Virus record (IMG/VR): IMGVR_UViG_3300045995_000532
Coordinates: 38,679 to 102,678 of that record
Source: a virus
Length of the DNA: 64,000 nt
Direction: 5' to 3' (one strand)
Shown one piece after another: positions 1 to 64,000 of the stretch. Position 1 is the stretch's first letter. Each line of letters begins with the position of its first letter. The notes below the pieces were generated by a model. The model made no database searches. It saw only the letters and a list, made by a program, of their open reading frames with translations, and was not told the origin of the DNA. The translations under genes were made by a program, and so were the position numbers.

Positions 1-382
1 TAGCCAAGGGGTAGTCGATCTCAGCGGCCACCCGCGCCACGTACCAGAGGAGGTCACCGAGCTCCGCGGCGATCTCCTGCCGCTTCGCCGGGGTGATCGC
101 ACCCCCGTCATCCCGGAGGATCTTCTTGACCTTGCCCTGCACCTCGCCGGCCTCACCCAACCCCAAGGTCGCGTAGGTGAGCGCGTTGAGCGAGCCCGTG
201 CCGGCCTCCGGGTAGATGGCCGTACAGTCCGTAGCGTTCTGGTAGTGGTTGAAGCCAACCGTCATGATTCCCCCCTGCTGTGCCTCGTGAAGGTCGGCGG
301 GCTCGTCGATCTTCATCAAGCAGTCCTGGCAGACCCAGTACTGCCCGTCTTCGTTGCCGCACTCGCAGCAGGTGTCGCTCAC
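1..382 (-). CDS. MazG-like NTP pyrophosphohydrolase (3' truncated by window); start either GTG 382 (adds a Cys-rich N-terminus) or ATG 265
   Basis: Manual translation: MTVGFNHYQNATDCTAIYPE...LGLGEAGEVQGKVKKILRD...IAAELGDLLWYVA (GEAGE...ELGD MazG motif). Confidence 0.85.
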   Translation of the reverse strand, partial: MSDTCCECGNEDGQYWVCQDCLMKIDEPADLHEAQQGGIMTVGFNHYQNATDCTAIYPEAGTGSLNALTYATLGLGEAGEVQGKVKKILRDDGGAITPAKRQEIAAELGDLLWYVARVAAEIDYPLA

Positions 383-573
383 AGCGCCACCACCGGCGGG
401 CGGATCGCACGCTTCACGCTGTACGCGGCGAGCACCTGCGCCATGCTCGTCTCAAGCAGGGCATCGATGTCCACCATCGGATCTTGACCGACCACGGTCC
501 AGTGCGTTTCCTGCACCACGGTGACGTCCCCCAGGGGGCTCTCCACTGAGATTCGCACGTTGGTGGCCATCAC
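379..573 (-). CDS. Hypothetical phage protein
   Basis: Overlapping start/stop coupling with neighbours. Confidence 0.6.
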   Translation of the reverse strand: MMATNVRISVESPLGDVTVVQETHWTVVGQDPMVDIDALLETSMAQVLAAYSVKRAIRPPVVAL

Positions 574-821
574 TCCTCCGCCGTCTCGTCGGCCGCGGGC
601 TGCCTCAGGTAGTTGTGCGCCAACTCCCAGGCGAAGTCGCGTAGCTGGATGACCAGTTCTTGCGCGGCGGTGCCGAACTCTTCGTGCGCGAACGCCACGT
701 AGAAGGTGTGTCCTCGGTCGAGGAACATGCGCTCGTCGGAGGCGTACCTGGCCGTCAGCTCCACGCCCTCCTCATGGACGGTCATCCCGACCACGTGTGT
801 GCCGTCCAGTTCCTCATCCAT
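570..821 (-). CDS. Hypothetical phage protein
   Basis: Coupled ORF (TGATG overlap) with phage-like codon use. Confidence 0.7.
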   Translation of the reverse strand: MDEELDGTHVVGMTVHEEGVELTARYASDERMFLDRGHTFYVAFAHEEFGTAAQELVIQLRDFAWELAHNYLRQPAADETAEE

Positions 822-1174
822 CAGGCCACCCCTTCAAAGGCCTTGTGGTGCACAGTCCGGGAGACGGTCACCTGAAGTTGCGCCATCGCTGCAGGGTCAC
901 GCCGCAGCCGGCGCAGCGCGCCTGGCATGAGACCGCCCCAGACACCTTCCGCGCGCACGTTCAGTGCCCCTTCCAGCCGGCACTCGAGCAACACCGGGCA
1001 CTGGCCCGACTCGGACGTGCCCTGGCAGCCGCGGGCCGCCAGGGCCTGCTGGGCGCTGTGCGGGCTGGTCCACATGTCCGGGTCGACCTTCGCGCACACC
1101 ACGCCGCCGCGGGGGATGAAGACCCACTCCCAGACGGGATCCACCGCCCGCCGGCCTATTCCGCCGTAGACCAT
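821..1174 (-). CDS. whiB: WhiB-family Fe-S transcriptional regulator
   Basis: Four Cys (CAKVDPDMW...C...CPVLLEC) followed by the GVWGG turn motif. Confidence 0.85.
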   Translation of the reverse strand: MVYGGIGRRAVDPVWEWVFIPRGGVVCAKVDPDMWTSPHSAQQALAARGCQGTSESGQCPVLLECRLEGALNVRAEGVWGGLMPGALRRLRRDPAAMAQLQVTVSRTVHHKAFEGVA

Positions 1175-1710
1175 TCGACAGCCTCCATAGCTTTGAGATT
1201 TAGCTCGGGCAAGTGGTGCTCAAGTGGGGAGCCGTAGTGGCGAGCACCCATGGCGGCGATGATCAACGAGTCGGCGATGTCGTTACCGGTGACCTCCACC
1301 AGGTCTCGGTACCGGTTGATAACCGCGGCCAGCACGATGTCCTTGTCGGCCTGACCCTTCCCGGTCGCGTACTTCATCCTTTGGCTCGGAGTGATCACGT
1401 AGTAGGGGAGCTCCAGTTGGTACAGGCGCTGGGTGATGGCCCACCAGAGGCCAGCCACCTGATGCACCGAGGCGCCCTTGGAGCCGTACGAGGGGCCCTC
1501 GATGCCAACCCGGAGATGGTTATACGGGCACCGCGCCGCCATGTCGGTGATGGCCGTCAGGATCTCGTCGATGCGGTCGTGCTCCTGGATACGGGTGCGC
1601 GCCTTGATTGCCCTCGGCTTGACCCGTCGAGTGTGCAGCACCACTCCCTCGGCCACCATCGATAGCCCTGTGGACGTTAAAGAAGGATCTATTCCTAATA
1701 CGGCGATCAT
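1156..1710 (-). CDS. ruvC: RuvC-like Holliday junction resolvase
   Basis: VLGIDPSLTSTG, IEG, KYATGKGQADK and DIADS acidic catalytic motifs. Confidence 0.9.
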   Translation of the reverse strand: MIAVLGIDPSLTSTGLSMVAEGVVLHTRRVKPRAIKARTRIQEHDRIDEILTAITDMAARCPYNHLRVGIEGPSYGSKGASVHQVAGLWWAITQRLYQLELPYYVITPSQRMKYATGKGQADKDIVLAAVINRYRDLVEVTGNDIADSLIIAAMGARHYGSPLEHHLPELNLKAMEAVEWSTAE

Positions 1711-1714
1711 GGCT

Positions 1715-2053
1715 TTAAGCGCGCAATACGCCGTCATCGTCTTCGTCCGTGGGATCCCACGGCGCCGGATCGGCGGTGAGCACCTTGAGGAGATGCGTCC
1801 TGATCAGCTGGCCGTCCTTGTCGACCGCATGGTTCACGCCCGTGACGCGGGTCTCTACGATCAGGCGCACCCGGTCGTCGGTGTGCAGGACCAGCCCGTT
1901 CGTCTCGTCTAGGCTGGTCAGGCCGGTGATCTTCGTGGACGTGCCATCCACGACCCGGCCCTCAAACGTCAGCGTCTCGTTGTCGACTACCTTCAAAGTC
2001 TTCTCAGTGGATTTCACGTCTTCGACGTCCGAGAACGGGTTCGCTACAGTCAT
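1715..2053 (-). CDS. Hypothetical phage protein
   Basis: MTVANPFSD... after a GAGGAG RBS. Confidence 0.7.
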   Translation of the reverse strand: MTVANPFSDVEDVKSTEKTLKVVDNETLTFEGRVVDGTSTKITGLTSLDETNGLVLHTDDRVRLIVETRVTGVNHAVDKDGQLIRTHLLKVLTADPAPWDPTDEDDDGVLRA

Positions 2054-2054
2054 G

Positions 2055-2405
2055 TCACTTCTCCTCGATCGGAACACTGGGTTGGTAGGGAATGGTTCGG
2101 CTGCAGGTGCCACAGATCCACCAGGTCGCCTGGCCGGCGAGTTTGTAGAGCTGACGTTCAGCCTTGGATGCTTTACGACTTGTCGCGGGGCAGCACGTGA
2201 CGGGGAGCTTGTTTTCGTTCCACAGGGCGCGTGGGCGGCCCATCTGGCAGGAACTGCACACCTGATCCGTCGCGGGGGCGTCGCAGGCGTCTTCGTATCG
2301 CTGGTAGCACGCGGAGCATTGATGTGCGTGCGGGCGGCCCGTAAGGTTCGCCCCCACCCCGCCTGAAAAGGTCGCAAGCTTCGGTTTCCAGATCGCCCTG
2401 GCCAT
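2055..2405 (-). CDS. Cys-rich putative zinc-finger protein
   Basis: CSAC, CSSC, CC and CGTC motifs; GGGGAG RBS. Confidence 0.65.
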   Translation of the reverse strand: MARAIWKPKLATFSGGVGANLTGRPHAHQCSACYQRYEDACDAPATDQVCSSCQMGRPRALWNENKLPVTCCPATSRKASKAERQLYKLAGQATWWICGTCSRTIPYQPSVPIEEK

Positions 2406-2474
2406 CTACAGACTCCCCCCACCGGCGGCACCACATGCCGTCCAGATACCCACATCGGCTGCACGAGCGGCCCC

Positions 2475-2900
2475 TCATAGGTGCAAGTTCCACGCTGCCC
2501 ACTCCTCGTAGATCTCGATCCGTGCCGGCCCTGCCGCACGGATCAACCGGTCCAGCCACACAGAGTCCGTCTTATCTCCTTCAATCGCGATCGCGTCGGC
2601 GATGGCCGTCTCGAGGTTCTGGGCCTTGTCGGCCTGGTCTTCGCCGCGCTTCCACCGGCGTGCTGGATCAATCAGTTTGTACAGGTCCCACGCATGCTTG
2701 ACGACCTGCCCGGTTGTTCGCGCGTACTCGATGGCGAGGAGGAGATCCGCGACGTCGACGCCGCGCTTCTCCCGGGTGCGGCGAATCTTGCTGATCCCGA
2801 GCGCCCGAGCTTCATACCAGGGCTGCACGCCGTCGAAGTCGGCGACGCCGAAGAAACGGTGAAGGTCGTCGAAGATCTTGCTGTCCGCTGGGACGGTCAC
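2475..2900 (-). CDS. Hypothetical phage protein
   Basis: GTGA-coupled start; coding-like composition. Confidence 0.7.
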   Translation of the reverse strand: MTVPADSKIFDDLHRFFGVADFDGVQPWYEARALGISKIRRTREKRGVDVADLLLAIEYARTTGQVVKHAWDLYKLIDPARRWKRGEDQADKAQNLETAIADAIAIEGDKTDSVWLDRLIRAAGPARIEIYEEWAAWNLHL

Positions 2901-3055
2901 CGTTCGACCAGGTGCACCTCGTCGGCGACGCCCTGCAGGCACTGGTGTGCGAGTGCCCACGCCTTGAGGATCGGCCCGAACGGGGAATCTTTACGCTGCC
3001 CGCAACGGGTGCATGTGACCGACACGTCGGTCCATGTGAACAGATCAGTTGGCAT
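2897..3055 (-). CDS. Small CxxC...HxC protein
   Basis: CTRC...HQC; coupled to neighbours. Confidence 0.55.
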   Translation of the reverse strand: MPTDLFTWTDVSVTCTRCGQRKDSPFGPILKAWALAHQCLQGVADEVHLVER

Positions 3056-3323
3056 CGGTGATCCCGACGACGATGTCAATCACGGCGGTGGCGGCCGCCG
3101 CGGACTCGGGGGAGGAGAAGTACCCGTAGACCTCCACCACGCCGGCCTGGACGGAGTAGATCGCGACGCGCTCCTTGGTGGGGACCAGTCCGATCTGGAA
3201 GGAGAGCGGTCCGCGGCCCCAACCGTGCCCCTCGTAGGAACGATCTGCCGGGACGAAGTCGAACCCGTCCTGCGGGATGTCAGAGTGCCGCTTGGCGATC
3301 TCGTCGTAGTCGCGGTCGGTCAC
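3045..3323 (-). CDS. Hypothetical phage protein
   Basis: Coupled ORF with AAGGAG RBS. Confidence 0.65.
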   Translation of the reverse strand: MTDRDYDEIAKRHSDIPQDGFDFVPADRSYEGHGWGRGPLSFQIGLVPTKERVAIYSVQAGVVEVYGYFSSPESAAAATAVIDIVVGITDAN

Positions 3324-3574
3324 GGGAGCTCCTTCAGGTGCACATCAATGATGTCAAGGTCGATGAAGTTGCGGCGGGCGCCGCTCTGGCGTCGTGCGGT
3401 ATCCAGTTCGTCGACGACGAGCATCGCTGCAGGTCCGTCCTCGAGGAACCGGCGGATCGCGTAGCCGTTCGCAACCATGTCACTACCGCCCAGCCACTCA
3501 GTCAGAGCAGCGTCGTCAACGTAAAGATCTACGGTTGTCGCCGATGTCTCCTGATATGTGACACTCACCTTCAT
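3320..3574 (-). CDS. Hypothetical phage protein
   Basis: Coupled ORF with AAGGAG RBS. Confidence 0.65.
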   Translation of the reverse strand: MKVSVTYQETSATTVDLYVDDAALTEWLGGSDMVANGYAIRRFLEDGPAAMLVVDELDTARRQSGARRNFIDLDIIDVHLKELP

Positions 3575-3720
3575 GACTTCTCCTTCAGGACAAGAGTTGC
3601 TTCCTGGCCCAGCCGGATGCCATCCTTGACGTGCTTGATGGGGACCATCAGCTCCACGATCAGGTGCGTGTCCTTGTAAGGACGCACGGCAGTGACATGG
3701 GTCCGGATCTCGGTGCTCAC
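3571..3720 (-). CDS. Small hypothetical phage protein
   Basis: GTGA-coupled start, MSTEIRTH... Confidence 0.55.
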   Translation of the reverse strand: MSTEIRTHVTAVRPYKDTHLIVELMVPIKHVKDGIRLGQEATLVLKEKS

Positions 3721-3926
3721 AGGACTTCCTCGATCTCTAGGTGGCCGTGCTCGGTACGGGATATGTCCCACTCACCCATGAGGGGCGCCTCACTGGGTCC
3801 GGTGATGAAGTCGACGTTGCCGGGCATGATCTCCCATGCCATGTCCTCTGCCTCCTCGACATCTGCGGCATTAACCTCCAGCACTGCGGAGATCGTATTC
3901 TGGACGTAAATCTGGTACCGCGGCAT
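3717..3926 (-). CDS. Small hypothetical phage protein
   Basis: TGATG-coupled start, GGAGG RBS. Confidence 0.65.
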   Translation of the reverse strand: MPRYQIYVQNTISAVLEVNAADVEEAEDMAWEIMPGNVDFITGPSEAPLMGEWDISRTEHGHLEIEEVL

Positions 3927-4978
3927 CAGAGATCCCTCCATTCGGTTGCGTAGCTTCTTCCGGGCATGGCCAGGCCGCGGGCGGCATAGATGACGTGCTC
4001 AGCAAGCAGGGGCGGTATTGCATCGCCGGCAGACTGGTGCTGGCGCTGCTTCGTGCCGATCCACGGGTATCCAGGCGGGAACGTCTGCAACGCGGCCGCC
4101 TCCTCGATACTCACTCGGATGCCGTCGCTGCGAGACTTGATGATGGAGATGTTGTGCCGGCTGGCATTGACTCCCGGCATAGCGATGTACTCCCGGCCGA
4201 TCACCACAGGGGAGGGTCGTCCTGCGGGCCAGGTGGGGTCGTAGACGACTCCGGATGGCGCGTAGATCCGTGGCGCCACCTCGGCCGCGAGAGCCTCCCC
4301 TGTACCCCAGCCGAGAGCTTCAGCCATACTCACCCAGCGGGGCAGCCCGACGTCGACGAGGTCGGGGTGGTGCATGTGGAAGCGCGAGTGTGACGGCTGG
4401 GGCATCCCGATGCGCCACTCCCGGTTGGCGATCAGGATGGCGCGGCGCCTGGTCTGCGGGACCCCGTATGCCTCCGCGTTGAGGATGGCGGTCTCCACCC
4501 AGTACCCGAGACGGCGCAGCACCACGGCGTAGGCCTCCCAGATGGGCAGCACGGAGGGGACCTGCTCCATGGCGATCCACGTCGGGTGGGTCTCAACGAT
4601 GATGCGCAACGGCTCCAGCACCAGCGCGGAGGACTCGTCTACCTCGACGCCCAGCCGCTCGAGTGCCGCCGGCGGCAGGTAACCCTCCGCGACCAGGTAT
4701 ACGGCCTTGATCAGGTCGTTGCGGGCAGCCAAGCCGGCGCCGTCACCCATTCGAGAGAACGTGGTGCACGGCGGTGAGGCGACCATGCCCACGTACTCGT
4801 CCGGAGCGGCATCGAAAGCACGCACATCCATGAGCGTGCGGTGATGCCCGGCCGCCTGAGCGGTGGCGAACGCATCCGGGTCCCACTCGATGCCATGCTC
4901 GGCGAAACCCATGCGCGCGAGCGCTATCGACCAACCCCCGCTTCCAGCGCACAAATCCAAGACGACGCCATTGATCAC
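3926..4978 (-). CDS. C5-cytosine DNA methyltransferase (orphan)
   Basis: Motif I DLCAGSGG, motif IV SPPC, motif VI variant MEQV, motif VIII QTRRR, motifs IX/X LQTFP...GDAIPP. Confidence 0.93.
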   Translation of the reverse strand: MINGVVLDLCAGSGGWSIALARMGFAEHGIEWDPDAFATAQAAGHHRTLMDVRAFDAAPDEYVGMVASPPCTTFSRMGDGAGLAARNDLIKAVYLVAEGYLPPAALERLGVEVDESSALVLEPLRIIVETHPTWIAMEQVPSVLPIWEAYAVVLRRLGYWVETAILNAEAYGVPQTRRRAILIANREWRIGMPQPSHSRFHMHHPDLVDVGLPRWVSMAEALGWGTGEALAAEVAPRIYAPSGVVYDPTWPAGRPSPVVIGREYIAMPGVNASRHNISIIKSRSDGIRVSIEEAAALQTFPPGYPWIGTKQRQHQSAGDAIPPLLAEHVIYAARGLAMPGRSYATEWRDL

Positions 4979-5568
4979 AGGGCATCCCAGTCGACCGCGG
5001 TGGACTTCTCGATCTGGGGGAGTCCAGCACCACCGGACAGCTCGGTGAGTTCACCTGCGGCCCACGCACGAAGGACATTGGTCCGGCCATCCTTCGTCAG
5101 CCGCACCTGGAAGCCGGTGGGCTGACCGGCGGGGCGGAATACGATACCCGGCACCACCTCGCCAGTCCCCGGGTCGACCATCACCTGCGCACCGTCATCC
5201 CAGACGAGACGCTTCAGCAGGGCCGCCTTCGCTGCCGGCCAGAACTCGACGAAGCGCATCTCCTCCTGCGCCGGGACGACAACCTCGCGGACCGTGGCCG
5301 GGCTGGATACCTTCGCCCAGTCCAAGAGCGCACCTTCGTCCTCGATCTCGTAGGACTCCGCCGGCTGGACGAGCCCGATGGTCCCAACCTTGCCGACCTT
5401 GGGCAGCAGCACGTCGAACGTCTTGATGCCCTCCTCCGCCCAACGGTCGAAGAGCAGCTGCTCGTGCTCGTTGCGCTCGGATTTGAGTGCGGTGATGAAC
5501 GCGTCAGAGATGGTCTTGAACAGGGCGATACGCAGGTTCCGCTCGCGCAGATTCAGTTTCTTGGCCAT
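4975..5568 (-). CDS. Hypothetical protein, possibly a Mu Gam-like DNA end-protection protein
   Basis: N-terminal helix, then KTFDVLLP..G..G...QP...DE.ALL.W and VDPGTGEVVPG, resembling Gam-family C-termini (by eye). Confidence 0.45.
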   Translation of the reverse strand: MAKKLNLRERNLRIALFKTISDAFITALKSERNEHEQLLFDRWAEEGIKTFDVLLPKVGKVGTIGLVQPAESYEIEDEGALLDWAKVSSPATVREVVVPAQEEMRFVEFWPAAKAALLKRLVWDDGAQVMVDPGTGEVVPGIVFRPAGQPTGFQVRLTKDGRTNVLRAWAAGELTELSGGAGLPQIEKSTAVDWDAL

Positions 5569-5780
5569 CAGAAGACGCCGTCTTCGACTACAGGGACCCA
5601 GCCAGCAGGCTGAATCAAGATCCCGCGCACGGCGAGCTGCTCAAGTTCATGGGCCGCCATGTCCATCGAGTCCTCATAGATCTCACCGCAGAAGCACTCG
5701 CCGTACTCCTCGGTGTCAGCGTAACCGTGGCTCCTGAGCACACTCCAGGCTGCAGCCCAAATCCGTTCAACGTCAGCCAT
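5568..5780 (-). CDS. Small hypothetical protein (CxC...H)
   Basis: TGATG-coupled at both ends. Confidence 0.6.
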   Translation of the reverse strand: MADVERIWAAAWSVLRSHGYADTEEYGECFCGEIYEDSMDMAAHELEQLAVRGILIQPAGWVPVVEDGVF

Positions 5781-6727
5781 CAGAGGTCGTCCCATTCGGT
5801 CGAGGTGTGCTTGAGCCTGGTTCGCAGCGACAGGTCCAGGTACTCGGGGTTCAAGTCGATGCCGACATACTCGCGCCCGTTCCTGATGGCCGCGAGTCCC
5901 GTGGTGCCTGATCCGCTGAACGGGTCGAGCACGAGGCCACCCGGTTTGCAGCCGGCCAGGATGCACCGCTCCGGGAGCTCAGGCGGAAACGTGGCGAAGT
6001 GCGCCTGACGGGACCGTTCGGAACTGATCGACCACACATCGCCGGGGTTCTTGCCGAGCGGGTTCGCGGTGTAGTGGGTCGTGCGGCCGACGTGCGGGAC
6101 CCTGATGGCATCCAGGTTGAAGTGGTAGCGGGGGCTTTTCGCGAAGAAGAACACGTGCTCGTAGCGTGTGCTGAGTCGGTCCTGGATGGACTCTGGGATG
6201 GCGTTCGGGCGCTCCCAGATGATCGCGTTCCGTAAGACCCAGGTGTCGTTCTGCAAGGCGAAGGCGACGCGCCAGGGGAGCCCCATGAGGTTCTTTTTCG
6301 GTGGCGCACCCTGCTTGATCACCCCGGTCTTGCTGGCGATGTCCGGGTAGCGGTCGTCGTGGACGGGCGTCATGATTGGCCCGTTCACTGCGCGCTGGGT
6401 TCCCCGTTCCTTCTTGCGTCCTTGATTCCCCCACGAGCCGCTGAACGAATCCCCGATGTTGATCCAGAGGGTCCCATCGTCAGCGAGAACGCGTCGCACC
6501 TCAGCGAAGATGTCCCGGAGGACCTGGACGTACTCATCCAGGGAGGACTCGGCACCGACCTGGCCGGGGATCCCATAGTTGCGGAGCCCGAGATAAGGCG
6601 GGCTGGTCACGCAACAGTCCACCGACGTGTCTGCCATCGTGCGGAGCACCTCAAGCGCGTCCCCATGCCACAGGGTCACACCCGCGCGCTGGTGGTGGAT
6701 GCGCGGCGCCGCGATCGTCGCCATCAT
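5780..6727 (-). CDS. N4-cytosine/N6-adenine DNA methyltransferase, beta class (orphan)
   Basis: TSPPY catalytic motif precedes HFATFP and the DPFSGSGTT SAM-binding motif. Confidence 0.95.
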   Translation of the reverse strand: MMATIAAPRIHHQRAGVTLWHGDALEVLRTMADTSVDCCVTSPPYLGLRNYGIPGQVGAESSLDEYVQVLRDIFAEVRRVLADDGTLWINIGDSFSGSWGNQGRKKERGTQRAVNGPIMTPVHDDRYPDIASKTGVIKQGAPPKKNLMGLPWRVAFALQNDTWVLRNAIIWERPNAIPESIQDRLSTRYEHVFFFAKSPRYHFNLDAIRVPHVGRTTHYTANPLGKNPGDVWSISSERSRQAHFATFPPELPERCILAGCKPGGLVLDPFSGSGTTGLAAIRNGREYVGIDLNPEYLDLSLRTRLKHTSTEWDDL

Positions 6728-7065
6728 CCGAGCTCCTTGGCGAACGGTGGCTGCTCGCCGACGGCCGCGATGTACCCGTCGTAGGCGACATCGAAGGCCT
6801 CGCTCGTCCACGGCTCCGGCAGGGTCCCCAGCGCCACCTGGAGGCCCCGCTGCCAGCGTGCATACCGGCGGTGTTCGGGACTGAAGATGTAGCGGCACAA
6901 CCACCAGGGGGCCACCACGACGCACACAGCCCGGTACAGCGGGTCGCCGTCGTCGTCGGTGCGTGATGTCCACGGCCACGGGATGACGACGGTGTGACGG
7001 AACCACTCATCGGAGCCGAGCGAAGGCCACCTGGCGCACCACTGCGAGTAGAACCAGATGATCAT
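6724..7065 (-). CDS. Hypothetical Trp-rich phage protein
   Basis: ATGA-coupled to both neighbours. Confidence 0.6.
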   Translation of the reverse strand: MIIWFYSQWCARWPSLGSDEWFRHTVVIPWPWTSRTDDDGDPLYRAVCVVVAPWWLCRYIFSPEHRRYARWQRGLQVALGTLPEPWTSEAFDVAYDGYIAAVGEQPPFAKELG

Positions 7066-9005
7066 CGGGTGAGCTCCTCAGTGGTAAACGGAAGTTCGTC
7101 CTGGAGCCGCACCAGCGCGGTCTGGCGGTCCCGGTTGTAGATGGACTCGTAGGAGTCACCGCGGTTGAATGCGCTGTTCTCCATGTCGACACGGTTGGTG
7201 TTGCGCCGATCGGACGGATCCACGATCGCGAGCGACGCGTGCGACATCGACAGGGAGGCGACCCGCCCCTTGTTGCCGTGCCGGCTCTTGAGGATCTTCA
7301 CCTTCAGTTCCGAGTGCACCGCGCCGGCCAGGGAAGCATCGGCGATCGCATTGGCCTCCCATGGCCGGTAGATCCCGAACAGGAAGTCGGCGGTCTCCTC
7401 CACGGCGCCGGCATCGCGAGCATCGTCCTCGCTGATCGGCTCACCAGGTTTCGCGGACCGGTTCACCTGGGAGGGCACGATGATGGCAACCTCGTGCTCC
7501 TTAGCTAGCCGCTTGAGGTCCATGATCGCGTTGGTGACACGCTCGTACTGGTCCTTGCCGCGTTGGGCCCTGGCGTAGTAGCCGAGGTAGTCCACGAAGA
7601 CCAGCTGGGCGACCTCGCCGGTCTCCTCCGCGAACTCGTCCATGAGGGCGCCGAACTCGCTCGAGGACACCATGTTCTCGTCAACAAGCCGCAAGAGCGG
7701 GAAAAGATTCTCCAGTTCCGTATCGCTCATTGCCGGGTGGAAGAACCGGGCGATGCGCCGCAGCCGGTTCCACGTCTCCGCCACGGTCAACTCAAGAGTG
7801 ATGAACAAGCAGGGGAGATTTCGGTTGTAATAGGCGATACATGCCAGTATGACCGATTTGCCCACCCCTGTTCTGGCAAGCGGGACAGTTACGGACCCGG
7901 GGCGCAGGCCTGGCTTCAGCAGTGCATCGAGGGTGGGCCAGCCGAGCTTGATGCCTGGCTTGGATGACTCCAGTTCGCGCAGTTTCCACGCGGACTCACC
8001 CACGGAGTAGACACGCTTGTCGCGCATGTCCGCTTCAGCGAGCTGGGCCATGATGTCGGCCCAGCCATGGTTCTGCCCGGGGGCCAACCAGTCCGACCAG
8101 TCCTTGACGTCGGGAACCTCCACGACGCGCGCCTTGGCCCCCAGGACGTCCCGTAGCTTCAGGGCGGCCCGCTTCCCGGTGTCGTCGTTGTCGAGGCCGA
8201 TGTAGACCCTCTTGGCGTTCTCGAAGTAGCGCGCGAAACCCTTCTGTCCGTCCGGCCATGCCTCAGCGCCGGCAAGCCCGACCACGCGGATCTTGCGGGC
8301 ACGTACATCCGGCGAAGCGGATAGACATTGCTGGCAAATAAGACAATCCATCTCGCCCTCTGTGATGAGGACGAACTCTGCGCCGCGCAGGGCATCGGCG
8401 TTATACAGACGGACGTTCTCGCCAGGCGTGGTGACGTACTTCCCGAGCGGGTCCTTGCCGCGCAGCTGGACGACCTGCTGGCTGGACAGGTACGGGATGA
8501 CGATCTTCCCAGAGAGGAACTCCCAACCCTTCTCGTTCAACAGCCCGGTCTCGCGGACCTCAGCCCGGGTGTACCCGCCAGGAACTCCAACACCATCCAA
8601 GCCGTCGATCAGGCTGACGCCGCGGGGGTGGTAGCCGAACCGCGCCTTGGCGATCGTGTCGTCGGAGAGGCCGCGGTGGCGCAGGTAGTCGAGCATCGGG
8701 GTGTTACCAGCCAAGGCAGCGACGGCGGCCGTGAGATAGAGCTCGTTGATCTCTAGTCGGCGGGACGGCTTGAACGCGGGGGCCGACTCCTTGACTTCAT
8801 CGCCGAAGTGCTCAAGCAGTGTCCGATATCCACCGGATTGTCCGCATATCTTGCAATCGAATCCACCAGACTCAGAGTTGATGTAGAGCTTGCCCTTACG
8901 GTGGGACTCCCCGCAAAAGAAACACTGGAGGGTCAACTCCTTGCCGCTGGTCCGGTAGACCTCCAGGCCCTTGGTCTTGAGGTAGGTCTCGATGTCTTCG
9001 GTCAT
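7062..9005 (-). CDS. DNA primase-helicase (Zn finger + TOPRIM + DnaB-like SF4 helicase)
   Basis: CFFC...CKIC zinc finger; ITEGEMD and LDNDDTG TOPRIM; Walker A ARTGVGKS, FVDYL, SQVNR, KSRHG; AGGAGG RBS. Confidence 0.95.
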   Translation of the reverse strand: MTEDIETYLKTKGLEVYRTSGKELTLQCFFCGESHRKGKLYINSESGGFDCKICGQSGGYRTLLEHFGDEVKESAPAFKPSRRLEINELYLTAAVAALAGNTPMLDYLRHRGLSDDTIAKARFGYHPRGVSLIDGLDGVGVPGGYTRAEVRETGLLNEKGWEFLSGKIVIPYLSSQQVVQLRGKDPLGKYVTTPGENVRLYNADALRGAEFVLITEGEMDCLICQQCLSASPDVRARKIRVVGLAGAEAWPDGQKGFARYFENAKRVYIGLDNDDTGKRAALKLRDVLGAKARVVEVPDVKDWSDWLAPGQNHGWADIMAQLAEADMRDKRVYSVGESAWKLRELESSKPGIKLGWPTLDALLKPGLRPGSVTVPLARTGVGKSVILACIAYYNRNLPCLFITLELTVAETWNRLRRIARFFHPAMSDTELENLFPLLRLVDENMVSSSEFGALMDEFAEETGEVAQLVFVDYLGYYARAQRGKDQYERVTNAIMDLKRLAKEHEVAIIVPSQVNRSAKPGEPISEDDARDAGAVEETADFLFGIYRPWEANAIADASLAGAVHSELKVKILKSRHGNKGRVASLSMSHASLAIVDPSDRRNTNRVDMENSAFNRGDSYESIYNRDRQTALVRLQDELPFTTEELTR

Positions 9006-9200
9006 ACTGAACGACCTCCTCTCGTGGGTGGGCGGGAGATCCGGCAGACAAGCAGCACACTTGCCTGCCGGATCTGATCTGAGGGACGCCATGGTGGGTC
9101 GTTTACAGACGAGCGTTTCGGGCTTTCACCTAGCGCTGCCGTCCCGACCTAGCCGGGGATCACGCCCGTCCGGGCGACTAGTACAAACTCGGACATATCA

Positions 9201-9701
9201 TCAGAAAGGAGGCTCCGAGTCGTTCGCCCACGGGTCAGCAGAGTCGTTCGCGTCCGCAGCGGTCGCGCGGGCGTCAACGATCGTGCAGTAGTAGCCGAGC
9301 GTGCCGTCCTTCTTCTTCTGCGGTGCCTGATGTGCAACAAGCACCTCGCAGACAAGCCCTTCAACGAGGTCGGTGTCGACGTCCTGGCCGACCTCCACCG
9401 GAGCGCCCTGCAGCGACTCGTACAGCACCTTCGCCACCGAGTCGGCCCGGGTGGACACCTTCGCGTCGGAGTCGACGTTGATGGTGTCCCCGGAACTGTC
9501 GCCGGCGGTGATCTTGAAGTTCCAGCGCCACTTGTCGAACGTCGCCTTCTGTCCCACACGGGCCGTGCCGTTCTTCACCGCGGCGTGATGGGCCTTGTAC
9601 TCGAACTCGACCTTTGTCTCCACCACGGACTCCAGGCGGGCGCGGAGCCAGCCCTCCTCGAAGTGGTATTCGGACTCTTCAACGACTGTTGCCTTGGCCA
9701 T
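9201..9701 (-). CDS. Putative single-stranded DNA-binding protein
   Basis: Acidic C-terminal tail DPWANDSEPPF; lies between a Sak4-like ATPase and the primase-helicase. Confidence 0.7.
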   Translation of the reverse strand: MAKATVVEESEYHFEEGWLRARLESVVETKVEFEYKAHHAAVKNGTARVGQKATFDKWRWNFKITAGDSSGDTINVDSDAKVSTRADSVAKVLYESLQGAPVEVGQDVDTDLVEGLVCEVLVAHQAPQKKKDGTLGYYCTIVDARATAADANDSADPWANDSEPPF

Positions 9702-9733
9702 GCGTTCCTCTTCCTACGTGCGTGATCGAACGG

Positions 9734-10945
9734 TCAGCTGAGCGCCTTCTTGCGGGCGGTCACCGCGCCGGTGTGCTCGTCGTGCCAGTCGGCCTTGTCC
9801 TTGTGAGCGATGTAGAAGTCCTTCAGTCCTTCAGGACCATCGATCGCCGTGATGGCCTTGATCCGCTCGAGGTAGTCGATCTCGTCGCTGGCGACCACCC
9901 CGCCGAGCTCTTCGGTCGTCAACGCGATCGCCTCGTAGTGAGCCAGTTCCCCCTCAGAGACAACCGGCTCGGCCGCGACAGCGGTGATGGCATCCTCTGC
10001 AGCGACCTGGGCGGCGATCGCAGCCTTCGGATCCTCCTTCTTCACGGCAGCCTTCTTGGCCGCCTTGCGCGGAACCTTCGTGGCGTCCGGCTCTACCGCA
10101 CCACCCTTGATGTCCGGGCCGGCGACGTCGGCAGCAACCTGGTCAGCAGGGGTCTGTTCGGTCACTACAGTGGCCTGGCCGTACTTCGCAGCCTGACCTG
10201 CCAGAGCGTCGGTGATCTGAGTGAAGTCGCTGGACTTGAACTCCACTGACGTCTCATCCAGCAGGCCCGCGGGGGAGCGCAGGATCGGGAACTTCGGTGA
10301 CGCACGCCAGGAGATCTTGCGGACAACCTTGCGCGAAGCCTGGGCCTTGGCCTTCTCGGCATCGCTCGCGTTATCGTCAACGCCGATGCCCCAGTCGGTG
10401 TGGATCCACCCAATGAAGGGAAACTCCTTGGGCAGGTCGATCTTCGTGCCGCCAATCAGGTCAGGCTCGTACTCCTGAGAGTCAAACTTGTCCTTGAGGT
10501 GCACGTTGACGATGACGTGCAACGGCAGTCGCTGGAGCTTGTCGAGGATGGTGGACATCGACGCCTTCAGGTCGCCCCACGCCTTAAAGCCATCCATGGA
10601 CGTCATGCCATCACGGCGCATGATGCCGTTGGCCACGTGAGCGGACAGGACGGAGAAGGTGTCCACCACGACCGTCTGGTACGGGAAACTCGGCCGCTGG
10701 GCCTGCAGGGCCAGGTAGTCGAGGGCCTCGTTGGCGGCCTTCTCGGAGGGGATCTCGATGTACGGCGTGCCGGTGATCGCCAGCGATGCGGCACCACCAC
10801 GGTCGGCCATCAGGAAGATGGGCGCGGGTGCCTGCGCGGCGAAGGGGGTCTTGCCAGACCCAGGCTGGCCAAACAGGAGGATTCGGTAGCGGTCCTGTCC
10901 GTCCAAGAACTGACTGAACGAGGCCGTCTTAATCGTTATCGGCAT
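9734..10945 (-). CDS. Sak4-like/AAA_24 phage recombination ATPase
   Basis: ILLFGQPGSGKT Walker A, TVVVDT Walker B, WG motif; low-complexity C-terminus. Confidence 0.85.
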   Translation of the reverse strand: MPITIKTASFSQFLDGQDRYRILLFGQPGSGKTPFAAQAPAPIFLMADRGGAASLAITGTPYIEIPSEKAANEALDYLALQAQRPSFPYQTVVVDTFSVLSAHVANGIMRRDGMTSMDGFKAWGDLKASMSTILDKLQRLPLHVIVNVHLKDKFDSQEYEPDLIGGTKIDLPKEFPFIGWIHTDWGIGVDDNASDAEKAKAQASRKVVRKISWRASPKFPILRSPAGLLDETSVEFKSSDFTQITDALAGQAAKYGQATVVTEQTPADQVAADVAGPDIKGGAVEPDATKVPRKAAKKAAVKKEDPKAAIAAQVAAEDAITAVAAEPVVSEGELAHYEAIALTTEELGGVVASDEIDYLERIKAITAIDGPEGLKDFYIAHKDKADWHDEHTGAVTARKKALS

Positions 10946-11825
10946 CGAGTTTCCCTTCGATTGATGTGCGCATGAGATAATCGACTGCATTTAGTAGGAA
11001 ATCGGCACTATCTCGAAACCCGCCCAGCGCCCTGTTACACGCTCCGCAGAGCAGGCCCCGCACGTACCCGGAAGTGTGGTCGTGGTCGATTGAAAGACGG
11101 CGGTCGTCCTCAACTCCAGAGCAGATGGCGCAGACACCATTTTGGTCGGCGAGCAGCACATTGTATTCATCAGGGGTTATGTTGTATAACGCCATGATGT
11201 AGTTTGACCGAATCTGATCGCGCAGGTCCGGATCATCGCGATACTTCTCACGTCGCTTCTTCCGTCGGTCCGATGCCCATTCCGGGTCAATTCGTGACTT
11301 GTGGGCTTTCCAATCCGCGTGCTGAGCCCTCATGTAGTCTCCGTAGTCACGGTCGGCTACCCTGCGCTTAGTCCGAAAACAGGAGACGCACAGTTCCGTC
11401 GCGCTTGAGTATTGTCGACGCTCCGGGTGGCATGTCGAAGCAATCAGACTTACGCGCACCTTGGCCAGATCCCCTGGCACGTGACTTTCTTGACCGTATG
11501 CTCTTCGTGGGCGGCCGTGAGTTCTTCGATACTCCGCGCCTATGGCGCGCTGCCGAAGAACAAAGTCAGGATCCTGTCGGCGCCTCGCCCTGTAGCAAGG
11601 CTGACATAACCCCTCGCCAGTAACCTTGGCGCGCTCAGGGTGGCAAGTTGCCCGGGGTGACGTCTTCCGGCGAGCTCGCTCAAGTTCAGCGAAGACCGGA
11701 TCGTCACGCCGGCGCCTAGCTACATAACACGACTGACATAGCCCGTCACCAGTAACCCTCGCCCGCAGCGGGTGGCATGTCGCGCGAGGAGGAGACGACC
11801 TTGCGACATCAAGCTTCGCTGTCAT
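10929..11825 (-). CDS. Endonuclease VII-like (probable homing) endonuclease with three N-terminal CHP...CxxC repeats
   Basis: QNGVCAIC...IDHDHTSGYVRGLLCGACNRALG EndoVII signature; more AT-rich than flanks. Confidence 0.9.
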   Translation of the reverse strand: MTAKLDVARSSPPRATCHPLRARVTGDGLCQSCYVARRRRDDPVFAELERARRKTSPRATCHPERAKVTGEGLCQPCYRARRRQDPDFVLRQRAIGAEYRRTHGRPRRAYGQESHVPGDLAKVRVSLIASTCHPERRQYSSATELCVSCFRTKRRVADRDYGDYMRAQHADWKAHKSRIDPEWASDRRKKRREKYRDDPDLRDQIRSNYIMALYNITPDEYNVLLADQNGVCAICSGVEDDRRLSIDHDHTSGYVRGLLCGACNRALGGFRDSADFLLNAVDYLMRTSIEGKLDADND

Positions 11826-12040
11826 GCGATGTCTCCGTTGGTTGCCTTGGGATACTTCTTCCGCGGGTGCGTCTTCCGGTACTCGAGCACCCATGCCGCC
11901 TGGTAGGCCCGCATCTGCTGCGCATACACGGGGTCATCCCGGCGCCGGCGGGCGTTGTAGCAGGACGGGCACAGTCCGTCCCGCGTCACCTGCGCTCGTG
12001 ACGGATGGCAGGTCGCCCTGGGGGCGTTCGCTCTAGCCAT
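11822..12040 (-). CDS. Small protein consisting of one CHP...CxxC repeat
   Basis: RATCHPSRAQVTRDGLCPSCYNARRRRDDP matches the repeats in the downstream endonuclease; AAGGAG RBS, ATGA coupling. Confidence 0.75.
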   Translation of the reverse strand: MARANAPRATCHPSRAQVTRDGLCPSCYNARRRRDDPVYAQQMRAYQAAWVLEYRKTHPRKKYPKATNGDIA

Positions 12041-12046
12041 GGGTAT

Positions 12047-12304
12047 TTACGGCTCCTTTTCGATAACCCCGATGCGCCGCAGATCGGCAACAAGATTCAG
12101 ATGAGCCCGATGGTCCGATGGGCCGAAGTGAGTTCCCACCGTGCCGTTGCCGTCCTCGCCGTAAATGACGACCCCGCACTTGGTCTTACGCATCCGAACT
12201 CCACAGTCGAGAAGCCCCTTCAGGAGTTCCTTCGATTGCTCAGGCAGGCCCGACCGGGCGATCAGTCGGCTCAGGTCCGGCCTAGGCGGGGGCATCTGGC
12301 TCAC
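12047..12304 (-). CDS. Small protein, possible HicA-like fold
   Basis: H.GPSDHRA..N..ADLRR.G C-terminal pattern. Confidence 0.45.
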   Translation of the reverse strand: MSQMPPPRPDLSRLIARSGLPEQSKELLKGLLDCGVRMRKTKCGVVIYGEDGNGTVGTHFGPSDHRAHLNLVADLRRIGVIEKEP

Positions 12305-13028
12305 TGATCCGGTCAATCTCGTCGACGAGGCAGGCGATAGCCTTCTCGAGGTCATGCACGCTGGCTGCATGCCACAGGTAAGTCAGCGCGTTCCCGCAGT
12401 TGAAGTTCCAGTGCCGGGCGATCTGGACGCACTCCACACCAGGACCGCCCGTCCACTGGGATCCGCTGGGGCCCATCACGTCCGCCACCGCAAGCGCCAG
12501 GCGCGCCTCGTCGTCTGCGACCTGAGCCGTGTAAGCCGAAGCGTCCGCCTCGGCCCACGCGTCCGATTCGTTGCGAGCTTGCAGTGCGCTGGTCACACGG
12601 CTCACCGGTGTGTCCGCGACAGCGCGGATGAGCTCCCTGGTATTGAGCAGCACCTGTGCAGTCATAAGCTGGTTGACTGCGCGGAAATCATCGAGGTAGC
12701 CGGCCTGAAGCCCAAGCGCGGCGGCCACGCTCAGTTCGGCGACCGATCGAGCGTCATCCTCCCAGCCGGGCAGCAGGCATATGGCCTCCGCATGGGCAGC
12801 GATCCAGGCCACATCCTCACCGAGCGACTCGCGTGCACTAAAGCGATGCGTGCCGTCGGCGAGTTCCTCGAAGGACACCCCTTCGGGCAGGATTCCGCGA
12901 TCCAAGTCCCGCTCGACAGGCTCGAACACGTCATGCCCCCAGTCGCAGAGCACACTGAAAGCCGTCGTGGATGCAGGGAAGTTGAACCGGGGGACACCGA
13001 CCATGGGGCCGGAGATGAAGATCCTCAT
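12282..13028 (-). CDS. DUF4406/nucleoside-deoxyribosyltransferase-like domain fused to a degenerate DUF3310-like domain
   Basis: IFISGPM.G.P.FNFPA...LPGWE.; C-terminal VECVQIA..FN.GNAL.YLW...DLEKA. Confidence 0.7.
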   Translation of the reverse strand: MRIFISGPMVGVPRFNFPASTTAFSVLCDWGHDVFEPVERDLDRGILPEGVSFEELADGTHRFSARESLGEDVAWIAAHAEAICLLPGWEDDARSVAELSVAAALGLQAGYLDDFRAVNQLMTAQVLLNTRELIRAVADTPVSRVTSALQARNESDAWAEADASAYTAQVADDEARLALAVADVMGPSGSQWTGGPGVECVQIARHWNFNCGNALTYLWHAASVHDLEKAIACLVDEIDRISEPDAPA

Positions 13029-13948
13029 CAGTCGTCAACACCTTCCTGGAAGTCGGGCAGTGGGGCCTGGCCGCAGACGTCCCGCCAGGCGCAGAAGTTG
13101 CACTTCTTGGTGTCCGTCGTCATGGGATGCACGCCGGCGCGCTGAGCGCGGATGTACTCACGGATGTGCACCATGAGGCGGCGGTAGTGAGCCTCAGTGC
13201 GCTGACCGGTGTTGTGGGCCTTGAACTCGCCGTTGCGGATCGCCAGCCACCTGCCGGCACGTCCCATCGGCGGATGATCTTCGGGGGTTCCGCCCCACAT
13301 ACTCAGCCCCTTGGACTCGACACGGTCCATAAGGTCGTAGAACGACGGCATGGCCAGGAAGTCCGTCCAGAACGCATCTTGCAAGGACGCGTAGGAGTAG
13401 ACGGTCCATTGGTTCGCGTATTGGAGATGGTCAGGCCGAAGGCCCGTTTTTAGGTCATCTACTGAGAGGTACGGAATGCCATAGTTGAAGCGAATCCCGA
13501 GGCGGTCCACGGTGCCGTGCAAGGTGTGGTCTTCGCCGTCGATCCTCAGTGGCACGTTGAAGGTGTGCTCGACGCCGAGCAGGACGAACTTGTCGTGACG
13601 GATCCACTCCGCGGCCGCCTTGATACCCGCCCTGCCCTGAGCAAGATCCAAGGCCCAGGTGTGCCCGCGCACCCACTCGTTGGGGAACCCTTCACTGATC
13701 TCTGCGGCGTGCTCAGGGGACCAGTAGTGCTCGAAGGTCGCCAAGGCCACCTTCTCAGCGTCCTCGCGGCCCTCATGGTGAAGCTGCTGGAAGATCTGCA
13801 TGGCGTAGTGGATGTGGGTGCCGAGGATCGTCGCCGACAACCTGGCCGGCTCGATGCCGTTGGCGCGGCCGAGGATGTCATAGTGCTGGCGCGCCGCACA
13901 ATACGAGAAGGACGACAGTGAACTCTGGCGGATGAGGATTCGACTCAC
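13028..13948 (-). CDS. Cas4/RecB-like PD-(D/E)xK exonuclease
   Basis: QSSL...C, GTHIH, GTVDRL, VDDLKTG, Q...Y, C-terminal CNFCAWRDVC Fe-S ligands. Confidence 0.9.
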   Translation of the reverse strand: MSRILIRQSSLSSFSYCAARQHYDILGRANGIEPARLSATILGTHIHYAMQIFQQLHHEGREDAEKVALATFEHYWSPEHAAEISEGFPNEWVRGHTWALDLAQGRAGIKAAAEWIRHDKFVLLGVEHTFNVPLRIDGEDHTLHGTVDRLGIRFNYGIPYLSVDDLKTGLRPDHLQYANQWTVYSYASLQDAFWTDFLAMPSFYDLMDRVESKGLSMWGGTPEDHPPMGRAGRWLAIRNGEFKAHNTGQRTEAHYRRLMVHIREYIRAQRAGVHPMTTDTKKCNFCAWRDVCGQAPLPDFQEGVDD

Positions 13949-14307
13949 GCCCCCCCGGTGGCATGCGCATTGCGCTTGCGCAGGCAAACCTCGACGGAAT
14001 CGGGGATGACGTCCTGCCTGCTGGTTTCACCGGCCATCGCATGCAGTTCGCACGGCCGACGGCCCCACCAACCGTGGTTGCGGCAGCTCGGGTCATCACC
14101 CTCCTGATGAGCACAGGAACAGCACCAGCAGTTGGTGCGCTGCACCATGGACCACGACGTCGTAGTGAGGTGTCGTTGCTCGATGACACCGTCATCCCAG
14201 CGCACCTCGTCCCACTCCATGACCCCGGTCGCGGCGTCGTAGTGGTAGGCGGTGCGCTGGGATGGCTGGGGGTTGATGTTCGCCTTGTTGTAGGCGATGA
14301 CGTTCAC
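13945..14307 (-). CDS. Hypothetical Cys/His-rich protein
   Basis: CWCCSC...CRNH...CELH; GTGA coupling. Confidence 0.6.
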   Translation of the reverse strand: MNVIAYNKANINPQPSQRTAYHYDAATGVMEWDEVRWDDGVIEQRHLTTTSWSMVQRTNCWCCSCAHQEGDDPSCRNHGWWGRRPCELHAMAGETSRQDVIPDSVEVCLRKRNAHATGGA

Positions 14308-14594
14308 CACTCCACCCTGGACAGCAGAACGTGCCAGCCCGCGCACAGCGGATGCCTGCAGGTGGGGAACCTGTCCTTGTGGTCGACGTCACGATGCCAC
14401 TGGGTGAGGACGGCCTCGAACTCGACAAATGGGGAGAAATCCGCGGGCTCCACCACGGTGGACAGGCGGTCCTCGAGGATGTCCATCGCCGTGTTGATCG
14501 CGCCGGCGCCGATGGGGTTCGACGGGTACTGCTCAGCGAGGAACTCGGCCAGGCGTGAAACCTGAGACTCGAGCGTCTCGTGGGTGGTGGGCAT
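14304..14594 (-). CDS. Hypothetical protein, first gene of the leftward replication operon
   Basis: AAGGAG RBS; followed by coupled genes. Confidence 0.7.
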   Translation of the reverse strand: MPTTHETLESQVSRLAEFLAEQYPSNPIGAGAINTAMDILEDRLSTVVEPADFSPFVEFEAVLTQWHRDVDHKDRFPTCRHPLCAGWHVLLSRVEW

Positions 14595-14787
14595 CCGTCT
14601 CCTTCCATGGGTACAAAAAGAGGGCGGCACCCACACCGCGGCCGAGGCCGTTCGTTGGATGCCGCCCTTGGCTCTTCAGCTCTGGGGGCCGTGGGAACCT
14701 CGTGGTTCGCCGCCGGCGACCTACTGCTCAGGTCGTGATGAAGTTGTGGTCTGTACCGTAGCTCCCGCCTCCGACGCTCTTCGGCCG

Positions 14788-14817
14788 CGACGTTCTGACG
14801 GGTCGGTCAGGGCGCCG
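14788..14817 (+). promoter_or_regulatory. 11-8-11 imperfect palindrome, copy A
   Basis: CGACGTTCTGA-CGGGTCGG-TCAGGGCGCCG; recurs in other intergenic regions. Confidence 0.7.
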
Positions 14818-14962
14818 TCTGGTCATAGCGGACGAACCACTCTGCGCGACCGGCCACAACGTCTCACCCGGTCACCACTATTCCCTCCGCCTGCCTTCAG
14901 GGTCATCTTGTGGGGAGACACCGCATCGCAGGGGTGACAGGAACGAACAGGAGCTGGTTGAC

Positions 14963-15208
14963 GTGGTGGGCACCAACGAAAACCCGGTCAAGTCGGACAA
15001 TTCAGCCGAGCGTGAGATCAACTCACTCGGCGTCGCACTCCTCGGGAATGCCGAAACCGCGAACTTGCGGCGCATCTCGATGTTCAACCTCCGGGCTGGC
15101 ATCGAGGCTATCCGCGGATCGTACGGCGGCCAGCTCGTCATCGTGGCCCCGCACAAGCCGGGGGATCCGATCGAGTTCATCTACGACGGCATGGCGACCC
15201 GCCGATAA
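14963..15208 (+). CDS. Hypothetical protein (rightward)
   Basis: AGGAG RBS; good codon bias. Confidence 0.65.
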   Translation: MVGTNENPVKSDNSAEREINSLGVALLGNAETANLRRISMFNLRAGIEAIRGSYGGQLVIVAPHKPGDPIEFIYDGMATRR

Positions 15209-15210
15209 CC

Positions 15211-15492
15211 ATGAGGATCTCCTTGATCGCCGACCTCGACGACGGCACACGTGAGTACGCCACCACGGTGACCTACTGGGATCTGAGCCGCAACGAGCTC
15301 GGTCAGTTCGCCGCCATGCTCGCCGTGCGCCTCGCCGATGAGCTGCTCATCCCGCACACAGACCATGACAGCGCGAAGGCCATGACTTGGGAGTCACGGC
15401 CTTGGCACTGCGTCACCTCTGACAGTGGATGCACTCACAGTTCTACCAGCGCAGACGACCCTGTCAAGCCGAACGGGCCCCACCCGACTTGA
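15211..15492 (+). CDS. Hypothetical protein (rightward)
   Basis: Starts immediately after the previous stop; converges on the late operon. Confidence 0.55.
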   Translation: MRISLIADLDDGTREYATTVTYWDLSRNELGQFAAMLAVRLADELLIPHTDHDSAKAMTWESRPWHCVTSDSGCTHSSTSADDPVKPNGPHPT

Positions 15493-15718
15493 TGAACCCC
15501 ACCGGCGCCGTGTCGGGGTCAACCTCCCACGCGATGCCCGCCAGGACGGCCCCCTCGAACGTGGCGTAGCACCAGAACCGGCCGATCGCCCGGAGGTCAT
15601 CCACGGGCACCTCCACGAGGCGGAACAGGTACTGGGGGCGCACCTGCACCTGGTAACCGGCCGCGGTCTTCACGATCCACCCACCAGAGATCTTGACCAG
15701 CTCGGGGGGAAGAATCAT
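15464..15718 (-). CDS. Hypothetical protein, last gene of the tail operon
   Basis: ATGA-coupled start. Confidence 0.65.
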   Translation of the reverse strand: MILPPELVKISGGWIVKTAAGYQVQVRPQYLFRLVEVPVDDLRAIGRFWCYATFEGAVLAGIAWEVDPDTAPVGFIKSGGARSA

Positions 15719-16104
15719 ACGAAATATCCCTGGTTCGTCGTCGAGCCCTGTCCGCCGAACGTGGTGTACGCCAAGACGCAGTCCGTCACGAAGACGAAGC
15801 ATCCACTACCGGTCATCAGGTTGAACCATCCCTCGTTACCAGTGAGACCCGCCGCCTCTGCGCTGTTGAACCGGACCGCGGTCTTCAGCGTGTGAATCCC
15901 GGCGACATTGGGGAGCACCAAGAGTTCCGACTCCCCATACGCCCACCCGAAGCACCGTCCGGTGAAGATCCCGATCGTCACGGCGTCGATCACCTGTCCA
16001 GGATCGAACGTGTTGCCCTTCGTGCTGCTTGTCTCGACTCGGATCGTCAGATCAAAGACGAGGCCCGCCTTCGGGTCGAAAGGGGGAAGCGAAAGGCGAA
16101 TCAT
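15715..16104 (-). CDS. Putative minor tail/virion protein B' (paralog of 17156-17536)
   Basis: Shares LP.FDPK..L.FD, GLTG.EGWF.L, VFVTDC and NQGYF with 17156-17536. Confidence 0.75.
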   Translation of the reverse strand: MIRLSLPPFDPKAGLVFDLTIRVETSSTKGNTFDPGQVIDAVTIGIFTGRCFGWAYGESELLVLPNVAGIHTLKTAVRFNSAEAAGLTGNEGWFNLMTGSGCFVFVTDCVLAYTTFGGQGSTTNQGYFV

Positions 16105-17159
16105 CCCAGCCCTCCGACGCCTACGCGCTCAACAAACCTGTAGCGCGAAGGCAGAACCTCGATCGTACAAGTAATCTTCTTAACAGTAGCCGTCTGGTAG
16201 ATGGTCGTATCGTTCGTAACCTCTCCAATCTGTTGATTCTGCCCAGTATAGATTTCGCTGCCGACAACCGCCAATGTGATCGGCCAATGATCTGTAGAGA
16301 ATGTCGATGTCACCCATCCTGTATCTTGCCCGACGTGACCCCCCGCAAGTTCACCGCCCAAGGCCTGTGCCCGGACGATGCCAGACCTGAACAATGCGCT
16401 CGATTGCGGGTGATGGGCATCGGCTTCGCTTGTGTTGCGCATATAGGGCAGCGATGGTAGCTCGACCAGGTAGGCAAGGTCCGGCTCCGCGAGCGGCACA
16501 ATGCCTGCATAGTTGTAAGCATCGGAGTTCGCTTCCCATTCGACCGTAACACTGACTGGCGAAAGGTTAGTTCCGTATCCGTTTCCCTCGTATTCGACGT
16601 CGCAGCCATCGGGGCGCGTCGTCGGGCCAATGGCATAAACGCCAGCCGCGTCTAGGCTTTCACTTCCAAACTGGAAGTACGAGACCTGCCCTGAACTCGT
16701 AAAGAGCGTAGGAGAACCGTCGGGTTGCCACGTATAGGCCCCAAAGTGGCTTGCGGTCCGGAGTGGCCCGCCATCCCATTGCGTCGGGATTCGCCCCGAT
16801 TCATCCATAGAGAGAAAATTGAAGCCGCGGGCCGTGATGTCCTCGAAGGAGGCAAGCCCTAACGAATTGGCCGGAACATATCCCTCCCACCAGAACATGC
16901 GGAATCTCCCTGACAAGTATGACGCTGTCACGGGTGGTGGCTGCACCCAGGGCGAACCACTCGTCAGTGCTATACCCCTGGACTCATCCGCACCCAACGC
17001 GCTGTAGGGCCAGGAGCCAACTTCGTATGGACCGTCCGCTGCACGGCTCGTGGGGGCTGCCCCGTCCACGTCGTGGAGGCCATCCTTGAACGGGTAGGCG
17101 AGGTTCAGGACGTGCGGGCCCTTGACGGACTGGAGGATCGACGGGCGGTACCTGGTCAC
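16101..17159 (-). CDS. Putative minor tail/receptor-binding protein A' (N-terminus paralogous to 17533-17751, plus ~280-aa extension)
   Basis: YRP...QS...A.PFKDG...Y...W.Y...D.R.G shared N-terminus; AT-richer extension. Confidence 0.7.
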   Translation of the reverse strand: MTRYRPSILQSVKGPHVLNLAYPFKDGLHDVDGAAPTSRAADGPYEVGSWPYSALGADESRGIALTSGSPWVQPPPVTASYLSGRFRMFWWEGYVPANSLGLASFEDITARGFNFLSMDESGRIPTQWDGGPLRTASHFGAYTWQPDGSPTLFTSSGQVSYFQFGSESLDAAGVYAIGPTTRPDGCDVEYEGNGYGTNLSPVSVTVEWEANSDAYNYAGIVPLAEPDLAYLVELPSLPYMRNTSEADAHHPQSSALFRSGIVRAQALGGELAGGHVGQDTGWVTSTFSTDHWPITLAVVGSEIYTGQNQQIGEVTNDTTIYQTATVKKITCTIEVLPSRYRFVERVGVGGLG

Positions 17160-17536
17160 GAGAAGTACCCCTGGTTCACGGGAGCTCCCTGCGCACTGGC
17201 GGGCGCATAGGTCACGATGCAGTCGGTGACGAACACATAGGTGCTCGCGAGTGCAGTGAGGCGAAACCACCCCTCCCCGCCCGTCAGGCCGACGGACTCG
17301 GGAAGGGTGAACCGCGCCTGGGTCCGGAAGGAGAAACCGCCGGACTCAGGCGCAATGACGGCGTCCACGCTGGCGATGGCCCAGCCAACGAAGTCCCCGG
17401 CCCAGAGTTCGACGTTGAACGCGTTGAAGGCGCCGCCTGGTTGGACGCCCGCCGACCCACCGACCCGGGCGAAGCACACGAAGTCGAAGGCGAGCGGCTG
17501 CTTCGGGTCGAAACTCGGCAATAGAGCCTTAATCAT
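17156..17536 (-). CDS. Putative minor tail/virion protein B
   Basis: Paralog of 15715-16104. Confidence 0.75.
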   Translation of the reverse strand: MIKALLPSFDPKQPLAFDFVCFARVGGSAGVQPGGAFNAFNVELWAGDFVGWAIASVDAVIAPESGGFSFRTQARFTLPESVGLTGGEGWFRLTALASTYVFVTDCIVTYAPASAQGAPVNQGYFS

Positions 17537-17751
17537 GAGTTTTGCGGCTCGGAATAGAAAGTGACGAAGACGCCCGACCGAGGGTCGTCGCTGAAAGGGC
17601 GATATGCCCAGTCGGCAGGAGTGTAGGCGCCGTACTGAGCCTGGGTCACAGGTCCGTAGCCGGAATTATTTCCGTCCTTGAACGGCACTGCCACGGTGAT
17701 GTTCTTGGCGTCGGCGATGGACTGCTCAACCGCGGGGCGGTAGGTCGCCAT
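17533..17751 (-). CDS. Putative minor tail/virion protein A (72 aa)
   Basis: MATYRPAVEQS...PFKDG; coupled at both ends. Confidence 0.7.
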   Translation of the reverse strand: MATYRPAVEQSIADAKNITVAVPFKDGNNSGYGPVTQAQYGAYTPADWAYRPFSDDPRSGVFVTFYSEPQNS

Positions 17752-17849
17752 CAGGGCACGAGTTCGCTCGGGATGGATGCGCCCAACCCGTTTACCGCCA
17801 GCACCTGGATGGCAGTGGCGCCCACAACTGGGACCGTGTACGCGCTCAT
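17751..17849 (-). CDS. 32-aa mini-ORF resembling the C-terminal strands of an FN3 domain
   Basis: MSAYTVPVVGATAIQVLAVNGLGASIPSELVP; ATGA and TGATG coupling; similar to ...TVPAGLVAARVVAVNTLGESVPA of the upstream gene. Confidence 0.55.
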   Translation of the reverse strand: MSAYTVPVVGATAIQVLAVNGLGASIPSELVP

Positions 17850-18760
17850 GCGAGCGTGAAGTCCGCGGGAACGGACTCCCCGAGCGTGTTGACGGCGACG
17901 ACACGGGCGGCCACCAGCCCGGCCGGAACTGTTGCCGACGTCTCGCCGGCGGGAACCTTGTACTCAACCACCGCGCCTGCTGTGTCCAAGGTGGTGACAA
18001 CGTAGCCGGTGATCGCTGATCCACCATTCGCGGGCGATCCCCACGAGCACAACCGCGGAGCGCCCAGGGTTCGGACACGCAAGAATACGGTTGCGCCACT
18101 TCCCCCTGGAGTGAGGTTGGCAAACATGTCAGCCGAGTTGACCGCGGTGGTTACTGTGCCGGTGTCTGCCCGGAAATAGCCGCGGTTTCCGGTGGCGTGC
18201 GAATGTTCTAGAACAGGAACGTCCGCAGTCGTGCATTGCACCATCGAAATATCATCTCCGATACGCGCGTCAGTCCACACAGAAGCATCATTCGCAGACG
18301 AAGAGATCGCAATGACAAAGTCGCCCAACGCCGCCTGCAACCCGGGAGTGGCATACCAGTAGGTGTTGACTCCGGCCGATTCGGCACTCAGCCCCAAGAT
18401 CGCCCCCCACGGCGCGGCGGTTCGATAAGCGGCAATTATGAACGCGAAGGGACCGCCGGTGGCGGCCGACAAGGGTTGGCTAATCGCAGTTTCCGACGCC
18501 GTAGCGATCTTCCACCAAATCTCTGCGCCGGCTGGCCCTACACCGGCGCCATAAGTTCCCCCGCCACCGCTGATGCTAGCCCCCTGAGTGAAACCGCAGG
18601 CAGCAAAGGCGGATGACACTGCAACCGGTCGGCCCCACGCCATCGCGACGAGTAGATCACCGGCCTGCCACCCCGCCGGCAACGCGATGTCGAGGGTACC
18701 AGTCGGCCCATCGGACCAGCAGGGAGTTCCTGCGCTGACTAGCGTGATCGCAGCGGGCAT
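17846..18760 (-). CDS. Virion protein with a C-terminal fibronectin type III-like segment
   Basis: SWGSPANGGSAITGYVV...RVVAVNTLGES FN3 pattern. Confidence 0.75.
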   Translation of the reverse strand: MPAAITLVSAGTPCWSDGPTGTLDIALPAGWQAGDLLVAMAWGRPVAVSSAFAACGFTQGASISGGGGTYGAGVGPAGAEIWWKIATASETAISQPLSAATGGPFAFIIAAYRTAAPWGAILGLSAESAGVNTYWYATPGLQAALGDFVIAISSSANDASVWTDARIGDDISMVQCTTADVPVLEHSHATGNRGYFRADTGTVTTAVNSADMFANLTPGGSGATVFLRVRTLGAPRLCSWGSPANGGSAITGYVVTTLDTAGAVVEYKVPAGETSATVPAGLVAARVVAVNTLGESVPADFTLA

Positions 18761-18761
18761 A

Positions 18762-19934
18762 TCAAACCACCGTCAGGTTGATGGGGGCCGCAGGTGGGCC
18801 AGGGAAGAGTGTCGGCGTGGTCGCCAACGAGCCGTCATCTTGGACGTGGACGGCGAACCGTGATCCGTTCGGGCTGGTCAGGATCGTCGTAGCCGGCGCG
18901 CCACCGCCAAGTTCGACCCATACGCCAGACCGCTTGGCGTGAAGCACTGAACCGACGATGAGTGGGTAGCTCTCCGGGTAACCTGCTGGATCCGGCAAGG
19001 ACAGCGCGGTGTCGAGCGTGAACGACATGAAGCGCATATTCATGTCGGAGCTCATCGGCTTTCCGGTCACTGCCGGCATACCGGTGTCGCGCCAAGTACG
19101 CACCAGAGGCGTGGCCAGGTCCCATTCAGACGTTCGCTCGACAACCTCATGCACAAGGCTCGCCGAGGAGTAGATCCCTGGATACACGGTGCGGTACAGC
19201 CGCCACGACCGTGCCGCGGTCAGATCAATGGCGGCCGAAAGTGTGACGTTGACGGCATAGGACCGGATGCCGGTGTTCACCTGCGGAGGAGAGTTGCCGG
19301 GATCAGAACTGCACGGGTCAGCGGGGACAGTACCCAGGTCGGTGTAGGTGGTCGTCGGAGAGTTGACGATCGCGATCCTGGTGTACCCGGGCTCCGTGGT
19401 GCCCATGCGCCAGATCCGAAAGGAATCAGCAGCCCCATACGCGGGCAGGTCGAGGACGACCTTCGTGTCGCCAGCCTGCAACCCGATGACGACCGCGGGC
19501 CCGAGCGGCGTCTCCTCGGTGCCCTTGATGGCCGTCAGCCCGTAGTAGTAGATGCCCGGCGTGAGCGTACCGGTTCCTTGGCCGCTGGACAAGCCGGGCA
19601 TACCTGGAGAGACAAGAAGTGCAGGTGTGACGAGCTCGGCCTCAGCACTGGCTACCGACTCGTTGCCGAACTCGTCCACAACTGCGTACCGGTAGAAGTA
19701 CGAGAACCCGCCCTGCATGACGCCTGCCCCCAGCAGCAAGCCGGTAGTAGGCGCTGGATCCGTCGCCCCGGTATCCGCCCGAACCCTGTAGTGATGGTCG
19801 TGAGCTTCTACTGCGGCGAGAAGCCGGTCCAAAGTCAACCTGTCTAGGCCGGTGAACTTCTGCCCGTCCTCGTTGATGGTTCCCGGGACAGATCCGCCAA
19901 AGTGCGACAATTTGAAACGCGGGGTCAGGCCCAT
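18762..19934 (-). CDS. Minor tail protein
   Basis: Position in the tail-tip cluster; Y.YRYAVVD..GNES and GIYYY...A...ET beta-rich repeats. Confidence 0.75.
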   Translation of the reverse strand: MGLTPRFKLSHFGGSVPGTINEDGQKFTGLDRLTLDRLLAAVEAHDHHYRVRADTGATDPAPTTGLLLGAGVMQGGFSYFYRYAVVDEFGNESVASAEAELVTPALLVSPGMPGLSSGQGTGTLTPGIYYYGLTAIKGTEETPLGPAVVIGLQAGDTKVVLDLPAYGAADSFRIWRMGTTEPGYTRIAIVNSPTTTYTDLGTVPADPCSSDPGNSPPQVNTGIRSYAVNVTLSAAIDLTAARSWRLYRTVYPGIYSSASLVHEVVERTSEWDLATPLVRTWRDTGMPAVTGKPMSSDMNMRFMSFTLDTALSLPDPAGYPESYPLIVGSVLHAKRSGVWVELGGGAPATTILTSPNGSRFAVHVQDDGSLATTPTLFPGPPAAPINLTVV

Positions 19935-20380
19935 CAGAGTCCTCCAAAACCAGTTGGTCGAGTTTCAAGAACCTGAGCATCCGTCGAGACTTCCTGGCCC
20001 AAGTCTTTATATGCGATGCCCGCGAAGATGAAATGATGTTGTAGGACTGCCCCGATCGAGCCAGACTTGACGCCAATATAGACGTAGGCGCCGATGTAGT
20101 TCCCCTTAGGGTTGCGGTGCCACTGCCAGACGCCTGTGTTGCAGTCGGGGATCCACCCGCTGCTCGAGTCGTAGTCGGTTCTGATCGCGGTGCTTGTCGC
20201 GATCGCGGGCGGCGCCATGAACGCGACCTCGAACATAATCGGCTCAGCGATTCGCACCGAGGTCGTGCCCTTTGTGTCGATGGTGTGCGTCGAAAAGGCC
20301 AGCCGTGCGGAGTTCTGCTGCTGGGCCGCTCGAGCAGCGTTGCCGGACTCCTGGGCGACGATCAGGTCGAAGAACCCCAT
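19934..20380 (-). CDS. Minor tail protein
   Basis: TGATG-coupled, tail-tip synteny. Confidence 0.7.
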   Translation of the reverse strand: MGFFDLIVAQESGNAARAAQQQNSARLAFSTHTIDTKGTTSVRIAEPIMFEVAFMAPPAIATSTAIRTDYDSSSGWIPDCNTGVWQWHRNPKGNYIGAYVYIGVKSGSIGAVLQHHFIFAGIAYKDLGQEVSTDAQVLETRPTGFGGL

Positions 20381-22659
20381 CAGGGCGTCTCCCCCAGTCC
20401 GCCACGGGACCACTCGGGGCCGCCCTGAAGAGTGTCGACGTAAGCGATCGTCGTGGAGTTCAACGTAGCCTTGTCCATCGCCCATTTTCCGTCGGGGTCG
20501 TCACCGAGCCAGTATGTGGCCAACGTGTACTCCCAGTTGCCGCTCGACAGGTCGTTGTTGCTGCTGATGCCCTTGACGTAGTGGACGAACCCTTCCGAGG
20601 TGGTGCGCTCGAAGACCTGGATCTGGTCGTCGATCTGGATCCCTGGGAACGCAGAGATGATGACCCGGTCTTGGCGGTACGTGAAGAGTTGGCGGACGGC
20701 GATCAGGTCGGCCATCACGCGCGCCTCGCCGATGTTCGCCAGGTGCTGGTCGGTCCATCCGGAGATGCGCCGCATGCCGGTCGGGTTGGGGTTGTAGCCG
20801 CCGACCATTGCCCCCAGCTTCCCCACCTCGTTGGCAACAAAGATCCCCTCACGAACGTTGCGCGACTGGATCGAAGCGTCCAGACCAAGAAGCACCTGGC
20901 GCTCGTCGATAGTGAACAAGCGGTTCGTACGGCCCGGGTTGGGTGCCATTCCGCCGATCCAATTGCCCTTCGACCAAATATTCGGCATGCGCCATTGAGC
21001 CGCGCCGGTCTCGTCAATGAAGAATATAAACCCCACCATATCAGCCACGTAGCGAATCGTGTCAGCAAGACTTTTCTTATCAAAGTTCGCCGCGGTCATC
21101 TGCTCCGGAGGTGCCGTTCCTGTCTGTAGAAAATCACCCCAGACGCGACCCGGGACAACAGCACCCAGCACATCGGTATCCGGGCAAGCCGGAGCGAGAA
21201 GGTGCCGGCTTCCGTCGCTGTGCAACTGATAGGAGTCCGACGGCCAGTAAAGCCCTGCCCACGCGCAGCAGAGCTTCACTATGTCCGTAAAATCCAGGAT
21301 CATGCCGGGGTTCGACCCTGCCGGCCCCGGCGTAAGGTTGACCTGGGAAATGTCGGTAACAACATTGGAGCGATTGACCGGGCCCCACGCGGCAACCTCA
21401 CGGATCCCCGCACGGTACTTCTGCCCCGGCAATCCGAAGTCCTGCAAGTTGCCGAGCCATAAACGGACCAACTGAACCTCGGCGATCGGACCAATCTCGA
21501 TGACATGCTCTCCCTCACCGCCCAAGCCGCCCACCGACGCCACGTATGGAACTCCGACTTCATACCGGCCACGACCGTCCCGCTCGTAGGGCATCCGCGC
21601 CCCCCCCACCCAGGCCCCGCCCACCTTCACGGAGATGTACGCGTTGTAGCCGGAGCCAACAGTCCAGAAGCGAACCTGCGAGACGGTGCCGGAGACTGCG
21701 AAGTCGACGTACTCGTACGCGGAGCGATACCCCGACGACGCGTTGCCGACGCTGAGCCAATAGCTTGCTGGGTTGTTATCGAACGCCTCCGCCAACGCAT
21801 GCCCATAGACCCTGGCCCCCACGTACGCACTCTCCGGCCACAGATCATCACCGCTGCCGACCGCGGACGCGGCCAGGCGTTCGGTGTTGTTCGTTGTCAC
21901 GGTCCGCTGAGTCTGGGTGGTGATCTTCTCCGACCAGTCACGGAACGTCGTCGGGTAGAAGTCGTCCGGGACGACGGGCAGGAAACTCATCTGATCCATG
22001 AGGAGTCGCCCCGTATCGCGACAGGTGCACGACAACGTGCCATCAGCGGAAAGCTTGACCTCATCGATCATCCAGACCCCGGTCAATGTCAGGTGCGGAT
22101 CAACCTCAGGTGCCACGCTGGCGTCAAACCCGTAGCCTTCAAATGTGCGTAAAATGTTGTCCGGCATCAGCATATTCACCCACTCGTTCGGGGTATGCCC
22201 CCAACGTGCGGAGAACTTCGCCGTGCCGCGGCCCGCCGTAAAATATCCGGGACGGTCCAGGTCCATGTTTTGTGGCTTCTGGCCCAGCGGCAGCGGCGAG
22301 GTGTTGTAGAACTCGATGGTGGCCGACGCGACGTCGGTGTCAGTGGAGCGTGACCAGGAGATGCTGGCGACGTTGGGGAGCTCCTTCGGCGCATCCTCAG
22401 CCGTAAACAAGAAGTCGGCGTACGTGTTAGTGATGGGCTCACCGTGGGTGGGGTCAATCCCTGACGGGTACGGGTTGAACGACGGTACGTCGCCGCCGAA
22501 GATGGCCGGCACCCGGCGGAACGTCGACTGCATCGCGAACGTGTCCAGACGCATCTTCGGGTGCTGCACGGTGACCCGCCCGAACGGGCGCCGCTTGCTC
22601 CCCGTATAGTCCCCCGAGCGCCAGATCTTCTCCATGTCGTCCGGCAGGTTGCCCCTCAC
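20380..22659 (-). CDS. Large minor tail protein (Tal/hub-like)
   Basis: Second gene after the tape measure; DTGRLL.DQ...GFIFFIDETG..Q hub-like pattern. Confidence 0.75.
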   Translation of the reverse strand: MRGNLPDDMEKIWRSGDYTGSKRRPFGRVTVQHPKMRLDTFAMQSTFRRVPAIFGGDVPSFNPYPSGIDPTHGEPITNTYADFLFTAEDAPKELPNVASISWSRSTDTDVASATIEFYNTSPLPLGQKPQNMDLDRPGYFTAGRGTAKFSARWGHTPNEWVNMLMPDNILRTFEGYGFDASVAPEVDPHLTLTGVWMIDEVKLSADGTLSCTCRDTGRLLMDQMSFLPVVPDDFYPTTFRDWSEKITTQTQRTVTTNNTERLAASAVGSGDDLWPESAYVGARVYGHALAEAFDNNPASYWLSVGNASSGYRSAYEYVDFAVSGTVSQVRFWTVGSGYNAYISVKVGGAWVGGARMPYERDGRGRYEVGVPYVASVGGLGGEGEHVIEIGPIAEVQLVRLWLGNLQDFGLPGQKYRAGIREVAAWGPVNRSNVVTDISQVNLTPGPAGSNPGMILDFTDIVKLCCAWAGLYWPSDSYQLHSDGSRHLLAPACPDTDVLGAVVPGRVWGDFLQTGTAPPEQMTAANFDKKSLADTIRYVADMVGFIFFIDETGAAQWRMPNIWSKGNWIGGMAPNPGRTNRLFTIDERQVLLGLDASIQSRNVREGIFVANEVGKLGAMVGGYNPNPTGMRRISGWTDQHLANIGEARVMADLIAVRQLFTYRQDRVIISAFPGIQIDDQIQVFERTTSEGFVHYVKGISSNNDLSSGNWEYTLATYWLGDDPDGKWAMDKATLNSTTIAYVDTLQGGPEWSRGGLGETP

Positions 22660-23090
22660 GGCGTCGGCCCCCCGTCGCCGACAGTTGCACTGGACACCGA
22701 GATGACGATGGCCGTGATGGTGTACGTGTGATACCAGTAGCGACCCACGCGCATCTTGTCCCCCGGATCCGGTTTGAACTCCTGCAGCACAAGAATGAGC
22801 CGACGCCCGAAATGGTCCCAGAGGAACAGCCTGCCTTGGCGGTCGTAGACCCAAGACCGCAACGCCTCATAATGGGCAGCATCCTTGATGGCCCCCGTGA
22901 ACGACCAGCTGGACGGCTGGCGCATCCCCTCCCACATGAGCACCTGCCCGTCGACGGCCGTCGTGCCCTTGGAGGTGATCGTGCGGATCGGGAACGGCGA
23001 CGTCATGGCGTGCGGGTTCCACGCGAACGTGTACGTGCCGGCCGGCGTCGGATCACTAGGATCCTGGAACTTCCAGCGGAGGACGCCCAT
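22656..23090 (-). CDS. Putative distal tail (Dit-like) protein
   Basis: First gene after the tape measure; size and synteny. Confidence 0.65.
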   Translation of the reverse strand: MGVLRWKFQDPSDPTPAGTYTFAWNPHAMTSPFPIRTITSKGTTAVDGQVLMWEGMRQPSSWSFTGAIKDAAHYEALRSWVYDRQGRLFLWDHFGRRLILVLQEFKPDPGDKMRVGRYWYHTYTITAIVISVSSATVGDGGPTP

Positions 23091-26000
23091 CAGATCTTCC
23101 TTCCGGTGGAGGCCATGACGACCTGCGCGCCAGCCCCGAGATACGTCTTCAGGTACTCGACCACCTGCTCGAGCGGGGCGCCGTTGATGTTCACCACGTT
23201 GTTCGAGTTGGAGTAGTCACCCACCTGGGTGGGCGCGCCCGACTGCATGGCACGGCGCACCTCGTAAATGGTGGGCAGCTTGATGTCCCCGATGTTGAAC
23301 TGCCCCTGCAGCGCGTCGCCCGCCGACTTCAGCAGCTTGTCAACCTGGTCGAGATCTTCCTGCTGCTGGCGGGTCTTCACGGCGATTGCCGCCAGCCGGT
23401 CATGCTCGCTCTGCAGGTAGCCGATGTACGCCGTGTGGGTGATCCGACCCAGGTCTTCAGCGGTCTGCAGGTCGGAGATGCGCTGGCTGAACGCCGCCTG
23501 CTCTGCCGATGCCTGCGTGTGCTTCAAGTCCAGGGAGTCCTGGCTGAGTGTGTCGACACCCTGCCCAGATGCCCGATCTGCAGCGAGCTGGTCCTGGGCC
23601 TTCTTGACATCGTTGATCGCCTGCGCCACTGGGTCAGTGATGTCCGACCCCAGCTGGCGGAGCCGGTCTACCTGGTCGCGTTCCTGCTGAGCGAACTCAG
23701 CCTTCGCCTCCACCAGCGCAGTCGACGCGTTCCAGTAGTCCTCAGTGCCCACCCTCGTCAGACCCAGATTCCGCGTCGCAATCTCGATACCAACCTTGGC
23801 CTTGTCGATGCCGGACCGGTCGCCGGCGATCGAGTGGCTGTCGACCGAGTTGGCGATCCCAACCACATTTGCGGCCTGCTGAAGGTTCAGTTGCGTGATC
23901 TGGTCCCGATACTGGCCCGCCTGCGCATCCCCCGCCGGCAACTGAGCCATCAAGTTTTGCGTGTTGGCGATCTCCTGGGCTGTCCGGGCGAGCTTGTCGC
24001 GAGGGTCAATGTTGGCCATCCGGTTGGCATTTTGCCCGGCGATGACGGCGCTTACGTACGCGTACTGAGCGTCCGTGACCGCCTTCTGTCCTGCCGAAAA
24101 AGCGGCCGTATCCTTCGTGAGCACCGTCAGTGCGAGCTTGGCGTTATCTAGTGAGGCGGCCGCCATGCCAATCGAGTCGCCAGGGTTGATGTTCTTCAGG
24201 TTATTGTTCTGCTGCCGGCTCAGCGACTCCATCTTGTCGCTGTAGTCCTTCGTGTTCTGAGCTTGCTGGGTAGCCATCTCCCCGGCGGCAAGTTGGGAGT
24301 TCAGTGCGGCAACCCGGTCCGCCGCAGATTGTTCGATCGCGGCCTGCGCGGCTGCCGCTTTTTTATATGGGCGAGAATCGTTGTCGTTTAACTTCCCTTT
24401 TGGCCACGGATTTTGCGCCAATTGAGCCTCAGTGTCTGAGGAGATCTTCGCCATACCTTCACTGCGAATGTTAGCTTGCTGCGTTCTTTCTGCATCGAGA
24501 ACAGACTGGTCAATTGCGTTCGCGCCGTGGATGTTGTCTGGAGTCAGATAAGACTTCTGCATGCCTGCAGCCGCCTGTAGATCGGTTACATTTGCATTGT
24601 ACACGGCTACCTGCCCGGCGGTAACCTGGGCACCCGCGTGAGTCAGAATCCTTGCATCCTTCTCAGTCACGTAAGGGTGACTTTTGATGATCTTAGTCGC
24701 CTTGTCTTGCGCTTCTTGTAGGCCTTTAAGACCTACTGCTGCGCCCTGCGACTTACTGCCCGTATCAGCCTCAACTCCAGCTGCGGCTGCCGCTGCCTGG
24801 GTCGCCAACCCGTCAAAGATTATCGCTGCGTCGAGCTTTTGAGGACTGTATGTTTTCAACATCTCAGTGATCTTTTCCCCGACGAGCGAGTTTAGTTTTG
24901 CTTTTCCCTCCGGCGTCAGGCCAGGCGCCGCTTTATCTGCTACGTCCTGCGACGTCGCAATAAGCGTATTCAGCTCATCCGGGGTAATGACGTTATCTGC
25001 AAGAACAGACTGAAGGCGTGATGAAATATTTCTTTGAATTGCGTCAGATACTGCTTTGCTCTGATCTGCGCTCAATAGCGTTGCGTCAGAGTTGCCTTGA
25101 GCTTCCGCTGCCATCTTCACAGTCTTATACTGATCAGCCCCAGGAGGCGGGCCAGCAGGATCAACCTGCCCATTCGGAAGATACCTAGTGGCAGCAAGAG
25201 GATCGGGCGTGACGTTACTCGCGAAGAATCCGGCCGTATCGCCAATTGCAGAAAGTGTTGCAGAACCGATGTCAAGAACCAGTTGATCTCGCTGCGCAGG
25301 TGAAACGACAGCGACGGCATTCGGAGTACCGTTGGCACTATCAACGATATCGCCAATCGCCTTGTTAAGTACCTCGAGCGACTGCGCCGCAGTATAGGAT
25401 TTCGTTTTTAGTATGTCCAACCCGGCAGTAATACCCTCAGCGCTAAAGTCACCGTTGAAAACACCGTCACCCTCGGTAGCCTTCGTATGTGCCCTGTCGT
25501 ATGCCGCTGCACGTTCTGACTGAAAGACCGACTGCTTCTTCAATTCGCCATAGTCGGCGCCGGTCGTAATCGTTGCGATGGCCGCCGACGGAGCTCCGAG
25601 GATGTTGCTCCACGACATCGTGGTCATCTTCTCGAGTTCCTTCGCGGCATTTTCCGCGGCAGCTGCAGCGTCCCTCATTTTTTGGCCCGAGTCGGCCGCC
25701 GCTCCCTGGAGACTTACGTCCACGACTGCCTGGTCGGCCGTTTGCTTGTTCTGATAGCCGGCTACCGCCAGGCCTGCCACGATTGCGCCCGCGATGACAG
25801 CAGCGCCCTGGGGCGTGATCGCCAACGCCCACGCCTTTCGCAGCAGGCCGGGACCGCTTGCTGCAGCACCCACCACGGCCGCTTCCCGCGCAACCGAACT
25901 CCCGGCAACCGCAGGAGCGGCGCTTGCCGCAGCGGCCGCCACAGACCGCTCTGCCTGGAGAGCAGCGGTGGCGCTGCGGCGAGCCGCCAAGGCCTCAGTC

Positions 26001-29000
26001 TCGGCATTCATGGCGGCGTACCCGGAAGCCTGCGGCCTGGACGCAGAGGCAACGTAGACCGGCGGCAACGCCGTCGCCGCCGCGCGACCTTGATTCCATG
26101 CCGTCGCCGCATTTGCTTCAGCACTTGCCGTCCCGCCAAAGCGATTCCGCAAAGAGGCAAACATGGTGGACGGCACAAGTATCGGCGCAGTCGCGGCCGC
26201 CGCACCTACTACTGCACGCTCAGTAGCAACAGCAACTTGCGTACTTCGATAACCAATTCCTCCGACAGCCTGGACAGCTCTCGTAACCATTCCGGCTGGC
26301 GCCAACTTTTGAAAAAGGAGTGCCGCCAGGTAGATCTCACCTAGCGCAAGGGCAATCGAGCGCATCGGTCGAGGAAGGAGGTTAAACACATTGAGCAAGT
26401 TGGTGCCGGCCACAAGAAGCTGCCGGGTGCCATCAATAATCAGAACAATCCAGTCCAAAATGCCAGTCCCCGTCAAGGAAATCCCAAACTCAAGGAACGT
26501 CGACCCAAGCTCCTTCAACCGTGACCCGATGTTCAACATCACCTCGTCGAACGCACGCTCCCCGTTGCCAGGATCGCTCGTCGATCCCTTGGCTAAAGCC
26601 TCGATCTGCGACCAGTTCTGCAAGGTGATCGTGGCGACCTGCTGAGAACCGCCCTTACCGAACGAAGCAGTGAAGTCGTTCGTCTGCGCCTGGGTCAGGT
26701 TCATCTTCGACATCGCCGCGAAAATCTCTTCGTTGTTCTTCAAGCCACTAGTGTCCAAGCCGGCAGCTTGTGCGGCCTTCGCCACCACCTGGAACTCGCG
26801 CGACATGACCTGACGGAACTGGCCCGCCGTTCCCTCAGGGTTCTGCCCCGTCGTGGCAGCAGTCTGGGCAACTATCGCCATCAACTGTTCCGGGCTGAAC
26901 CCGGCCGACTTACCCAGGGTCGCGATATTCGCGGTCGCCCCGAGAATCTCCGTCTGACCCTGGCCTGTGTGCTTGGCCATATAGGTGACGGCATCCTCAA
27001 GAACTGTGGCGCGTTCATTGCCCCACCCGAAAGCACGCAAGGCACCAGCGAGTTGAGTGTTAACCGTCAACGGATCCGCACCTGAAACCCGCGCCACACG
27101 CATAGCTATCGTGGTTGCATTTTTAGCGAGCGCCTCCTGCTGCTTCTGAGGAGCGTCCGCCACGCCATACAGACCCAGGGCCCGCGTACCCGCCTCGACG
27201 CCCACCGAAGGGGAAAACCCTGCTTGCGCCGCTGTTGCAGACAAAGATGAAGCAAGCCCGGCATTTTCTGCACGGTTGCGCCCGGTAGCAATATTGAGGT
27301 TCGTCAGCGCGCCCTCGTACGCAATGGTCTCCTGGGTGATCGACGCGAGTGCGTTTTGCAGCAGGGTCATTGCACGGTACGCGACACCATAGAACAGGGC
27401 AATGCGAGCCGTCTGGGCAACCATCTCGAAGAACGGCTTGCCGGGTTCTCCATTTGCACCGCCGCCCATCCCGAAGCCCTTTTTCAGTTGCTCCTTGATG
27501 CTCACCCGTGTTTCCATTGCTGGTAATTGCGCCAGCCAACCCGCGGAGTTCAAAGGTGGTACCAAAGGCTCGCCGTTAGCGCGAACTGCAGGGTCTCTAG
27601 GCTGGATATGCGCCATCCGGGCCGACATATCGATCCCGAAGTTCAGCCTAGCCTCAGCAGCAGTAGGGAGCGGATCGCCCTGGTTCCCAATACGCCGACT
27701 CGAACCGGGACCCGAAGCCGGATCGCTGTACCGAGTCTTGTTGGCCCGATACTGGGCTTTCATCTCCGCCCGGACGCGGCTGACTTCCTGCAGATCGGCG
27801 ATCTCTGCCGGATAGGCCTTCTTTAGCTGGCCCCTCAGGCCGTCCCATTGCACGGACGCGAACCGGGACGGCCCAGTATTCGTGCTCAGCGGTACTTCCC
27901 GCCCGATTGACTGCACCATGCCGTAGTTGCGCCGCGCAACCTGCGCGTTACTCGCCGCCTCGTCGAGTTTCGCCTTAGCGTTCGCCTCAACCCGCCGCGC
28001 AACACTCAGTGACTGAACCCCTGGCCCACTGACGGCACCCGACTCAATCTGCGTACGCCTTGAGACTGCCGACGCATAGGACTCCTGCGCCTTCGCGGCT
28101 GCCGCGTTGGCCTTGTCGAGGTCCATGAGTGAACGAGACTTCAGCAGCGGCCTCGGTACCGCCCCCGCGCGCACATCCGCGCGCCGCAGGGCCTCCTGAT
28201 CGGCGGCCGCCTGCGTCTGGGACGGGATCGCCCCAACCTGGCTGTCAACCCGGCTTTTCGCCTGACCGTTCAGGATCTGGCGCTGCTCCTCGAAGGTGAG
28301 CAGCTGATCCGGCGGGATCGCGGCGCGCCGCTCCGGGGTCAGCCCGCCCTCGGGATACCGGGTGGCCACCGCCTGCAACCGCTCAGCATCCGTCTGAGTA
28401 CGAGCACCCATCGGACGATTCACCCGTCGAGCTGCGATCTCCAACTTGAGCGCAGCGAGCTCCTCCGCGCGAACCTCGTTGCTCTCACGGATCGCCTTGG
28501 CCTCATTCGTGCGCAGGTCCTTAACCCGCTTGATTTCTGCCCGGTCATCCTCCCTGACGGCAGCGATGTCCAACTTGTTGGTCTTGTTGAACGCATCCAC
28601 CTCAGGTAGGGATATCCCGAACTGGGCAGACATCTCGCTGGCTGTGGCACCCTTGCCGCGGGCGGTGATCATGTCCTGCCGCTTGCCGGCGATCTCGGCT
28701 GCCCGTGTGCTGGCCTGGGTGGCCGCTGCATTCAGTGCATCAGCCGCGGCCTGCTGCTCGGCGACAGCGTCCTTATCGGCCTTTGCCTTAACGGCCGCAG
28801 CGTCCCTGGTGGCCTTGGTCTTGTCATCCTCCTTGGCGGAGGAAATTGCGACCCTGTTTTCCCTGTTGAATGCGGACACATCAGGTAGCGTCATCCCGAA
28901 CTTTGACGCCATCTCGCTTACTGTCGCACCGTTCGCGCGAGCAGTGATCATCTGCTGCTGCTGGGCAGCGGACATTTTCTTGGCGGCAGTGGCAGCGTCA

Positions 29001-30811
29001 GCACGAGCGACAGCTTCAGCCTTGATCGAGCTGATCAGAGCGGCGTAGTTGCGGTCAACGAGCTGCACGTCAGCGCGAGTGACACCCAGGTCATCCATGA
29101 CTGCGCGCTGCGAAGCACCGCCTGCGCGCGCGGCCGCGATCTTCTCCTGCAGCGGCGTCGGCGGACCAGGCTTCTCAGGCTCCGGCGGAGTGGCTGCCGC
29201 AGCCGCAACGGGAGGCTTCGGCGGCTTGGGCGGCGCCGGAGGCGCAGCAGGCACCGGTACCGGTGCGGCGGACTGAACCGGTGCTGCCGCGGGAGCCGCA
29301 GCGTCCCTCTTAGCGTCAGCCTTGGCCTTCCGGCTGTCCTTAGCTGCCTGAGCTGAAGCTGCTACCTTGGCGTCGTATGCCGCTTCATCAGCCTGCGCCC
29401 GGCGTGAAACTTCGTCCAAGCGCGCGCGATCGGCTTCCTGCTTCGGAGTGACCTTCTCGACTGGCGGAGGAGTTACAACGGGCGGCTGAACCGGAGGAAC
29501 CGCAGGCTGAGAGGCCGGGCGAGGCCCCGCCTCCGGCCCGTAAGGCGATCGTGTCTTTGCCCCATAGGAAAGGGCACGGTCCTGCGCCGGGCTGTCCGTC
29601 ACAACGACAGGGTCGCCGTAGAACATCCCCAAGCGGTCCCGCTTCGGGATCTGGCTCGTCGCCACACCCGACCCGAGAGCCCGGCCCGGCGGCCCCTTAC
29701 GAACGGGATCGATGTCCCGCGGGCCGTCCCATCCGAGCGCGGGCGTCGTCGTGACGGCCTTGCGGCTGTGGATTTCGACGGCCTTCGCGAGAGCCTGGTC
29801 CGGCGTCTCAGCCGTCACGCGGATGGTGCCGCGACCGCCCGACGGTGCCGTGTAGGGGATCTCGTAGCGGCGCTGATCTGCGGTTGGCGCAGGAGCCGGA
29901 GCGTTCCCGTAGTGCTGCTGACGGGTCGGGGGAGCGGGTGCCGGGGCAGGAACCGGCGCCGGGGCGGGCGCTGCGACTGCAGCGACAGACTTCGGTGAAG
30001 CGAGCTGGGCGCGCTTGTCCACCATCTTCAGGATGGGTTCCGAACCCATATGTGCGGCCGCAGCCTCCGCCAAGGACATCTGTTTGCGGGCGCTTACGAT
30101 CTGCTCCTGGAGCAGATCCTCCATGACACGGCGAGCCCGCGCGCTGCTGGGATTTCCACGAGCGTTCGCGTAGTCAGACGCAGGAGGCATGGTCAGGTTT
30201 GCGCCGGAGATGATCTCCTGCGCCCGCGGCGTGTACGAATACCCCTGGCTCTTGGTAGGTCCGGCCCACTGGACAAGAGGGGTCCCCGTGTCGAGCTTTC
30301 CCGTCGGGCCCGCAAGAGCACTGAGAGCCTCGAACCGCTTACGCGTGGACAAAACCTCGTCGGTGTACTGCTTGTAGACCTTCCGGGCCTCCTGCACCGT
30401 CGCAGTGGCCGGCAGACCCATCAGCTCGCGACGATCAAACCTTTTCGCTGCAATCGGCTCGTTGGTGCGCGCCAGGTCGTCGCGTACACCGTTGATCAGA
30501 CGGACCTGATCTTGCATGCCCTTGATCTGAGTAGGGCTGTACCCACTGCGCTCGAGGACGCTGCCGCCGAAGTTCTGCCCGGTGAACCCAGAGAATCCGG
30601 CCATCCCCGCTTGAAAGCTGGTATTGAACGCCTTCGCGAGCTCCCTGCCTTTCTCAGCGAAGGCAGTCGTGCCACCAACGGTAGTGGACTGCAGGCGATC
30701 GAAGGCTTCGTTGACTCCTGCAGGCAGACGGTCCATGGCGCCGAGGAACTCGCCGACGCCGGCCGCTGCACCCGAGCCGTCTACGCCAAGAATGACCTCT
30801 TCGTTAGGCAC
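23090..30811 (-). CDS. Tape measure protein (2573 aa) with a long Pro/Ala-rich N-terminal extension
   Basis: Longest ORF, Ala-rich and helical, with hydrophobic stretches; follows the frameshifting chaperone. Confidence 0.93.
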   Translation of the reverse strand: MPNEEVILGVDGSGAAAGVGEFLGAMDRLPAGVNEAFDRLQSTTVGGTTAFAEKGRELAKAFNTSFQAGMAGFSGFTGQNFGGSVLERSGYSPTQIKGMQDQVRLINGVRDDLARTNEPIAAKRFDRRELMGLPATATVQEARKVYKQYTDEVLSTRKRFEALSALAGPTGKLDTGTPLVQWAGPTKSQGYSYTPRAQEIISGANLTMPPASDYANARGNPSSARARRVMEDLLQEQIVSARKQMSLAEAAAAHMGSEPILKMVDKRAQLASPKSVAAVAAPAPAPVPAPAPAPPTRQQHYGNAPAPAPTADQRRYEIPYTAPSGGRGTIRVTAETPDQALAKAVEIHSRKAVTTTPALGWDGPRDIDPVRKGPPGRALGSGVATSQIPKRDRLGMFYGDPVVVTDSPAQDRALSYGAKTRSPYGPEAGPRPASQPAVPPVQPPVVTPPPVEKVTPKQEADRARLDEVSRRAQADEAAYDAKVAASAQAAKDSRKAKADAKRDAAAPAAAPVQSAAPVPVPAAPPAPPKPPKPPVAAAAATPPEPEKPGPPTPLQEKIAAARAGGASQRAVMDDLGVTRADVQLVDRNYAALISSIKAEAVARADAATAAKKMSAAQQQQMITARANGATVSEMASKFGMTLPDVSAFNRENRVAISSAKEDDKTKATRDAAAVKAKADKDAVAEQQAAADALNAAATQASTRAAEIAGKRQDMITARGKGATASEMSAQFGISLPEVDAFNKTNKLDIAAVREDDRAEIKRVKDLRTNEAKAIRESNEVRAEELAALKLEIAARRVNRPMGARTQTDAERLQAVATRYPEGGLTPERRAAIPPDQLLTFEEQRQILNGQAKSRVDSQVGAIPSQTQAAADQEALRRADVRAGAVPRPLLKSRSLMDLDKANAAAAKAQESYASAVSRRTQIESGAVSGPGVQSLSVARRVEANAKAKLDEAASNAQVARRNYGMVQSIGREVPLSTNTGPSRFASVQWDGLRGQLKKAYPAEIADLQEVSRVRAEMKAQYRANKTRYSDPASGPGSSRRIGNQGDPLPTAAEARLNFGIDMSARMAHIQPRDPAVRANGEPLVPPLNSAGWLAQLPAMETRVSIKEQLKKGFGMGGGANGEPGKPFFEMVAQTARIALFYGVAYRAMTLLQNALASITQETIAYEGALTNLNIATGRNRAENAGLASSLSATAAQAGFSPSVGVEAGTRALGLYGVADAPQKQQEALAKNATTIAMRVARVSGADPLTVNTQLAGALRAFGWGNERATVLEDAVTYMAKHTGQGQTEILGATANIATLGKSAGFSPEQLMAIVAQTAATTGQNPEGTAGQFRQVMSREFQVVAKAAQAAGLDTSGLKNNEEIFAAMSKMNLTQAQTNDFTASFGKGGSQQVATITLQNWSQIEALAKGSTSDPGNGERAFDEVMLNIGSRLKELGSTFLEFGISLTGTGILDWIVLIIDGTRQLLVAGTNLLNVFNLLPRPMRSIALALGEIYLAALLFQKLAPAGMVTRAVQAVGGIGYRSTQVAVATERAVVGAAAATAPILVPSTMFASLRNRFGGTASAEANAATAWNQGRAAATALPPVYVASASRPQASGYAAMNAETEALAARRSATAALQAERSVAAAAASAAPAVAGSSVAREAAVVGAAASGPGLLRKAWALAITPQGAAVIAGAIVAGLAVAGYQNKQTADQAVVDVSLQGAAADSGQKMRDAAAAAENAAKELEKMTTMSWSNILGAPSAAIATITTGADYGELKKQSVFQSERAAAYDRAHTKATEGDGVFNGDFSAEGITAGLDILKTKSYTAAQSLEVLNKAIGDIVDSANGTPNAVAVVSPAQRDQLVLDIGSATLSAIGDTAGFFASNVTPDPLAATRYLPNGQVDPAGPPPGADQYKTVKMAAEAQGNSDATLLSADQSKAVSDAIQRNISSRLQSVLADNVITPDELNTLIATSQDVADKAAPGLTPEGKAKLNSLVGEKITEMLKTYSPQKLDAAIIFDGLATQAAAAAAGVEADTGSKSQGAAVGLKGLQEAQDKATKIIKSHPYVTEKDARILTHAGAQVTAGQVAVYNANVTDLQAAAGMQKSYLTPDNIHGANAIDQSVLDAERTQQANIRSEGMAKISSDTEAQLAQNPWPKGKLNDNDSRPYKKAAAAQAAIEQSAADRVAALNSQLAAGEMATQQAQNTKDYSDKMESLSRQQNNNLKNINPGDSIGMAAASLDNAKLALTVLTKDTAAFSAGQKAVTDAQYAYVSAVIAGQNANRMANIDPRDKLARTAQEIANTQNLMAQLPAGDAQAGQYRDQITQLNLQQAANVVGIANSVDSHSIAGDRSGIDKAKVGIEIATRNLGLTRVGTEDYWNASTALVEAKAEFAQQERDQVDRLRQLGSDITDPVAQAINDVKKAQDQLAADRASGQGVDTLSQDSLDLKHTQASAEQAAFSQRISDLQTAEDLGRITHTAYIGYLQSEHDRLAAIAVKTRQQQEDLDQVDKLLKSAGDALQGQFNIGDIKLPTIYEVRRAMQSGAPTQVGDYSNSNNVVNINGAPLEQVVEYLKTYLGAGAQVVMASTGRKI

Positions 30812-30814
30812 GGT

Positions 30815-31159
30815 TCATCCCCTCAGTCCCGCGACATCCGGGTCCGTCCATGAGCTATCGGCGTCCAGTTCCTCATCGGCATCGATCGACCGCATACCCT
30901 TGGCTTCGTCCTTCATCCGCTGGGCCACCGAGTCGAACCACTCCTTCAAACGCTCCTGGCTGTGCCAGAACCGTTCGGGTGGGACCTGGTCGTTGGGCAG
31001 CTCCCAGTAGCCAAGGACTGTCAGTGCTTGGCTGATCGCGTGGACGAGGTCCCAGCCGGCTTTGCGGACGTCTCCGTCGGGGTAGAAGGCTGCGAGTCCT
31101 CCGGCTTGCTTTGCGGCTCCAACGGTTCGGAGGAAACCGAGGGAGCGTCCAAGTTTCCC
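30815..31159 (-). CDS. Tail assembly chaperone, -1 frameshift extension (lambda GT-like)
   Basis: Slippery heptamer G GGA AAC at 31159-31153; -1 frame is open (KLGRSLGFLRTVG...WTDPDVAGLRG) to TGA at 30817-30815, just before the tape measure start. Confidence 0.85.
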   Translation of the reverse strand, partial: GKLGRSLGFLRTVGAAKQAGGLAAFYPDGDVRKAGWDLVHAISQALTVLGYWELPNDQVPPERFWHSQERLKEWFDSVAQRMKDEAKGMRSIDADEELDADSSWTDPDVAGLRG

Positions 31160-31923
31160 GCTTCGGCCAACGACATCTGGCCGGCGAGGATGGCCACCAC
31201 CTTCGCGAGAAGCTCGTCCGGGAGGCTGGTGAGAACCTGCGCGCGGCCCTCCAGGATCCGGTCCTCATGGTGGCAGTCGGTATGGACCCAGGCGCCGTCA
31301 ACCTTGGTGGCGACACAGTCGCGCAGGGCGAAGAAAATCTCCGTTTGGCGGCGCTGCTCGTAGAACGCGTTGATGGACGCGTTGTCGCGCCAGGACGCGA
31401 TGTACCCCTTCTCAAGGTCGTCACGCGTCATCGACGTCAGCTCGTCGTTGTACTCCAGGCTCAACCGCGCCTGGATCGCGAGCACCGCGGCCTGGTGCTC
31501 TTCGCTGATCTGCGCCAGCGCAGTCACCTCAGCCGGCGTGGCAGGCCGGTCGGCGGCGATCTCTGCGCGGTCGATGACCGCGAGGCGCTCCGTCCACGCC
31601 TTGTCGGTGCGAACCTCGTCCTGCGCCTGAGTGAAGTGCTCGAGGTTCTTCGCCTGGAGGGCCTGCTGGACCAGGTCGGCATCCTCGAGGCCGTCCACCA
31701 CAGCGTGCACCGCGGCCGTCTCGACCGGGTCGCGGTCGAAGGCCTGCGCGCGGATGGCCCGACCGAAGCGGCCGTCCTTGAGTGCTTCATCCTTCTCGAA
31801 GTCGTTGGGCTTCATCACCCAGAACGTGAGCGGTTCACCGCGCGGGTCGTCGATCGCTACGATCTCGCCACGCTCGAAAAGTTCACTGACGCGGCGCAGC
31901 TTCGCCGTCTTCGACATATCCAC
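31021..31923 (-). CDS. Tail assembly chaperone (lambda G-like)
   Basis: Between the major tail protein and tape measure; low-complexity tail after the slippery site. Confidence 0.85.
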   Translation of the reverse strand: MDMSKTAKLRRVSELFERGEIVAIDDPRGEPLTFWVMKPNDFEKDEALKDGRFGRAIRAQAFDRDPVETAAVHAVVDGLEDADLVQQALQAKNLEHFTQAQDEVRTDKAWTERLAVIDRAEIAADRPATPAEVTALAQISEEHQAAVLAIQARLSLEYNDELTSMTRDDLEKGYIASWRDNASINAFYEQRRQTEIFFALRDCVATKVDGAWVHTDCHHEDRILEGRAQVLTSLPDELLAKVVAILAGQMSLAEAGNLDAPSVSSEPLEPQSKPEDSQPSTPTETSAKPAGTSSTRSAKH

Positions 31924-31989
31924 TCCCTGGTCCAGTTGCCCGTGCGCGGTTCCCCGCGGGCTTCACCTGGACAGATCGACCGTCAACGA

Positions 31990-32022
31990 CAACGAGCCCC
32001 GCACCCGAAGGTGAAGGGCCCG
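31990..32022 (-). terminator. Intrinsic terminator after the major tail gene
   Basis: Minus strand CGGGCCCTTCACC-TTCG-GGTGCGGGGCTCG followed by TTGTCGTT. Confidence 0.6.
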
Positions 32023-32040
32023 TTGAGGGCGTGCGATGGA

Positions 32041-33525
32041 TCAGACGTACAGGAACGAACTGGCAGCGCTGGTCGTCGAGATGCCCTGCGCGTTGGTGAC
32101 CGTGATGGCCACCGTACCCGTCCCTGCGGGGACCGTGGCGGTGATCTGCCGGCCCGAGTCCACGACGAACGTGGTGGCCGCCGTGGCGCCGAACTTGACG
32201 GCCGTCACCCCGACGAAGTTGGTCCCGTAGATCTTGATGACCGCAGCGGCAGCAGCCGTGGGCGGCGTCAGGAACTTCACGATCGGCTTCGTGAGGTCAC
32301 GGTAGATGGCCAGCACCCCACCGTCGCTCTCCCACGAGAGGCTCATCGTGACGTTCTGCTCCGGGCGCGGGCTGTAGCCCGGAACCGTGAAGCGGGCATC
32401 AGCGACGTGGAACCGCTTGAGGGTGACCCCGCCGTTCTCGCCGTCCTTGATGACGATGTCCAGCGCCAGCGGGACCGCGGTAGCGGTACCGATGACCTCG
32501 TTGGTGGCCGTGATACCCGTGATCTCACGGAGCTTCTTGAACAGGTCCGTGGGGTTCCTGGGCAGGATCTCGACGGTGCCGTTGACGGTCGGCACGTCGA
32601 AGTCGCGGGAGACGGCGAAGTAGTTGCCGAACTCCTCATCGGTCTGCAGCGTCACCTTCCAGTCGACAGTCGCCGACTGCACGCCAGTCCACTTGTTCGC
32701 GATCGAACCGGCAATGTTCGCCGGGTCGTAGCCGCCGATGTAGACGTCGATGTCCTTGCCTCGCACAGCACCCGGCTTCAGGGTGGCCGGGGTGTGGACG
32801 GCCTGCGGGTAAGAACGCAGATCCGAGGACGAGTAGACGACGCGAATCGTCGAGGTGGCCGGCACCGCAGCCGTGAGGGTGACAGTGACCACCGCGGACC
32901 CGGAAACACCCGGGGCAGCGTTCGCCAGCGTGTAGTCCGGACCGAACGTGAGCCGCTCGGTACCCACGACGATCGCCAGGATCCGGCGAGTGCCGTTCGC
33001 GTCCGTGTAGTTGTAGGCCGGGTGGCTGGTCACGATGGTCTGGCCGGCGACAGCCGAACCGGCCGCACTGTCGATGAAGACAGCTCCGGGGCAGTAGAAG
33101 ATCGAGTCGCCGCGCAGCGAGAACGTCTGAGAGGCGTTGTCCCGCAGCCCGAACTTGTAGCTTGCCGACTCCAGCGCGAGATACGGGATGGCGACAGCCA
33201 TCTCGATGTCGTACAAGTTGATCGTCTTCTTGCCCGGCTTCACCTGGGTGGCCACGTTCAACGGCTTCGCCAGGGACAGGTCGAACATCGGCAGGCCAGG
33301 ATCGGCGTCGATGAGGAGGGCCTCGATGTCGGTGGAAACGTCCAGCGACTCCAAGGTGAAGGTGAGGTCGGGAACATCACGGAGAGTGGCGACACTCTCG
33401 TAGTTGCCGAGCTCGAAGATCTTGGTCGTCGGGATGTTGACGGTTCCCGGTCCAGCATTCTGCAGTCGCTCGATCAGGACACGATCGTGCCCGGTCGCGA
33501 TCAAATTTCCGGCCTTCAGGCCCAT
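32041..33525 (-). CDS. Major tail protein with a C-terminal IPT/TIG Ig-like domain
   Basis: Synteny, strong AAGGAGG RBS; C-terminal P.....P......I.IYGTNFVGVTAVKFG...VDS..QITATVPAGTG. Confidence 0.88.
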   Translation of the reverse strand: MGLKAGNLIATGHDRVLIERLQNAGPGTVNIPTTKIFELGNYESVATLRDVPDLTFTLESLDVSTDIEALLIDADPGLPMFDLSLAKPLNVATQVKPGKKTINLYDIEMAVAIPYLALESASYKFGLRDNASQTFSLRGDSIFYCPGAVFIDSAAGSAVAGQTIVTSHPAYNYTDANGTRRILAIVVGTERLTFGPDYTLANAAPGVSGSAVVTVTLTAAVPATSTIRVVYSSSDLRSYPQAVHTPATLKPGAVRGKDIDVYIGGYDPANIAGSIANKWTGVQSATVDWKVTLQTDEEFGNYFAVSRDFDVPTVNGTVEILPRNPTDLFKKLREITGITATNEVIGTATAVPLALDIVIKDGENGGVTLKRFHVADARFTVPGYSPRPEQNVTMSLSWESDGGVLAIYRDLTKPIVKFLTPPTAAAAAVIKIYGTNFVGVTAVKFGATAATTFVVDSGRQITATVPAGTGTVAITVTNAQGISTTSAASSFLYV

Positions 33526-33660
33526 TGATCAGCCCTCCTTTTACGTCGGGCCCGCACGTTGGGGGGCCATCAAGTTCATGACGCTGTAGGCATCGACGCC
33601 ACCCCAAAGCGACGCGCTGACGGATCTGCTACGGCGCGCCCTCTCGCGCTCACGGCTTCG

Positions 33661-34413
33661 ATGGGGAAGGATGCTCGCATGATGATGACCGGCGTTGCGG
33701 AGCGCGTGCTCGACCTGCGCCTGCCCGACGTTGGCCTGCCCGACGGTTGCCCTCCTGTTCCGCCGAGCGGCGGGTCAGACTGGAACCGGGGGGAGTCGCA
33801 GATCCCCATGGATGGCGTGACGTCACTCGAATCCGATTTGGTACTGGTCGGCGGACGCCTGCAGAGCGAGTGGGCCTCGGCCGGCACGATCTCGCGCAAC
33901 CTGCGCCGCAGCGCCGATGTGCCCGAGGGCTACATGCGTATCGTCAAGGTTCCCGACATCACTCACCTGAACCCGCGACCTGTGTACCGGCTGAAGTACA
34001 CGATCCTGCTGCCGTTGACCGCAGCAACCGACGGCCACCGCTGGCTGGCTCCGTCATGGTTCAACAAAGGCGTGCCGGGAGCCTGGTTGGGCACTCTCCC
34101 GTCAACAGAGGAGTTCGTCGGCCACAGCCTGATCGACCTGACCTTTTGCGTGAATGCCCCGCGGCGCGTCCGCTCCAATGACCAGTTCGTCTCGAACTGG
34201 GTCGCCACCCATCGCCGAATCCACCAGGCCAGCGCCCAGCTCATCGACCAAGGCGCGACGCCGAGCCCTCGCCGTGACCACCTCGCCACGGCCAAGTTGA
34301 CCGTGGCGGAAGCCTTGACGACCCCCGCCATCCAAGGCGAGTGGCTGAGTGCCGCGCAAGAGGTGCTCAGGGAGTCAAGCGGGCTGCTCGGGCGCCAAGC
34401 ACCTCGCGGATAG
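33661..34413 (+). CDS. Orphan antisense gene (moron-like) within the tail module; start uncertain
   Basis: Fills the ~800-bp gap with coding-like codon use; no plausible minus-strand gene here. Confidence 0.7.
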   Translation: MGKDARMMMTGVAERVLDLRLPDVGLPDGCPPVPPSGGSDWNRGESQIPMDGVTSLESDLVLVGGRLQSEWASAGTISRNLRRSADVPEGYMRIVKVPDITHLNPRPVYRLKYTILLPLTAATDGHRWLAPSWFNKGVPGAWLGTLPSTEEFVGHSLIDLTFCVNAPRRVRSNDQFVSNWVATHRRIHQASAQLIDQGATPSPRRDHLATAKLTVAEALTTPAIQGEWLSAAQEVLRESSGLLGRQAPRG

Positions 34414-35230
34414 CATCCGCTAGCGCCTGCTGGGCCTTCTGTGGCATGTTCATTTTTTGCCATGCCCGGTCAAAGTAGTGCTCACCCTTGATCGGGTTCC
34501 TGATCTCCATGCGCTGCGTGACAGCGCCCGTCAAGTTCGCTCCAAGTAGCGTGGCGTTGACGTTGCTGTGCACGTTCGTCGCCATCCGCATGGGCAGGAA
34601 CTTGCCTGAGTGTGACGGGTCACCCTTCGCCGCCGGCCGATCTGAGCCGTTCTTCCGCCCGTCCCCCTTGCCTTTGGCTCGGGTCGCAGTGCTCGAGTAC
34701 GGACCGCCGGGGACCATCCACCGGTTCTTGCCGCGGCCGGAATAGTTCTGAGTAGCGCTGGCGCCCCAGATGCCGTAGAAGGGTTCGCCGCCGATGTGTA
34801 CCGACGTTCCTTCGTCGATCTGGCGCCAGTACTTCGCCTGACTGCGGTCCAGCCAGTTCCTGACGCCGACACCGAAACCCCACGGGCGGATGATCATGTT
34901 GCGTTCATGCGCCAGAGCCCAGTCGAGCCGGCCCGTAGAGACGAGTCTCCGGTTCGGCAGTCGCCCATCATCCAAAGCCTGAAGCACCGCAGCCCGAAGC
35001 TCACCCGCCAGATCCAGGTTCGCTGCCTTCAAGACCTTCTGGATCTCGTCAGTCACTAGCCCCTGAGCCCTGACCGCATCCGGATCAAAGTAGTGCCCAC
35101 GAGTGGTGACGGTGATCACGAGACCGTACGCCAGCTGGATCCGCCGGGACGCCCGGCCGTAACGGTCCGTAGGGGTCGTGTGGACCGACATCGACGGCCC
35201 GTTGGAGAAGATCCCGTCGGGGATATCCAT
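34367..35230 (-). CDS. Putative tail-completion/neck protein
   Basis: Synteny between head-tail connectors and the major tail gene; STGRL...YWRQIDEGT...HYFDRAW pattern. Confidence 0.55.
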   Translation of the reverse strand: MDIPDGIFSNGPSMSVHTTPTDRYGRASRRIQLAYGLVITVTTRGHYFDPDAVRAQGLVTDEIQKVLKAANLDLAGELRAAVLQALDDGRLPNRRLVSTGRLDWALAHERNMIIRPWGFGVGVRNWLDRSQAKYWRQIDEGTSVHIGGEPFYGIWGASATQNYSGRGKNRWMVPGGPYSSTATRAKGKGDGRKNGSDRPAAKGDPSHSGKFLPMRMATNVHSNVNATLLGANLTGAVTQRMEIRNPIKGEHYFDRAWQKMNMPQKAQQALADAIREVLGARAARLTP

Positions 35231-35231
35231 C

Positions 35232-35501
35232 TCAGGACTCGCCGAGCTTCGTCACCTGGTTCGAGATGTGATGCAAGACCCGCATCGCGTCCTCGTTGAC
35301 GGTCCAGTCCTTGTTCGCTGCGCGCACGCAGTCCAAGGTGAAATCGGAAAATACACCGACGCTGGTGAGGACCTTATCCCGGAACCGGCCCTGCTGCTCC
35401 GGGGTCAGATCAGGGTAGATCTCACGCTCCGCGTGGCCGAGGATCGACGCAAGGAGCCGTTTGCGCTGGGCGGTGATGAGTTCGCTGACGACGTCGCTCA
35501 A
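35232..35501 (-). CDS. Hypothetical protein
   Basis: TTGA-coupled TTG start after GGGAG. Confidence 0.6.
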   Translation of the reverse strand: MSDVVSELITAQRKRLLASILGHAEREIYPDLTPEQQGRFRDKVLTSVGVFSDFTLDCVRAANKDWTVNEDAMRVLHHISNQVTKLGES

Positions 35502-36001
35502 CTGTTGCTCCCAGGGAAGTCGAGCATGAGGGTCGCCTTGATCGACTGCCATGCCCCCAGATCTGGGTTCGGCTGGTCGCGCACCACGTCCTGGAACTCA
35601 CCCAGGTAGCCGTCCAGCTCGGCGCCAGTGCCGGCCTCGCGCGGGCGCACATAGCGGGTCCCACCGAGCAGGCCGCGCAGACGGTCCTGAATGTCGGAGG
35701 CGATCGCGAGGGCTACGGATTCGTTCTGGCCGAGGATGTCGACGAACAGGACGTGCTCGGCGCGCAGGTAGCCGGCACCGAGCTCCTGCTCAGTGACGTC
35801 CGGTTCGCCGCCGTGGGACACAAACACCACGTTCCCCTCAACCTGCTTCAGGTCCGACTCCTTCGGCCCGCGCCGGCTCACCGTGACCGGCTTCGCGCCG
35901 AACGGCACCACCGGGCCCATCCAGCTGTAGTCGCGCAGCAGGGTCTCCACGAGTACCTCGAGCGTTGCGCGAACGTGCCTGACTGCGTGGCGGACGTACA
36001 T
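35498..36001 (-). CDS. Putative tail terminator protein
   Basis: Synteny and size. Confidence 0.55.
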   Translation of the reverse strand: MYVRHAVRHVRATLEVLVETLLRDYSWMGPVVPFGAKPVTVSRRGPKESDLKQVEGNVVFVSHGGEPDVTEQELGAGYLRAEHVLFVDILGQNESVALAIASDIQDRLRGLLGGTRYVRPREAGTGAELDGYLGEFQDVVRDQPNPDLGAWQSIKATLMLDFPGSNS

Positions 36002-36462
36002 CAGACCATGTCCTCCGTCGCGCACTCAAGGATCCACACGCCGACGGAATCCAGATTTGGCTGCATCAGCACCCTCCGGTACAGGTACCTCACGGGAGCG
36101 TCCAGGTTGGTGGTGGGCCACAGGTTGACATAGTCGAAGCCCTGGATCTGGGCGTACTCCTCGTCGAGAAGGGTTACCTCGATGTACCCCGGCTGAAGAA
36201 GACCGAACGACTTGGTCGCCTCGGAGCGCTCATGCTCCTGGATGACGCACAGGACGCGAGTCTTCGTCTCGCCGGCGGCGGCCATCGACGTCGTCAGGTC
36301 CCACGGCACACCGTCAACATCGATGTCGCCGGACAGCACAGGGGTGGCTACCTTGACGAACTGAGGCTGGCGTTCCGGCTGGACAGGCAGGCCCAGAGTC
36401 ATTGCCGTGCGGATTCCCTGCCGGAAGGCGGCCGCGTCGAAGCCGGCGATGATGGCCGCCAT
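36001..36462 (-). CDS. Putative head-to-tail stopper
   Basis: Synteny, coupled. Confidence 0.55.
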   Translation of the reverse strand: MAAIIAGFDAAAFRQGIRTAMTLGLPVQPERQPQFVKVATPVLSGDIDVDGVPWDLTTSMAAAGETKTRVLCVIQEHERSEATKSFGLLQPGYIEVTLLDEEYAQIQGFDYVNLWPTTNLDAPVRYLYRRVLMQPNLDSVGVWILECATEDMV

Positions 36463-36974
36463 CAGATGAATCCCCCATCCCACGACGCGCTCATCTCAAG
36501 CTCGTACGGGAACATCGTTCCGCTGAAGCGCCCCCGCGTGAAGTACGAGTCGATCATGAACGTAGTCGCCCCGGCGCCGCGGCGAGCCTTCTCCAACAGC
36601 TCCAGCCGGCGGGCCTGCAGGTATTTCAGGTCTTCAGTGAGAGCGCCCGCGGCCTGCGCGGTCTCCATCTGCACCGGGCCCGCCACGTACTTCGTCATGG
36701 ACCGCAGACTCCGGATCTGCTGGCGAACCAAGCGCAAGCCTGCGTAGATCACCACGAGCGCGGCGCCAGCCGTCGACAGGTCCGGGGACACCGTCATCGC
36801 ATCCAAGTTCAGTTCGACTGCGCCGAAGAACCCGTCCAGCTGCGCCTCAGCGAACGCATCCGCGAGGGACGCCTCTATGTCAACGTCCATCGTGAGCGGA
36901 AACGCCTGGGTGAAAGCCCCCGGAACGGCCACCTCGCGCTTGTACGCGCCCACCAAGTCCACGAGATCGGTCAT
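36462..36974 (-). CDS. Putative head-to-tail adaptor
   Basis: Synteny; helical protein with a KYVAGPV hairpin-like segment. Confidence 0.6.
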   Translation of the reverse strand: MTDLVDLVGAYKREVAVPGAFTQAFPLTMDVDIEASLADAFAEAQLDGFFGAVELNLDAMTVSPDLSTAGAALVVIYAGLRLVRQQIRSLRSMTKYVAGPVQMETAQAAGALTEDLKYLQARRLELLEKARRGAGATTFMIDSYFTRGRFSGTMFPYELEMSASWDGGFI

Positions 36975-37111
36975 ACCCCCTAGATCGACCACGAGGCCCC
37001 ACCCACCGCTGCGTAATCAGCGGGGTGAGACCTCGGGTCCCGGGCGCCCGGTTGGGTCTAGCTGGGTCGTTTTGTCCCGCGGCTGCTAAGCGACGGGCCC
37101 GTCAGCCTACC

Positions 37112-37627
37112 TCAGGAGGAGAAACCCTTCTCTTCCTTGATCTCCTCGTTGGTGCTCGTGCGGACCGTCACGTTGTACGTCTTGGTGATGTAGTCCTTCA
37201 CGAAGTTGACCTGCGCGACCGACGCCGACGAGTCCGACACGTCGATCAGTGCGCGCAGGCGGAGCACGTTGCGCTCGTCGAGCTTCTTCACCGACGACTG
37301 GAATGCCATGCCACTCTTGGCGAGCATCGCGAACAGTGCCTCGTTCGTCAGCGCCTGCTCGGACTGATACTCCGGATCCTGCTCCGCCTCCGCGCGAGCA
37401 TCCACCCGCACCAGAACCCCGTTCAGGAACGGGTCCGCAGCGGAGTCGAACACGTTCGCGTTGTTCAGCTCGCGGTCCGACTGAGTGATGCGGAACCTCT
37501 GGCCCGGCCGCGCCGCGATCGGCTTGTCACGTCCCCGAGTGTCCGTCGTCATGTACCAGACGTTACCCAAGTTCGGGTTCAGCCAGATTTCCTCATCCGC
37601 CCGCGCATTGATGCTGTTGACAGCCAC
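37112..37627 (-). CDS. Hypothetical late protein
   Basis: AAGGAG RBS; strong codon bias. Confidence 0.75.
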   Translation of the reverse strand: MAVNSINARADEEIWLNPNLGNVWYMTTDTRGRDKPIAARPGQRFRITQSDRELNNANVFDSAADPFLNGVLVRVDARAEAEQDPEYQSEQALTNEALFAMLAKSGMAFQSSVKKLDERNVLRLRALIDVSDSSASVAQVNFVKDYITKTYNVTVRTSTNEEIKEEKGFSS

Positions 37628-37682
37628 GTCCGTGCTCCTTCGTCCAGGTCCTGGGGATCTTGTCTATCAGTGGAATCGACCA

Positions 37683-37970
37683 TCAACCGAACTGCGGGTA
37701 GTTCATCTCCCGTTTCAGACGGTCCGTATTCTCATGCAAACGAGCCTGCCACTCACCCGGAAAGTCCTCTTTGAGGTCTGCGATCGCCTGCCGCCGCGCC
37801 CGGCCGGAGACGTCATCGCGGGTCATCTCCGGGAACTTCTCCGTCAGATCCTGCGTTGCTGCATGACGGTAGATACCCCACGCGAAGCCGTGTGCGTCCA
37901 CGAACTGGGTCAGGGCTGCGGTCTTCGCCTTGTCGTGAATGACAACCGCCAGGGTTCGATGCCGGCTCAT
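37683..37970 (-). CDS. Hypothetical protein
   Basis: GAGGA RBS before MSRHRTL. Confidence 0.65.
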   Translation of the reverse strand: MSRHRTLAVVIHDKAKTAALTQFVDAHGFAWGIYRHAATQDLTEKFPEMTRDDVSGRARRQAIADLKEDFPGEWQARLHENTDRLKREMNYPQFG

Positions 37971-38048
37971 AGTTTCCTCGGTTCTGGTCAGACGCCTGCC
38001 ACTGAGGCTAGAGGCGGCAACCTGCGATGTCCCCGTGTGGGCCCTGCC

Positions 38049-38078
38049 CGGCGCGCTGAGCGACCCGTCAGAACGTCG
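38049..38078 (-). promoter_or_regulatory. 11-8-11 imperfect palindrome, copy B
   Basis: Minus strand CGACGTTCTGA-CGGGTCGC-TCAGCGCGCCG; 28/30 identical to copy A. Confidence 0.7.
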
Positions 38079-38083
38079 CGATG

Positions 38084-38142
38084 GCCAGGCATACAGCAGC
38101 GGGCCCCTCCAACCGGAAGGGCCCGCTGCCAGCAATGCTTGG
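38084..38142 (-). terminator. Long hairpin/terminator after the major capsid gene
   Basis: GCAGCGGGCCCTTCC-GGTT-GGAGGGGCCCGCTGC stem directly after the capsid stop. Confidence 0.65.
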
Positions 38143-38147
38143 TCTAG

Positions 38148-39122
38148 CTACGCGCTGAGCACCAGCCGGCGGCAGTACTCCGGGTGGAACGCTGCACCAC
38201 CGACGTCGCGACGGGACTTGAAGTGGGTGTAATCCACCTTGTCTTCCGTCCACATCTTCACACGGCTACCGCCGTACGTGGCGAACAGGCCGACGTTGCC
38301 GCCGAAGACCCAGATCTCGTTGGCCGGCAGGTACGCGATGCCGTCCTCGTCCTGGTAGTTGTCCAGGTTGATGAGGTTGGCACCGAAGAAGGAGCCCATC
38401 TGACCCGTACGGGAGATGAGGTCCTGGGTGATGTTGGAGTACGTGGTGAAGTCGAGGATCTTCGCCAGTGCACCCTTGCGACCCACGATGGCGAGCGGCC
38501 GCTCGAGCGAGCCGTTCGACGGGCGAGGGACGTCCGAGACGGCGGTGACAGCCGCACGCAGCGCCGCCTCCGTCAGGCCGGTGAGTGTGAGGTCCTCGTA
38601 CGAAGCCGAACCCGACGGGACCGAGGCCTTCAGCATGGTGAAGATGCGGCGGTTGACCTCCGCGTCCTCCCGCTGCTTGGCCAGGGGGAGAAGGTCCTGG
38701 ATCGTCTCAGAGTAGTTCGCGCGGACGTTGTCCTCGAACTCCGAAACGTGCCACCCCATCGTGTCCTTCTGGAGCTCCCAGATGTCCGTGGAGATCTGGG
38801 ACTCGTCGATCTCTCCACCACGGTTGGTGTAGAAGACCTTCATGCCGCGACGCTCGCGGATGGTGACCTGCTCGAACTCACCCACGTTCGTCACGGGGAA
38901 GTAGTTCGAGAAGGTATTGTCGAACCGGAACCCATAGTCGAGGGTCTCCGCGATCGTCGCCGCCTGCTCGCGGTGCCAAGCCGAATTGCCCCAGTTTTCC
39001 TTGGCCTCAGCGTCCAGCGCCACTCGTGCAGCCGCGTACTCACGTTCCGCCTCAAGGGAGGCGAACTCGCGGGTCTTGAAAGTTCCGGTCTTGATGATCT
39101 CACTAAGAACGGTCTTTGCCAT
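38148..39122 (-). CDS. Major capsid protein
   Basis: About 324 aa, very strong codon bias, follows scaffold and decoration genes, followed by a hairpin. Confidence 0.85.
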   Translation of the reverse strand: MAKTVLSEIIKTGTFKTREFASLEAEREYAAARVALDAEAKENWGNSAWHREQAATIAETLDYGFRFDNTFSNYFPVTNVGEFEQVTIRERRGMKVFYTNRGGEIDESQISTDIWELQKDTMGWHVSEFEDNVRANYSETIQDLLPLAKQREDAEVNRRIFTMLKASVPSGSASYEDLTLTGLTEAALRAAVTAVSDVPRPSNGSLERPLAIVGRKGALAKILDFTTYSNITQDLISRTGQMGSFFGANLINLDNYQDEDGIAYLPANEIWVFGGNVGLFATYGGSRVKMWTEDKVDYTHFKSRRDVGGAAFHPEYCRRLVLSA

Positions 39123-39140
39123 GATATTCAATGCCCCCTC

Positions 39141-39665
39141 TCAGGACAGAAGAACAGCCTCGGCGTACGTCGAGGAGTCGGTGACGGTGACCTTCAGCCC
39201 TGCGGTGCCAGGAGCAACCGCCGGAGTCTTGATCCACTTGGTGCCGTCCCACTGGAGGGTGTCCAGCACAGCAACCCCGGTGGCGACGATGACGTTGCGG
39301 GCCGCGATCTGGCGCCCATCCCAGCGAGACTGCGCCGGGGTGTTGCGGATCCAGATCTTCTCCCCCGCACCGGACCAGATAGTGGCCAGGTAGCCGTTCT
39401 TCGCGACGCCACGCATGTGGGAGTCAAGCTCCGCACCGGTATAGACGCTGTACAGCTCGAACTCCTGGACCAGAAGGCCCGTGATGCCCGACTGGAAACC
39501 CGTGCCAGCCGGCGCGAGCTTGATGAATCCGGGTGCCGCCGCATCGATCGTGACGAGATCCCCCTGGTGAAAAACACCAGTCGCGGGAACGCGGTAACGA
39601 CCCTCACGGGTGGCACTGTCGCCACCGGTGCGGCGGAAGCCGAAGTTGAGGCCGTAGTCAGCCAT
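39141..39665 (-). CDS. Capsid decoration/cement protein
   Basis: Between scaffold and capsid genes; Gly/Ala/Thr beta-rich. Confidence 0.7.
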   Translation of the reverse strand: MADYGLNFGFRRTGGDSATREGRYRVPATGVFHQGDLVTIDAAAPGFIKLAPAGTGFQSGITGLLVQEFELYSVYTGAELDSHMRGVAKNGYLATIWSGAGEKIWIRNTPAQSRWDGRQIAARNVIVATGVAVLDTLQWDGTKWIKTPAVAPGTAGLKVTVTDSSTYAEAVLLS

Positions 39666-40342
39666 CAGATTCCCTTCCGGTTCTGCTCGAAGAACGCGCT
39701 CGTCTTCGATGCGGTGGACGTGACGGCCACGCCGTGCATGGCGGTTTCACGCGGGGCGTCGGTCTTGACCGGGCCCTTCTCGAGCCCTGCGGTGACCTCA
39801 GCCAGTTCGGCGACGTAGCCGTCGAAGGCGTCCTGCTCCATGAGGGCCCAGCGGTTCGCCCGCTCAGGGGTGAACCACTCGTCGGCCTTGTGGGGGAGCG
39901 CGGTCCGAACGCCGGCAACGCGGGCGTCCTGCCGGGCGGCGACCTCGCGGTCGTGCTCGATCTCGGTGTTGCGATCGGCGAGGGCCTTCTCGGCGGTCTC
40001 CCGGGCAGCAACCTCGAGGTCAAGCTTGTTCTGCAGCTCGGCCTTCTCGGTCTCGTGCACAGCGGCCGTCGCAGTGACCTTCTCAGCGAAGGCCGCGGTC
40101 TCGCCGACCTCCTCCTTCTTAGCTGCGTCGAGCTGCTTCTTGCAGTCGGCGAGCTGGGCGGTCAGGGCGTCGACCTTGGCCTGCAGATCCTTCACGGTCA
40201 CAGCCGCTGCAGCACCTTCACGGCTGACGGTGCTCGCCAGAATTGCGACGTGCTCCTCTTCGGTGAACGTGCGCGACTCGGCGATCTCGCGCTCATAGGT
40301 CGCGGTTTCCCGCCGAAGCGGGAGTTCGATGTTCGTCGGCAT
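39665..40342 (-). CDS. Scaffolding protein
   Basis: Acidic coiled-coil; GAGGAGG RBS; synteny. Confidence 0.75.
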   Translation of the reverse strand: MPTNIELPLRRETATYEREIAESRTFTEEEHVAILASTVSREGAAAAVTVKDLQAKVDALTAQLADCKKQLDAAKKEEVGETAAFAEKVTATAAVHETEKAELQNKLDLEVAARETAEKALADRNTEIEHDREVAARQDARVAGVRTALPHKADEWFTPERANRWALMEQDAFDGYVAELAEVTAGLEKGPVKTDAPRETAMHGVAVTSTASKTSAFFEQNRKGI

Positions 40343-40415
40343 GAGCCATACCTCCTCGGGTTTTCTCGTGGGCCGGTATGCCTCGGCCATCGGAGAGTTG
40401 CATCGACAACACGAA

Positions 40416-40453
40416 GCCCCGACGCTCTGAAGAGTCCTTCAGAACGTCGGGGC
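40416..40453 (-). promoter_or_regulatory. 11-8-11 palindrome copy C within an extended hairpin (may also act as a terminator)
   Basis: Minus strand GCCC-CGACGTTCTGA-AGGACTCT-TCAGAGCGTCG-GGGC then TTCGTGTT. Confidence 0.7.
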
Positions 40454-40471
40454 GCAAACGTGCGGTGATGC

Positions 40472-41362
40472 CTAGGAGGTGGAGCGGGCACTCCACTGCA
40501 TGATCTGGGCAATCATGTTGTGGGCGACGTCGTCGTCAATGCCAGCGATCGTGAGGTTCCCGCTGGACGTCTGACCTTCCACGATCGAAGCCGCCTGACG
40601 CTGAGAGTCGAGGCTGAGCTTGAGTCCAAGGTCCGCGTTCGCCCAACCTGGCTCGACGGGCGGGACGATCACCGCGGCACCCTGGAAGATGGGGTTGACG
40701 AACCGGCGGTGCGACGCGCGCTCACGGAGATGAGCGCAGACGTTGTCCGCCTTGTGCTGGTAGTCGAGATAAGAAACCTTGCTGCCGCACCCGTTCGGGC
40801 CCACGCACGCCACCTCCTGGGAGATGCACTCCATGGAGAGCCATGCCTTGCCTGCAGTTGCGTAGTCCTGGACGGCGGCAACCTCGCGGGGGAAGATCCA
40901 GCCCCACATGGTCGCTTCGGTGCGGATGTGCGGACCCATGCTCGGTGAGCCGGCCGCAGCTTCCCGAGCATTCACCAAGACCGGATCGAAGAGGGAGCCA
41001 ACAATCTTGGTCTCCTCATGCAGCCAGTTCAGCGGTCCACGACCCACTGACGGCAGACCAAACTCCAGGTCGCCCTGAGTCCAGAACGCCCCGTTGCGGT
41101 TCGCGTGCTCAGCTTCGACGAGGCGCCCGGTCAGGTTGAGGATGAAGTCACCCGCACTGACGGTGCCAGCCGTCTCGGCGTCGAACGGGGTGGAGACGAT
41201 GACACGGTTGGTGTCCTTGTTCTCTACGGCGAACGCGGGCGGGTTCTGCACGGCCGGCACCGAGACGACCGCAGGCCCCGTAGGGCGCGTGCGGACGGTC
41301 GGCCGCCGAGCACGTAGCCGGTCCCGGATATCGATCACTGACTCAGCCATGGCCGTCCTCAC
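40472..41362 (-). CDS. Putative prohead (capsid maturation) protease
   Basis: NRNG..., PLNWLH, LSMEC, FQGAAVI..P motifs; follows the portal. Confidence 0.75.
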   Translation of the reverse strand: MRTAMAESVIDIRDRLRARRPTVRTRPTGPAVVSVPAVQNPPAFAVENKDTNRVIVSTPFDAETAGTVSAGDFILNLTGRLVEAEHANRNGAFWTQGDLEFGLPSVGRGPLNWLHEETKIVGSLFDPVLVNAREAAAGSPSMGPHIRTEATMWGWIFPREVAAVQDYATAGKAWLSMECISQEVACVGPNGCGSKVSYLDYQHKADNVCAHLRERASHRRFVNPIFQGAAVIVPPVEPGWANADLGLKLSLDSQRQAASIVEGQTSSGNLTIAGIDDDVAHNMIAQIMQWSARSTS

Positions 41363-43023
41363 TGCTTCGCTGTCGATGGGGCGCCAGTAGCGGTCCGCGG
41401 CTTCATAGCCCCTTGCGCTGACGTCTTCGATGTGCCCCCGCCAGCTGGCCGCCCACCCTGGGCGCCCGTTACCGCCGGCGGCACTCCACCAGAGCCATCG
41501 CCACTATTCGGCAGAGCATCCTTTGCCGGCCCGTTCGCGGGGGAGTTGAACGGCACTGCCTGCTTCCAGGTCGGGTAAAGCTCAGCGGACCGCACCCGCC
41601 GCTGAGCCTCGATGTCCTCGTCGAAGCCCAACCATTCGAGGAACGACGGCCGTGAGATCTCCTCGGACTGACGGGCAGTGGTGATGGCCGCGATCATCAG
41701 CGCATCCGAGTCAAGCTGGACATGGCGCGGGGTGAACGCCAACGCCGGCTTCTCGTCAGGCTTGAACGAGGCCAACACGGCGGCGTTGCGGGGATGAGCC
41801 CAGATGGCGTCGCGGATCTTGTCCTCGACCATGCGGGACATCATCTGGCGGCGGTTCTCCAGACCCCGGGCGATCATCCGTGAGGTGACCTGGGACTGCT
41901 CCTTGCCCATCGTGACCCGCAGCAAGTTGAGCGCCTTCGCGGCGATCCGCTCGTCGAGCAGGTTGTACCGGTCGGGCTGCAGGGTGTAGTCAACCTTTGG
42001 GGTGATGATGTCGATCTGCAGCCGGTGATCTGCGACGATGACAGGCAACCGTGCGATGACCTTGAAGTTCTCCTTCAGGTTGGAGAGCTCCTCAGTGGTG
42101 CCCGGCTGGACGTCGGTGCCCTGGCGGACGAGCAGAATGTAGTTCGCTGCCCCGACCAGGTTGACCCGGTCCGATTCCATCAACTGCTGCTTCATGTCCA
42201 GAAGACGGAACGTTGAGCGCAGCCGCACGTCAGCGAAACGCTCGAAGGAAGACTTGGTCACACAGTGACGCCATACCCGGTCCGGGTTGAACTCGAGCAG
42301 CGAGGCGGGGTTGACGCCCAGATGGGTGAGTTCGCCCTGCTCCGTCTCGCTGGGTGCGTAGCGGCCCAGGAAAAGTTCGGTCATGACCGAGTCGAACGTC
42401 AGCTCAGCGTCGCCGGTGAAGATGGACATCTCGTCCTTGGCAGCGTTCCACGCCATCCGGTCCTCGCCGAAGATGCTCATCCCGACTGGCACGCACTTGA
42501 GCGGGTCCAGCGTGATGATCTGGGTCGGCACCCACAGCGTGATCGGCTTCCGCTTCGGTGAGCCCTTCTTCCTCGAGCGCGGCAGGTAGGACCGCCAGCC
42601 CCACCATGCCGCAGAGACCGACTGGGAGTACGTGAACAGCTCGCGATACAGGACCCGCAGGTAGTTGTCCAGGTTGATGGTCGCGTTGTGCTGGTTGAAG
42701 ACGTCCGCGAGGTCCTCGTTGGAGGACTCCCAGTGGACCTCCTGCAGGATCAAGCCCTCGGTGAGCTCTGCGGCAGCGGAGATGATGTCGTCGTCACCCA
42801 CGGCGCCGCGCGCCGTCCGCATCTGCTCGTACGGGTTGTCCGATGCGGCGTACTTGGAGGGGTTGAACAGGCTCGACCGGCCGCTGCGGGCCCTCGTCTC
42901 GTTGGTCCACGACGACAGCTTCCGGGACAGTTCCCGGAGGGTGGGACTGATCGCGACGTCATCCACCCCGGACTGGTTGATGACGGAGATCTCACCAAGC
43001 GCATTAACGAAGTCGGTATCCAT
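41359..43023 (-). CDS. Portal protein
   Basis: 554 aa, downstream of TerL, helical, with a low-complexity GGRP C-terminus. Confidence 0.85.
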   Translation of the reverse strand: MDTDFVNALGEISVINQSGVDDVAISPTLRELSRKLSSWTNETRARSGRSSLFNPSKYAASDNPYEQMRTARGAVGDDDIISAAAELTEGLILQEVHWESSNEDLADVFNQHNATINLDNYLRVLYRELFTYSQSVSAAWWGWRSYLPRSRKKGSPKRKPITLWVPTQIITLDPLKCVPVGMSIFGEDRMAWNAAKDEMSIFTGDAELTFDSVMTELFLGRYAPSETEQGELTHLGVNPASLLEFNPDRVWRHCVTKSSFERFADVRLRSTFRLLDMKQQLMESDRVNLVGAANYILLVRQGTDVQPGTTEELSNLKENFKVIARLPVIVADHRLQIDIITPKVDYTLQPDRYNLLDERIAAKALNLLRVTMGKEQSQVTSRMIARGLENRRQMMSRMVEDKIRDAIWAHPRNAAVLASFKPDEKPALAFTPRHVQLDSDALMIAAITTARQSEEISRPSFLEWLGFDEDIEAQRRVRSAELYPTWKQAVPFNSPANGPAKDALPNSGDGSGGVPPAVTGAQGGRPAGGGTSKTSAQGAMKPRTATGAPSTAKQ

Positions 43024-43454
43024 TACGTGAGCCCCCCGAGCATCGCGATTTCCTGCCTAGCTGACTCTATGAGCCTGGACGCGATCTTGAACTGAACAGA
43101 TAATTCATCTTGGTACCTCTGGACCTGCATGGTTCTAACTCTCAATAGCTGACGGTCCAAACCTTCCGCGCGGTGCAGGAGCACGCACATCTCCGTCAGA
43201 CGCGCCCCGTAGGCGCTGCACTCTCTCAAAACCTGATCAGGTGCACGATCCCAGAAGCCGCGCATCGCGCCGGCGATGTCGTCCAGCTCGTCCTCGATCT
43301 GCTGGCGGTTGCCCAGCCCGCCACGTAGGACGGCCATCTCAGGGTTCGCGGAGTACGCCGGCTCGTAGGTGGACGTCGTGGTGACCACGTCACGTCGCAC
43401 CGTGACCGTGCTGGGACGCAGTGGGGTGTCGTCCTCGACGACGCTCTTCGGCAT
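43023..43454 (-). CDS. Hypothetical protein coupled to the portal
   Basis: MPKSVVEDD... start 9 nt after GTCGAT; TAATG overlap with the portal start. Confidence 0.7.
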   Translation of the reverse strand: MPKSVVEDDTPLRPSTVTVRRDVVTTTSTYEPAYSANPEMAVLRGGLGNRQQIEDELDDIAGAMRGFWDRAPDQVLRECSAYGARLTEMCVLLHRAEGLDRQLLRVRTMQVQRYQDELSVQFKIASRLIESARQEIAMLGGLT

Positions 43455-43470
43455 ACCGCAGGCATCGACA

Positions 43471-43512
43471 ACGAAGCCGAACGAAGCCGAACGAGGCCGA
43501 TCAAGGCCGAAC
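43471..43512. repeat. 10-bp tandem direct repeat x4
   Basis: ACGAAGCCGA ACGAAGCCGA ACGAGGCCGA TCAAGGCCGA. Confidence 0.8.
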
Positions 43513-43548
43513 CTGGTCACGCGCCCGTGGTCCACGTAGACGCGAAGG

Positions 43549-43574
43549 TAGACAGATAGGTCTATGATCGAACG
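43549..43574 (+). promoter_or_regulatory. Leaderless promoter and operator of the TA operon
   Basis: TATGAT (43563-43568) lies 6 nt before ATG 43575; TAGAC-N6-GTCTA inverted repeat overlaps it. Confidence 0.6.
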
Positions 43575-43805
43575 ATGACAGACACGACAACGATCCGAGT
43601 CAAGACCACCACCCGAGACCGGATTCGGACACTCGGTGGCGGACGCAGCGCCGACGACGTGATCCTCGCCGCCCTCAACGAACTGGAACGCCGCCGCATC
43701 AACGACCTTATGCGCGAGCAGTCCCTGGCCATCAGCCGAGACCCCGCGGAGCTCGCCGAAGCTCAAGCCATCGCAGAAGATCTTGAGTACGCCCGTGCGT
43801 GGTGA
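43575..43805 (+). CDS. Type II antitoxin (ribbon-helix-helix-like, MazE role)
   Basis: TTTIRV...TRDRI RHH pattern, acidic C-terminus, overlaps the toxin. Confidence 0.85.
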   Translation: MTDTTTIRVKTTTRDRIRTLGGGRSADDVILAALNELERRRINDLMREQSLAISRDPAELAEAQAIAEDLEYARAW

Positions 43806-44106
43806 CGTACATGAGTTGAAGAACCCGAAGGCAAGCATCGGCAACGAGCAGCGCGGCAAGCGGTACGCCGTCATCATCCAGTCGGACAGCCTCATGATCT
43901 CAACGACCCTGGTCGCCCCAACGTCGACCAGTGCGACACCTGCCGTGTTCCGACCCGAGATCACCCTCCTCGGCCAAAGGACCTGCGTCCAGGTCGAACA
44001 GGCCACCGCCGTCGCACCATCCCAGCTAGGCAAACTCGTCGGACACGCCACGCTTCGTGAGATGCAGGATATCGAAGCAGCGCTGCACCTCGTGCTCAAC
44101 CTCTGA
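43783..44106 (+). CDS. mazF: MazF/PemK-family endoribonuclease toxin
   Basis: RGDV...P...GNEQRGKRYAVIIQSD...LVAPTST...RPEI...VEQ..AV...LG. Confidence 0.92.
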   Translation: MSTPVRGDVHELKNPKASIGNEQRGKRYAVIIQSDSLMISTTLVAPTSTSATPAVFRPEITLLGQRTCVQVEQATAVAPSQLGKLVGHATLREMQDIEAALHLVLNL

Positions 44107-44112
44107 CCGCTC

Positions 44113-47100
44113 CTAGAAGAACTGTGCCAGCACCGGCGCCGGTGCCTTCGGCTTCTCCAGGAGTGCCTCGATCTGCTCCAGATCCTTCGCCGCGGCATAC
44201 ATACGAGCGGCATCGAGAGAGTGGCAGTTGCCGACCCCCCCGTACCGGCGCACCACACCGTCGTCGGAGGGGGAGGTTTTTACGATGTACGACGTCTGGC
44301 CGTTCCACTCACCGATCAGCTCGTCATCGAACGGCAACTCGATCGTCTTGGTATCGACCCGTTTCCTTAGAGCATCGGTCGAAAAATCCTTTATGTTACG
44401 AATTATTACCAGATCCTCGGGCTTCTCACCCCGCTTGAGTTCGCGAGTGTCGAACGCTACGGGCTTCTTCTCAGAGAAGTTGTACCCCGCAAGGCGCGGT
44501 CCGATGCTCGTGTTCTCCTTCAATATCTGCCACAACGGCAATCCGTTGCCCGTATTATGGGTCAGAATATGGCTACGAGTCACGTACAGGTGGTCGGCGG
44601 CTTCAACGCGGATACATACAGATTTCTCTTCGCCGTCCGGCTCGATCGTATCGACGAAGCGATGGAAACGTGCGGCCGAACGCGGGGTGCACGCATCTGC
44701 CTTGCGTGGAAGGCGGAACGGATTAACGCCAGGCGGAACACCCAGAGAAACCGCGTAGACGTCATGCCAGGGGAGTCCGGTCGAGTCACTCTTCGTGGCT
44801 GAGCGATCTACACGGCTGATCCTCGCGTACCCGCCAAGCGACTCAATGAGCTCCATGACTCCGCGAGCGAGGGCCTCCGACGTGATCTTGATCCCAACAT
44901 AGCCAGCACTATTCTTATTCGGAGTCACGAATCCATCGGTATCCATGATTCCCTGAAGGAGCGCGAGTCGCTGGCTAGACGAGGCCCGCAGATACTCCTC
45001 CGGGACATGCTTCTCATAGGCCGACTTGCCCGCCAACCCGAGACCGTCCAACGCAGCAAATACCATGTTGCGCTGGACGAAGCACCCCGTGCCAGGGTCG
45101 CGACCATGACCACGGCCCCCTACGGATTGAATGCCGTAGTCGTACCGTCCTTCGTACTTGACCTCATGCCCGGCCGGAAGAAGACGGCGTACCTCATCAA
45201 CGACAAACGGATCGGCATTCGCGAAACGAACGGAATGCTTACGAATGTTGCCGTCGCCCAGCAGAACACCAAGAAGGTACGGGTCCAGCGGTAGGTCCAG
45301 TTCCGGCATCTCAGCCGGCGCCGACATCAGCGGCACAATCCACTGACGCGGCTGCCCCTTAGTTTTCAACTGCTCCGTCAACAGCTTTAGTTGCTGGGCT
45401 GTCACCGTAATCGGATCGCGCTTTGGATACTTGGTACTCTCTACGGTCCACAGATGCTCCGGACCGCACCGCGTCCAGGAACCATCAGTGAAAGTCACCC
45501 TCATGACCCGACGATCATTCTGGGGGTACACCCCCGTGATACGCGTGGGCATGCCATCGGAGCCCACCGCATAGTCATCAACCTTCAGATCACCTATCGG
45601 CTTCCAGCCCAGCGGGGTCAGGACCGGCTCACTGACCGGCTGCATTTTGTCCATGCCATACCTGCGTAGCCGGGGACCGTAGAAGTCGAACAGGAACTTG
45701 ATGGCCCTGGCCTGGTCGCCCGCGGTGATGCGCTCGAGGCGCAGACGGAGCAGTAGACGGTCCAGGTTCTTGCCCTTCACGGTCCCGAAGATGAGGATCT
45801 CGGATGGGTCGTTGGTGTAGCCCACATCTTGGCCTCCCCAGAACGATGAATACTCGTCACCCAGGTGCGCGTAGTTCATCTCCAGGAGTGACTCAATCCC
45901 ACTGGCTCGCTCCACGAGGACGTCGGAGATCTTCAGGAGGTTGTACACCTCATCGTTGTACTGGGTAGCCCACGGTGACTCGTTGCGACGGCAGCACGCC
46001 ATGAGGCGAGCTGTGACGAAGAGGACTGATCCGGACTCGCTGGGCAGACCAAGGATGTTGCGTTGATAGTCGGGGTGGCTCTCGTCGCCACCGTACTGGG
46101 CGATCTTGATCTGACGCTCTTCGTCGGTCCAGGTGGGGCGGTGAGCGGCGATGTAGTGCAGCACCTGAAACTTGAACTTGTCGTTTCCGCCCTTATTCTG
46201 GGTCAAGGTGTAGTGCAGGTCACGACCAACACCCTTAGAGACGCCGTGGTTCCGCCAACTCATGCCTGGTGCGTTTGTCTTCACGGTCTCGATGAGTTCC
46301 GTATACCCGGCGAGCGGCATATCCTGAAGTTCGTCGACTTCCAGGATTACAGGGTGCGGGCCTTTGAGCCCTCGACCGTCCTTGTTAGGTAGACGCGTCA
46401 TTATCTGCGCCCTGTTGACGAACGTCATCGTCCAATGAGGCGTCTTCTTAAGCCCCCGATTAATACCACGGGGGCGCATTTCATTAAGAAGCCTATAGCG
46501 ATCAAACGCATTTTCGACTTTTGATGTCAAAAGGTCAAGGTGGTTCAACTCAGGTGCAGTAATGAGCATCTCCTGGCCGGGCTGGTTGAAGACGAAGTAG
46601 ATTGCCTTCCAGACGACCGAAAGCGAGTTGTGCGTGGGGACCAAGCCGTGACCCGCCAGGAACAGATGAGACGGTGAGGACACGGTGATACACCGCACCG
46701 GCACGGAGGCTACCGGCGTGACAGAGCAGATGCGCCGGTGGCCGGTCACGGTAGGTCCAGCCTTCACAGGGCGCCAGGCGTCCATCTTGCGGGGGAGCAG
46801 AGCTGGGTTGTGGCGCGCGCGCCACGTGACGCGATAGACAATGCCGCAGTCCTTGTCTCCGATGAACGCGCGCTTGGAGTGAATGCTGGGCTTTTCTCCA
46901 AGCGTGCGTAGAAGTTCCTGTACCGCTAGAGCCAAGCGATGCGACTTCTGTACGAGTTCACAAACCATCGTGCGTGGGTCAATGTAACCATCCGTGTCGA
47001 AGAACCCGGCCATGAGGGCGCGGCGCTGAGCCTCCGATGCGCGAAGGTACATCACCGGAACATGCTTATTACACAACACCGTCAGGTCGCGCAGTGCGCG

Positions 47101-48024
47101 ATGAGTGTCGCCTAAATGACCCTTATTGAACCCGTACCTAGATGCCCTTCCCTGGCCTGACGAGGCATGTGACGCTAAATGGTAGCCCCGATCCAAGAAC
47201 TGCTGCAAGATGGGCCCGTCCATCGAGGTAATAATCGGACTGTTGCTGTCCCCATCCCCGAGCCAAGCTCCCAGGATGTATGGATCTATGGGAAGTTCAA
47301 CATCTGCGGACCGCAGGGGCTCGGCCAGGGGGATACTGTGGTTGTGCTCCCGGGCAGCGGCAGTAGTGAGCAGAGAATCTCGAATCGCCAACGTGGTACG
47401 GATCTTCGGGACAGACAGTGCCTCTGCAGGCGGTCGCCGGTGCAGGAGAGCCCAGGCGCCGGTGTGCTCCTTGTATCCGAGCGCCTTCGAGATCTGGGTG
47501 TAGTCCTGACCGGCTGCGCGCATCTCGAAGGCTCGGTCGTACAGGACTTGACGGTCACGGTGCCCCTGCTGCCTGCCGCGAGCAGTAGCCACTCGCGCCG
47601 ACTTATCCCAAGTGAGCCACTCATGCAGCTCGTCGGCGACGATGGTCGTGCCGTCGTCAAACGTCACCTCGTAGCAGGGCCGATCGCGCTGGACCGGATG
47701 AGCATCTACAACGACGGCAGCCGAGCCTGTTTCGTCGTAGACAAGATCCCCTGCCTGGAGCTCGCCCATGGTGGTCCAGCCAGCAGGGGTAGGGATCGCG
47801 GTGTCGAGAGCGAGCGCCTTGCCTGTGGCGCGCGCCATTGCATCGACCGTGTACGCGGACTCCGCGTGAGACCACGGCCATTGAAAATCCCACAGGCGGT
47901 AGCACCCGTCAGGAGACTCCTCCTCGTCGACGAAAAGGAACTCGGCAAGGTCTACGCCGGTTGGATCCTCAAGGATCGCAAGGAGGGATGCTTCGTCGGG
48001 CGTGAGTCGTTCGAGTGCTGTCAC
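44113..48024 (-). CDS. terL: Terminase large subunit with two inteins (spliced product about 542 aa)
   Basis: Exteins: ARATGK|S Walker A, LEVDE Walker B, GQDVG and MDK|TGNG nuclease motifs, HSLDA C-terminal motif. Confidence 0.93.
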   Translation of the reverse strand: MTALERLTPDEASLLAILEDPTGVDLAEFLFVDEEESPDGCYRLWDFQWPWSHAESAYTVDAMARATGKALALDTAIPTPAGWTTMGELQAGDLVYDETGSAAVVVDAHPVQRDRPCYEVTFDDGTTIVADELHEWLTWDKSARVATARGRQQGHRDRQVLYDRAFEMRAAGQDYTQISKALGYKEHTGAWALLHRRPPAEALSVPKIRTTLAIRDSLLTTAAAREHNHSIPLAEPLRSADVELPIDPYILGAWLGDGDSNSPIITSMDGPILQQFLDRGYHLASHASSGQGRASRYGFNKGHLGDTHRALRDLTVLCNKHVPVMYLRASEAQRRALMAGFFDTDGYIDPRTMVCELVQKSHRLALAVQELLRTLGEKPSIHSKRAFIGDKDCGIVYRVTWRARHNPALLPRKMDAWRPVKAGPTVTGHRRICSVTPVASVPVRCITVSSPSHLFLAGHGLVPTHNSLSVVWKAIYFVFNQPGQEMLITAPELNHLDLLTSKVENAFDRYRLLNEMRPRGINRGLKKTPHWTMTFVNRAQIMTRLPNKDGRGLKGPHPVILEVDELQDMPLAGYTELIETVKTNAPGMSWRNHGVSKGVGRDLHYTLTQNKGGNDKFKFQVLHYIAAHRPTWTDEERQIKIAQYGGDESHPDYQRNILGLPSESGSVLFVTARLMACCRRNESPWATQYNDEVYNLLKISDVLVERASGIESLLEMNYAHLGDEYSSFWGGQDVGYTNDPSEILIFGTVKGKNLDRLLLRLRLERITAGDQARAIKFLFDFYGPRLRRYGMDKMQPVSEPVLTPLGWKPIGDLKVDDYAVGSDGMPTRITGVYPQNDRRVMRVTFTDGSWTRCGPEHLWTVESTKYPKRDPITVTAQQLKLLTEQLKTKGQPRQWIVPLMSAPAEMPELDLPLDPYLLGVLLGDGNIRKHSVRFANADPFVVDEVRRLLPAGHEVKYEGRYDYGIQSVGGRGHGRDPGTGCFVQRNMVFAALDGLGLAGKSAYEKHVPEEYLRASSSQRLALLQGIMDTDGFVTPNKNSAGYVGIKITSEALARGVMELIESLGGYARISRVDRSATKSDSTGLPWHDVYAVSLGVPPGVNPFRLPRKADACTPRSAARFHRFVDTIEPDGEEKSVCIRVEAADHLYVTRSHILTHNTGNGLPLWQILKENTSIGPRLAGYNFSEKKPVAFDTRELKRGEKPEDLVIIRNIKDFSTDALRKRVDTKTIELPFDDELIGEWNGQTSYIVKTSPSDDGVVRRYGGVGNCHSLDAARMYAAAKDLEQIEALLEKPKAPAPVLAQFF
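44554..45645 (-). mobile_element. Intein 2 (364 aa) in the TerL nuclease domain; Met1, class 3 WCT motif, LAGLIDADG endonuclease
   Basis: MQPVSEPVLTPLGW...EHLW...LGVLLGDG...LQGIMDTDG...SVCIRV...ILTHN|T. Confidence 0.9.
46627..47817 (-). mobile_element. Intein 1 (397 aa) in the TerL Walker A; Ala1, class 3 WCT motif, LAGLIDADG endonuclease
   Basis: ALALDTAIPTPAGW...LHEW...LGAWLGDG...MAGFFDTDG...VRCITV...VPTHN|S. Confidence 0.92.
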
Positions 48025-48048
48025 ACCTCAGGGATCGACCTGATGGGC

Positions 48049-48558
48049 TTAGCGCAGGGTAACCGCGGTATTCCGTCTATCTTTAACCGGGTTGACCAGG
48101 ATCTTGTAGGCCGTGATTGACGCTGTCGGCCGGTCGTTGAACGCCTTCGTGACCGCCTGGGCGATCTTCATCTGCCGGTACTCCAAGAAGTACGCGGGGG
48201 ACACCTTCGCGGCCGCGGCCACCTGCTCAAGTTTCCCGCACGACAGCGGTTCGACGCCGTGAACCATGCGGTGCAGTGATGCCACGTTGAAGCCGGCCCG
48301 GCCGGCGAACCCGCGCAAGGACGGCTTCAGGAACGCGTGGATGGCCACCGTGAAGGGCTCCGTGGTGAACCGCGGCCACAGGACATCGTGGACATCCTGC
48401 ATGGTGCGCGGGTGAGGGCTGGTCATCTTGCCCTTGGCGCGCGGGTCGCGTTCCTCGGTATCGATGTTGAGGAAGATAGCCTGTAGCACCGCCGCGAAGG
48501 AGGCTGGGACCTGGTTGAACAAGTCCTCCCACGCACGAATGTCGGGCTCCCGGGTCAT
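48049..48558 (-). CDS. XRE-like HTH DNA-binding protein
   Basis: SLRGFAGRAGFNVASLHRMVHG..P.....LEQVA.A..VSPAYF. Confidence 0.75.
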   Translation of the reverse strand: MTREPDIRAWEDLFNQVPASFAAVLQAIFLNIDTEERDPRAKGKMTSPHPRTMQDVHDVLWPRFTTEPFTVAIHAFLKPSLRGFAGRAGFNVASLHRMVHGVEPLSCGKLEQVAAAAKVSPAYFLEYRQMKIAQAVTKAFNDRPTASITAYKILVNPVKDRRNTAVTLR

Positions 48559-49280
48559 CGCGCCTTCTTTCGCTTCGGGTCGCGATCCAATTTTCGGTGA
48601 CACGAAATGCACTTAGGCGTATATCGGTCAAAATCCAGCGAAAAAGCCGCTATGACCCCACTGCCCCTATATGTCTCGGCGAGCATTTCGCTGGCGTCGG
48701 TATGATCGTAAGACCATTCCTTTGCGGGAGATCCGCAGGCACAGACTTGATCCTTTGCGTTCCCCTTCGCCTTACGGAAAAGTTTGTGTACAGATACGTA
48801 AGTCGGAACGTTATTTGCCAGCCGCTTATCTCTCGCAGCCCGAGAGGCACACTCTGACCTCAGGGCAAGTTGCTCCTTGGCGTAGCATCCGCACGAGGTC
48901 GTATCGCCGGATCGTAAACTATGTATCATGACCTGAACCTCATTACCACAGTCGCACCTAGCCAGCACATGCCGCCCAGTGCGAACTCGCGGTTGGTCAT
49001 CAAGCACGACGATAAGGCGACCGTATCGGTCGCCGACAAAATCGGCCCGCTTCCCGCCGCGATTATGGTCACTTTTCAAGCATCCGCAGGACCTTGTGCC
49101 AAAACCGACATTATTACTGCCTGCCCGGAGGCTAGAACTGATAACGACCACCTCAGAGCCGCAGTCGCAAATGCAGCGCCACTCGGCCTTTTCATGCCTT
49201 GTGCCTACTCGTTCGATAACAGTCAACCTGCCCACGCGTTGGCCGCGCCAATCAACCGCTGGGCGCCCCAGTGCGCTCAT
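48555..49280 (-). CDS. Probable HNH homing endonuclease with two GRL.V...CDCG...SCGC repeats
   Basis: Duplicated CDCG/SCGC domain; C-terminal CACG...YDH...CISCH; AT-richer than flanks. Confidence 0.8.
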   Translation of the reverse strand: MSALGRPAVDWRGQRVGRLTVIERVGTRHEKAEWRCICDCGSEVVVISSSLRAGSNNVGFGTRSCGCLKSDHNRGGKRADFVGDRYGRLIVVLDDQPRVRTGRHVLARCDCGNEVQVMIHSLRSGDTTSCGCYAKEQLALRSECASRAARDKRLANNVPTYVSVHKLFRKAKGNAKDQVCACGSPAKEWSYDHTDASEMLAETYRGSGVIAAFSLDFDRYTPKCISCHRKLDRDPKRKKAR

Positions 49281-49972
49281 AAGCTACCCACCCATGTCCG
49301 CTGACTGGTTGATCTGAACTCATCATCGATCTTCTCGAAGCGGGGGATGAACTCATCCTCCACCCACTTGACGATGTCGGCCTCGCTCTCTATGCCGACC
49401 ACGCGGCGTTCCACCGCGTTCATGCGCCGGTAGGAGAGGACGATGGACTTCAGTTCCTTGGCCAGAACCATCGCCATCACAGACTGCTTCGAGCGCATGA
49501 TTCCAAATTCGCCGGCGCGCTTTTTCAACTCGGCGATGTACTCCGGCACAGAGCCCTGGGATGCGTCACGGGACTCGCGGGTGAGACCGAGCTTCGTCTT
49601 CAGCTCCATGATGATCTTGGCGCCGTCGTTCTTGTTCCGGCGAAACTGCTCGTCCTGGGAGGCTGTCAGCCAGGCCCCGTCGTAGTCCTTGCCGCGGGCC
49701 ATCCACACGGTCCACCGGTAGTCCAGCAGCTCGAAGAAGAGCACCTTGTCCAGGTCGGCGAGGTCGGTGACGGCGGTGAACTTGTTCTCGAGCAGATACG
49801 CCTTCTTGTGGGAGTTGTAGAACCTACCCTCGGGGTCGCCCTGGATCTCAATCACCGACCCGGTGGGCTGGGTGACCCGCACCGTCTTCACGGTGGTCGA
49901 TGAGACTACTTTCGCGCCTGTTGGAGCGCTCAGGGCTACGCCTTTTCGGCGCCCACTACCGATTCCACCCAC
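49277..49972 (-). CDS. Putative terminase small subunit
   Basis: MGG.GSGR N-terminus and KLGLTRESR motif; upstream of TerL. Confidence 0.65.
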   Translation of the reverse strand: MGGIGSGRRKGVALSAPTGAKVVSSTTVKTVRVTQPTGSVIEIQGDPEGRFYNSHKKAYLLENKFTAVTDLADLDKVLFFELLDYRWTVWMARGKDYDGAWLTASQDEQFRRNKNDGAKIIMELKTKLGLTRESRDASQGSVPEYIAELKKRAGEFGIMRSKQSVMAMVLAKELKSIVLSYRRMNAVERRVVGIESEADIVKWVEDEFIPRFEKIDDEFRSTSQRTWVGSL

Positions 49973-49985
49973 TGGTTCCCCCCTG

Positions 49986-50019
49986 CTCTCCGTACCGTCC
50001 CTAGTTACGGTACGGAGAG
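49986..50019. repeat. Perfect 13-8-13 inverted repeat upstream of the putative terS
   Basis: CTCTCCGTACCGT-CCCTAGTT-ACGGTACGGAGAG. Confidence 0.85.
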
Positions 50020-50054
50020 ATGGGTTCTTGTCCAGCAGTGGGAACGAGCTCGCG

Positions 50055-50282
50055 CTAAGCGGTGGGCGCAGGCGCGTCGGCGACGAACTGGTCGCCCTCG
50101 ATGTGCCCGGTGACGCTCCACCCGCACGCACCGTGGGTGAGTCGCAGAATCTTGTGCACGCTGGCCTTTACCTGCGCGCCAGCGAGCGAGTACGTCCCGA
50201 GCGGCTTGGCGAGGAACGCCTCCCTGATCTCGAACGTCGGATCAGTGCGGGAGGTGGCGCCGCACGACGGGCAGGTAGCCAT
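50055..50282 (-). CDS. Small zinc-ribbon protein
   Basis: CPSCG...HGACG; GAGGA RBS. Confidence 0.7.
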   Translation of the reverse strand: MATCPSCGATSRTDPTFEIREAFLAKPLGTYSLAGAQVKASVHKILRLTHGACGWSVTGHIEGDQFVADAPAPTA

Positions 50283-50326
50283 TTCAGTCCTCTCGATGTG
50301 TCATAGCGGGACAGTTGATCAGGCGC

Positions 50327-50620
50327 TTAACGCTGCTCGGGGTCGTCAGGCGTGTAGTTGATGCCGTACTCGTCCCGGATACCGATGCGGCACTTTGTGT
50401 GCGCTGCGAGGAAGTGGGACGAGTGGGAGCGGAAGTACGCGTCCATGTCGCAGTCGTCGACCGAGGACGGCGCGTAGTAGTCCTGATTCGCTGCCACCGC
50501 CTCGCGATCCGCGATCTCAGCGCGGACGCGCGGCACGTCGGACAAGTGCTGCCCGGACTCGTCGTCCGCGCGCAGCGGCGGGTCGTGGTCGAGGCATTCG
50601 AGGTAGATGTAGGTGCTCAT
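50327..50620 (-). CDS. Hypothetical phage protein
   Basis: AAGGAG RBS; YLECLDH...H..C.I.I.DEYG. Confidence 0.65.
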   Translation of the reverse strand: MSTYIYLECLDHDPPLRADDESGQHLSDVPRVRAEIADREAVAANQDYYAPSSVDDCDMDAYFRSHSSHFLAAHTKCRIGIRDEYGINYTPDDPEQR

Positions 50621-50672
50621 CACTCTCTCCTTGGACGTTGCATAGCGGGCATGAGCAGACGCTATGCGTTGG

Positions 50673-50801
50673 TCACTGAGACTGGTAGCGATACCGCTCT
50701 TTGTCGGCACCGAGTTCGTCCATCTGCTCTTGGGTCAGGTCGCTTAGCGGGACGATGGTTTTCGTCGTGGTGTCGATCATCCAGATGGGTGGCATTTTCA
50801 T
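50673..50801 (-). CDS. 42-aa hypothetical protein
   Basis: GGAG RBS, MKMPPIWMIDT...; manual translation. Confidence 0.4.
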   Translation of the reverse strand: MKMPPIWMIDTTTKTIVPLSDLTQEQMDELGADKERYRYQSQ

Positions 50802-50825
50802 CGGATCTCCGCTTTCTCGCAGGCG

Positions 50826-50972
50826 CTAAACGGTGTCGTCGTCGCCCGCGTTTTCGGCATCGACGTCAGTGGGGGTACGGAGGCATGAGCAGATGGGCTG
50901 CTGAAGCGTCCCCTCGCACCTGCTGTAGTAGTGGTGGGCATCGGTGACGTGTCCGCATTCCGAGCACTTCAT
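50826..50972 (-). CDS. 48-aa Cys/His-rich protein
   Basis: GAGGAG RBS; MKCSECGH...H...C...CSC; manual translation. Confidence 0.5.
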   Translation of the reverse strand: MKCSECGHVTDAHHYYSRCEGTLQQPICSCLRTPTDVDAENAGDDDTV

Positions 50973-51051
50973 CGGGTCGCTCCTCTCGTTGGTCATGCCG
51001 TTTAGCGGGCACTAGATGCCGGGACAAACTAGCCCGAACCCGGACATCCCG

Positions 51052-51807
51052 CTACGTCAACACGCCGCGCATCTGAGCATCCGACGCGAACATCGCCTCA
51101 CGAGCAGCCTGCACCCACGCCCGCTGGACCGACGACGTCGGCCGGCTCAGCAGCAACTCCGCCGCCGTCAGATCTCGCACCACAGGGAGGCTGGCCACCC
51201 TCCCCGACCCAGCCAACGAGTGGACGAACTTCGTGGCCGTCTCCACCTCCCTGCGCGCCGCAGACCACCTCATCAACAGCACTGGGGTCAACGGCAGATG
51301 CTCAGCCATCGCGTGGTAACCCGTCAGTGCGCTGGGAGAACTCGACACCCTCACCGGGAACGGATGCACACCATCCACCATCACGGCCGTTCGAGCATGA
51401 GCCCCCACGTGTGTGATCCACGCCGCATCCTCAACCGTCAACCACACCAACCCCCGCGGATGGACCCACGTGAACTGGATGGCAGCCACAACACCGGGTG
51501 CCGCCCAACCCCTCTCCCGATACTCCAGCAACCCCCAGGAGCTGCTCAACAGCTTCCCCCGGCGGGCTGCAGTCACCACCAGGATCGGATTCGCCCACGG
51601 GCCCTCAGCGAGGTCAGCTGGTGTTGCTGATGTCCGACCCGCCCGCGTCGCAGAGTTGAAGGTCACCTGCTCCACATGAGCCACCACCGTGGACCGAACC
51701 CGATCACGGCGCGCCGCCACGAACGAACCAGCCGGCGCCGAACCCCGACGGCGATCCGACACCGAACGCACCGCGCCAGCGAACCTCGCCTGATCCGCTC
51801 GCGTCAT
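51052..51807 (-). CDS. Hypothetical protein
   Basis: Long ORF starting MTRADQ after GAAGG. Confidence 0.55.
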   Translation of the reverse strand: MTRADQARFAGAVRSVSDRRRGSAPAGSFVAARRDRVRSTVVAHVEQVTFNSATRAGRTSATPADLAEGPWANPILVVTAARRGKLLSSSWGLLEYRERGWAAPGVVAAIQFTWVHPRGLVWLTVEDAAWITHVGAHARTAVMVDGVHPFPVRVSSSPSALTGYHAMAEHLPLTPVLLMRWSAARREVETATKFVHSLAGSGRVASLPVVRDLTAAELLLSRPTSSVQRAWVQAAREAMFASDAQMRGVLT

Positions 51808-51809
51808 GA

Positions 51810-52240
51810 CCTGACCTTCGCCCCCTCGAGCAACCTCGGTCCGCGCCGACGTTCTGACCGGTCGCGCAGACCGCCTCGCGCGCGTAGAACAGGTAACTAG
51901 TAGTAACCAGAAGGACCTTCTACCAGCGCTCTTCATCGGAGATGAAGCTACGAGCGAAGCGAGTCCAGAGGAGCTGAGCGAAGCGAAGCGGAGGCTGGAA
52001 GCCTCTGCTTGTCGCTTGTCGCAGTTTTCGAGGGTAACCACAGGAGTACAGGTAAGAACCTGATAGAGCAACCGCTGACGCTCTGACGTACCGGTCAAGA
52101 TGTTGCCAGGGCAGTGGAGGAGACTCTTCAGCCAGCGCTCTTGGAGAGGAACGACGCTCTGAGCGATACGTCAGAACGTCGGTAGTGGTAACTCACCTGT
52201 AGCCCGGCGACGATCACGCCATGAGTCCCACGCGCAGGTC
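51810..52240. promoter_or_regulatory. Divergent non-coding control region with three 11-8-11 palindromes (51847-51876, 52076-52105, 52152-52181)
   Basis: About 430 bp between divergent genes; AT-richer; repeated motifs. Confidence 0.65.
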
Positions 52241-52243
52241 AGC

Positions 52244-52513
52244 ATGAGGATCGCCTTCGGCGCCTCTGCCATCGTCCTGGTGATCATCACGCTATGGATG
52301 GCCGCCGCAGCCGATCGCCGCAACCTCGACGACGAGTTCCCATGCGGGTGCGCCTGGCCCGACAATGTCGACGATGATGTGCCCGGGGGCGGCCAGATGA
52401 TCTGCATGCACGGGTTCGCGTACATCTACCGGCCCTGGACTGACGCTCACGGGACCGTCCAGGACGGCTGGGAGTCAGCCGGCACCTTCCCATGGGCAGG
52501 GGAGAACACGTGA
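52244..52513 (+). CDS. Small membrane/secreted protein
   Basis: Hydrophobic N-terminal helix; coupled to the next gene. Confidence 0.6.
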   Translation: MRIAFGASAIVLVIITLWMAAAADRRNLDDEFPCGCAWPDNVDDDVPGGGQMICMHGFAYIYRPWTDAHGTVQDGWESAGTFPWAGENT

Positions 52514-52824
52514 GCACGCTGGAAGATGCCGTCCGGGTGGCCGCGCAAGCCGTCTACGAGATCCACCTCGAGCACGCTCCCGCGGAGCGGAACGGCTGGG
52601 ACGATCTGCCGGCCATCGATCAGCACTACTGGCTAGAGGCGGTGCTGCCCGCCGTGGCGGCCGCGGCGCCCGTGATAGCTGCGCAGACGCGCTATGAGGC
52701 TGATGGTCTCGCGCGATGGCTCGTTGCCCTCGACGATGACGATCCGACCTCGCCCGGCCGGCTCGAGCGCCAGACGGTCACCCTGCAGCAGATCACCGAA
52801 CGTGCCCGCACGTTCCTGGCCTGA
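52510..52824 (+). CDS. Hypothetical phage protein
   Basis: GGGGAG RBS, GTGA coupling. Confidence 0.7.
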   Translation: MSTLEDAVRVAAQAVYEIHLEHAPAERNGWDDLPAIDQHYWLEAVLPAVAAAAPVIAAQTRYEADGLARWLVALDDDDPTSPGRLERQTVTLQQITERARTFLA

Positions 52825-53221
52825 TGTCCACCAAGGCGGCCTACCGACGGGACCAGCAGCGCAAGATCTACCGCGCCACCAACCCCGACTACACCTGGGC
52901 CGTCCCCGCGTCCAAAGTTCGCGAACTCATCGAGATCCAGGCAAAGCGGTACCAGCTCGGTTACAAGGCGCTCGCCCTGGCCGCCGGCATCGGCATCTCC
53001 CAGATGTGGCGCATCCGCACCGGGAAGACCGTGACCGCGTACCCATCCACTATGAAGAAGCTCAACGAGCTCCCGTATCTGGTCGTGATGACGCTCATTT
53101 GAAAGTACCCAGACCTGCTCACTGAAATTCCTCACCCGCGTGGCTCCGCCGAGTTGGGCGGGGCCTCCCTGAGGCTGGTGGTCATCGACCACGCACCAGC
53201 TCAAGGGGGCCCCTACCGCTC

Positions 53222-54661
53222 ATGCTCACACGGGAGGACGACATCGACGTGCACGCGTTGCGCCGCCAGGGTTGGACGATCTCCGCGATCGCCCGTCACC
53301 TGGGAAGAGACCGTAAGACGATCCGCGGCTACCTCGCGGGTGCCCGGGTGGCTGGGGTCCGCGTCCGGACGCGCACCGATCCGTTCGAGGTGTTCGCGCC
53401 GTACTGCGCCCAGCGCCTGAGTGACGACCCGCACGTGTGGGCCAGCACCCTGTACGACGAGCTGACCGACCGCGGCTACGTGGGGTCGTATCCGACGATG
53501 ACCCGCCAGCTGCGGACGCGGGCGTTGCGCCCGGCGTGTGAGCCGTGCCGGCCGGCGAAGGGCCGCCCGATCGCGGTGATCGAGCACCCGCCTGGGGAGG
53601 AAACACAGTGGGACTGGGTCGAGCTGCCCGACCCGCCCGCGTCGTGGGGGTGGGGCAGCCACGCGCACCTGCTCGTCGGCGCGCTGTCCCACTCCGGGTG
53701 CTGGCGGGGTCTGCTGTGCGAGTCCGAGGACCAGCCCCACCTGATCGACGGGCTGGACCGGATCTCCCGCGCGTTGGGCGGGTTGACGCGGGACTGGCGC
53801 TTCGACCGGATGGCGACCGTGATCAGCCCCGGCTCGGGGAGGGTCAGCGCATCGTTCGCCGGCGTCGCCAAGCACTACGGAGTCGTCGTACGGCCCTGCC
53901 CTCCGCGCCGTGGGAACCGTAAGGGCGTCGTGGAGAAGGCCAACCACGTCGCGGCGCAACGCTTCTGGCGGACCCTGCCCGACGAGATGAGCGTGGAGGA
54001 GGCCCAGCTCAAGCTGGACACCTGGTGCGCACGCCGCGGGGACGCCCGGACCCGGCCCACCGAGACCGGGAAGATGACCGTCGCCGCCCTGGCCGCCGGC
54101 GAGCCGTTGGGCCCGGTCCCGCCGGCGTTCCCCGCGACGCTGACCACCGAGCGGACCGTCTCGGCGCAGGCCCTGGTCTCGTTCCGCGGGAACCGGTACT
54201 CCGTCCCACCCGAGCTCGCCGCCGCGAGGGTGAGCGTCGTCCTGCGCCTCGGCGCGGACACCATCGACATCGCCACGACGCCCGGACCGGCCGTCGGGGC
54301 GCGGGGCGGGATCGTCATCGCCCGCCACCACCTGGCCCCGACCGGAGCCGGGGCCATGATCCGCGACCACGGCCACGTCGTGGCCCTGGAACACGCCGCG
54401 ATGGCGGCGGCCACCTCCGCGAGCCCGCACCGCGGCAAGGTCCGACGCCCACCCACCCAGGCCGCCCTGGCCGTAGCACCGGCCCTGCTGGCGGGGGCTG
54501 CCGCGGACGGCGCGGCGACCCCTACCAGCGCCCAGGCTGGGCAGGGAAAGGTCGTTGACCTGGCCCGATACGCCGCCGCCGCGGCCGGGCGCAACACCCT
54601 GGCAACGGAAGCGAACACCCGTCCCGACCCGACGACACGCAAGGAGACCCCGACCTCATGA
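53222..54661 (+). CDS. istA: IS21 DDE transposase
   Basis: HTH ISAIARHLGRDRKTIR; PGEETQWDW, FDRM, KGVVE. Confidence 0.96.
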   Translation: MLTREDDIDVHALRRQGWTISAIARHLGRDRKTIRGYLAGARVAGVRVRTRTDPFEVFAPYCAQRLSDDPHVWASTLYDELTDRGYVGSYPTMTRQLRTRALRPACEPCRPAKGRPIAVIEHPPGEETQWDWVELPDPPASWGWGSHAHLLVGALSHSGCWRGLLCESEDQPHLIDGLDRISRALGGLTRDWRFDRMATVISPGSGRVSASFAGVAKHYGVVVRPCPPRRGNRKGVVEKANHVAAQRFWRTLPDEMSVEEAQLKLDTWCARRGDARTRPTETGKMTVAALAAGEPLGPVPPAFPATLTTERTVSAQALVSFRGNRYSVPPELAAARVSVVLRLGADTIDIATTPGPAVGARGGIVIARHHLAPTGAGAMIRDHGHVVALEHAAMAAATSASPHRGKVRRPPTQAALAVAPALLAGAAADGAATPTSAQAGQGKVVDLARYAAAAAGRNTLATEANTRPDPTTRKETPTS

Positions 54662-55509
54662 CGACCACGAGAACTGCCTCACCCGCGGCTGAGCCTGGCG
54701 CTCCGTCCACGACCGCGCAGGCCAGCCTCTACCAGCAGCTCCGCGGCCACCTCGCCGTGCTGAGGCTCCACGACGCCGCGGAGCACCTGCCCGAGGTCCT
54801 GGACGCCGCGATCGCCGAGGGACTGTCGATGACCGCGGCCCTCGAGCGGCTCCTCGGCGTCGAGGTCGACGCCACCGAGGCCCGCCGCCTGGCCGGACGG
54901 CTGCGCTTCGCGTGCCTGCCGACCCCCGCGACTCTCGCCGAGTTCGACTACGACGCCGCGCCCGGCGTGGACCGCGCGCTCATCGACGAGCTCGCGACCT
55001 GCGGCTACCTCGAGTCCGCGACCAACATCTTGCTGATCGGTCCCCCGGGTACGGGCAAAACTCACCTCGCCATCGGGCTGGTCCGCGCTGCGACGGAGGC
55101 CGGCTACCGCACGTACTTCACCACCGCGGCCGACCTCGCGGCCCGCTGCCACCGCGCCGCCATCGAGGGACGCTGGGCCACGACCATGCGGTTCTACGCC
55201 GGCCCCACACTCCTCGCCATCGACGAACTGGGTTACCTCGCGCTCCCTGCCGAGGCCGCGGCCGCCATCTTCCAGGTCGTCTCCCAGCGCTACCTGAAGA
55301 CGAGCATCGTCTTGACAAGCAACCGCGGCGTCGGGGCGTGGGGTGAAATCCTCGGCGACACCACCGTCGCAGCAGCAATGCTCGACCGTCTTCTCCACCG
55401 ATCCGTCGTCCTCAACCTCGACGGAGATTCCTACCGGCTCCGCGCCCACCAAGCCCGCAACGAAACTCTCCGGAAAACCACCACCGGGACCCGAAAGCCG
55501 CTATCCTGA
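54658..55509 (+). CDS. istB: IS21 AAA+ ATPase helper
   Basis: GPPGTGKTHLA, IDELGY, TSN, AMLDRLLH, GDSYR. Confidence 0.97.
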   Translation: MTTTRTASPAAEPGAPSTTAQASLYQQLRGHLAVLRLHDAAEHLPEVLDAAIAEGLSMTAALERLLGVEVDATEARRLAGRLRFACLPTPATLAEFDYDAAPGVDRALIDELATCGYLESATNILLIGPPGTGKTHLAIGLVRAATEAGYRTYFTTAADLAARCHRAAIEGRWATTMRFYAGPTLLAIDELGYLALPAEAAAAIFQVVSQRYLKTSIVLTSNRGVGAWGEILGDTTVAAAMLDRLLHRSVVLNLDGDSYRLRAHQARNETLRKTTTGTRKPLS

Positions 55510-55998
55510 CAACGCCGCAAGGTGGGGAATTTCGATGAGCAAGACTGGGGAATTTCGATAAGCGGCATCAGTCGAGCCCTACTACGCCCCGAAGGCCGCC
55601 ACCGTCCTACGGCTACGTGCGCTGAGTGCGATGGGGTGGAGCACCGCGGACATCAAGGTGCTCAACGGCACTGAGACGAACCTCTACCGGGACGCCCTGG
55701 TGACGATGGCTACCGCTCGGCGCACCGTCGCACTCGTCCGGACCTACGGCTCAGTGCAGGGCCCCTCCATCCATGCTCAGCGGGTCGCCCGAGGCAAGGG
55801 GTGGCTGACGGCTGGCCAGTACGACGTGGACCTCTTCTACGATCCGCGCTGGGACGGCCAAGGAGGCCTTCTGAGTCAAGCGCGAACCGCAAAAGGTGAC
55901 TTGGAAGACCTAACGTTTCTGGCTCACTCCGGACTCGATGCCGACGCCATCGCGGAGCGGCTGGGCAAGTCCAAGGAGTGGGTCCGCGTGCACCTGCG

Positions 55999-56313
55999 TC
56001 ACGGGTAGACGTCTGGACCGGGGTCGACCGCGGCCGGGACAACTGGGAACGCGGCTGAGTCGTAGTAGTTCAGCATGAACGACTGGTTCCCGACGATGGC
56101 GATGTTGGACGGCAGGACGATCGCCCACATTCCCACCTTCAACTCCCGCCACTGCCCGGTGACAAGGTCACGGATGAGCGCAGGCCGGGCACCTGCCGCC
56201 GCCACGCAGTTCGCCACGCCAAGCAGATTCGCCACCGCCACGTCCATCGACGGGCCGGTGTACCGGTAGGCGATGACCGGGTCGGTCCTGAGTCGGAACT
56301 CGTGAGCAACCAT
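55999..56313 (-). CDS. Hypothetical protein, end of the fibre operon
   Basis: AGGAG RBS. Confidence 0.7.
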   Translation of the reverse strand: MVAHEFRLRTDPVIAYRYTGPSMDVAVANLLGVANCVAAAGARPALIRDLVTGQWRELKVGMWAIVLPSNIAIVGNQSFMLNYYDSAAFPVVPAAVDPGPDVYP

Positions 56314-56328
56314 CTGTGTCTCCTGATG

Positions 56329-57225
56329 CTAGTAGTGGACGAACTCCATCTGGATGAAACAGTCGTACCCCGGCGATCCGTTCTGGCCGATGATCCAGAT
56401 CGGGCCGCCAGCGTCGTGGTAGGTGACGACCTTGAGCAGCGCACCAGCAGTCAGCGGAGACAATCGCTGGTCCCGGCACGTCTTGATGGCAGGCCCAGGT
56501 GAGGTGGCGAAGCAGTCCAGGATTCGCCCGACCCCAGCGAGTTCGAGCCACGCTTCACGGAACGACCCGCCTGTGTTCGTGTCGTACGAGACCCGCAGGC
56601 TGAGCCGGTACCACCCGGTGACCGGGACGGTGAAGACGCCGGTCGGTCCGTCGTACGCGAAGCCGCCGTTGAGCGTCGCCGCCCAGCCCAGGGTGGCTGC
56701 CGTCCCGGAGTCCACGGGGGCGCTCGCCGGATACGCCCCGTACGCGTAGGGCTGGTCGATCGGCTGGAACTCGACCCACGGCTGCCACAAGTCGGTGGGC
56801 AGGTCCCAGTACCGGACGAACTCGCGCACCCCGGTGACAGCGGTCGTGAAACGCTGCGTCTTGATCCCCGCCCCCGCGACGACCTCCAGCGTTCCCGGGG
56901 TCTGCATCGGGTAGCCCCGCGCGGGAGTGGCGTAGGAACCGTTGTCCTGGTAGAACACGCCCGTCGTGTTGAGCGTGTCCAGGCTAGTGGTCGAGAGTAA
57001 CGTCGCATTGTGGAAGGCGGCGATCCGCGCATCAGCGGCAGTCGAGAAGTCCGAGACTGTCGCCGCGAGTTGCGTACCGGTGTGATTCGCCCTGGCCTTG
57101 ACGGCAACGAGATCGGGGACTAGGCCCGTAATCTCAGCTTCGGCATGAACATGCGTTCCCAAAGCCGTTTCAGCGACGAGATCTACCCACTGAACGCCAT
57201 CCCACTCGCGAAGAACTCCAGACAT
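56329..57225 (-). CDS. Short fibre/receptor-binding protein (RANHTGTQ shaft, pyocin-knob-like domain, C1q-like tip)
   Basis: HVH and RANHTGTQ; LDTL.TTGVFYQ...GYP...GTLEV...QRF...WQPW; GVFTVPVTGWYRLS. Confidence 0.7.
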   Translation of the reverse strand: MSGVLREWDGVQWVDLVAETALGTHVHAEAEITGLVPDLVAVKARANHTGTQLAATVSDFSTAADARIAAFHNATLLSTTSLDTLNTTGVFYQDNGSYATPARGYPMQTPGTLEVVAGAGIKTQRFTTAVTGVREFVRYWDLPTDLWQPWVEFQPIDQPYAYGAYPASAPVDSGTAATLGWAATLNGGFAYDGPTGVFTVPVTGWYRLSLRVSYDTNTGGSFREAWLELAGVGRILDCFATSPGPAIKTCRDQRLSPLTAGALLKVVTYHDAGGPIWIIGQNGSPGYDCFIQMEFVHY

Positions 57226-57234
57226 CAGTATCCC

Positions 57235-58695
57235 CTAGACCCATTCAAGCGGGATGCGGTAGAACTCCTGGCCACCTGCGCGCATCAGGTAGACCCACTC
57301 GACTCCGTCAGGAGTCTTCACGAAGCGCGCACGCTTGCCGTCATAGGCACCCGGTGACGCGTACGGGAGGACCCCGGCAGGCTCCAGAATCCCCGTGGTG
57401 AGGTCAAAGTTGTAGCAGCGGCCCTGACCTTCCTTCTGCACGAAGAGCTTGCGCTCGCCGTGCAACATGCAGGCATTGGCCCCGGTTGTGAATGTCTCGG
57501 AACCAGCGAACGTCGGCAGCGTCGTCCACGCCTTGGTGCCGATGTTGAACATGTAGATGGTGGCCGTGGCTGCCCCGCGCAGCGCGATGATGTACCCAGG
57601 CGCATAGACCCCGGCGAAGAACGTGTTCGATCCTGGCCCGATCACCGCCGGAGCTGCTCCCAGGTTCGCCGAGAAGGCAGAACCTGTGGTTTGGGCCACA
57701 TCGATTCGGTACAGGGCAGAGTTGCCGTTGCCCGGCTGGTAGTAGAGGAAGTCGTTGGAGGGGACGATCTTGTAGACGCTGGTGGCATCAGGCGGGGTGG
57801 CGAAGTTGCCGGTCCTGGCGTTTCCAGTGACCGCCGCAGCCAGCGTGAGGATGGTCGCCGTGTTGGAAGCGATCCGCCGACGCTGACCGATTCCCGTACC
57901 GGCGGTGATCAGGACATCGTGATCGGTGTACTGGTTGACGATCCAGGAGTAGTTCGTGTCCGTCACGGTCGTGGCGGAGCCCGCCGTAGCCGTCGAGGCG
58001 ACAAGCTCGATGACGAAGGTGTCCGTAGACACCAGGGCGCCACCGAGGACCGGGCTGATCACGACAGTGGTCTTGTTGGTGACCGAGGTGATCGTGCGCC
58101 GCGCGCCGTTCTGTGCGCCGCTTGTGACCCGTAGCTGAAGGCCGATCATGCCGACGCCGTACGAGCCTGTCGCGGCCGTCGCGACCACTGTGGACGTGGT
58201 GTTTCCGGCGACCTCTGCGATGCCGTCGTCGATCACAGCGGGGAGGTCAAGATCGGTCGTCATCGTCAGGGAGGCGCCGTAGTCGGCGACGACAGGGAGC
58301 ACGGTGGCGATCGTGGTCAGCGCCCATGCCGCGCAGGCCGTGTTGGCGACGGTGACCGAGGTGACGTTCAGGTTGAAGATCTGCCAGGACGTCAGCCCCC
58401 CGCCGTTGATGATGTGCAGCACGTTGCGCAGCTCGTCAAACTCGATGTCCATGCCACGGTTTCCCGAGGTGATCACCGCCATGTACTGCCAGCCATTGGT
58501 CCAGGTGTCGTACCGGTACAGGTTCGATGTGCTCACCGTGGTGGCGGTCGACCCGAACTGGACGACCCAGTAGATGTACCGGACGCCGTCGTAGCACGAC
58601 GCTGTGCCGTGGTAGGAGACGCCGCCGGGAAAGAATGACAGCCACTGCCAGGAGGGCAGGTCGACGCCTGGCTTGAAGTGGTATGCGACCGGCAT
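57235..58695 (-). CDS. Putative virion protein, beta-propeller-like with an internal duplicated repeat
   Basis: YRYDTWTNGW and MFNIGTKAW Kelch-like blades; GAQNGARRTITS / GTGIGQRRRIAS repeat. Confidence 0.6.
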   Translation of the reverse strand: MPVAYHFKPGVDLPSWQWLSFFPGGVSYHGTASCYDGVRYIYWVVQFGSTATTVSTSNLYRYDTWTNGWQYMAVITSGNRGMDIEFDELRNVLHIINGGGLTSWQIFNLNVTSVTVANTACAAWALTTIATVLPVVADYGASLTMTTDLDLPAVIDDGIAEVAGNTTSTVVATAATGSYGVGMIGLQLRVTSGAQNGARRTITSVTNKTTVVISPVLGGALVSTDTFVIELVASTATAGSATTVTDTNYSWIVNQYTDHDVLITAGTGIGQRRRIASNTATILTLAAAVTGNARTGNFATPPDATSVYKIVPSNDFLYYQPGNGNSALYRIDVAQTTGSAFSANLGAAPAVIGPGSNTFFAGVYAPGYIIALRGAATATIYMFNIGTKAWTTLPTFAGSETFTTGANACMLHGERKLFVQKEGQGRCYNFDLTTGILEPAGVLPYASPGAYDGKRARFVKTPDGVEWVYLMRAGGQEFYRIPLEWV

Positions 58696-59045
58696 CAGGA
58701 GATCACCCATCTGGTAGCGCGGACTTGATTGAAGGTCTGCATCGACTGCTCGGATTGCTGCCAGCGCTCGTCGACCATGAAGATCGCGTTCGGGTCACCC
58801 CAGACACGGGAGATCCCACCGGCATTCTGTGACGCCGATGACTGAGCCGCGTAGACGATCGCCTGCTGAGCGTTCTCTATGTTGACGCGCATGGCGTCGG
58901 TGATCGTACGGGCGTACTGGAGATCACGGGGCTGCTCCATGATGGCCTGGCGTTCCTGGCGTTGGCCCATCGCTGTAAGAACCGCCTCCACGGCCCCGGT
59001 CATGGACTCGGTGAGCAGGTTCGCGAACGCATTGCGTAGTGCCAT
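58695..59045 (-). CDS. Hypothetical virion-associated protein
   Basis: TGATG-coupled within the fibre operon. Confidence 0.65.
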   Translation of the reverse strand: MALRNAFANLLTESMTGAVEAVLTAMGQRQERQAIMEQPRDLQYARTITDAMRVNIENAQQAIVYAAQSSASQNAGGISRVWGDPNAIFMVDERWQQSEQSMQTFNQVRATRWVIS

Positions 59046-59503
59046 CAGAGACCATCCTCAATCCAGAACGTGACGTCGTGGCCGGTCGGACCAACCTGTG
59101 TCTGCACCCACATCCCAGGGGTGACCATGGCGGGATTGTTAGGCGTGACCGCGAAGTTGAAGTTCGCGGTCACGGGTCCCGCATCAACTGCGACCCACAG
59201 GTCGCCCGCCTTTGGCGCGGCCGGAGGTGCGCTTGAGACAGCTACGGGCGGATGGCGAGCCTCTGGGCCCGTGTCACCCAGCGAATACAGATGCCCGTCG
59301 GCTTTCGCGTACAGGGCCAGCGCCCCGACTGGCGCGCTCGGCGTAGCCTGCTCCGCCACAATGACCGGCGCTGCGAACGTCTTCGTGCCAGTCAGGATCT
59401 CGTTGCCCGCCAGATGAACCTGAAGGACATCCGCAGCGTCGACATAGCCCTTGGTGGCAGCATCATCAGCCCCTGCCGGACTGACTCCCAGGAGGCGCTT
59501 CAT
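59045..59503 (-). CDS. Small fibre-like protein
   Basis: DAATKGYVD, VHLAGNEILTGTKTF and P..GDLW fibre motifs. Confidence 0.7.
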   Translation of the reverse strand: MKRLLGVSPAGADDAATKGYVDAADVLQVHLAGNEILTGTKTFAAPVIVAEQATPSAPVGALALYAKADGHLYSLGDTGPEARHPPVAVSSAPPAAPKAGDLWVAVDAGPVTANFNFAVTPNNPAMVTPGMWVQTQVGPTGHDVTFWIEDGL

Positions 59504-61845
59504 TAGGCCTGCACGACGACGCGAAGAGACGCAGCGCCAGGAGCAACGGCGAAGCCCAGCGTCAACACGTTGATCGAGGTAGACACCGCGTCGCACTCCA
59601 CGAAGCTGTCATCCGCGACCATCCGGACCGAGTACGTGATGTCCTTGGTGCCAAGGCTGTGAGTGACCGCGATGGAGGTTGAACCGCCTACGGTCGCCGC
59701 AAACTTGCTGACGACGACCGCCGAGTTGATCGAGACCGAGTCGGGGGCCACCAAGATCCCGTTACCGGCAACCACGTTGAAGGTGGTGGCCGTCTGGGTC
59801 ATGCCATCGCCAGCGGTCCAGGCGCCCGCGCCGGAGAACTGAGTGAAGGTGAGCGCGGTGGTGTCCAGCGTGATCGGCGCGTTGGTGATCAGCGTCCAGC
59901 CCGAGTCGGACTGGGTACCCTCCTCGGTGAAGACGAAGGCACCAGGAGAAGCGAGCGCCGAGGTGTTGAAGTCGATCGCACGCGTCCATGCACCGGCCGC
60001 GACGACGTAGATGCCGTTCTGGGTGCCGATGGTCTGGTTCTTGACCAGGACGCGATCTCCCGCGATCACGGCGACCGTGTCCACCGTCTGCGGGGCGGAG
60101 AGCGTGACGTTGGCGGTCGTGGCGACCCGGACGGACGGCTTGACATCGAGGCCGACCGAGGTCGCATCGACGTAGGCCTTCGTGGCCGAGTCCTGGGGCT
60201 GAGTCGGGTCAGCCATCCCCGTCATCTTCTGACCGTTCATGGCCACGGCGAGCGTCGGGACGGCGAGCTGGTCGAGGCGGTTCGTTCGGACGGCCGTCGT
60301 GAAGTCGGAGATGGTCGCGGCGACCTGGGTACCGGTGTGGTTGGCGCGGTTGAGCAGCGTGGCGTCCGTCGAGTTGGCAGTGGCCCCAGTGGCCACCCCC
60401 GCCAGCTTCGTGTCCATGATCGCCGTGAAGACGTGGTTCGTGACACCGTTGATCACGGTGTCCGCGCTCTGTGTGCCGGTGTGGTTCGCGCGGGCCATTG
60501 CAGCCGTGTCAGCAGCGGCCTGAGCGGTGCTGACGGGCTTGGCGACGTCACTGGTGTTGTCGACGCTGCCGAGGCCCACCATGGCCTTGGTGACGCCGTT
60601 GACGGTACCGGTGAACGTCGGGTTGGCGAGCGGCGCCAGCAGGTTCATCGCCGTCTGCGCAGCCGTGGAAATCGGCTTGCCCACGTCCGTGGTGTTGTCG
60701 ACGCTGCCGAGGCCCACCATGGCCTTGGTGATTCCAGCAACCACACCGGTGAACGTCGGGCTCGCCAGCGGGGCAAGCAGGTTCAGCGCGGTCTGCTGGG
60801 CGGTGGAGATGGGCTTGGCCGTGTCAGCGGTGTTGTCGACGTTCGCCAGGCCGACGTCCGCCTTGACGCCAGCGGCGAAGACGGGAACAGCGGCTACGCC
60901 ACCGCTCTTGAGGAGCCAACCCGCCGTACCAGGAGCGGTGGTCTGGACCGCTCCGGTAGCGGTCGTACCGGCAGTTAGCAGACCGAACGCCGTCGTGAGC
61001 GTGGCGACGCCGGTACCGCCGTGGGCGACGTCGACCAGCGGGATCTGAGCGAGCGGAACCTTCGTCGTGGCATCCAGGGTGGCGACACCGGAGACGGCGC
61101 CGAGGAGCGCCGAGTTGACCTTGAGACCAATGGCCGTCGCCTGCGCCGTCGAGACGGGCTTGTTGACGTCGGAGGTGTTGTCGACGTTGCCGAGACCGAC
61201 ATCCGAGGAGACACCGGTCTGCCAGGTGGGGAGTGCCGCGCCCGTCGACTTCAGGATCTGGCCGGACACGCCGTTGGTGAGGGTCTGGTGAGCGCCGGTG
61301 GCGGTCGTGCCAGCGGCGATCAGGCCGAACGGGGTGGTCGACGTTGCGCGCCCGGTACCGCCGCCGGGAACATCGGTGATGCCCGTGTGGGTCGTGCGGT
61401 CGCGGAGCTGGGCGTCCGTCGAGTTCGCCGTCGCGCCAACCGCGATACCAGCGAGCTTCGTGTCGTCGCCAGCCGTGAAGGCATGGTTGATCGTGCCATC
61501 CACGATCGTGTCGGCGCTCTGGGTGCCGGTGTGGTTCGCCCGAGCGAGCAGGAACGCATCCGTGCTGTTCGCCGTGGAACCGGTGGCGCAGGAGGCGAGC
61601 TTCGTGCGCTCAGCCGGAAGGAAGGCGAGGCGAGTCGCCGAGTCAGGAACGCTGTCGAGGTTCGCGATCACCGACGGGTAGGTCCACTGGGTGCCGTCGT
61701 GGATGCCGAGCTTCTTGGAGGTCGAGTTCCAGAAGATCTTCCCCTCGGTCCCAACCGGCTCAAAGCCAGTCCCCAAGTTCTGGAGTCGGACGTTGAGGAT
61801 CTCCAGCCCAGTCAGGTCGATCGGGGTCAGAAACTGCTTGGCCAT
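59503..61845 (-). CDS. Long repeat-rich fibre protein (780 aa)
   Basis: 4x VGL..VDNT.D..KP.STA; multiple RANHTGTQ; DSATKAYVD; SVRVATTANVTLS...GDRVLVKNQT...NGIYV. Confidence 0.85.
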   Translation of the reverse strand: MAKQFLTPIDLTGLEILNVRLQNLGTGFEPVGTEGKIFWNSTSKKLGIHDGTQWTYPSVIANLDSVPDSATRLAFLPAERTKLASCATGSTANSTDAFLLARANHTGTQSADTIVDGTINHAFTAGDDTKLAGIAVGATANSTDAQLRDRTTHTGITDVPGGGTGRATSTTPFGLIAAGTTATGAHQTLTNGVSGQILKSTGAALPTWQTGVSSDVGLGNVDNTSDVNKPVSTAQATAIGLKVNSALLGAVSGVATLDATTKVPLAQIPLVDVAHGGTGVATLTTAFGLLTAGTTATGAVQTTAPGTAGWLLKSGGVAAVPVFAAGVKADVGLANVDNTADTAKPISTAQQTALNLLAPLASPTFTGVVAGITKAMVGLGSVDNTTDVGKPISTAAQTAMNLLAPLANPTFTGTVNGVTKAMVGLGSVDNTSDVAKPVSTAQAAADTAAMARANHTGTQSADTVINGVTNHVFTAIMDTKLAGVATGATANSTDATLLNRANHTGTQVAATISDFTTAVRTNRLDQLAVPTLAVAMNGQKMTGMADPTQPQDSATKAYVDATSVGLDVKPSVRVATTANVTLSAPQTVDTVAVIAGDRVLVKNQTIGTQNGIYVVAAGAWTRAIDFNTSALASPGAFVFTEEGTQSDSGWTLITNAPITLDTTALTFTQFSGAGAWTAGDGMTQTATTFNVVAGNGILVAPDSVSINSAVVVSKFAATVGGSTSIAVTHSLGTKDITYSVRMVADDSFVECDAVSTSINVLTLGFAVAPGAASLRVVVQA

Positions 61846-61855
61846 GTCGTACTCC

Positions 61856-62302
61856 TTAGCTCAGGTACGCAGTTCCGGAGAACGCGGATGAAAACGTGAT
61901 ATTGATCTGCCCTGGGCCGACGTACTGGATATCACCCTCAACGGTCCTACCAGCACTATCGACGACTGAGGCGGACGGCTGGAAGGGCAGACCGTGGATG
62001 ATTACCCACTGCGCAGCGGGGACGCCCTGGGTGTGCACGAAGAACTCTGCGACACCTCCATCGGCGCCACGCAGGGACGCAAGCCACTGCGTCTGCGTCC
62101 CGTTGAAGCCGCTGGCGACCGCGATGGCGTAGGCGCTCTCGCCGATCGACCCCTGCGGGCCGGGGGTGACCGAAGGTGTTCCGTCGGTGCCGTTCCTGCC
62201 GTTGGCGCCATTGGCGCCGGGGTCACCCTTGAGCCCCGGACTCACCAGGACGACCCCCGGAGTGACGGGCGGCGTGACAACAACTATCGGTGTACGAGCC
62301 AT
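61856..62302 (-). CDS. Collagen-like (Gly-X-Y) minor virion protein
   Basis: GLKGDPGANGANGRNGTDG; SAYAIAV..GF.GT..QWLASL.G. Confidence 0.8.
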   Translation of the reverse strand: MARTPIVVVTPPVTPGVVLVSPGLKGDPGANGANGRNGTDGTPSVTPGPQGSIGESAYAIAVASGFNGTQTQWLASLRGADGGVAEFFVHTQGVPAAQWVIIHGLPFQPSASVVDSAGRTVEGDIQYVGPGQINITFSSAFSGTAYLS

Positions 62303-62351
62303 TTCTAGACGACCATCCTTTTCCTAGAAGTTCCAGATCTGTTTGTGGTCG

Positions 62352-62645
62352 CTATGTGCTAGCCGGGTCAGGGGCTGCGGTCACAATGAGGGTCCCGTCG
62401 TTGGCGACAGCGATTCGGTATCGAGTGCCATCCAGGCTCTTGAGGAGAACGCCGCCCCCGATGGTGGTCAACTCCACGTCACCGGCGGTGCCACGTAGTC
62501 CCGGGGTTCCTGCTTCTCCTGGGAACCCTCGCTCGCCCGGATCACCCTTGGGGCCCTGGTTCTTCAGGACGACACCCGGGATCACGGCCGGAGTCACGAC
62601 GACAAGAGTGTTGTCCTCTTTGTCGAGGATCGTGATCGTGCTCAT
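62352..62645 (-). CDS. Collagen-like minor virion protein
   Basis: GPKGDPGERGFPGEAGTPGLRGTAG; L.S.DGTRYRI.V.NDGTL. Confidence 0.8.
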   Translation of the reverse strand: MSTITILDKEDNTLVVVTPAVIPGVVLKNQGPKGDPGERGFPGEAGTPGLRGTAGDVELTTIGGGVLLKSLDGTRYRIAVANDGTLIVTAAPDPAST

Positions 62646-63034
62646 TGCGCTCGGGTGATGTTCGGGTTGATCGTGATCTGCCCCTCAACCACCCGTTTCA
62701 CGTCCCCCGACAACACGGTGACCTCAAGGTCGTACACAGCATTCGTGCGCGGCCGAGCCGAGCCTTCCTTCACCCCAAGCAGGTCAGTCTGGGTAGCAGT
62801 GAGGACCAGGTCGATCTGGCCGGCGAGGCCGATGATCGTGATCCCATGGTTCTCGGTCGTGATCTCGACCAGCACGGGGGAGCCGTACTTCTCGCGGATC
62901 TGCATGCGGGCGACAGCGCCCGTCAGGTTGATCGGAACCGGAGTGGTCACGGGAGCGTCAGCGGGGGTCGCGTAGATCATCGACAGACGAAACGTCTCGC
63001 CTTGGTCAATTGTGAGCGGGTAGACAGCGGCCAT
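62642..63034 (-). CDS. BppU-like/Ig-fold virion attachment protein
   Basis: LTIDQGETF...PINLTG..ARMQIR...YDLEV...RVVEG.I.I.P.IT. Confidence 0.7.
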   Translation of the reverse strand: MAAVYPLTIDQGETFRLSMIYATPADAPVTTPVPINLTGAVARMQIREKYGSPVLVEITTENHGITIIGLAGQIDLVLTATQTDLLGVKEGSARPRTNAVYDLEVTVLSGDVKRVVEGQITINPNITRAQ

Positions 63035-63092
63035 ACCCAGAAAGATCGACCCCCCCGACCCGCTCAGGTCAGGGGGAGTCGCGTACACAAAC

Positions 63093-63413
63093 TCAGACCG
63101 CGGACGAACCTGCGAGCACCACGGGCGCCGCTACCACCTCGGGAACCGCCTGGTAAGCCGGCACCTTGCTCGAGCCCGTCAGATACTTCCCGAAGGCCGG
63201 CCAACGGTGCTGGATGAACTGGGTGAGCCAATACCACCCAGAGATCACGAGTGCGGTCACACCCGCGGCCGTAGCCGTCTTCCAGTCCGCCGACACGTTG
63301 TCGAGGATGGCGCCCACTCCTGGGAAGTGAGCCAACCCGAGAGCGATGGCCGACCCGACCCATACGGGCAGCCAGGTGCGGATGAGGGCGATCGCCTTGT
63401 CGCTGAGGTCCAT
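63093..63413 (-). CDS. Putative holin
   Basis: Two transmembrane helices, IRTWLP..VG pattern, directly after the endolysin. Confidence 0.75.
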   Translation of the reverse strand: MDLSDKAIALIRTWLPVWVGSAIALGLAHFPGVGAILDNVSADWKTATAAGVTALVISGWYWLTQFIQHRWPAFGKYLTGSSKVPAYQAVPEVVAAPVVLAGSSAV

Positions 63414-63424
63414 GAGGTCACCTC

Positions 63425-64000
63425 TCAGAACGTGCCGGCGTTGAGCCGGACCTGAAGGGCGCTCGTGGTGATCGGACCCCACGAGCCGTCCTGGCTGACA
63501 CCCAGGTGACCCTGCAGGGCCTTGGTCGAGATGGGGCCGAAGATTCCGTCGATGACCCTGACTCCGAGACGACGCTGCAACGCGGCCTTGGTGATCGGCC
63601 CGAAGGACCCGTCAACGCCCACCCCGAGCACCCTCTGCAGGGCTTCACATGTGGCAGGACCGAAGGCCCCGTCCACCACAAGGCCCTGTGCGACGGGGGC
63701 CGCCACAGGAACCGGAGCCACAGGGGACGCACCGGCATACGCCGGACGACCGAAGCCCACGATGTACGCGAGGCGCCGCTTGCGGGCCACGAGGCCGCCG
63801 TTGACCTGGGAGGCGGAGAACGTCCCACCAGTGTTGCCCTCAATGGTGTTCAGCGAGCCATCGCTATTCACGGACTCGACGAGGCCAACGTGACCGATCC
63901 CCGAGCCGGAGAAGTTGTAGTAGACGACGTCACCGCGAACTGCGCCAGCCGGTCCGCCGTGCCACTGACCCCGAGCCTGGAACCATGCAGCTCCCGCCGG
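63425..64000 (-). CDS. Endolysin: CHAP domain plus peptidoglycan-binding repeats (5' part outside the window)
   Basis: GDVVYY...GHVGLVE...TIEGNT; 4x DG.(F/W)GP...(.)ALQ repeats. Confidence 0.92.
   Translation of the reverse strand, partial: PAGAAWFQARGQWHGGPAGAVRGDVVYYNFSGSGIGHVGLVESVNSDGSLNTIEGNTGGTFSASQVNGGLVARKRRLAYIVGFGRPAYAGASPVAPVPVAAPVAQGLVVDGAFGPATCEALQRVLGVGVDGSFGPITKAALQRRLGVRVIDGIFGPISTKALQGHLGVSQDGSWGPITTSALQVRLNAGTF

Follow-up and report, generated by a model that had tools for sequence, protein, structure and literature searches.

The window analysed here is a 64,000-nt stretch comprising bases 38679-102678 of the 102,678-bp record of an uncultured actinobacterial phage. It carries repeated copies of a 30-bp imperfect palindrome, CGACGTTCTGA-N8-TCAGAACGTCG, in which two 11-nt arms flank an 8-nt centre (11-8-11). 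Nine strong copies and one weak copy were found in the 102.7-kb genome. The window contains six of the strong copies plus the weak one; the other three strong copies lie outside it, at genome positions 8730 (a perfect palindrome), 27106 and 37938. The features of the window that concern us are as follows.

14772-14782, plus strand: half-site CGACGCTCTTC, weak and isolated, 5 bp left of copy A.
14788-14817, plus strand: copy A, with the invariant arm, centre cgggtcgg and a degenerate second arm, in the gap from which the leftward replication operon and two small rightward genes diverge.
14835-14864, minus strand: copy A2, weak and D-like (AGACGTTGTGG-ccggtcgc-GCAGAGTGGTT; PWM score 15.7), inverted relative to A and 17 bp apart from it.
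38049-38078, minus strand: copy B, 70 nt past the stop of the capsid gene.
40420-40449, minus strand: copy C, between a 296-aa head gene and a scaffold-like gene.
51847-51876, plus strand: copy D, with the invariant arm and a poor second arm, about 37 nt upstream of the ATG of 51052-51810 (minus strand), the probable first gene of the leftward structural operon.
52076-52105, plus strand: copy E, the loosest strong copy (PWM score 32.6), in a divergent control region with D and F.
52152-52181, minus strand: copy F, near-perfect; the first rightward gene (52244) lies 62 nt downstream.
52824-53102, plus strand: N-terminal part of the candidate regulator gene, 92 aa with a Cro/C1-type HTH, cut by IS21.
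53101-55563, plus strand: IS21-family element with terminal inverted repeats and a GC content of 0.71, containing istA (53222-54661) and istB (54658-55509).
55565-56008, plus strand: C-terminal part of the candidate regulator gene, with a second HTH.

Copies A to F had been listed in an earlier note on this DNA, and the position and sequence of all six were verified. Of the two half-sites proposed there, the one at 14772 is present but remains anecdotal, and the one at 33610, with two mismatches and a location in probable coding DNA, is no better than chance. When we searched the window for the arm CGACGTTCTGA with at most one mismatch, we found seven occurrences against 1.63 expected, and none of 100 shuffles reached seven. 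Under a relaxed criterion for a locus (one arm with at most one mismatch, a partner complementary to it at 7 or more of the 11 bases and a spacer of 8), the genome holds eight loci, far above the mean of 0.03 and the maximum of one in 100 dinucleotide shuffles. All ten copies are non-coding, and a PWM scan agreed, with no match above background in confident coding DNA.

The copies are not uniform along their length. One 11-nt arm is nearly invariant, the second keeps its inner and outer blocks and is often degenerate in the middle, and the centre is semi-conserved and asymmetric. Copies A and B, which are inverted repeats 23 kb apart, are identical at 28 of 30 positions (94% identity across 32 nt). 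Non-symmetric details are shared within three sub-families, A/B, D/A2 (which share ccggtcgcGCAGA) and F/g2 (cgtatcg), and this suggests copying or gene conversion between sites. Such sharing is what speaks for selfish or neutral REP/MITE-like repeats, or recombination scars, that have no function; we nevertheless consider that explanation highly improbable. The exact degenerate pattern had no match in 185,579 bacterial species genomes, a search of IMG/VR found no copies of the motif, and no RAYT/Y1 transposase was detected (no match to PF01797). A REP/RAYT identity was rejected on the missing cellular copies and PF01797 match, and the absence of the pattern from the 185,579 genomes also makes a regulon or repeat of the host less likely. 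Moreover, phages with different motifs keep their sites at the same positions, whereas mobile repeats show the reverse.

This became apparent in related phages, which carry palindromes of their own with the same build: one arm is invariant, the centre is asymmetric and semi-conserved, and the other arm is degenerate midway. G005 has cgcGATTCCTGC-N4-GCAnnnATCgcg at 16 loci, compared with 0.28 in shuffles, and 10 of these 16 copies have mismatches in the central part of the second arm. G003 carries the G005-type motif at 15 loci, and G004 a GCGCTAGCGC-centred type at 9-10 loci. Sites occur at orthologous junctions, namely the heads of the replication and structural operons, after the capsid gene, before the scaffold gene and before the major tail gene. 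At the head of the replication operon, copy A has counterparts at 67712 in G003, 64295/64322 in G005 and 39469 in G004. When sites of the present phage (G000) were projected onto G003, g2 fell 8 nt from the site at 9057, B 21 nt from that at 48197 (55 nt past the G003 capsid gene) and C 33 nt from that at 45956; C also projects to 18103 in G004. When projected onto G005, 6 of 15 G003 sites and 4 of 9 G004 sites fall within 50 nt of a G005 site, and a fifth G004 site is about 110 nt off. By a rough binomial estimate, this positional coincidence has P ~0.001-0.01 per genome pair. In G005, as in G000, paired or clustered sites occupy divergent control regions (32295/32426 and 64295/64322). The side on which the invariant arm lies differs between orthologous sites and relative to transcription.

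Because different palindromes stand at shared gene junctions in the relatives, the motif is most likely the site of a phage-specific regulator, and such concerted change of sequence at unchanged positions is the hallmark of a specificity factor acting in trans. The mixed arm orientation agrees with a symmetric protein on duplex DNA and speaks against a promoter, an oriented stoperator and any sequence-specific RNA ligand. The earlier idea of a phage-wide cis element is supported, and it is extended by the relatives' palindromes at orthologous junctions.

The same comparison bears on the proposal that the copies are Xer/cer-like core sites of a tyrosine recombinase, which would mediate inversion of the tail module between A and B or flipping between D and F. 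The 11-8-11 geometry and the inverted orientation of A and B, 23 kb apart, are in keeping with it. However, the relatives use 12-4-12 and 8-2-8 geometries at equivalent places, and the record, rated 100% complete by CheckV, holds no recombinase of the tyrosine or serine type (no PF00589 or PF00239 match). With ten sites lying in both orientations, recombination would scramble the genome, whereas cer-type systems have one site per replicon, and inverting the A-B segment would separate the tail genes from their operon. The option lacks support, and we rate it as the least credible of all.

A transcript hairpin deserves closer consideration, as an inverted repeat with a loop of 3-8 nt might act as an intrinsic or factor-dependent terminator or attenuator, as an RNase III/E processing or 3'-stabilising element, or as the target of an RNA-binding (antitermination) protein of the phage. 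The centre (c1 g2 .. c6 g7) can lengthen the stem to 13 bp. In copy C, where the centre has a different sequence, pairing is retained; the stem reaches 17 bp (40416-40453), its loop measures 4 nt and a T-rich tail follows, which makes this copy look like a true intrinsic terminator. A centre that is replaced yet still pairs hints at selection for a hairpin and counts against an operator. So does the terminator-like placement of five copies closer to the upstream stop codon than to the downstream start; five copies lie 0-70 nt past stop codons. The conserved junctions after the capsid gene, before the scaffold gene and before the major tail gene are, in addition, common places for mRNA tuning in phages.

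Other observations weaken the RNA or single-stranded DNA hairpin that the earlier note had entertained, and we judge it unlikely. Folding energies of the copies span about -7 to -21 kcal/mol, and B (-7.6 kcal/mol, sense strand), D and E fold poorly and yet keep the invariant arm. A terminator scan of window positions 37000-53000, which hold B to F, was passed by C only; by eye, none of the other copies has a T-rich tail, g2 coming closest. By the test of a hairpin plus a T/U tract, the copies as a class are not intrinsic terminators. Terminator-like hairpins of unique sequence occur elsewhere in the phage, including a perfect 11-bp hairpin 19 nt before B, which sets the motif apart as a separate class. 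RNAfold gave the transcribed strand no consistent advantage over the other (better at two sites, worse at one, equal at two), and Rfam had no match in the window at gathering score. As for the strand-specific G-T pairing noted previously, copies A, B, C and F do carry a T-G at position 6 of the arm, but the strand specificity is not significant: a hand tally over all copies gave 22 non-Watson-Crick positions, of which 10 are wobbles on the canonical strand, 6 are wobbles on the opposite strand and 6 are transversion-type mismatches. Furthermore, 4-5 of the copies are found in divergent control regions, mismatches are frequent halfway along the second arm in G005 as described above, and the orientation flips between orthologous sites would be intolerable for a sequence-specific RNA ligand. 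That sequence rather than pairing is conserved, with an invariant arm across such a range of stabilities, supports an operator.

A further reading makes the copies a dispersed centromere for partition of a phage-plasmid, served by ParA and an RHH partner; the KorB operators of RK2 are dispersed in a comparable way. The genome does encode ParA, an RHH-like 174-aa partner with CB_ParB_C/ParG-like protein-atlas neighbours, and a Phd/ParE pair, and copy g3 sits 65 nt upstream of the RHH-rep-parA operon. Protein-binding repeats are found in the phage-plasmid N15 (SopB), which uses four separate inverted-repeat sites (10.1101/862136), and in the actinobacterial plasmid pCXC100 (PMC3074162). Unlike in those systems, equivalent sites persist here in relatives that have no par module: nothing corresponding to the rep-par module is present in G002, G004 or G005, of which at least G004 and G005 have clear equivalent families at the same junctions. 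The phage also has a conventional array of its own, four CGATAGAC-like repeats directly upstream of parA, and such an array is usual for type Ib RHH centromere binders, as in the nine 9-nt repeats of pCXC100 (PMC3074162). We thus disfavour partition and give it very little credence.

On balance, the copies are probably duplex-DNA sites for a phage-encoded symmetric regulator, in the style of the dispersed operators of phiC31 and L5. Of the three options raised in the earlier note, an operator is the best supported, by the conserved sequence, the positions and the relatives' families, and from these we infer binding and action at the DNA level. One sequence-specific dimeric or pseudo-dimeric regulator would bind all copies and so define a genome-wide regulon. 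The sites cluster in two divergent control regions, A and A2 heading the replication operon and D, E and F between the structural operon and the operon holding the candidate regulator gene, with single sites in short intra-operon gaps. One arm would serve as a full-strength half-site, and the weakened middle of the second arm may grade affinity between sites. For the sign of control, we favour repression at operon heads together with roadblocks within operons, of the sort seen in prophage silencing; internal promoters might instead be under positive control. The conserved asymmetric centre is unexplained by a simple homodimer and counts against an operator.

The best candidate for the binder is a two-HTH protein of 230-290 aa, encoded by the gene that IS21 interrupts in this genome. 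This disrupted HTH gene, suggested in the earlier note, proved to be one gene in two parts that adjoins the sites, and in all four genomes G003, G005, G004 and G000 the candidate gene is divergent from the structural operon with sites between them; in G003 a site lies 87 nt upstream of its start. Its family has 69 representatives, all single proteins of ~230-290 aa with the sole exception of the two halves here. Pfam scans of the candidates gave generic HTH matches only, with a C-terminal HTH_23-type match in 21 of 44 members, and Pfam, PDB-fold and word-index searches found no characterised relative of the family. The AF2 model has a pLDDT of 90.8, and in Foldseek its N domain gave weak XRE-family HTH matches with probabilities of 0.96-0.99 over 55-60 aa, none at E <= 0.001. 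G003 and G005 share one motif type and have very different candidate orthologues, with differing recognition helices and no C-terminal HTH in G005. Since protein and motif do not co-vary cleanly, the binder may be another protein. The second candidate of the earlier note, the protein at 48049-48612, fared less well: it is conserved directly upstream of the large terminase in all relatives, a position that makes it more likely a putative packaging protein.

A broader scenario, which we offer tentatively and regard as rather doubtful, is that a clade of uncultured actinobacterial siphoviruses shares this regulatory wiring and that each lineage swapped the site sequence genome-wide along with its regulator. 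The regulator would come from a two-HTH family not described before, one that recognises a pseudo-palindrome of four blocks, and IS21 would have knocked the regulator out here. If so, the knockout would leave a derepressed phage-plasmid were the protein a repressor, or a dead one were it an activator.

The element itself is no new kind of system, being of a kind known from phages L5 and phiC31. In phiC31, conserved inverted repeats are reportedly bound by the c repressor (Ingham et al. 1994), and one copy autoregulates the repressor gene. Here too an actinophage has one inverted repeat in many intergenic copies, one of which adjoins a (candidate) regulator gene. The sequence is a different one, the site is 30 bp (11-8-11) rather than ~17 bp as in phiC31, there are fewer sites (10), and the candidate binder comes from the uncharacterised two-HTH family. 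Repressor sites dispersed over the genome number 18-30 in phiC31 and L5 (PMC4557955).

Among cultured actinophages, the workings of dispersed operators are understood for only a few, chiefly phiC31 and L5 with its relatives. Finding this logic in an uncultured clade would add an evolutionary point, as positions are kept while the recognised sequence is replaced genome-wide, and would offer a natural series for joint specificity change of regulator and regulon. Lineage-specific palindromes could mark immunity groups, and orthogonal repressor-operator pairs for high-GC hosts are a possible use.

In Cluster A phages (L5 gp71, the TipsytheTRex repressor), sites at promoters and in short intra-operon gaps are thought to silence the whole genome, and specificity diverges between related phages (PMC9283540, PMC6550527). 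One site type likewise stands at promoters and within operons here. Unlike the 13-14 bp asymmetric, monomer-bound stoperators, which have one orientation relative to transcription (PMC9283540), the present element is a 30-bp pseudo-palindrome whose orientation is mixed within operons and between orthologous sites; it is neither a short asymmetric site nor singly oriented, and membership of the Cluster A stoperator class was rejected. Cluster O mycobacteriophages have a 17-bp dyad, TGTTCGG-N3-CCGAACA, mostly intergenic or near gene starts, whose centre follows no orientation rule and whose function is unknown (PMC4351075). Both are phage-specific dyad repeats in many copies, mostly between genes. 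The Cluster O repeat is short with arms invariant in all 34 copies, whereas ours is 30 bp long with one degenerate arm, and in our phages position is conserved between genomes whose motifs differ.

Upon checking the window sequence, we found that all of the copies of the 30-bp imperfect palindrome (11-8-11) listed in the earlier note were present as described. A search of the whole genome, i.e., the complete record, added three strong copies left of the window, referred to as g1, g2, and g3 herein, and an extra weak, D-like copy (A2) was found to adjoin A.

Copies of the palindrome (window positions unless marked genome)
Genome 8730, g1, strong copy and perfect palindrome
Genome 27106, g2, strong copy
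Genome 37938, g3, strong copy
14788-14817 (+), copy A
14835-14864 (-), copy A2, weak
38049-38078 (-), copy B
40420-40449 (-), copy C
51847-51876 (+), copy D
52076-52105 (+), copy E
52152-52181 (-), copy F

With a relaxed criterion, the genome contains eight loci versus a mean of 0.03 in dinucleotide shuffles. The claim that the copies are intergenic also held, as every copy is non-coding. Copies g1, g2, g3, B, and C lie 0 to 70 nt downstream of a stop codon within runs of co-directional genes. The remaining copies occupy two control regions with divergent transcription. One, flanked by the replication operon and a pair of small genes, carries A and A2; the other, which separates the structural operon from an operon running rightward, carries D, E, and F. 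Outside this genome, a strict motif pattern gave no matches in IMG/VR or in the 185,579 species genomes of GTDB, and the motif was absent from 60 related structural-module loci. A looser pattern returned 24 single-copy matches in IMG/VR, with the outer arm unpaired and no kinship to this phage. JGI metagenomes yielded four loci (three distinct), each with a single copy and no protein in common with this phage, which is chance level by our estimate. We regard the motif as a genuine, functional cis element specific to this phage.

The phage that carries it is siphovirus-like, with a G+C content of 64.4% over the whole record and a completeness of 100% (CheckV). The record spans 102,678 bp, and the window makes up its right-hand 64 kb. 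The gene set of the phage includes a primase-helicase gene and the following features.

Features of the phage genome (window positions unless marked genome)
821-1174, WhiB-like protein, replication arm
3926-4978, C5 cytosine methyltransferase, replication arm
5780-7006, N6/N4 methyltransferase, replication arm
38148-39131, capsid gene; relatives all uncultured, best identity 65%, nearest fetched genome 59%
44113-48024, large terminase, 1303 aa, two intein-type insertions with LAGLIDADG_3 and Hom_end domains
Genome 30879-31565, third methyltransferase (DPPY motif), further left than the replication-arm pair
Genome left arm, ParA, Phd/ParE pair, and RHH-type partner

No relative of this phage was found in the phage nucleotide collection, and protein searches gave distant capsid relatives only, in Bacillus Basilisk-like phages and one mangrove-soil record. 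The identical capsid protein (P0001) is encoded on two other contigs as well, three in total. A 2573-aa ORF (23090-30811) matches nothing in Pfam or PHROG; relatives retain parts of it at the tape-measure position, and its G+C content drops to 0.57 to 0.60 mid-ORF.

We fetched five related phage genomes (G002 to G006) whole and searched them de novo for words whose copies precede their own complement. Every one of the five has its own palindrome family.

Palindrome families of the related genomes
G002, small and weak family, 3-4 copies
G003, G005 type, 15 loci
G004, type centered on GCGCTAGCGC, ~10 loci
G005, cgcGATTCCTGC-N4-GCAnnnATCgcg, 16 loci versus 0.28 in shuffles
G006 (L194-L198), TGCGAACG-NN-CGTTGGCA, 45 loci, e.g., 17855 and 57478

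The anatomy of the G005 family is that of the motif studied here. In our phage, the first arm is almost invariant across copies, and the second arm keeps an inner TCAG and two CG steps while three positions vary. Likewise, the G005 family has an invariant first arm, a semi-conserved, off-center middle, and a second arm with conserved inner and outer blocks that is degenerate opposite the TTCC core; a TTC(C)TG core is common to our phage's invariant arm and the G005 family. The G006 palindrome reads GAAC-N4-GTT(C/G) and resembles the LexA box of Gram-positive/actinobacterial hosts, and AACGSSCGTT is carried by several other relatives (L025, L027, L041, L044, L045, L050, and L051); these copies may form a phage-wide set of LexA-like boxes. 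More distant relatives (L054 and L055) have gttaa-N2-TTCACCTGAAGGA immediately ahead of start codons (e.g., L054 4481, 6766, and 10843), a distinct repeated motif that looks like a promoter or leader.

Sites were then compared by projecting them onto other genomes through flanking genes. For instance, g2 projects 8 nt from the G003 site at 9057, B projects 21 nt from the G003 site at 48197, which closely follows the capsid gene, and C projects 33 nt from the G003 site at 45956 and ~30 nt from the G004 site at 18103. Copies A and A2 project into the divergent gap heading the replication operon, which has a site in G003, G004, and G005. Among the relatives, 6/15 G003 sites project ≤50 nt from a G005 site, as do four of the nine G004 sites, a fifth being ~110 nt away, with a motif that differs in G004. 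Position sharing has P ~ 0.001-0.01 per genome pair by our rough binomial estimate, with ~15% of junctions carrying a site. Positions that are kept while sequences are replaced genome-wide suggest a trans-acting factor that reads sequence and argue against mobile repeats. Moreover, the side on which the invariant arm lies differs between orthologous sites, for example at the post-capsid position, ahead of the major tail gene, and where the replication operon begins. Such tolerance of either orientation speaks against a promoter or an oriented stoperator and favors a symmetric protein bound to duplex DNA. Our preferred reading, held with moderate confidence, is that the motif copies are a putative operator family.

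The main rival is a role as an RNA hairpin, which we judge rather improbable. The center of the motif is able to add two base pairs to the stem, and copy C, despite a different center, retains pairing to give a 17-bp stem followed by a T-rich tail, whereas a sequence-specific RNA ligand is hard to square with the orientation indifference. Predicted hairpin stability spans ~-7 to -21 kcal/mol across copies, with no consistent advantage for either strand. The strand-specific G-T pairing proposed earlier does not survive a hand tally of the copy sequences: the 22 non-Watson-Crick positions comprise 10 wobbles on the canonical strand, 6 on the other strand, and 6 transversion-type mismatches, a split that transition bias alone gives. 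Because the phage also carries ordinary hairpins of unique sequence, such as a perfect 11-bp post-capsid stem, the motif is not simply its version of a terminator. That G+C-rich hairpin (38096-38129) has a 12-nt loop and immediately follows the capsid stop, with copy B 19 nt further on; an unrelated hairpin occupies the same place in the relative L001.

An operator family would have precedent, since dispersed repressor sites are already known in actinophages. The predicted working of the motif most resembles the case of phiC31, which, like L5, has 18 to 30 dispersed repressor sites (PMC4557955). L5-type stoperators are 13-bp, asymmetric, orientation-dependent, and monomer-bound (PMC9283540), and in Cluster O phages a 17-bp dyad repeat with no assigned function occurs in 34 copies (PMC4351075). 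By their defining tests, the motif is not a stoperator, Xer site, terminator, REP element, or centromere. The recombinase-type site suggested in the earlier note is disfavored, a check of the genome having revealed no recombinase, and a RAYT transposase was sought there with no result. We rejected a promoter, because neither a conserved -10/-35 nor an ECF-like GAAC/CGTC pair occurs at constant spacing from the motif and orientation is mixed. A spacer pointing to the downstream operon was likewise rejected; it is true at 7/10 sites, disagrees with the asymmetry of the arms at g2, B, and C, and is not kept in relatives. We consider a centromere role improbable because G002, G004, and G005 have no equivalent of the rep-par module and parA is preceded by repeats of its own. 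These four CGATAGAC-like short repeats, in the AT-richer gap from the Rep-like gene to parA (L066 15480-15600, equal to genome 35480-35600), are likely a par operator or centromere.

As a candidate regulator, we considered a two-HTH protein whose gene is split by an insertion.

Candidate regulator gene and insertion (window positions)
52824-53102 (+), N-terminal part
53101-55563, IS21-family element, istA/istB, GC 0.71 versus 0.64 for the phage, in the linker of the two-HTH gene
55565-56008 (+), C-terminal part

The first part stops exactly at the left end of the element, the reading frame picks up directly after it and continues to 56008, and both halves match a single contiguous gene in G004. 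An exhaustive HMMER search gave 69 family representatives, all single proteins of ~230 to 290 aa except for the two halves from this genome, which form two entries. The N-terminal Cro/C1-type HTH has Pfam matches in 15-16/44 family members and weak Foldseek matches to XRE-family domains (probabilities 0.96-0.99, none at E ≤ 0.001), and a C-terminal HTH_23-like HTH is found in 21/44. In G003, G004, G005, and this genome, the candidate gene and the structural operon diverge, and sites occupy the gap separating them; the G003 gene has one 87 nt upstream of its start. Speculatively, the four HTH domains of a candidate dimer could match the site's four conserved blocks. Against this assignment, G003 and G005 have a motif type in common, yet their candidate proteins differ strongly, and that of G005 is without the C-terminal HTH. 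What sets the finding apart is that site positions are kept across the clade while their sequences are swapped, and that the candidate regulator gene is split.

PDB sequence searches brought no useful match for the N-terminal part of the candidate, the RHH protein, the par partner, or a 187-aa protein, and scanning the genome with generic HTH and RHH profiles matched only the IstA HTH and an antitoxin. A 72-aa RHH protein, with a single homologue, cannot be the clade-wide factor because it is absent from relatives. Conservation also extends to the WhiB-like protein and the three DNA methyltransferases, with no observed link to the motif. Since the nearest IstA relatives (identity ≤79%) all belong to Actinomycetota, the IS21 element points to an actinobacterium as the phage host.

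Lastly, the D-F region contains repeated GGTAAC-containing words and two CCAGCGCTCTT words resembling degenerate half-sites (51880-52150). A minus-strand ORF (51052-51810), atypical in codon-position GC, is weakly similar (E 0.06-0.65) to the first structural-operon gene of G005 and G004, with matching place and frame. Based on this similarity, the seemingly non-coding 1.2 kb of the D-F region may hold a diverged gene starting 37 nt after copy D.
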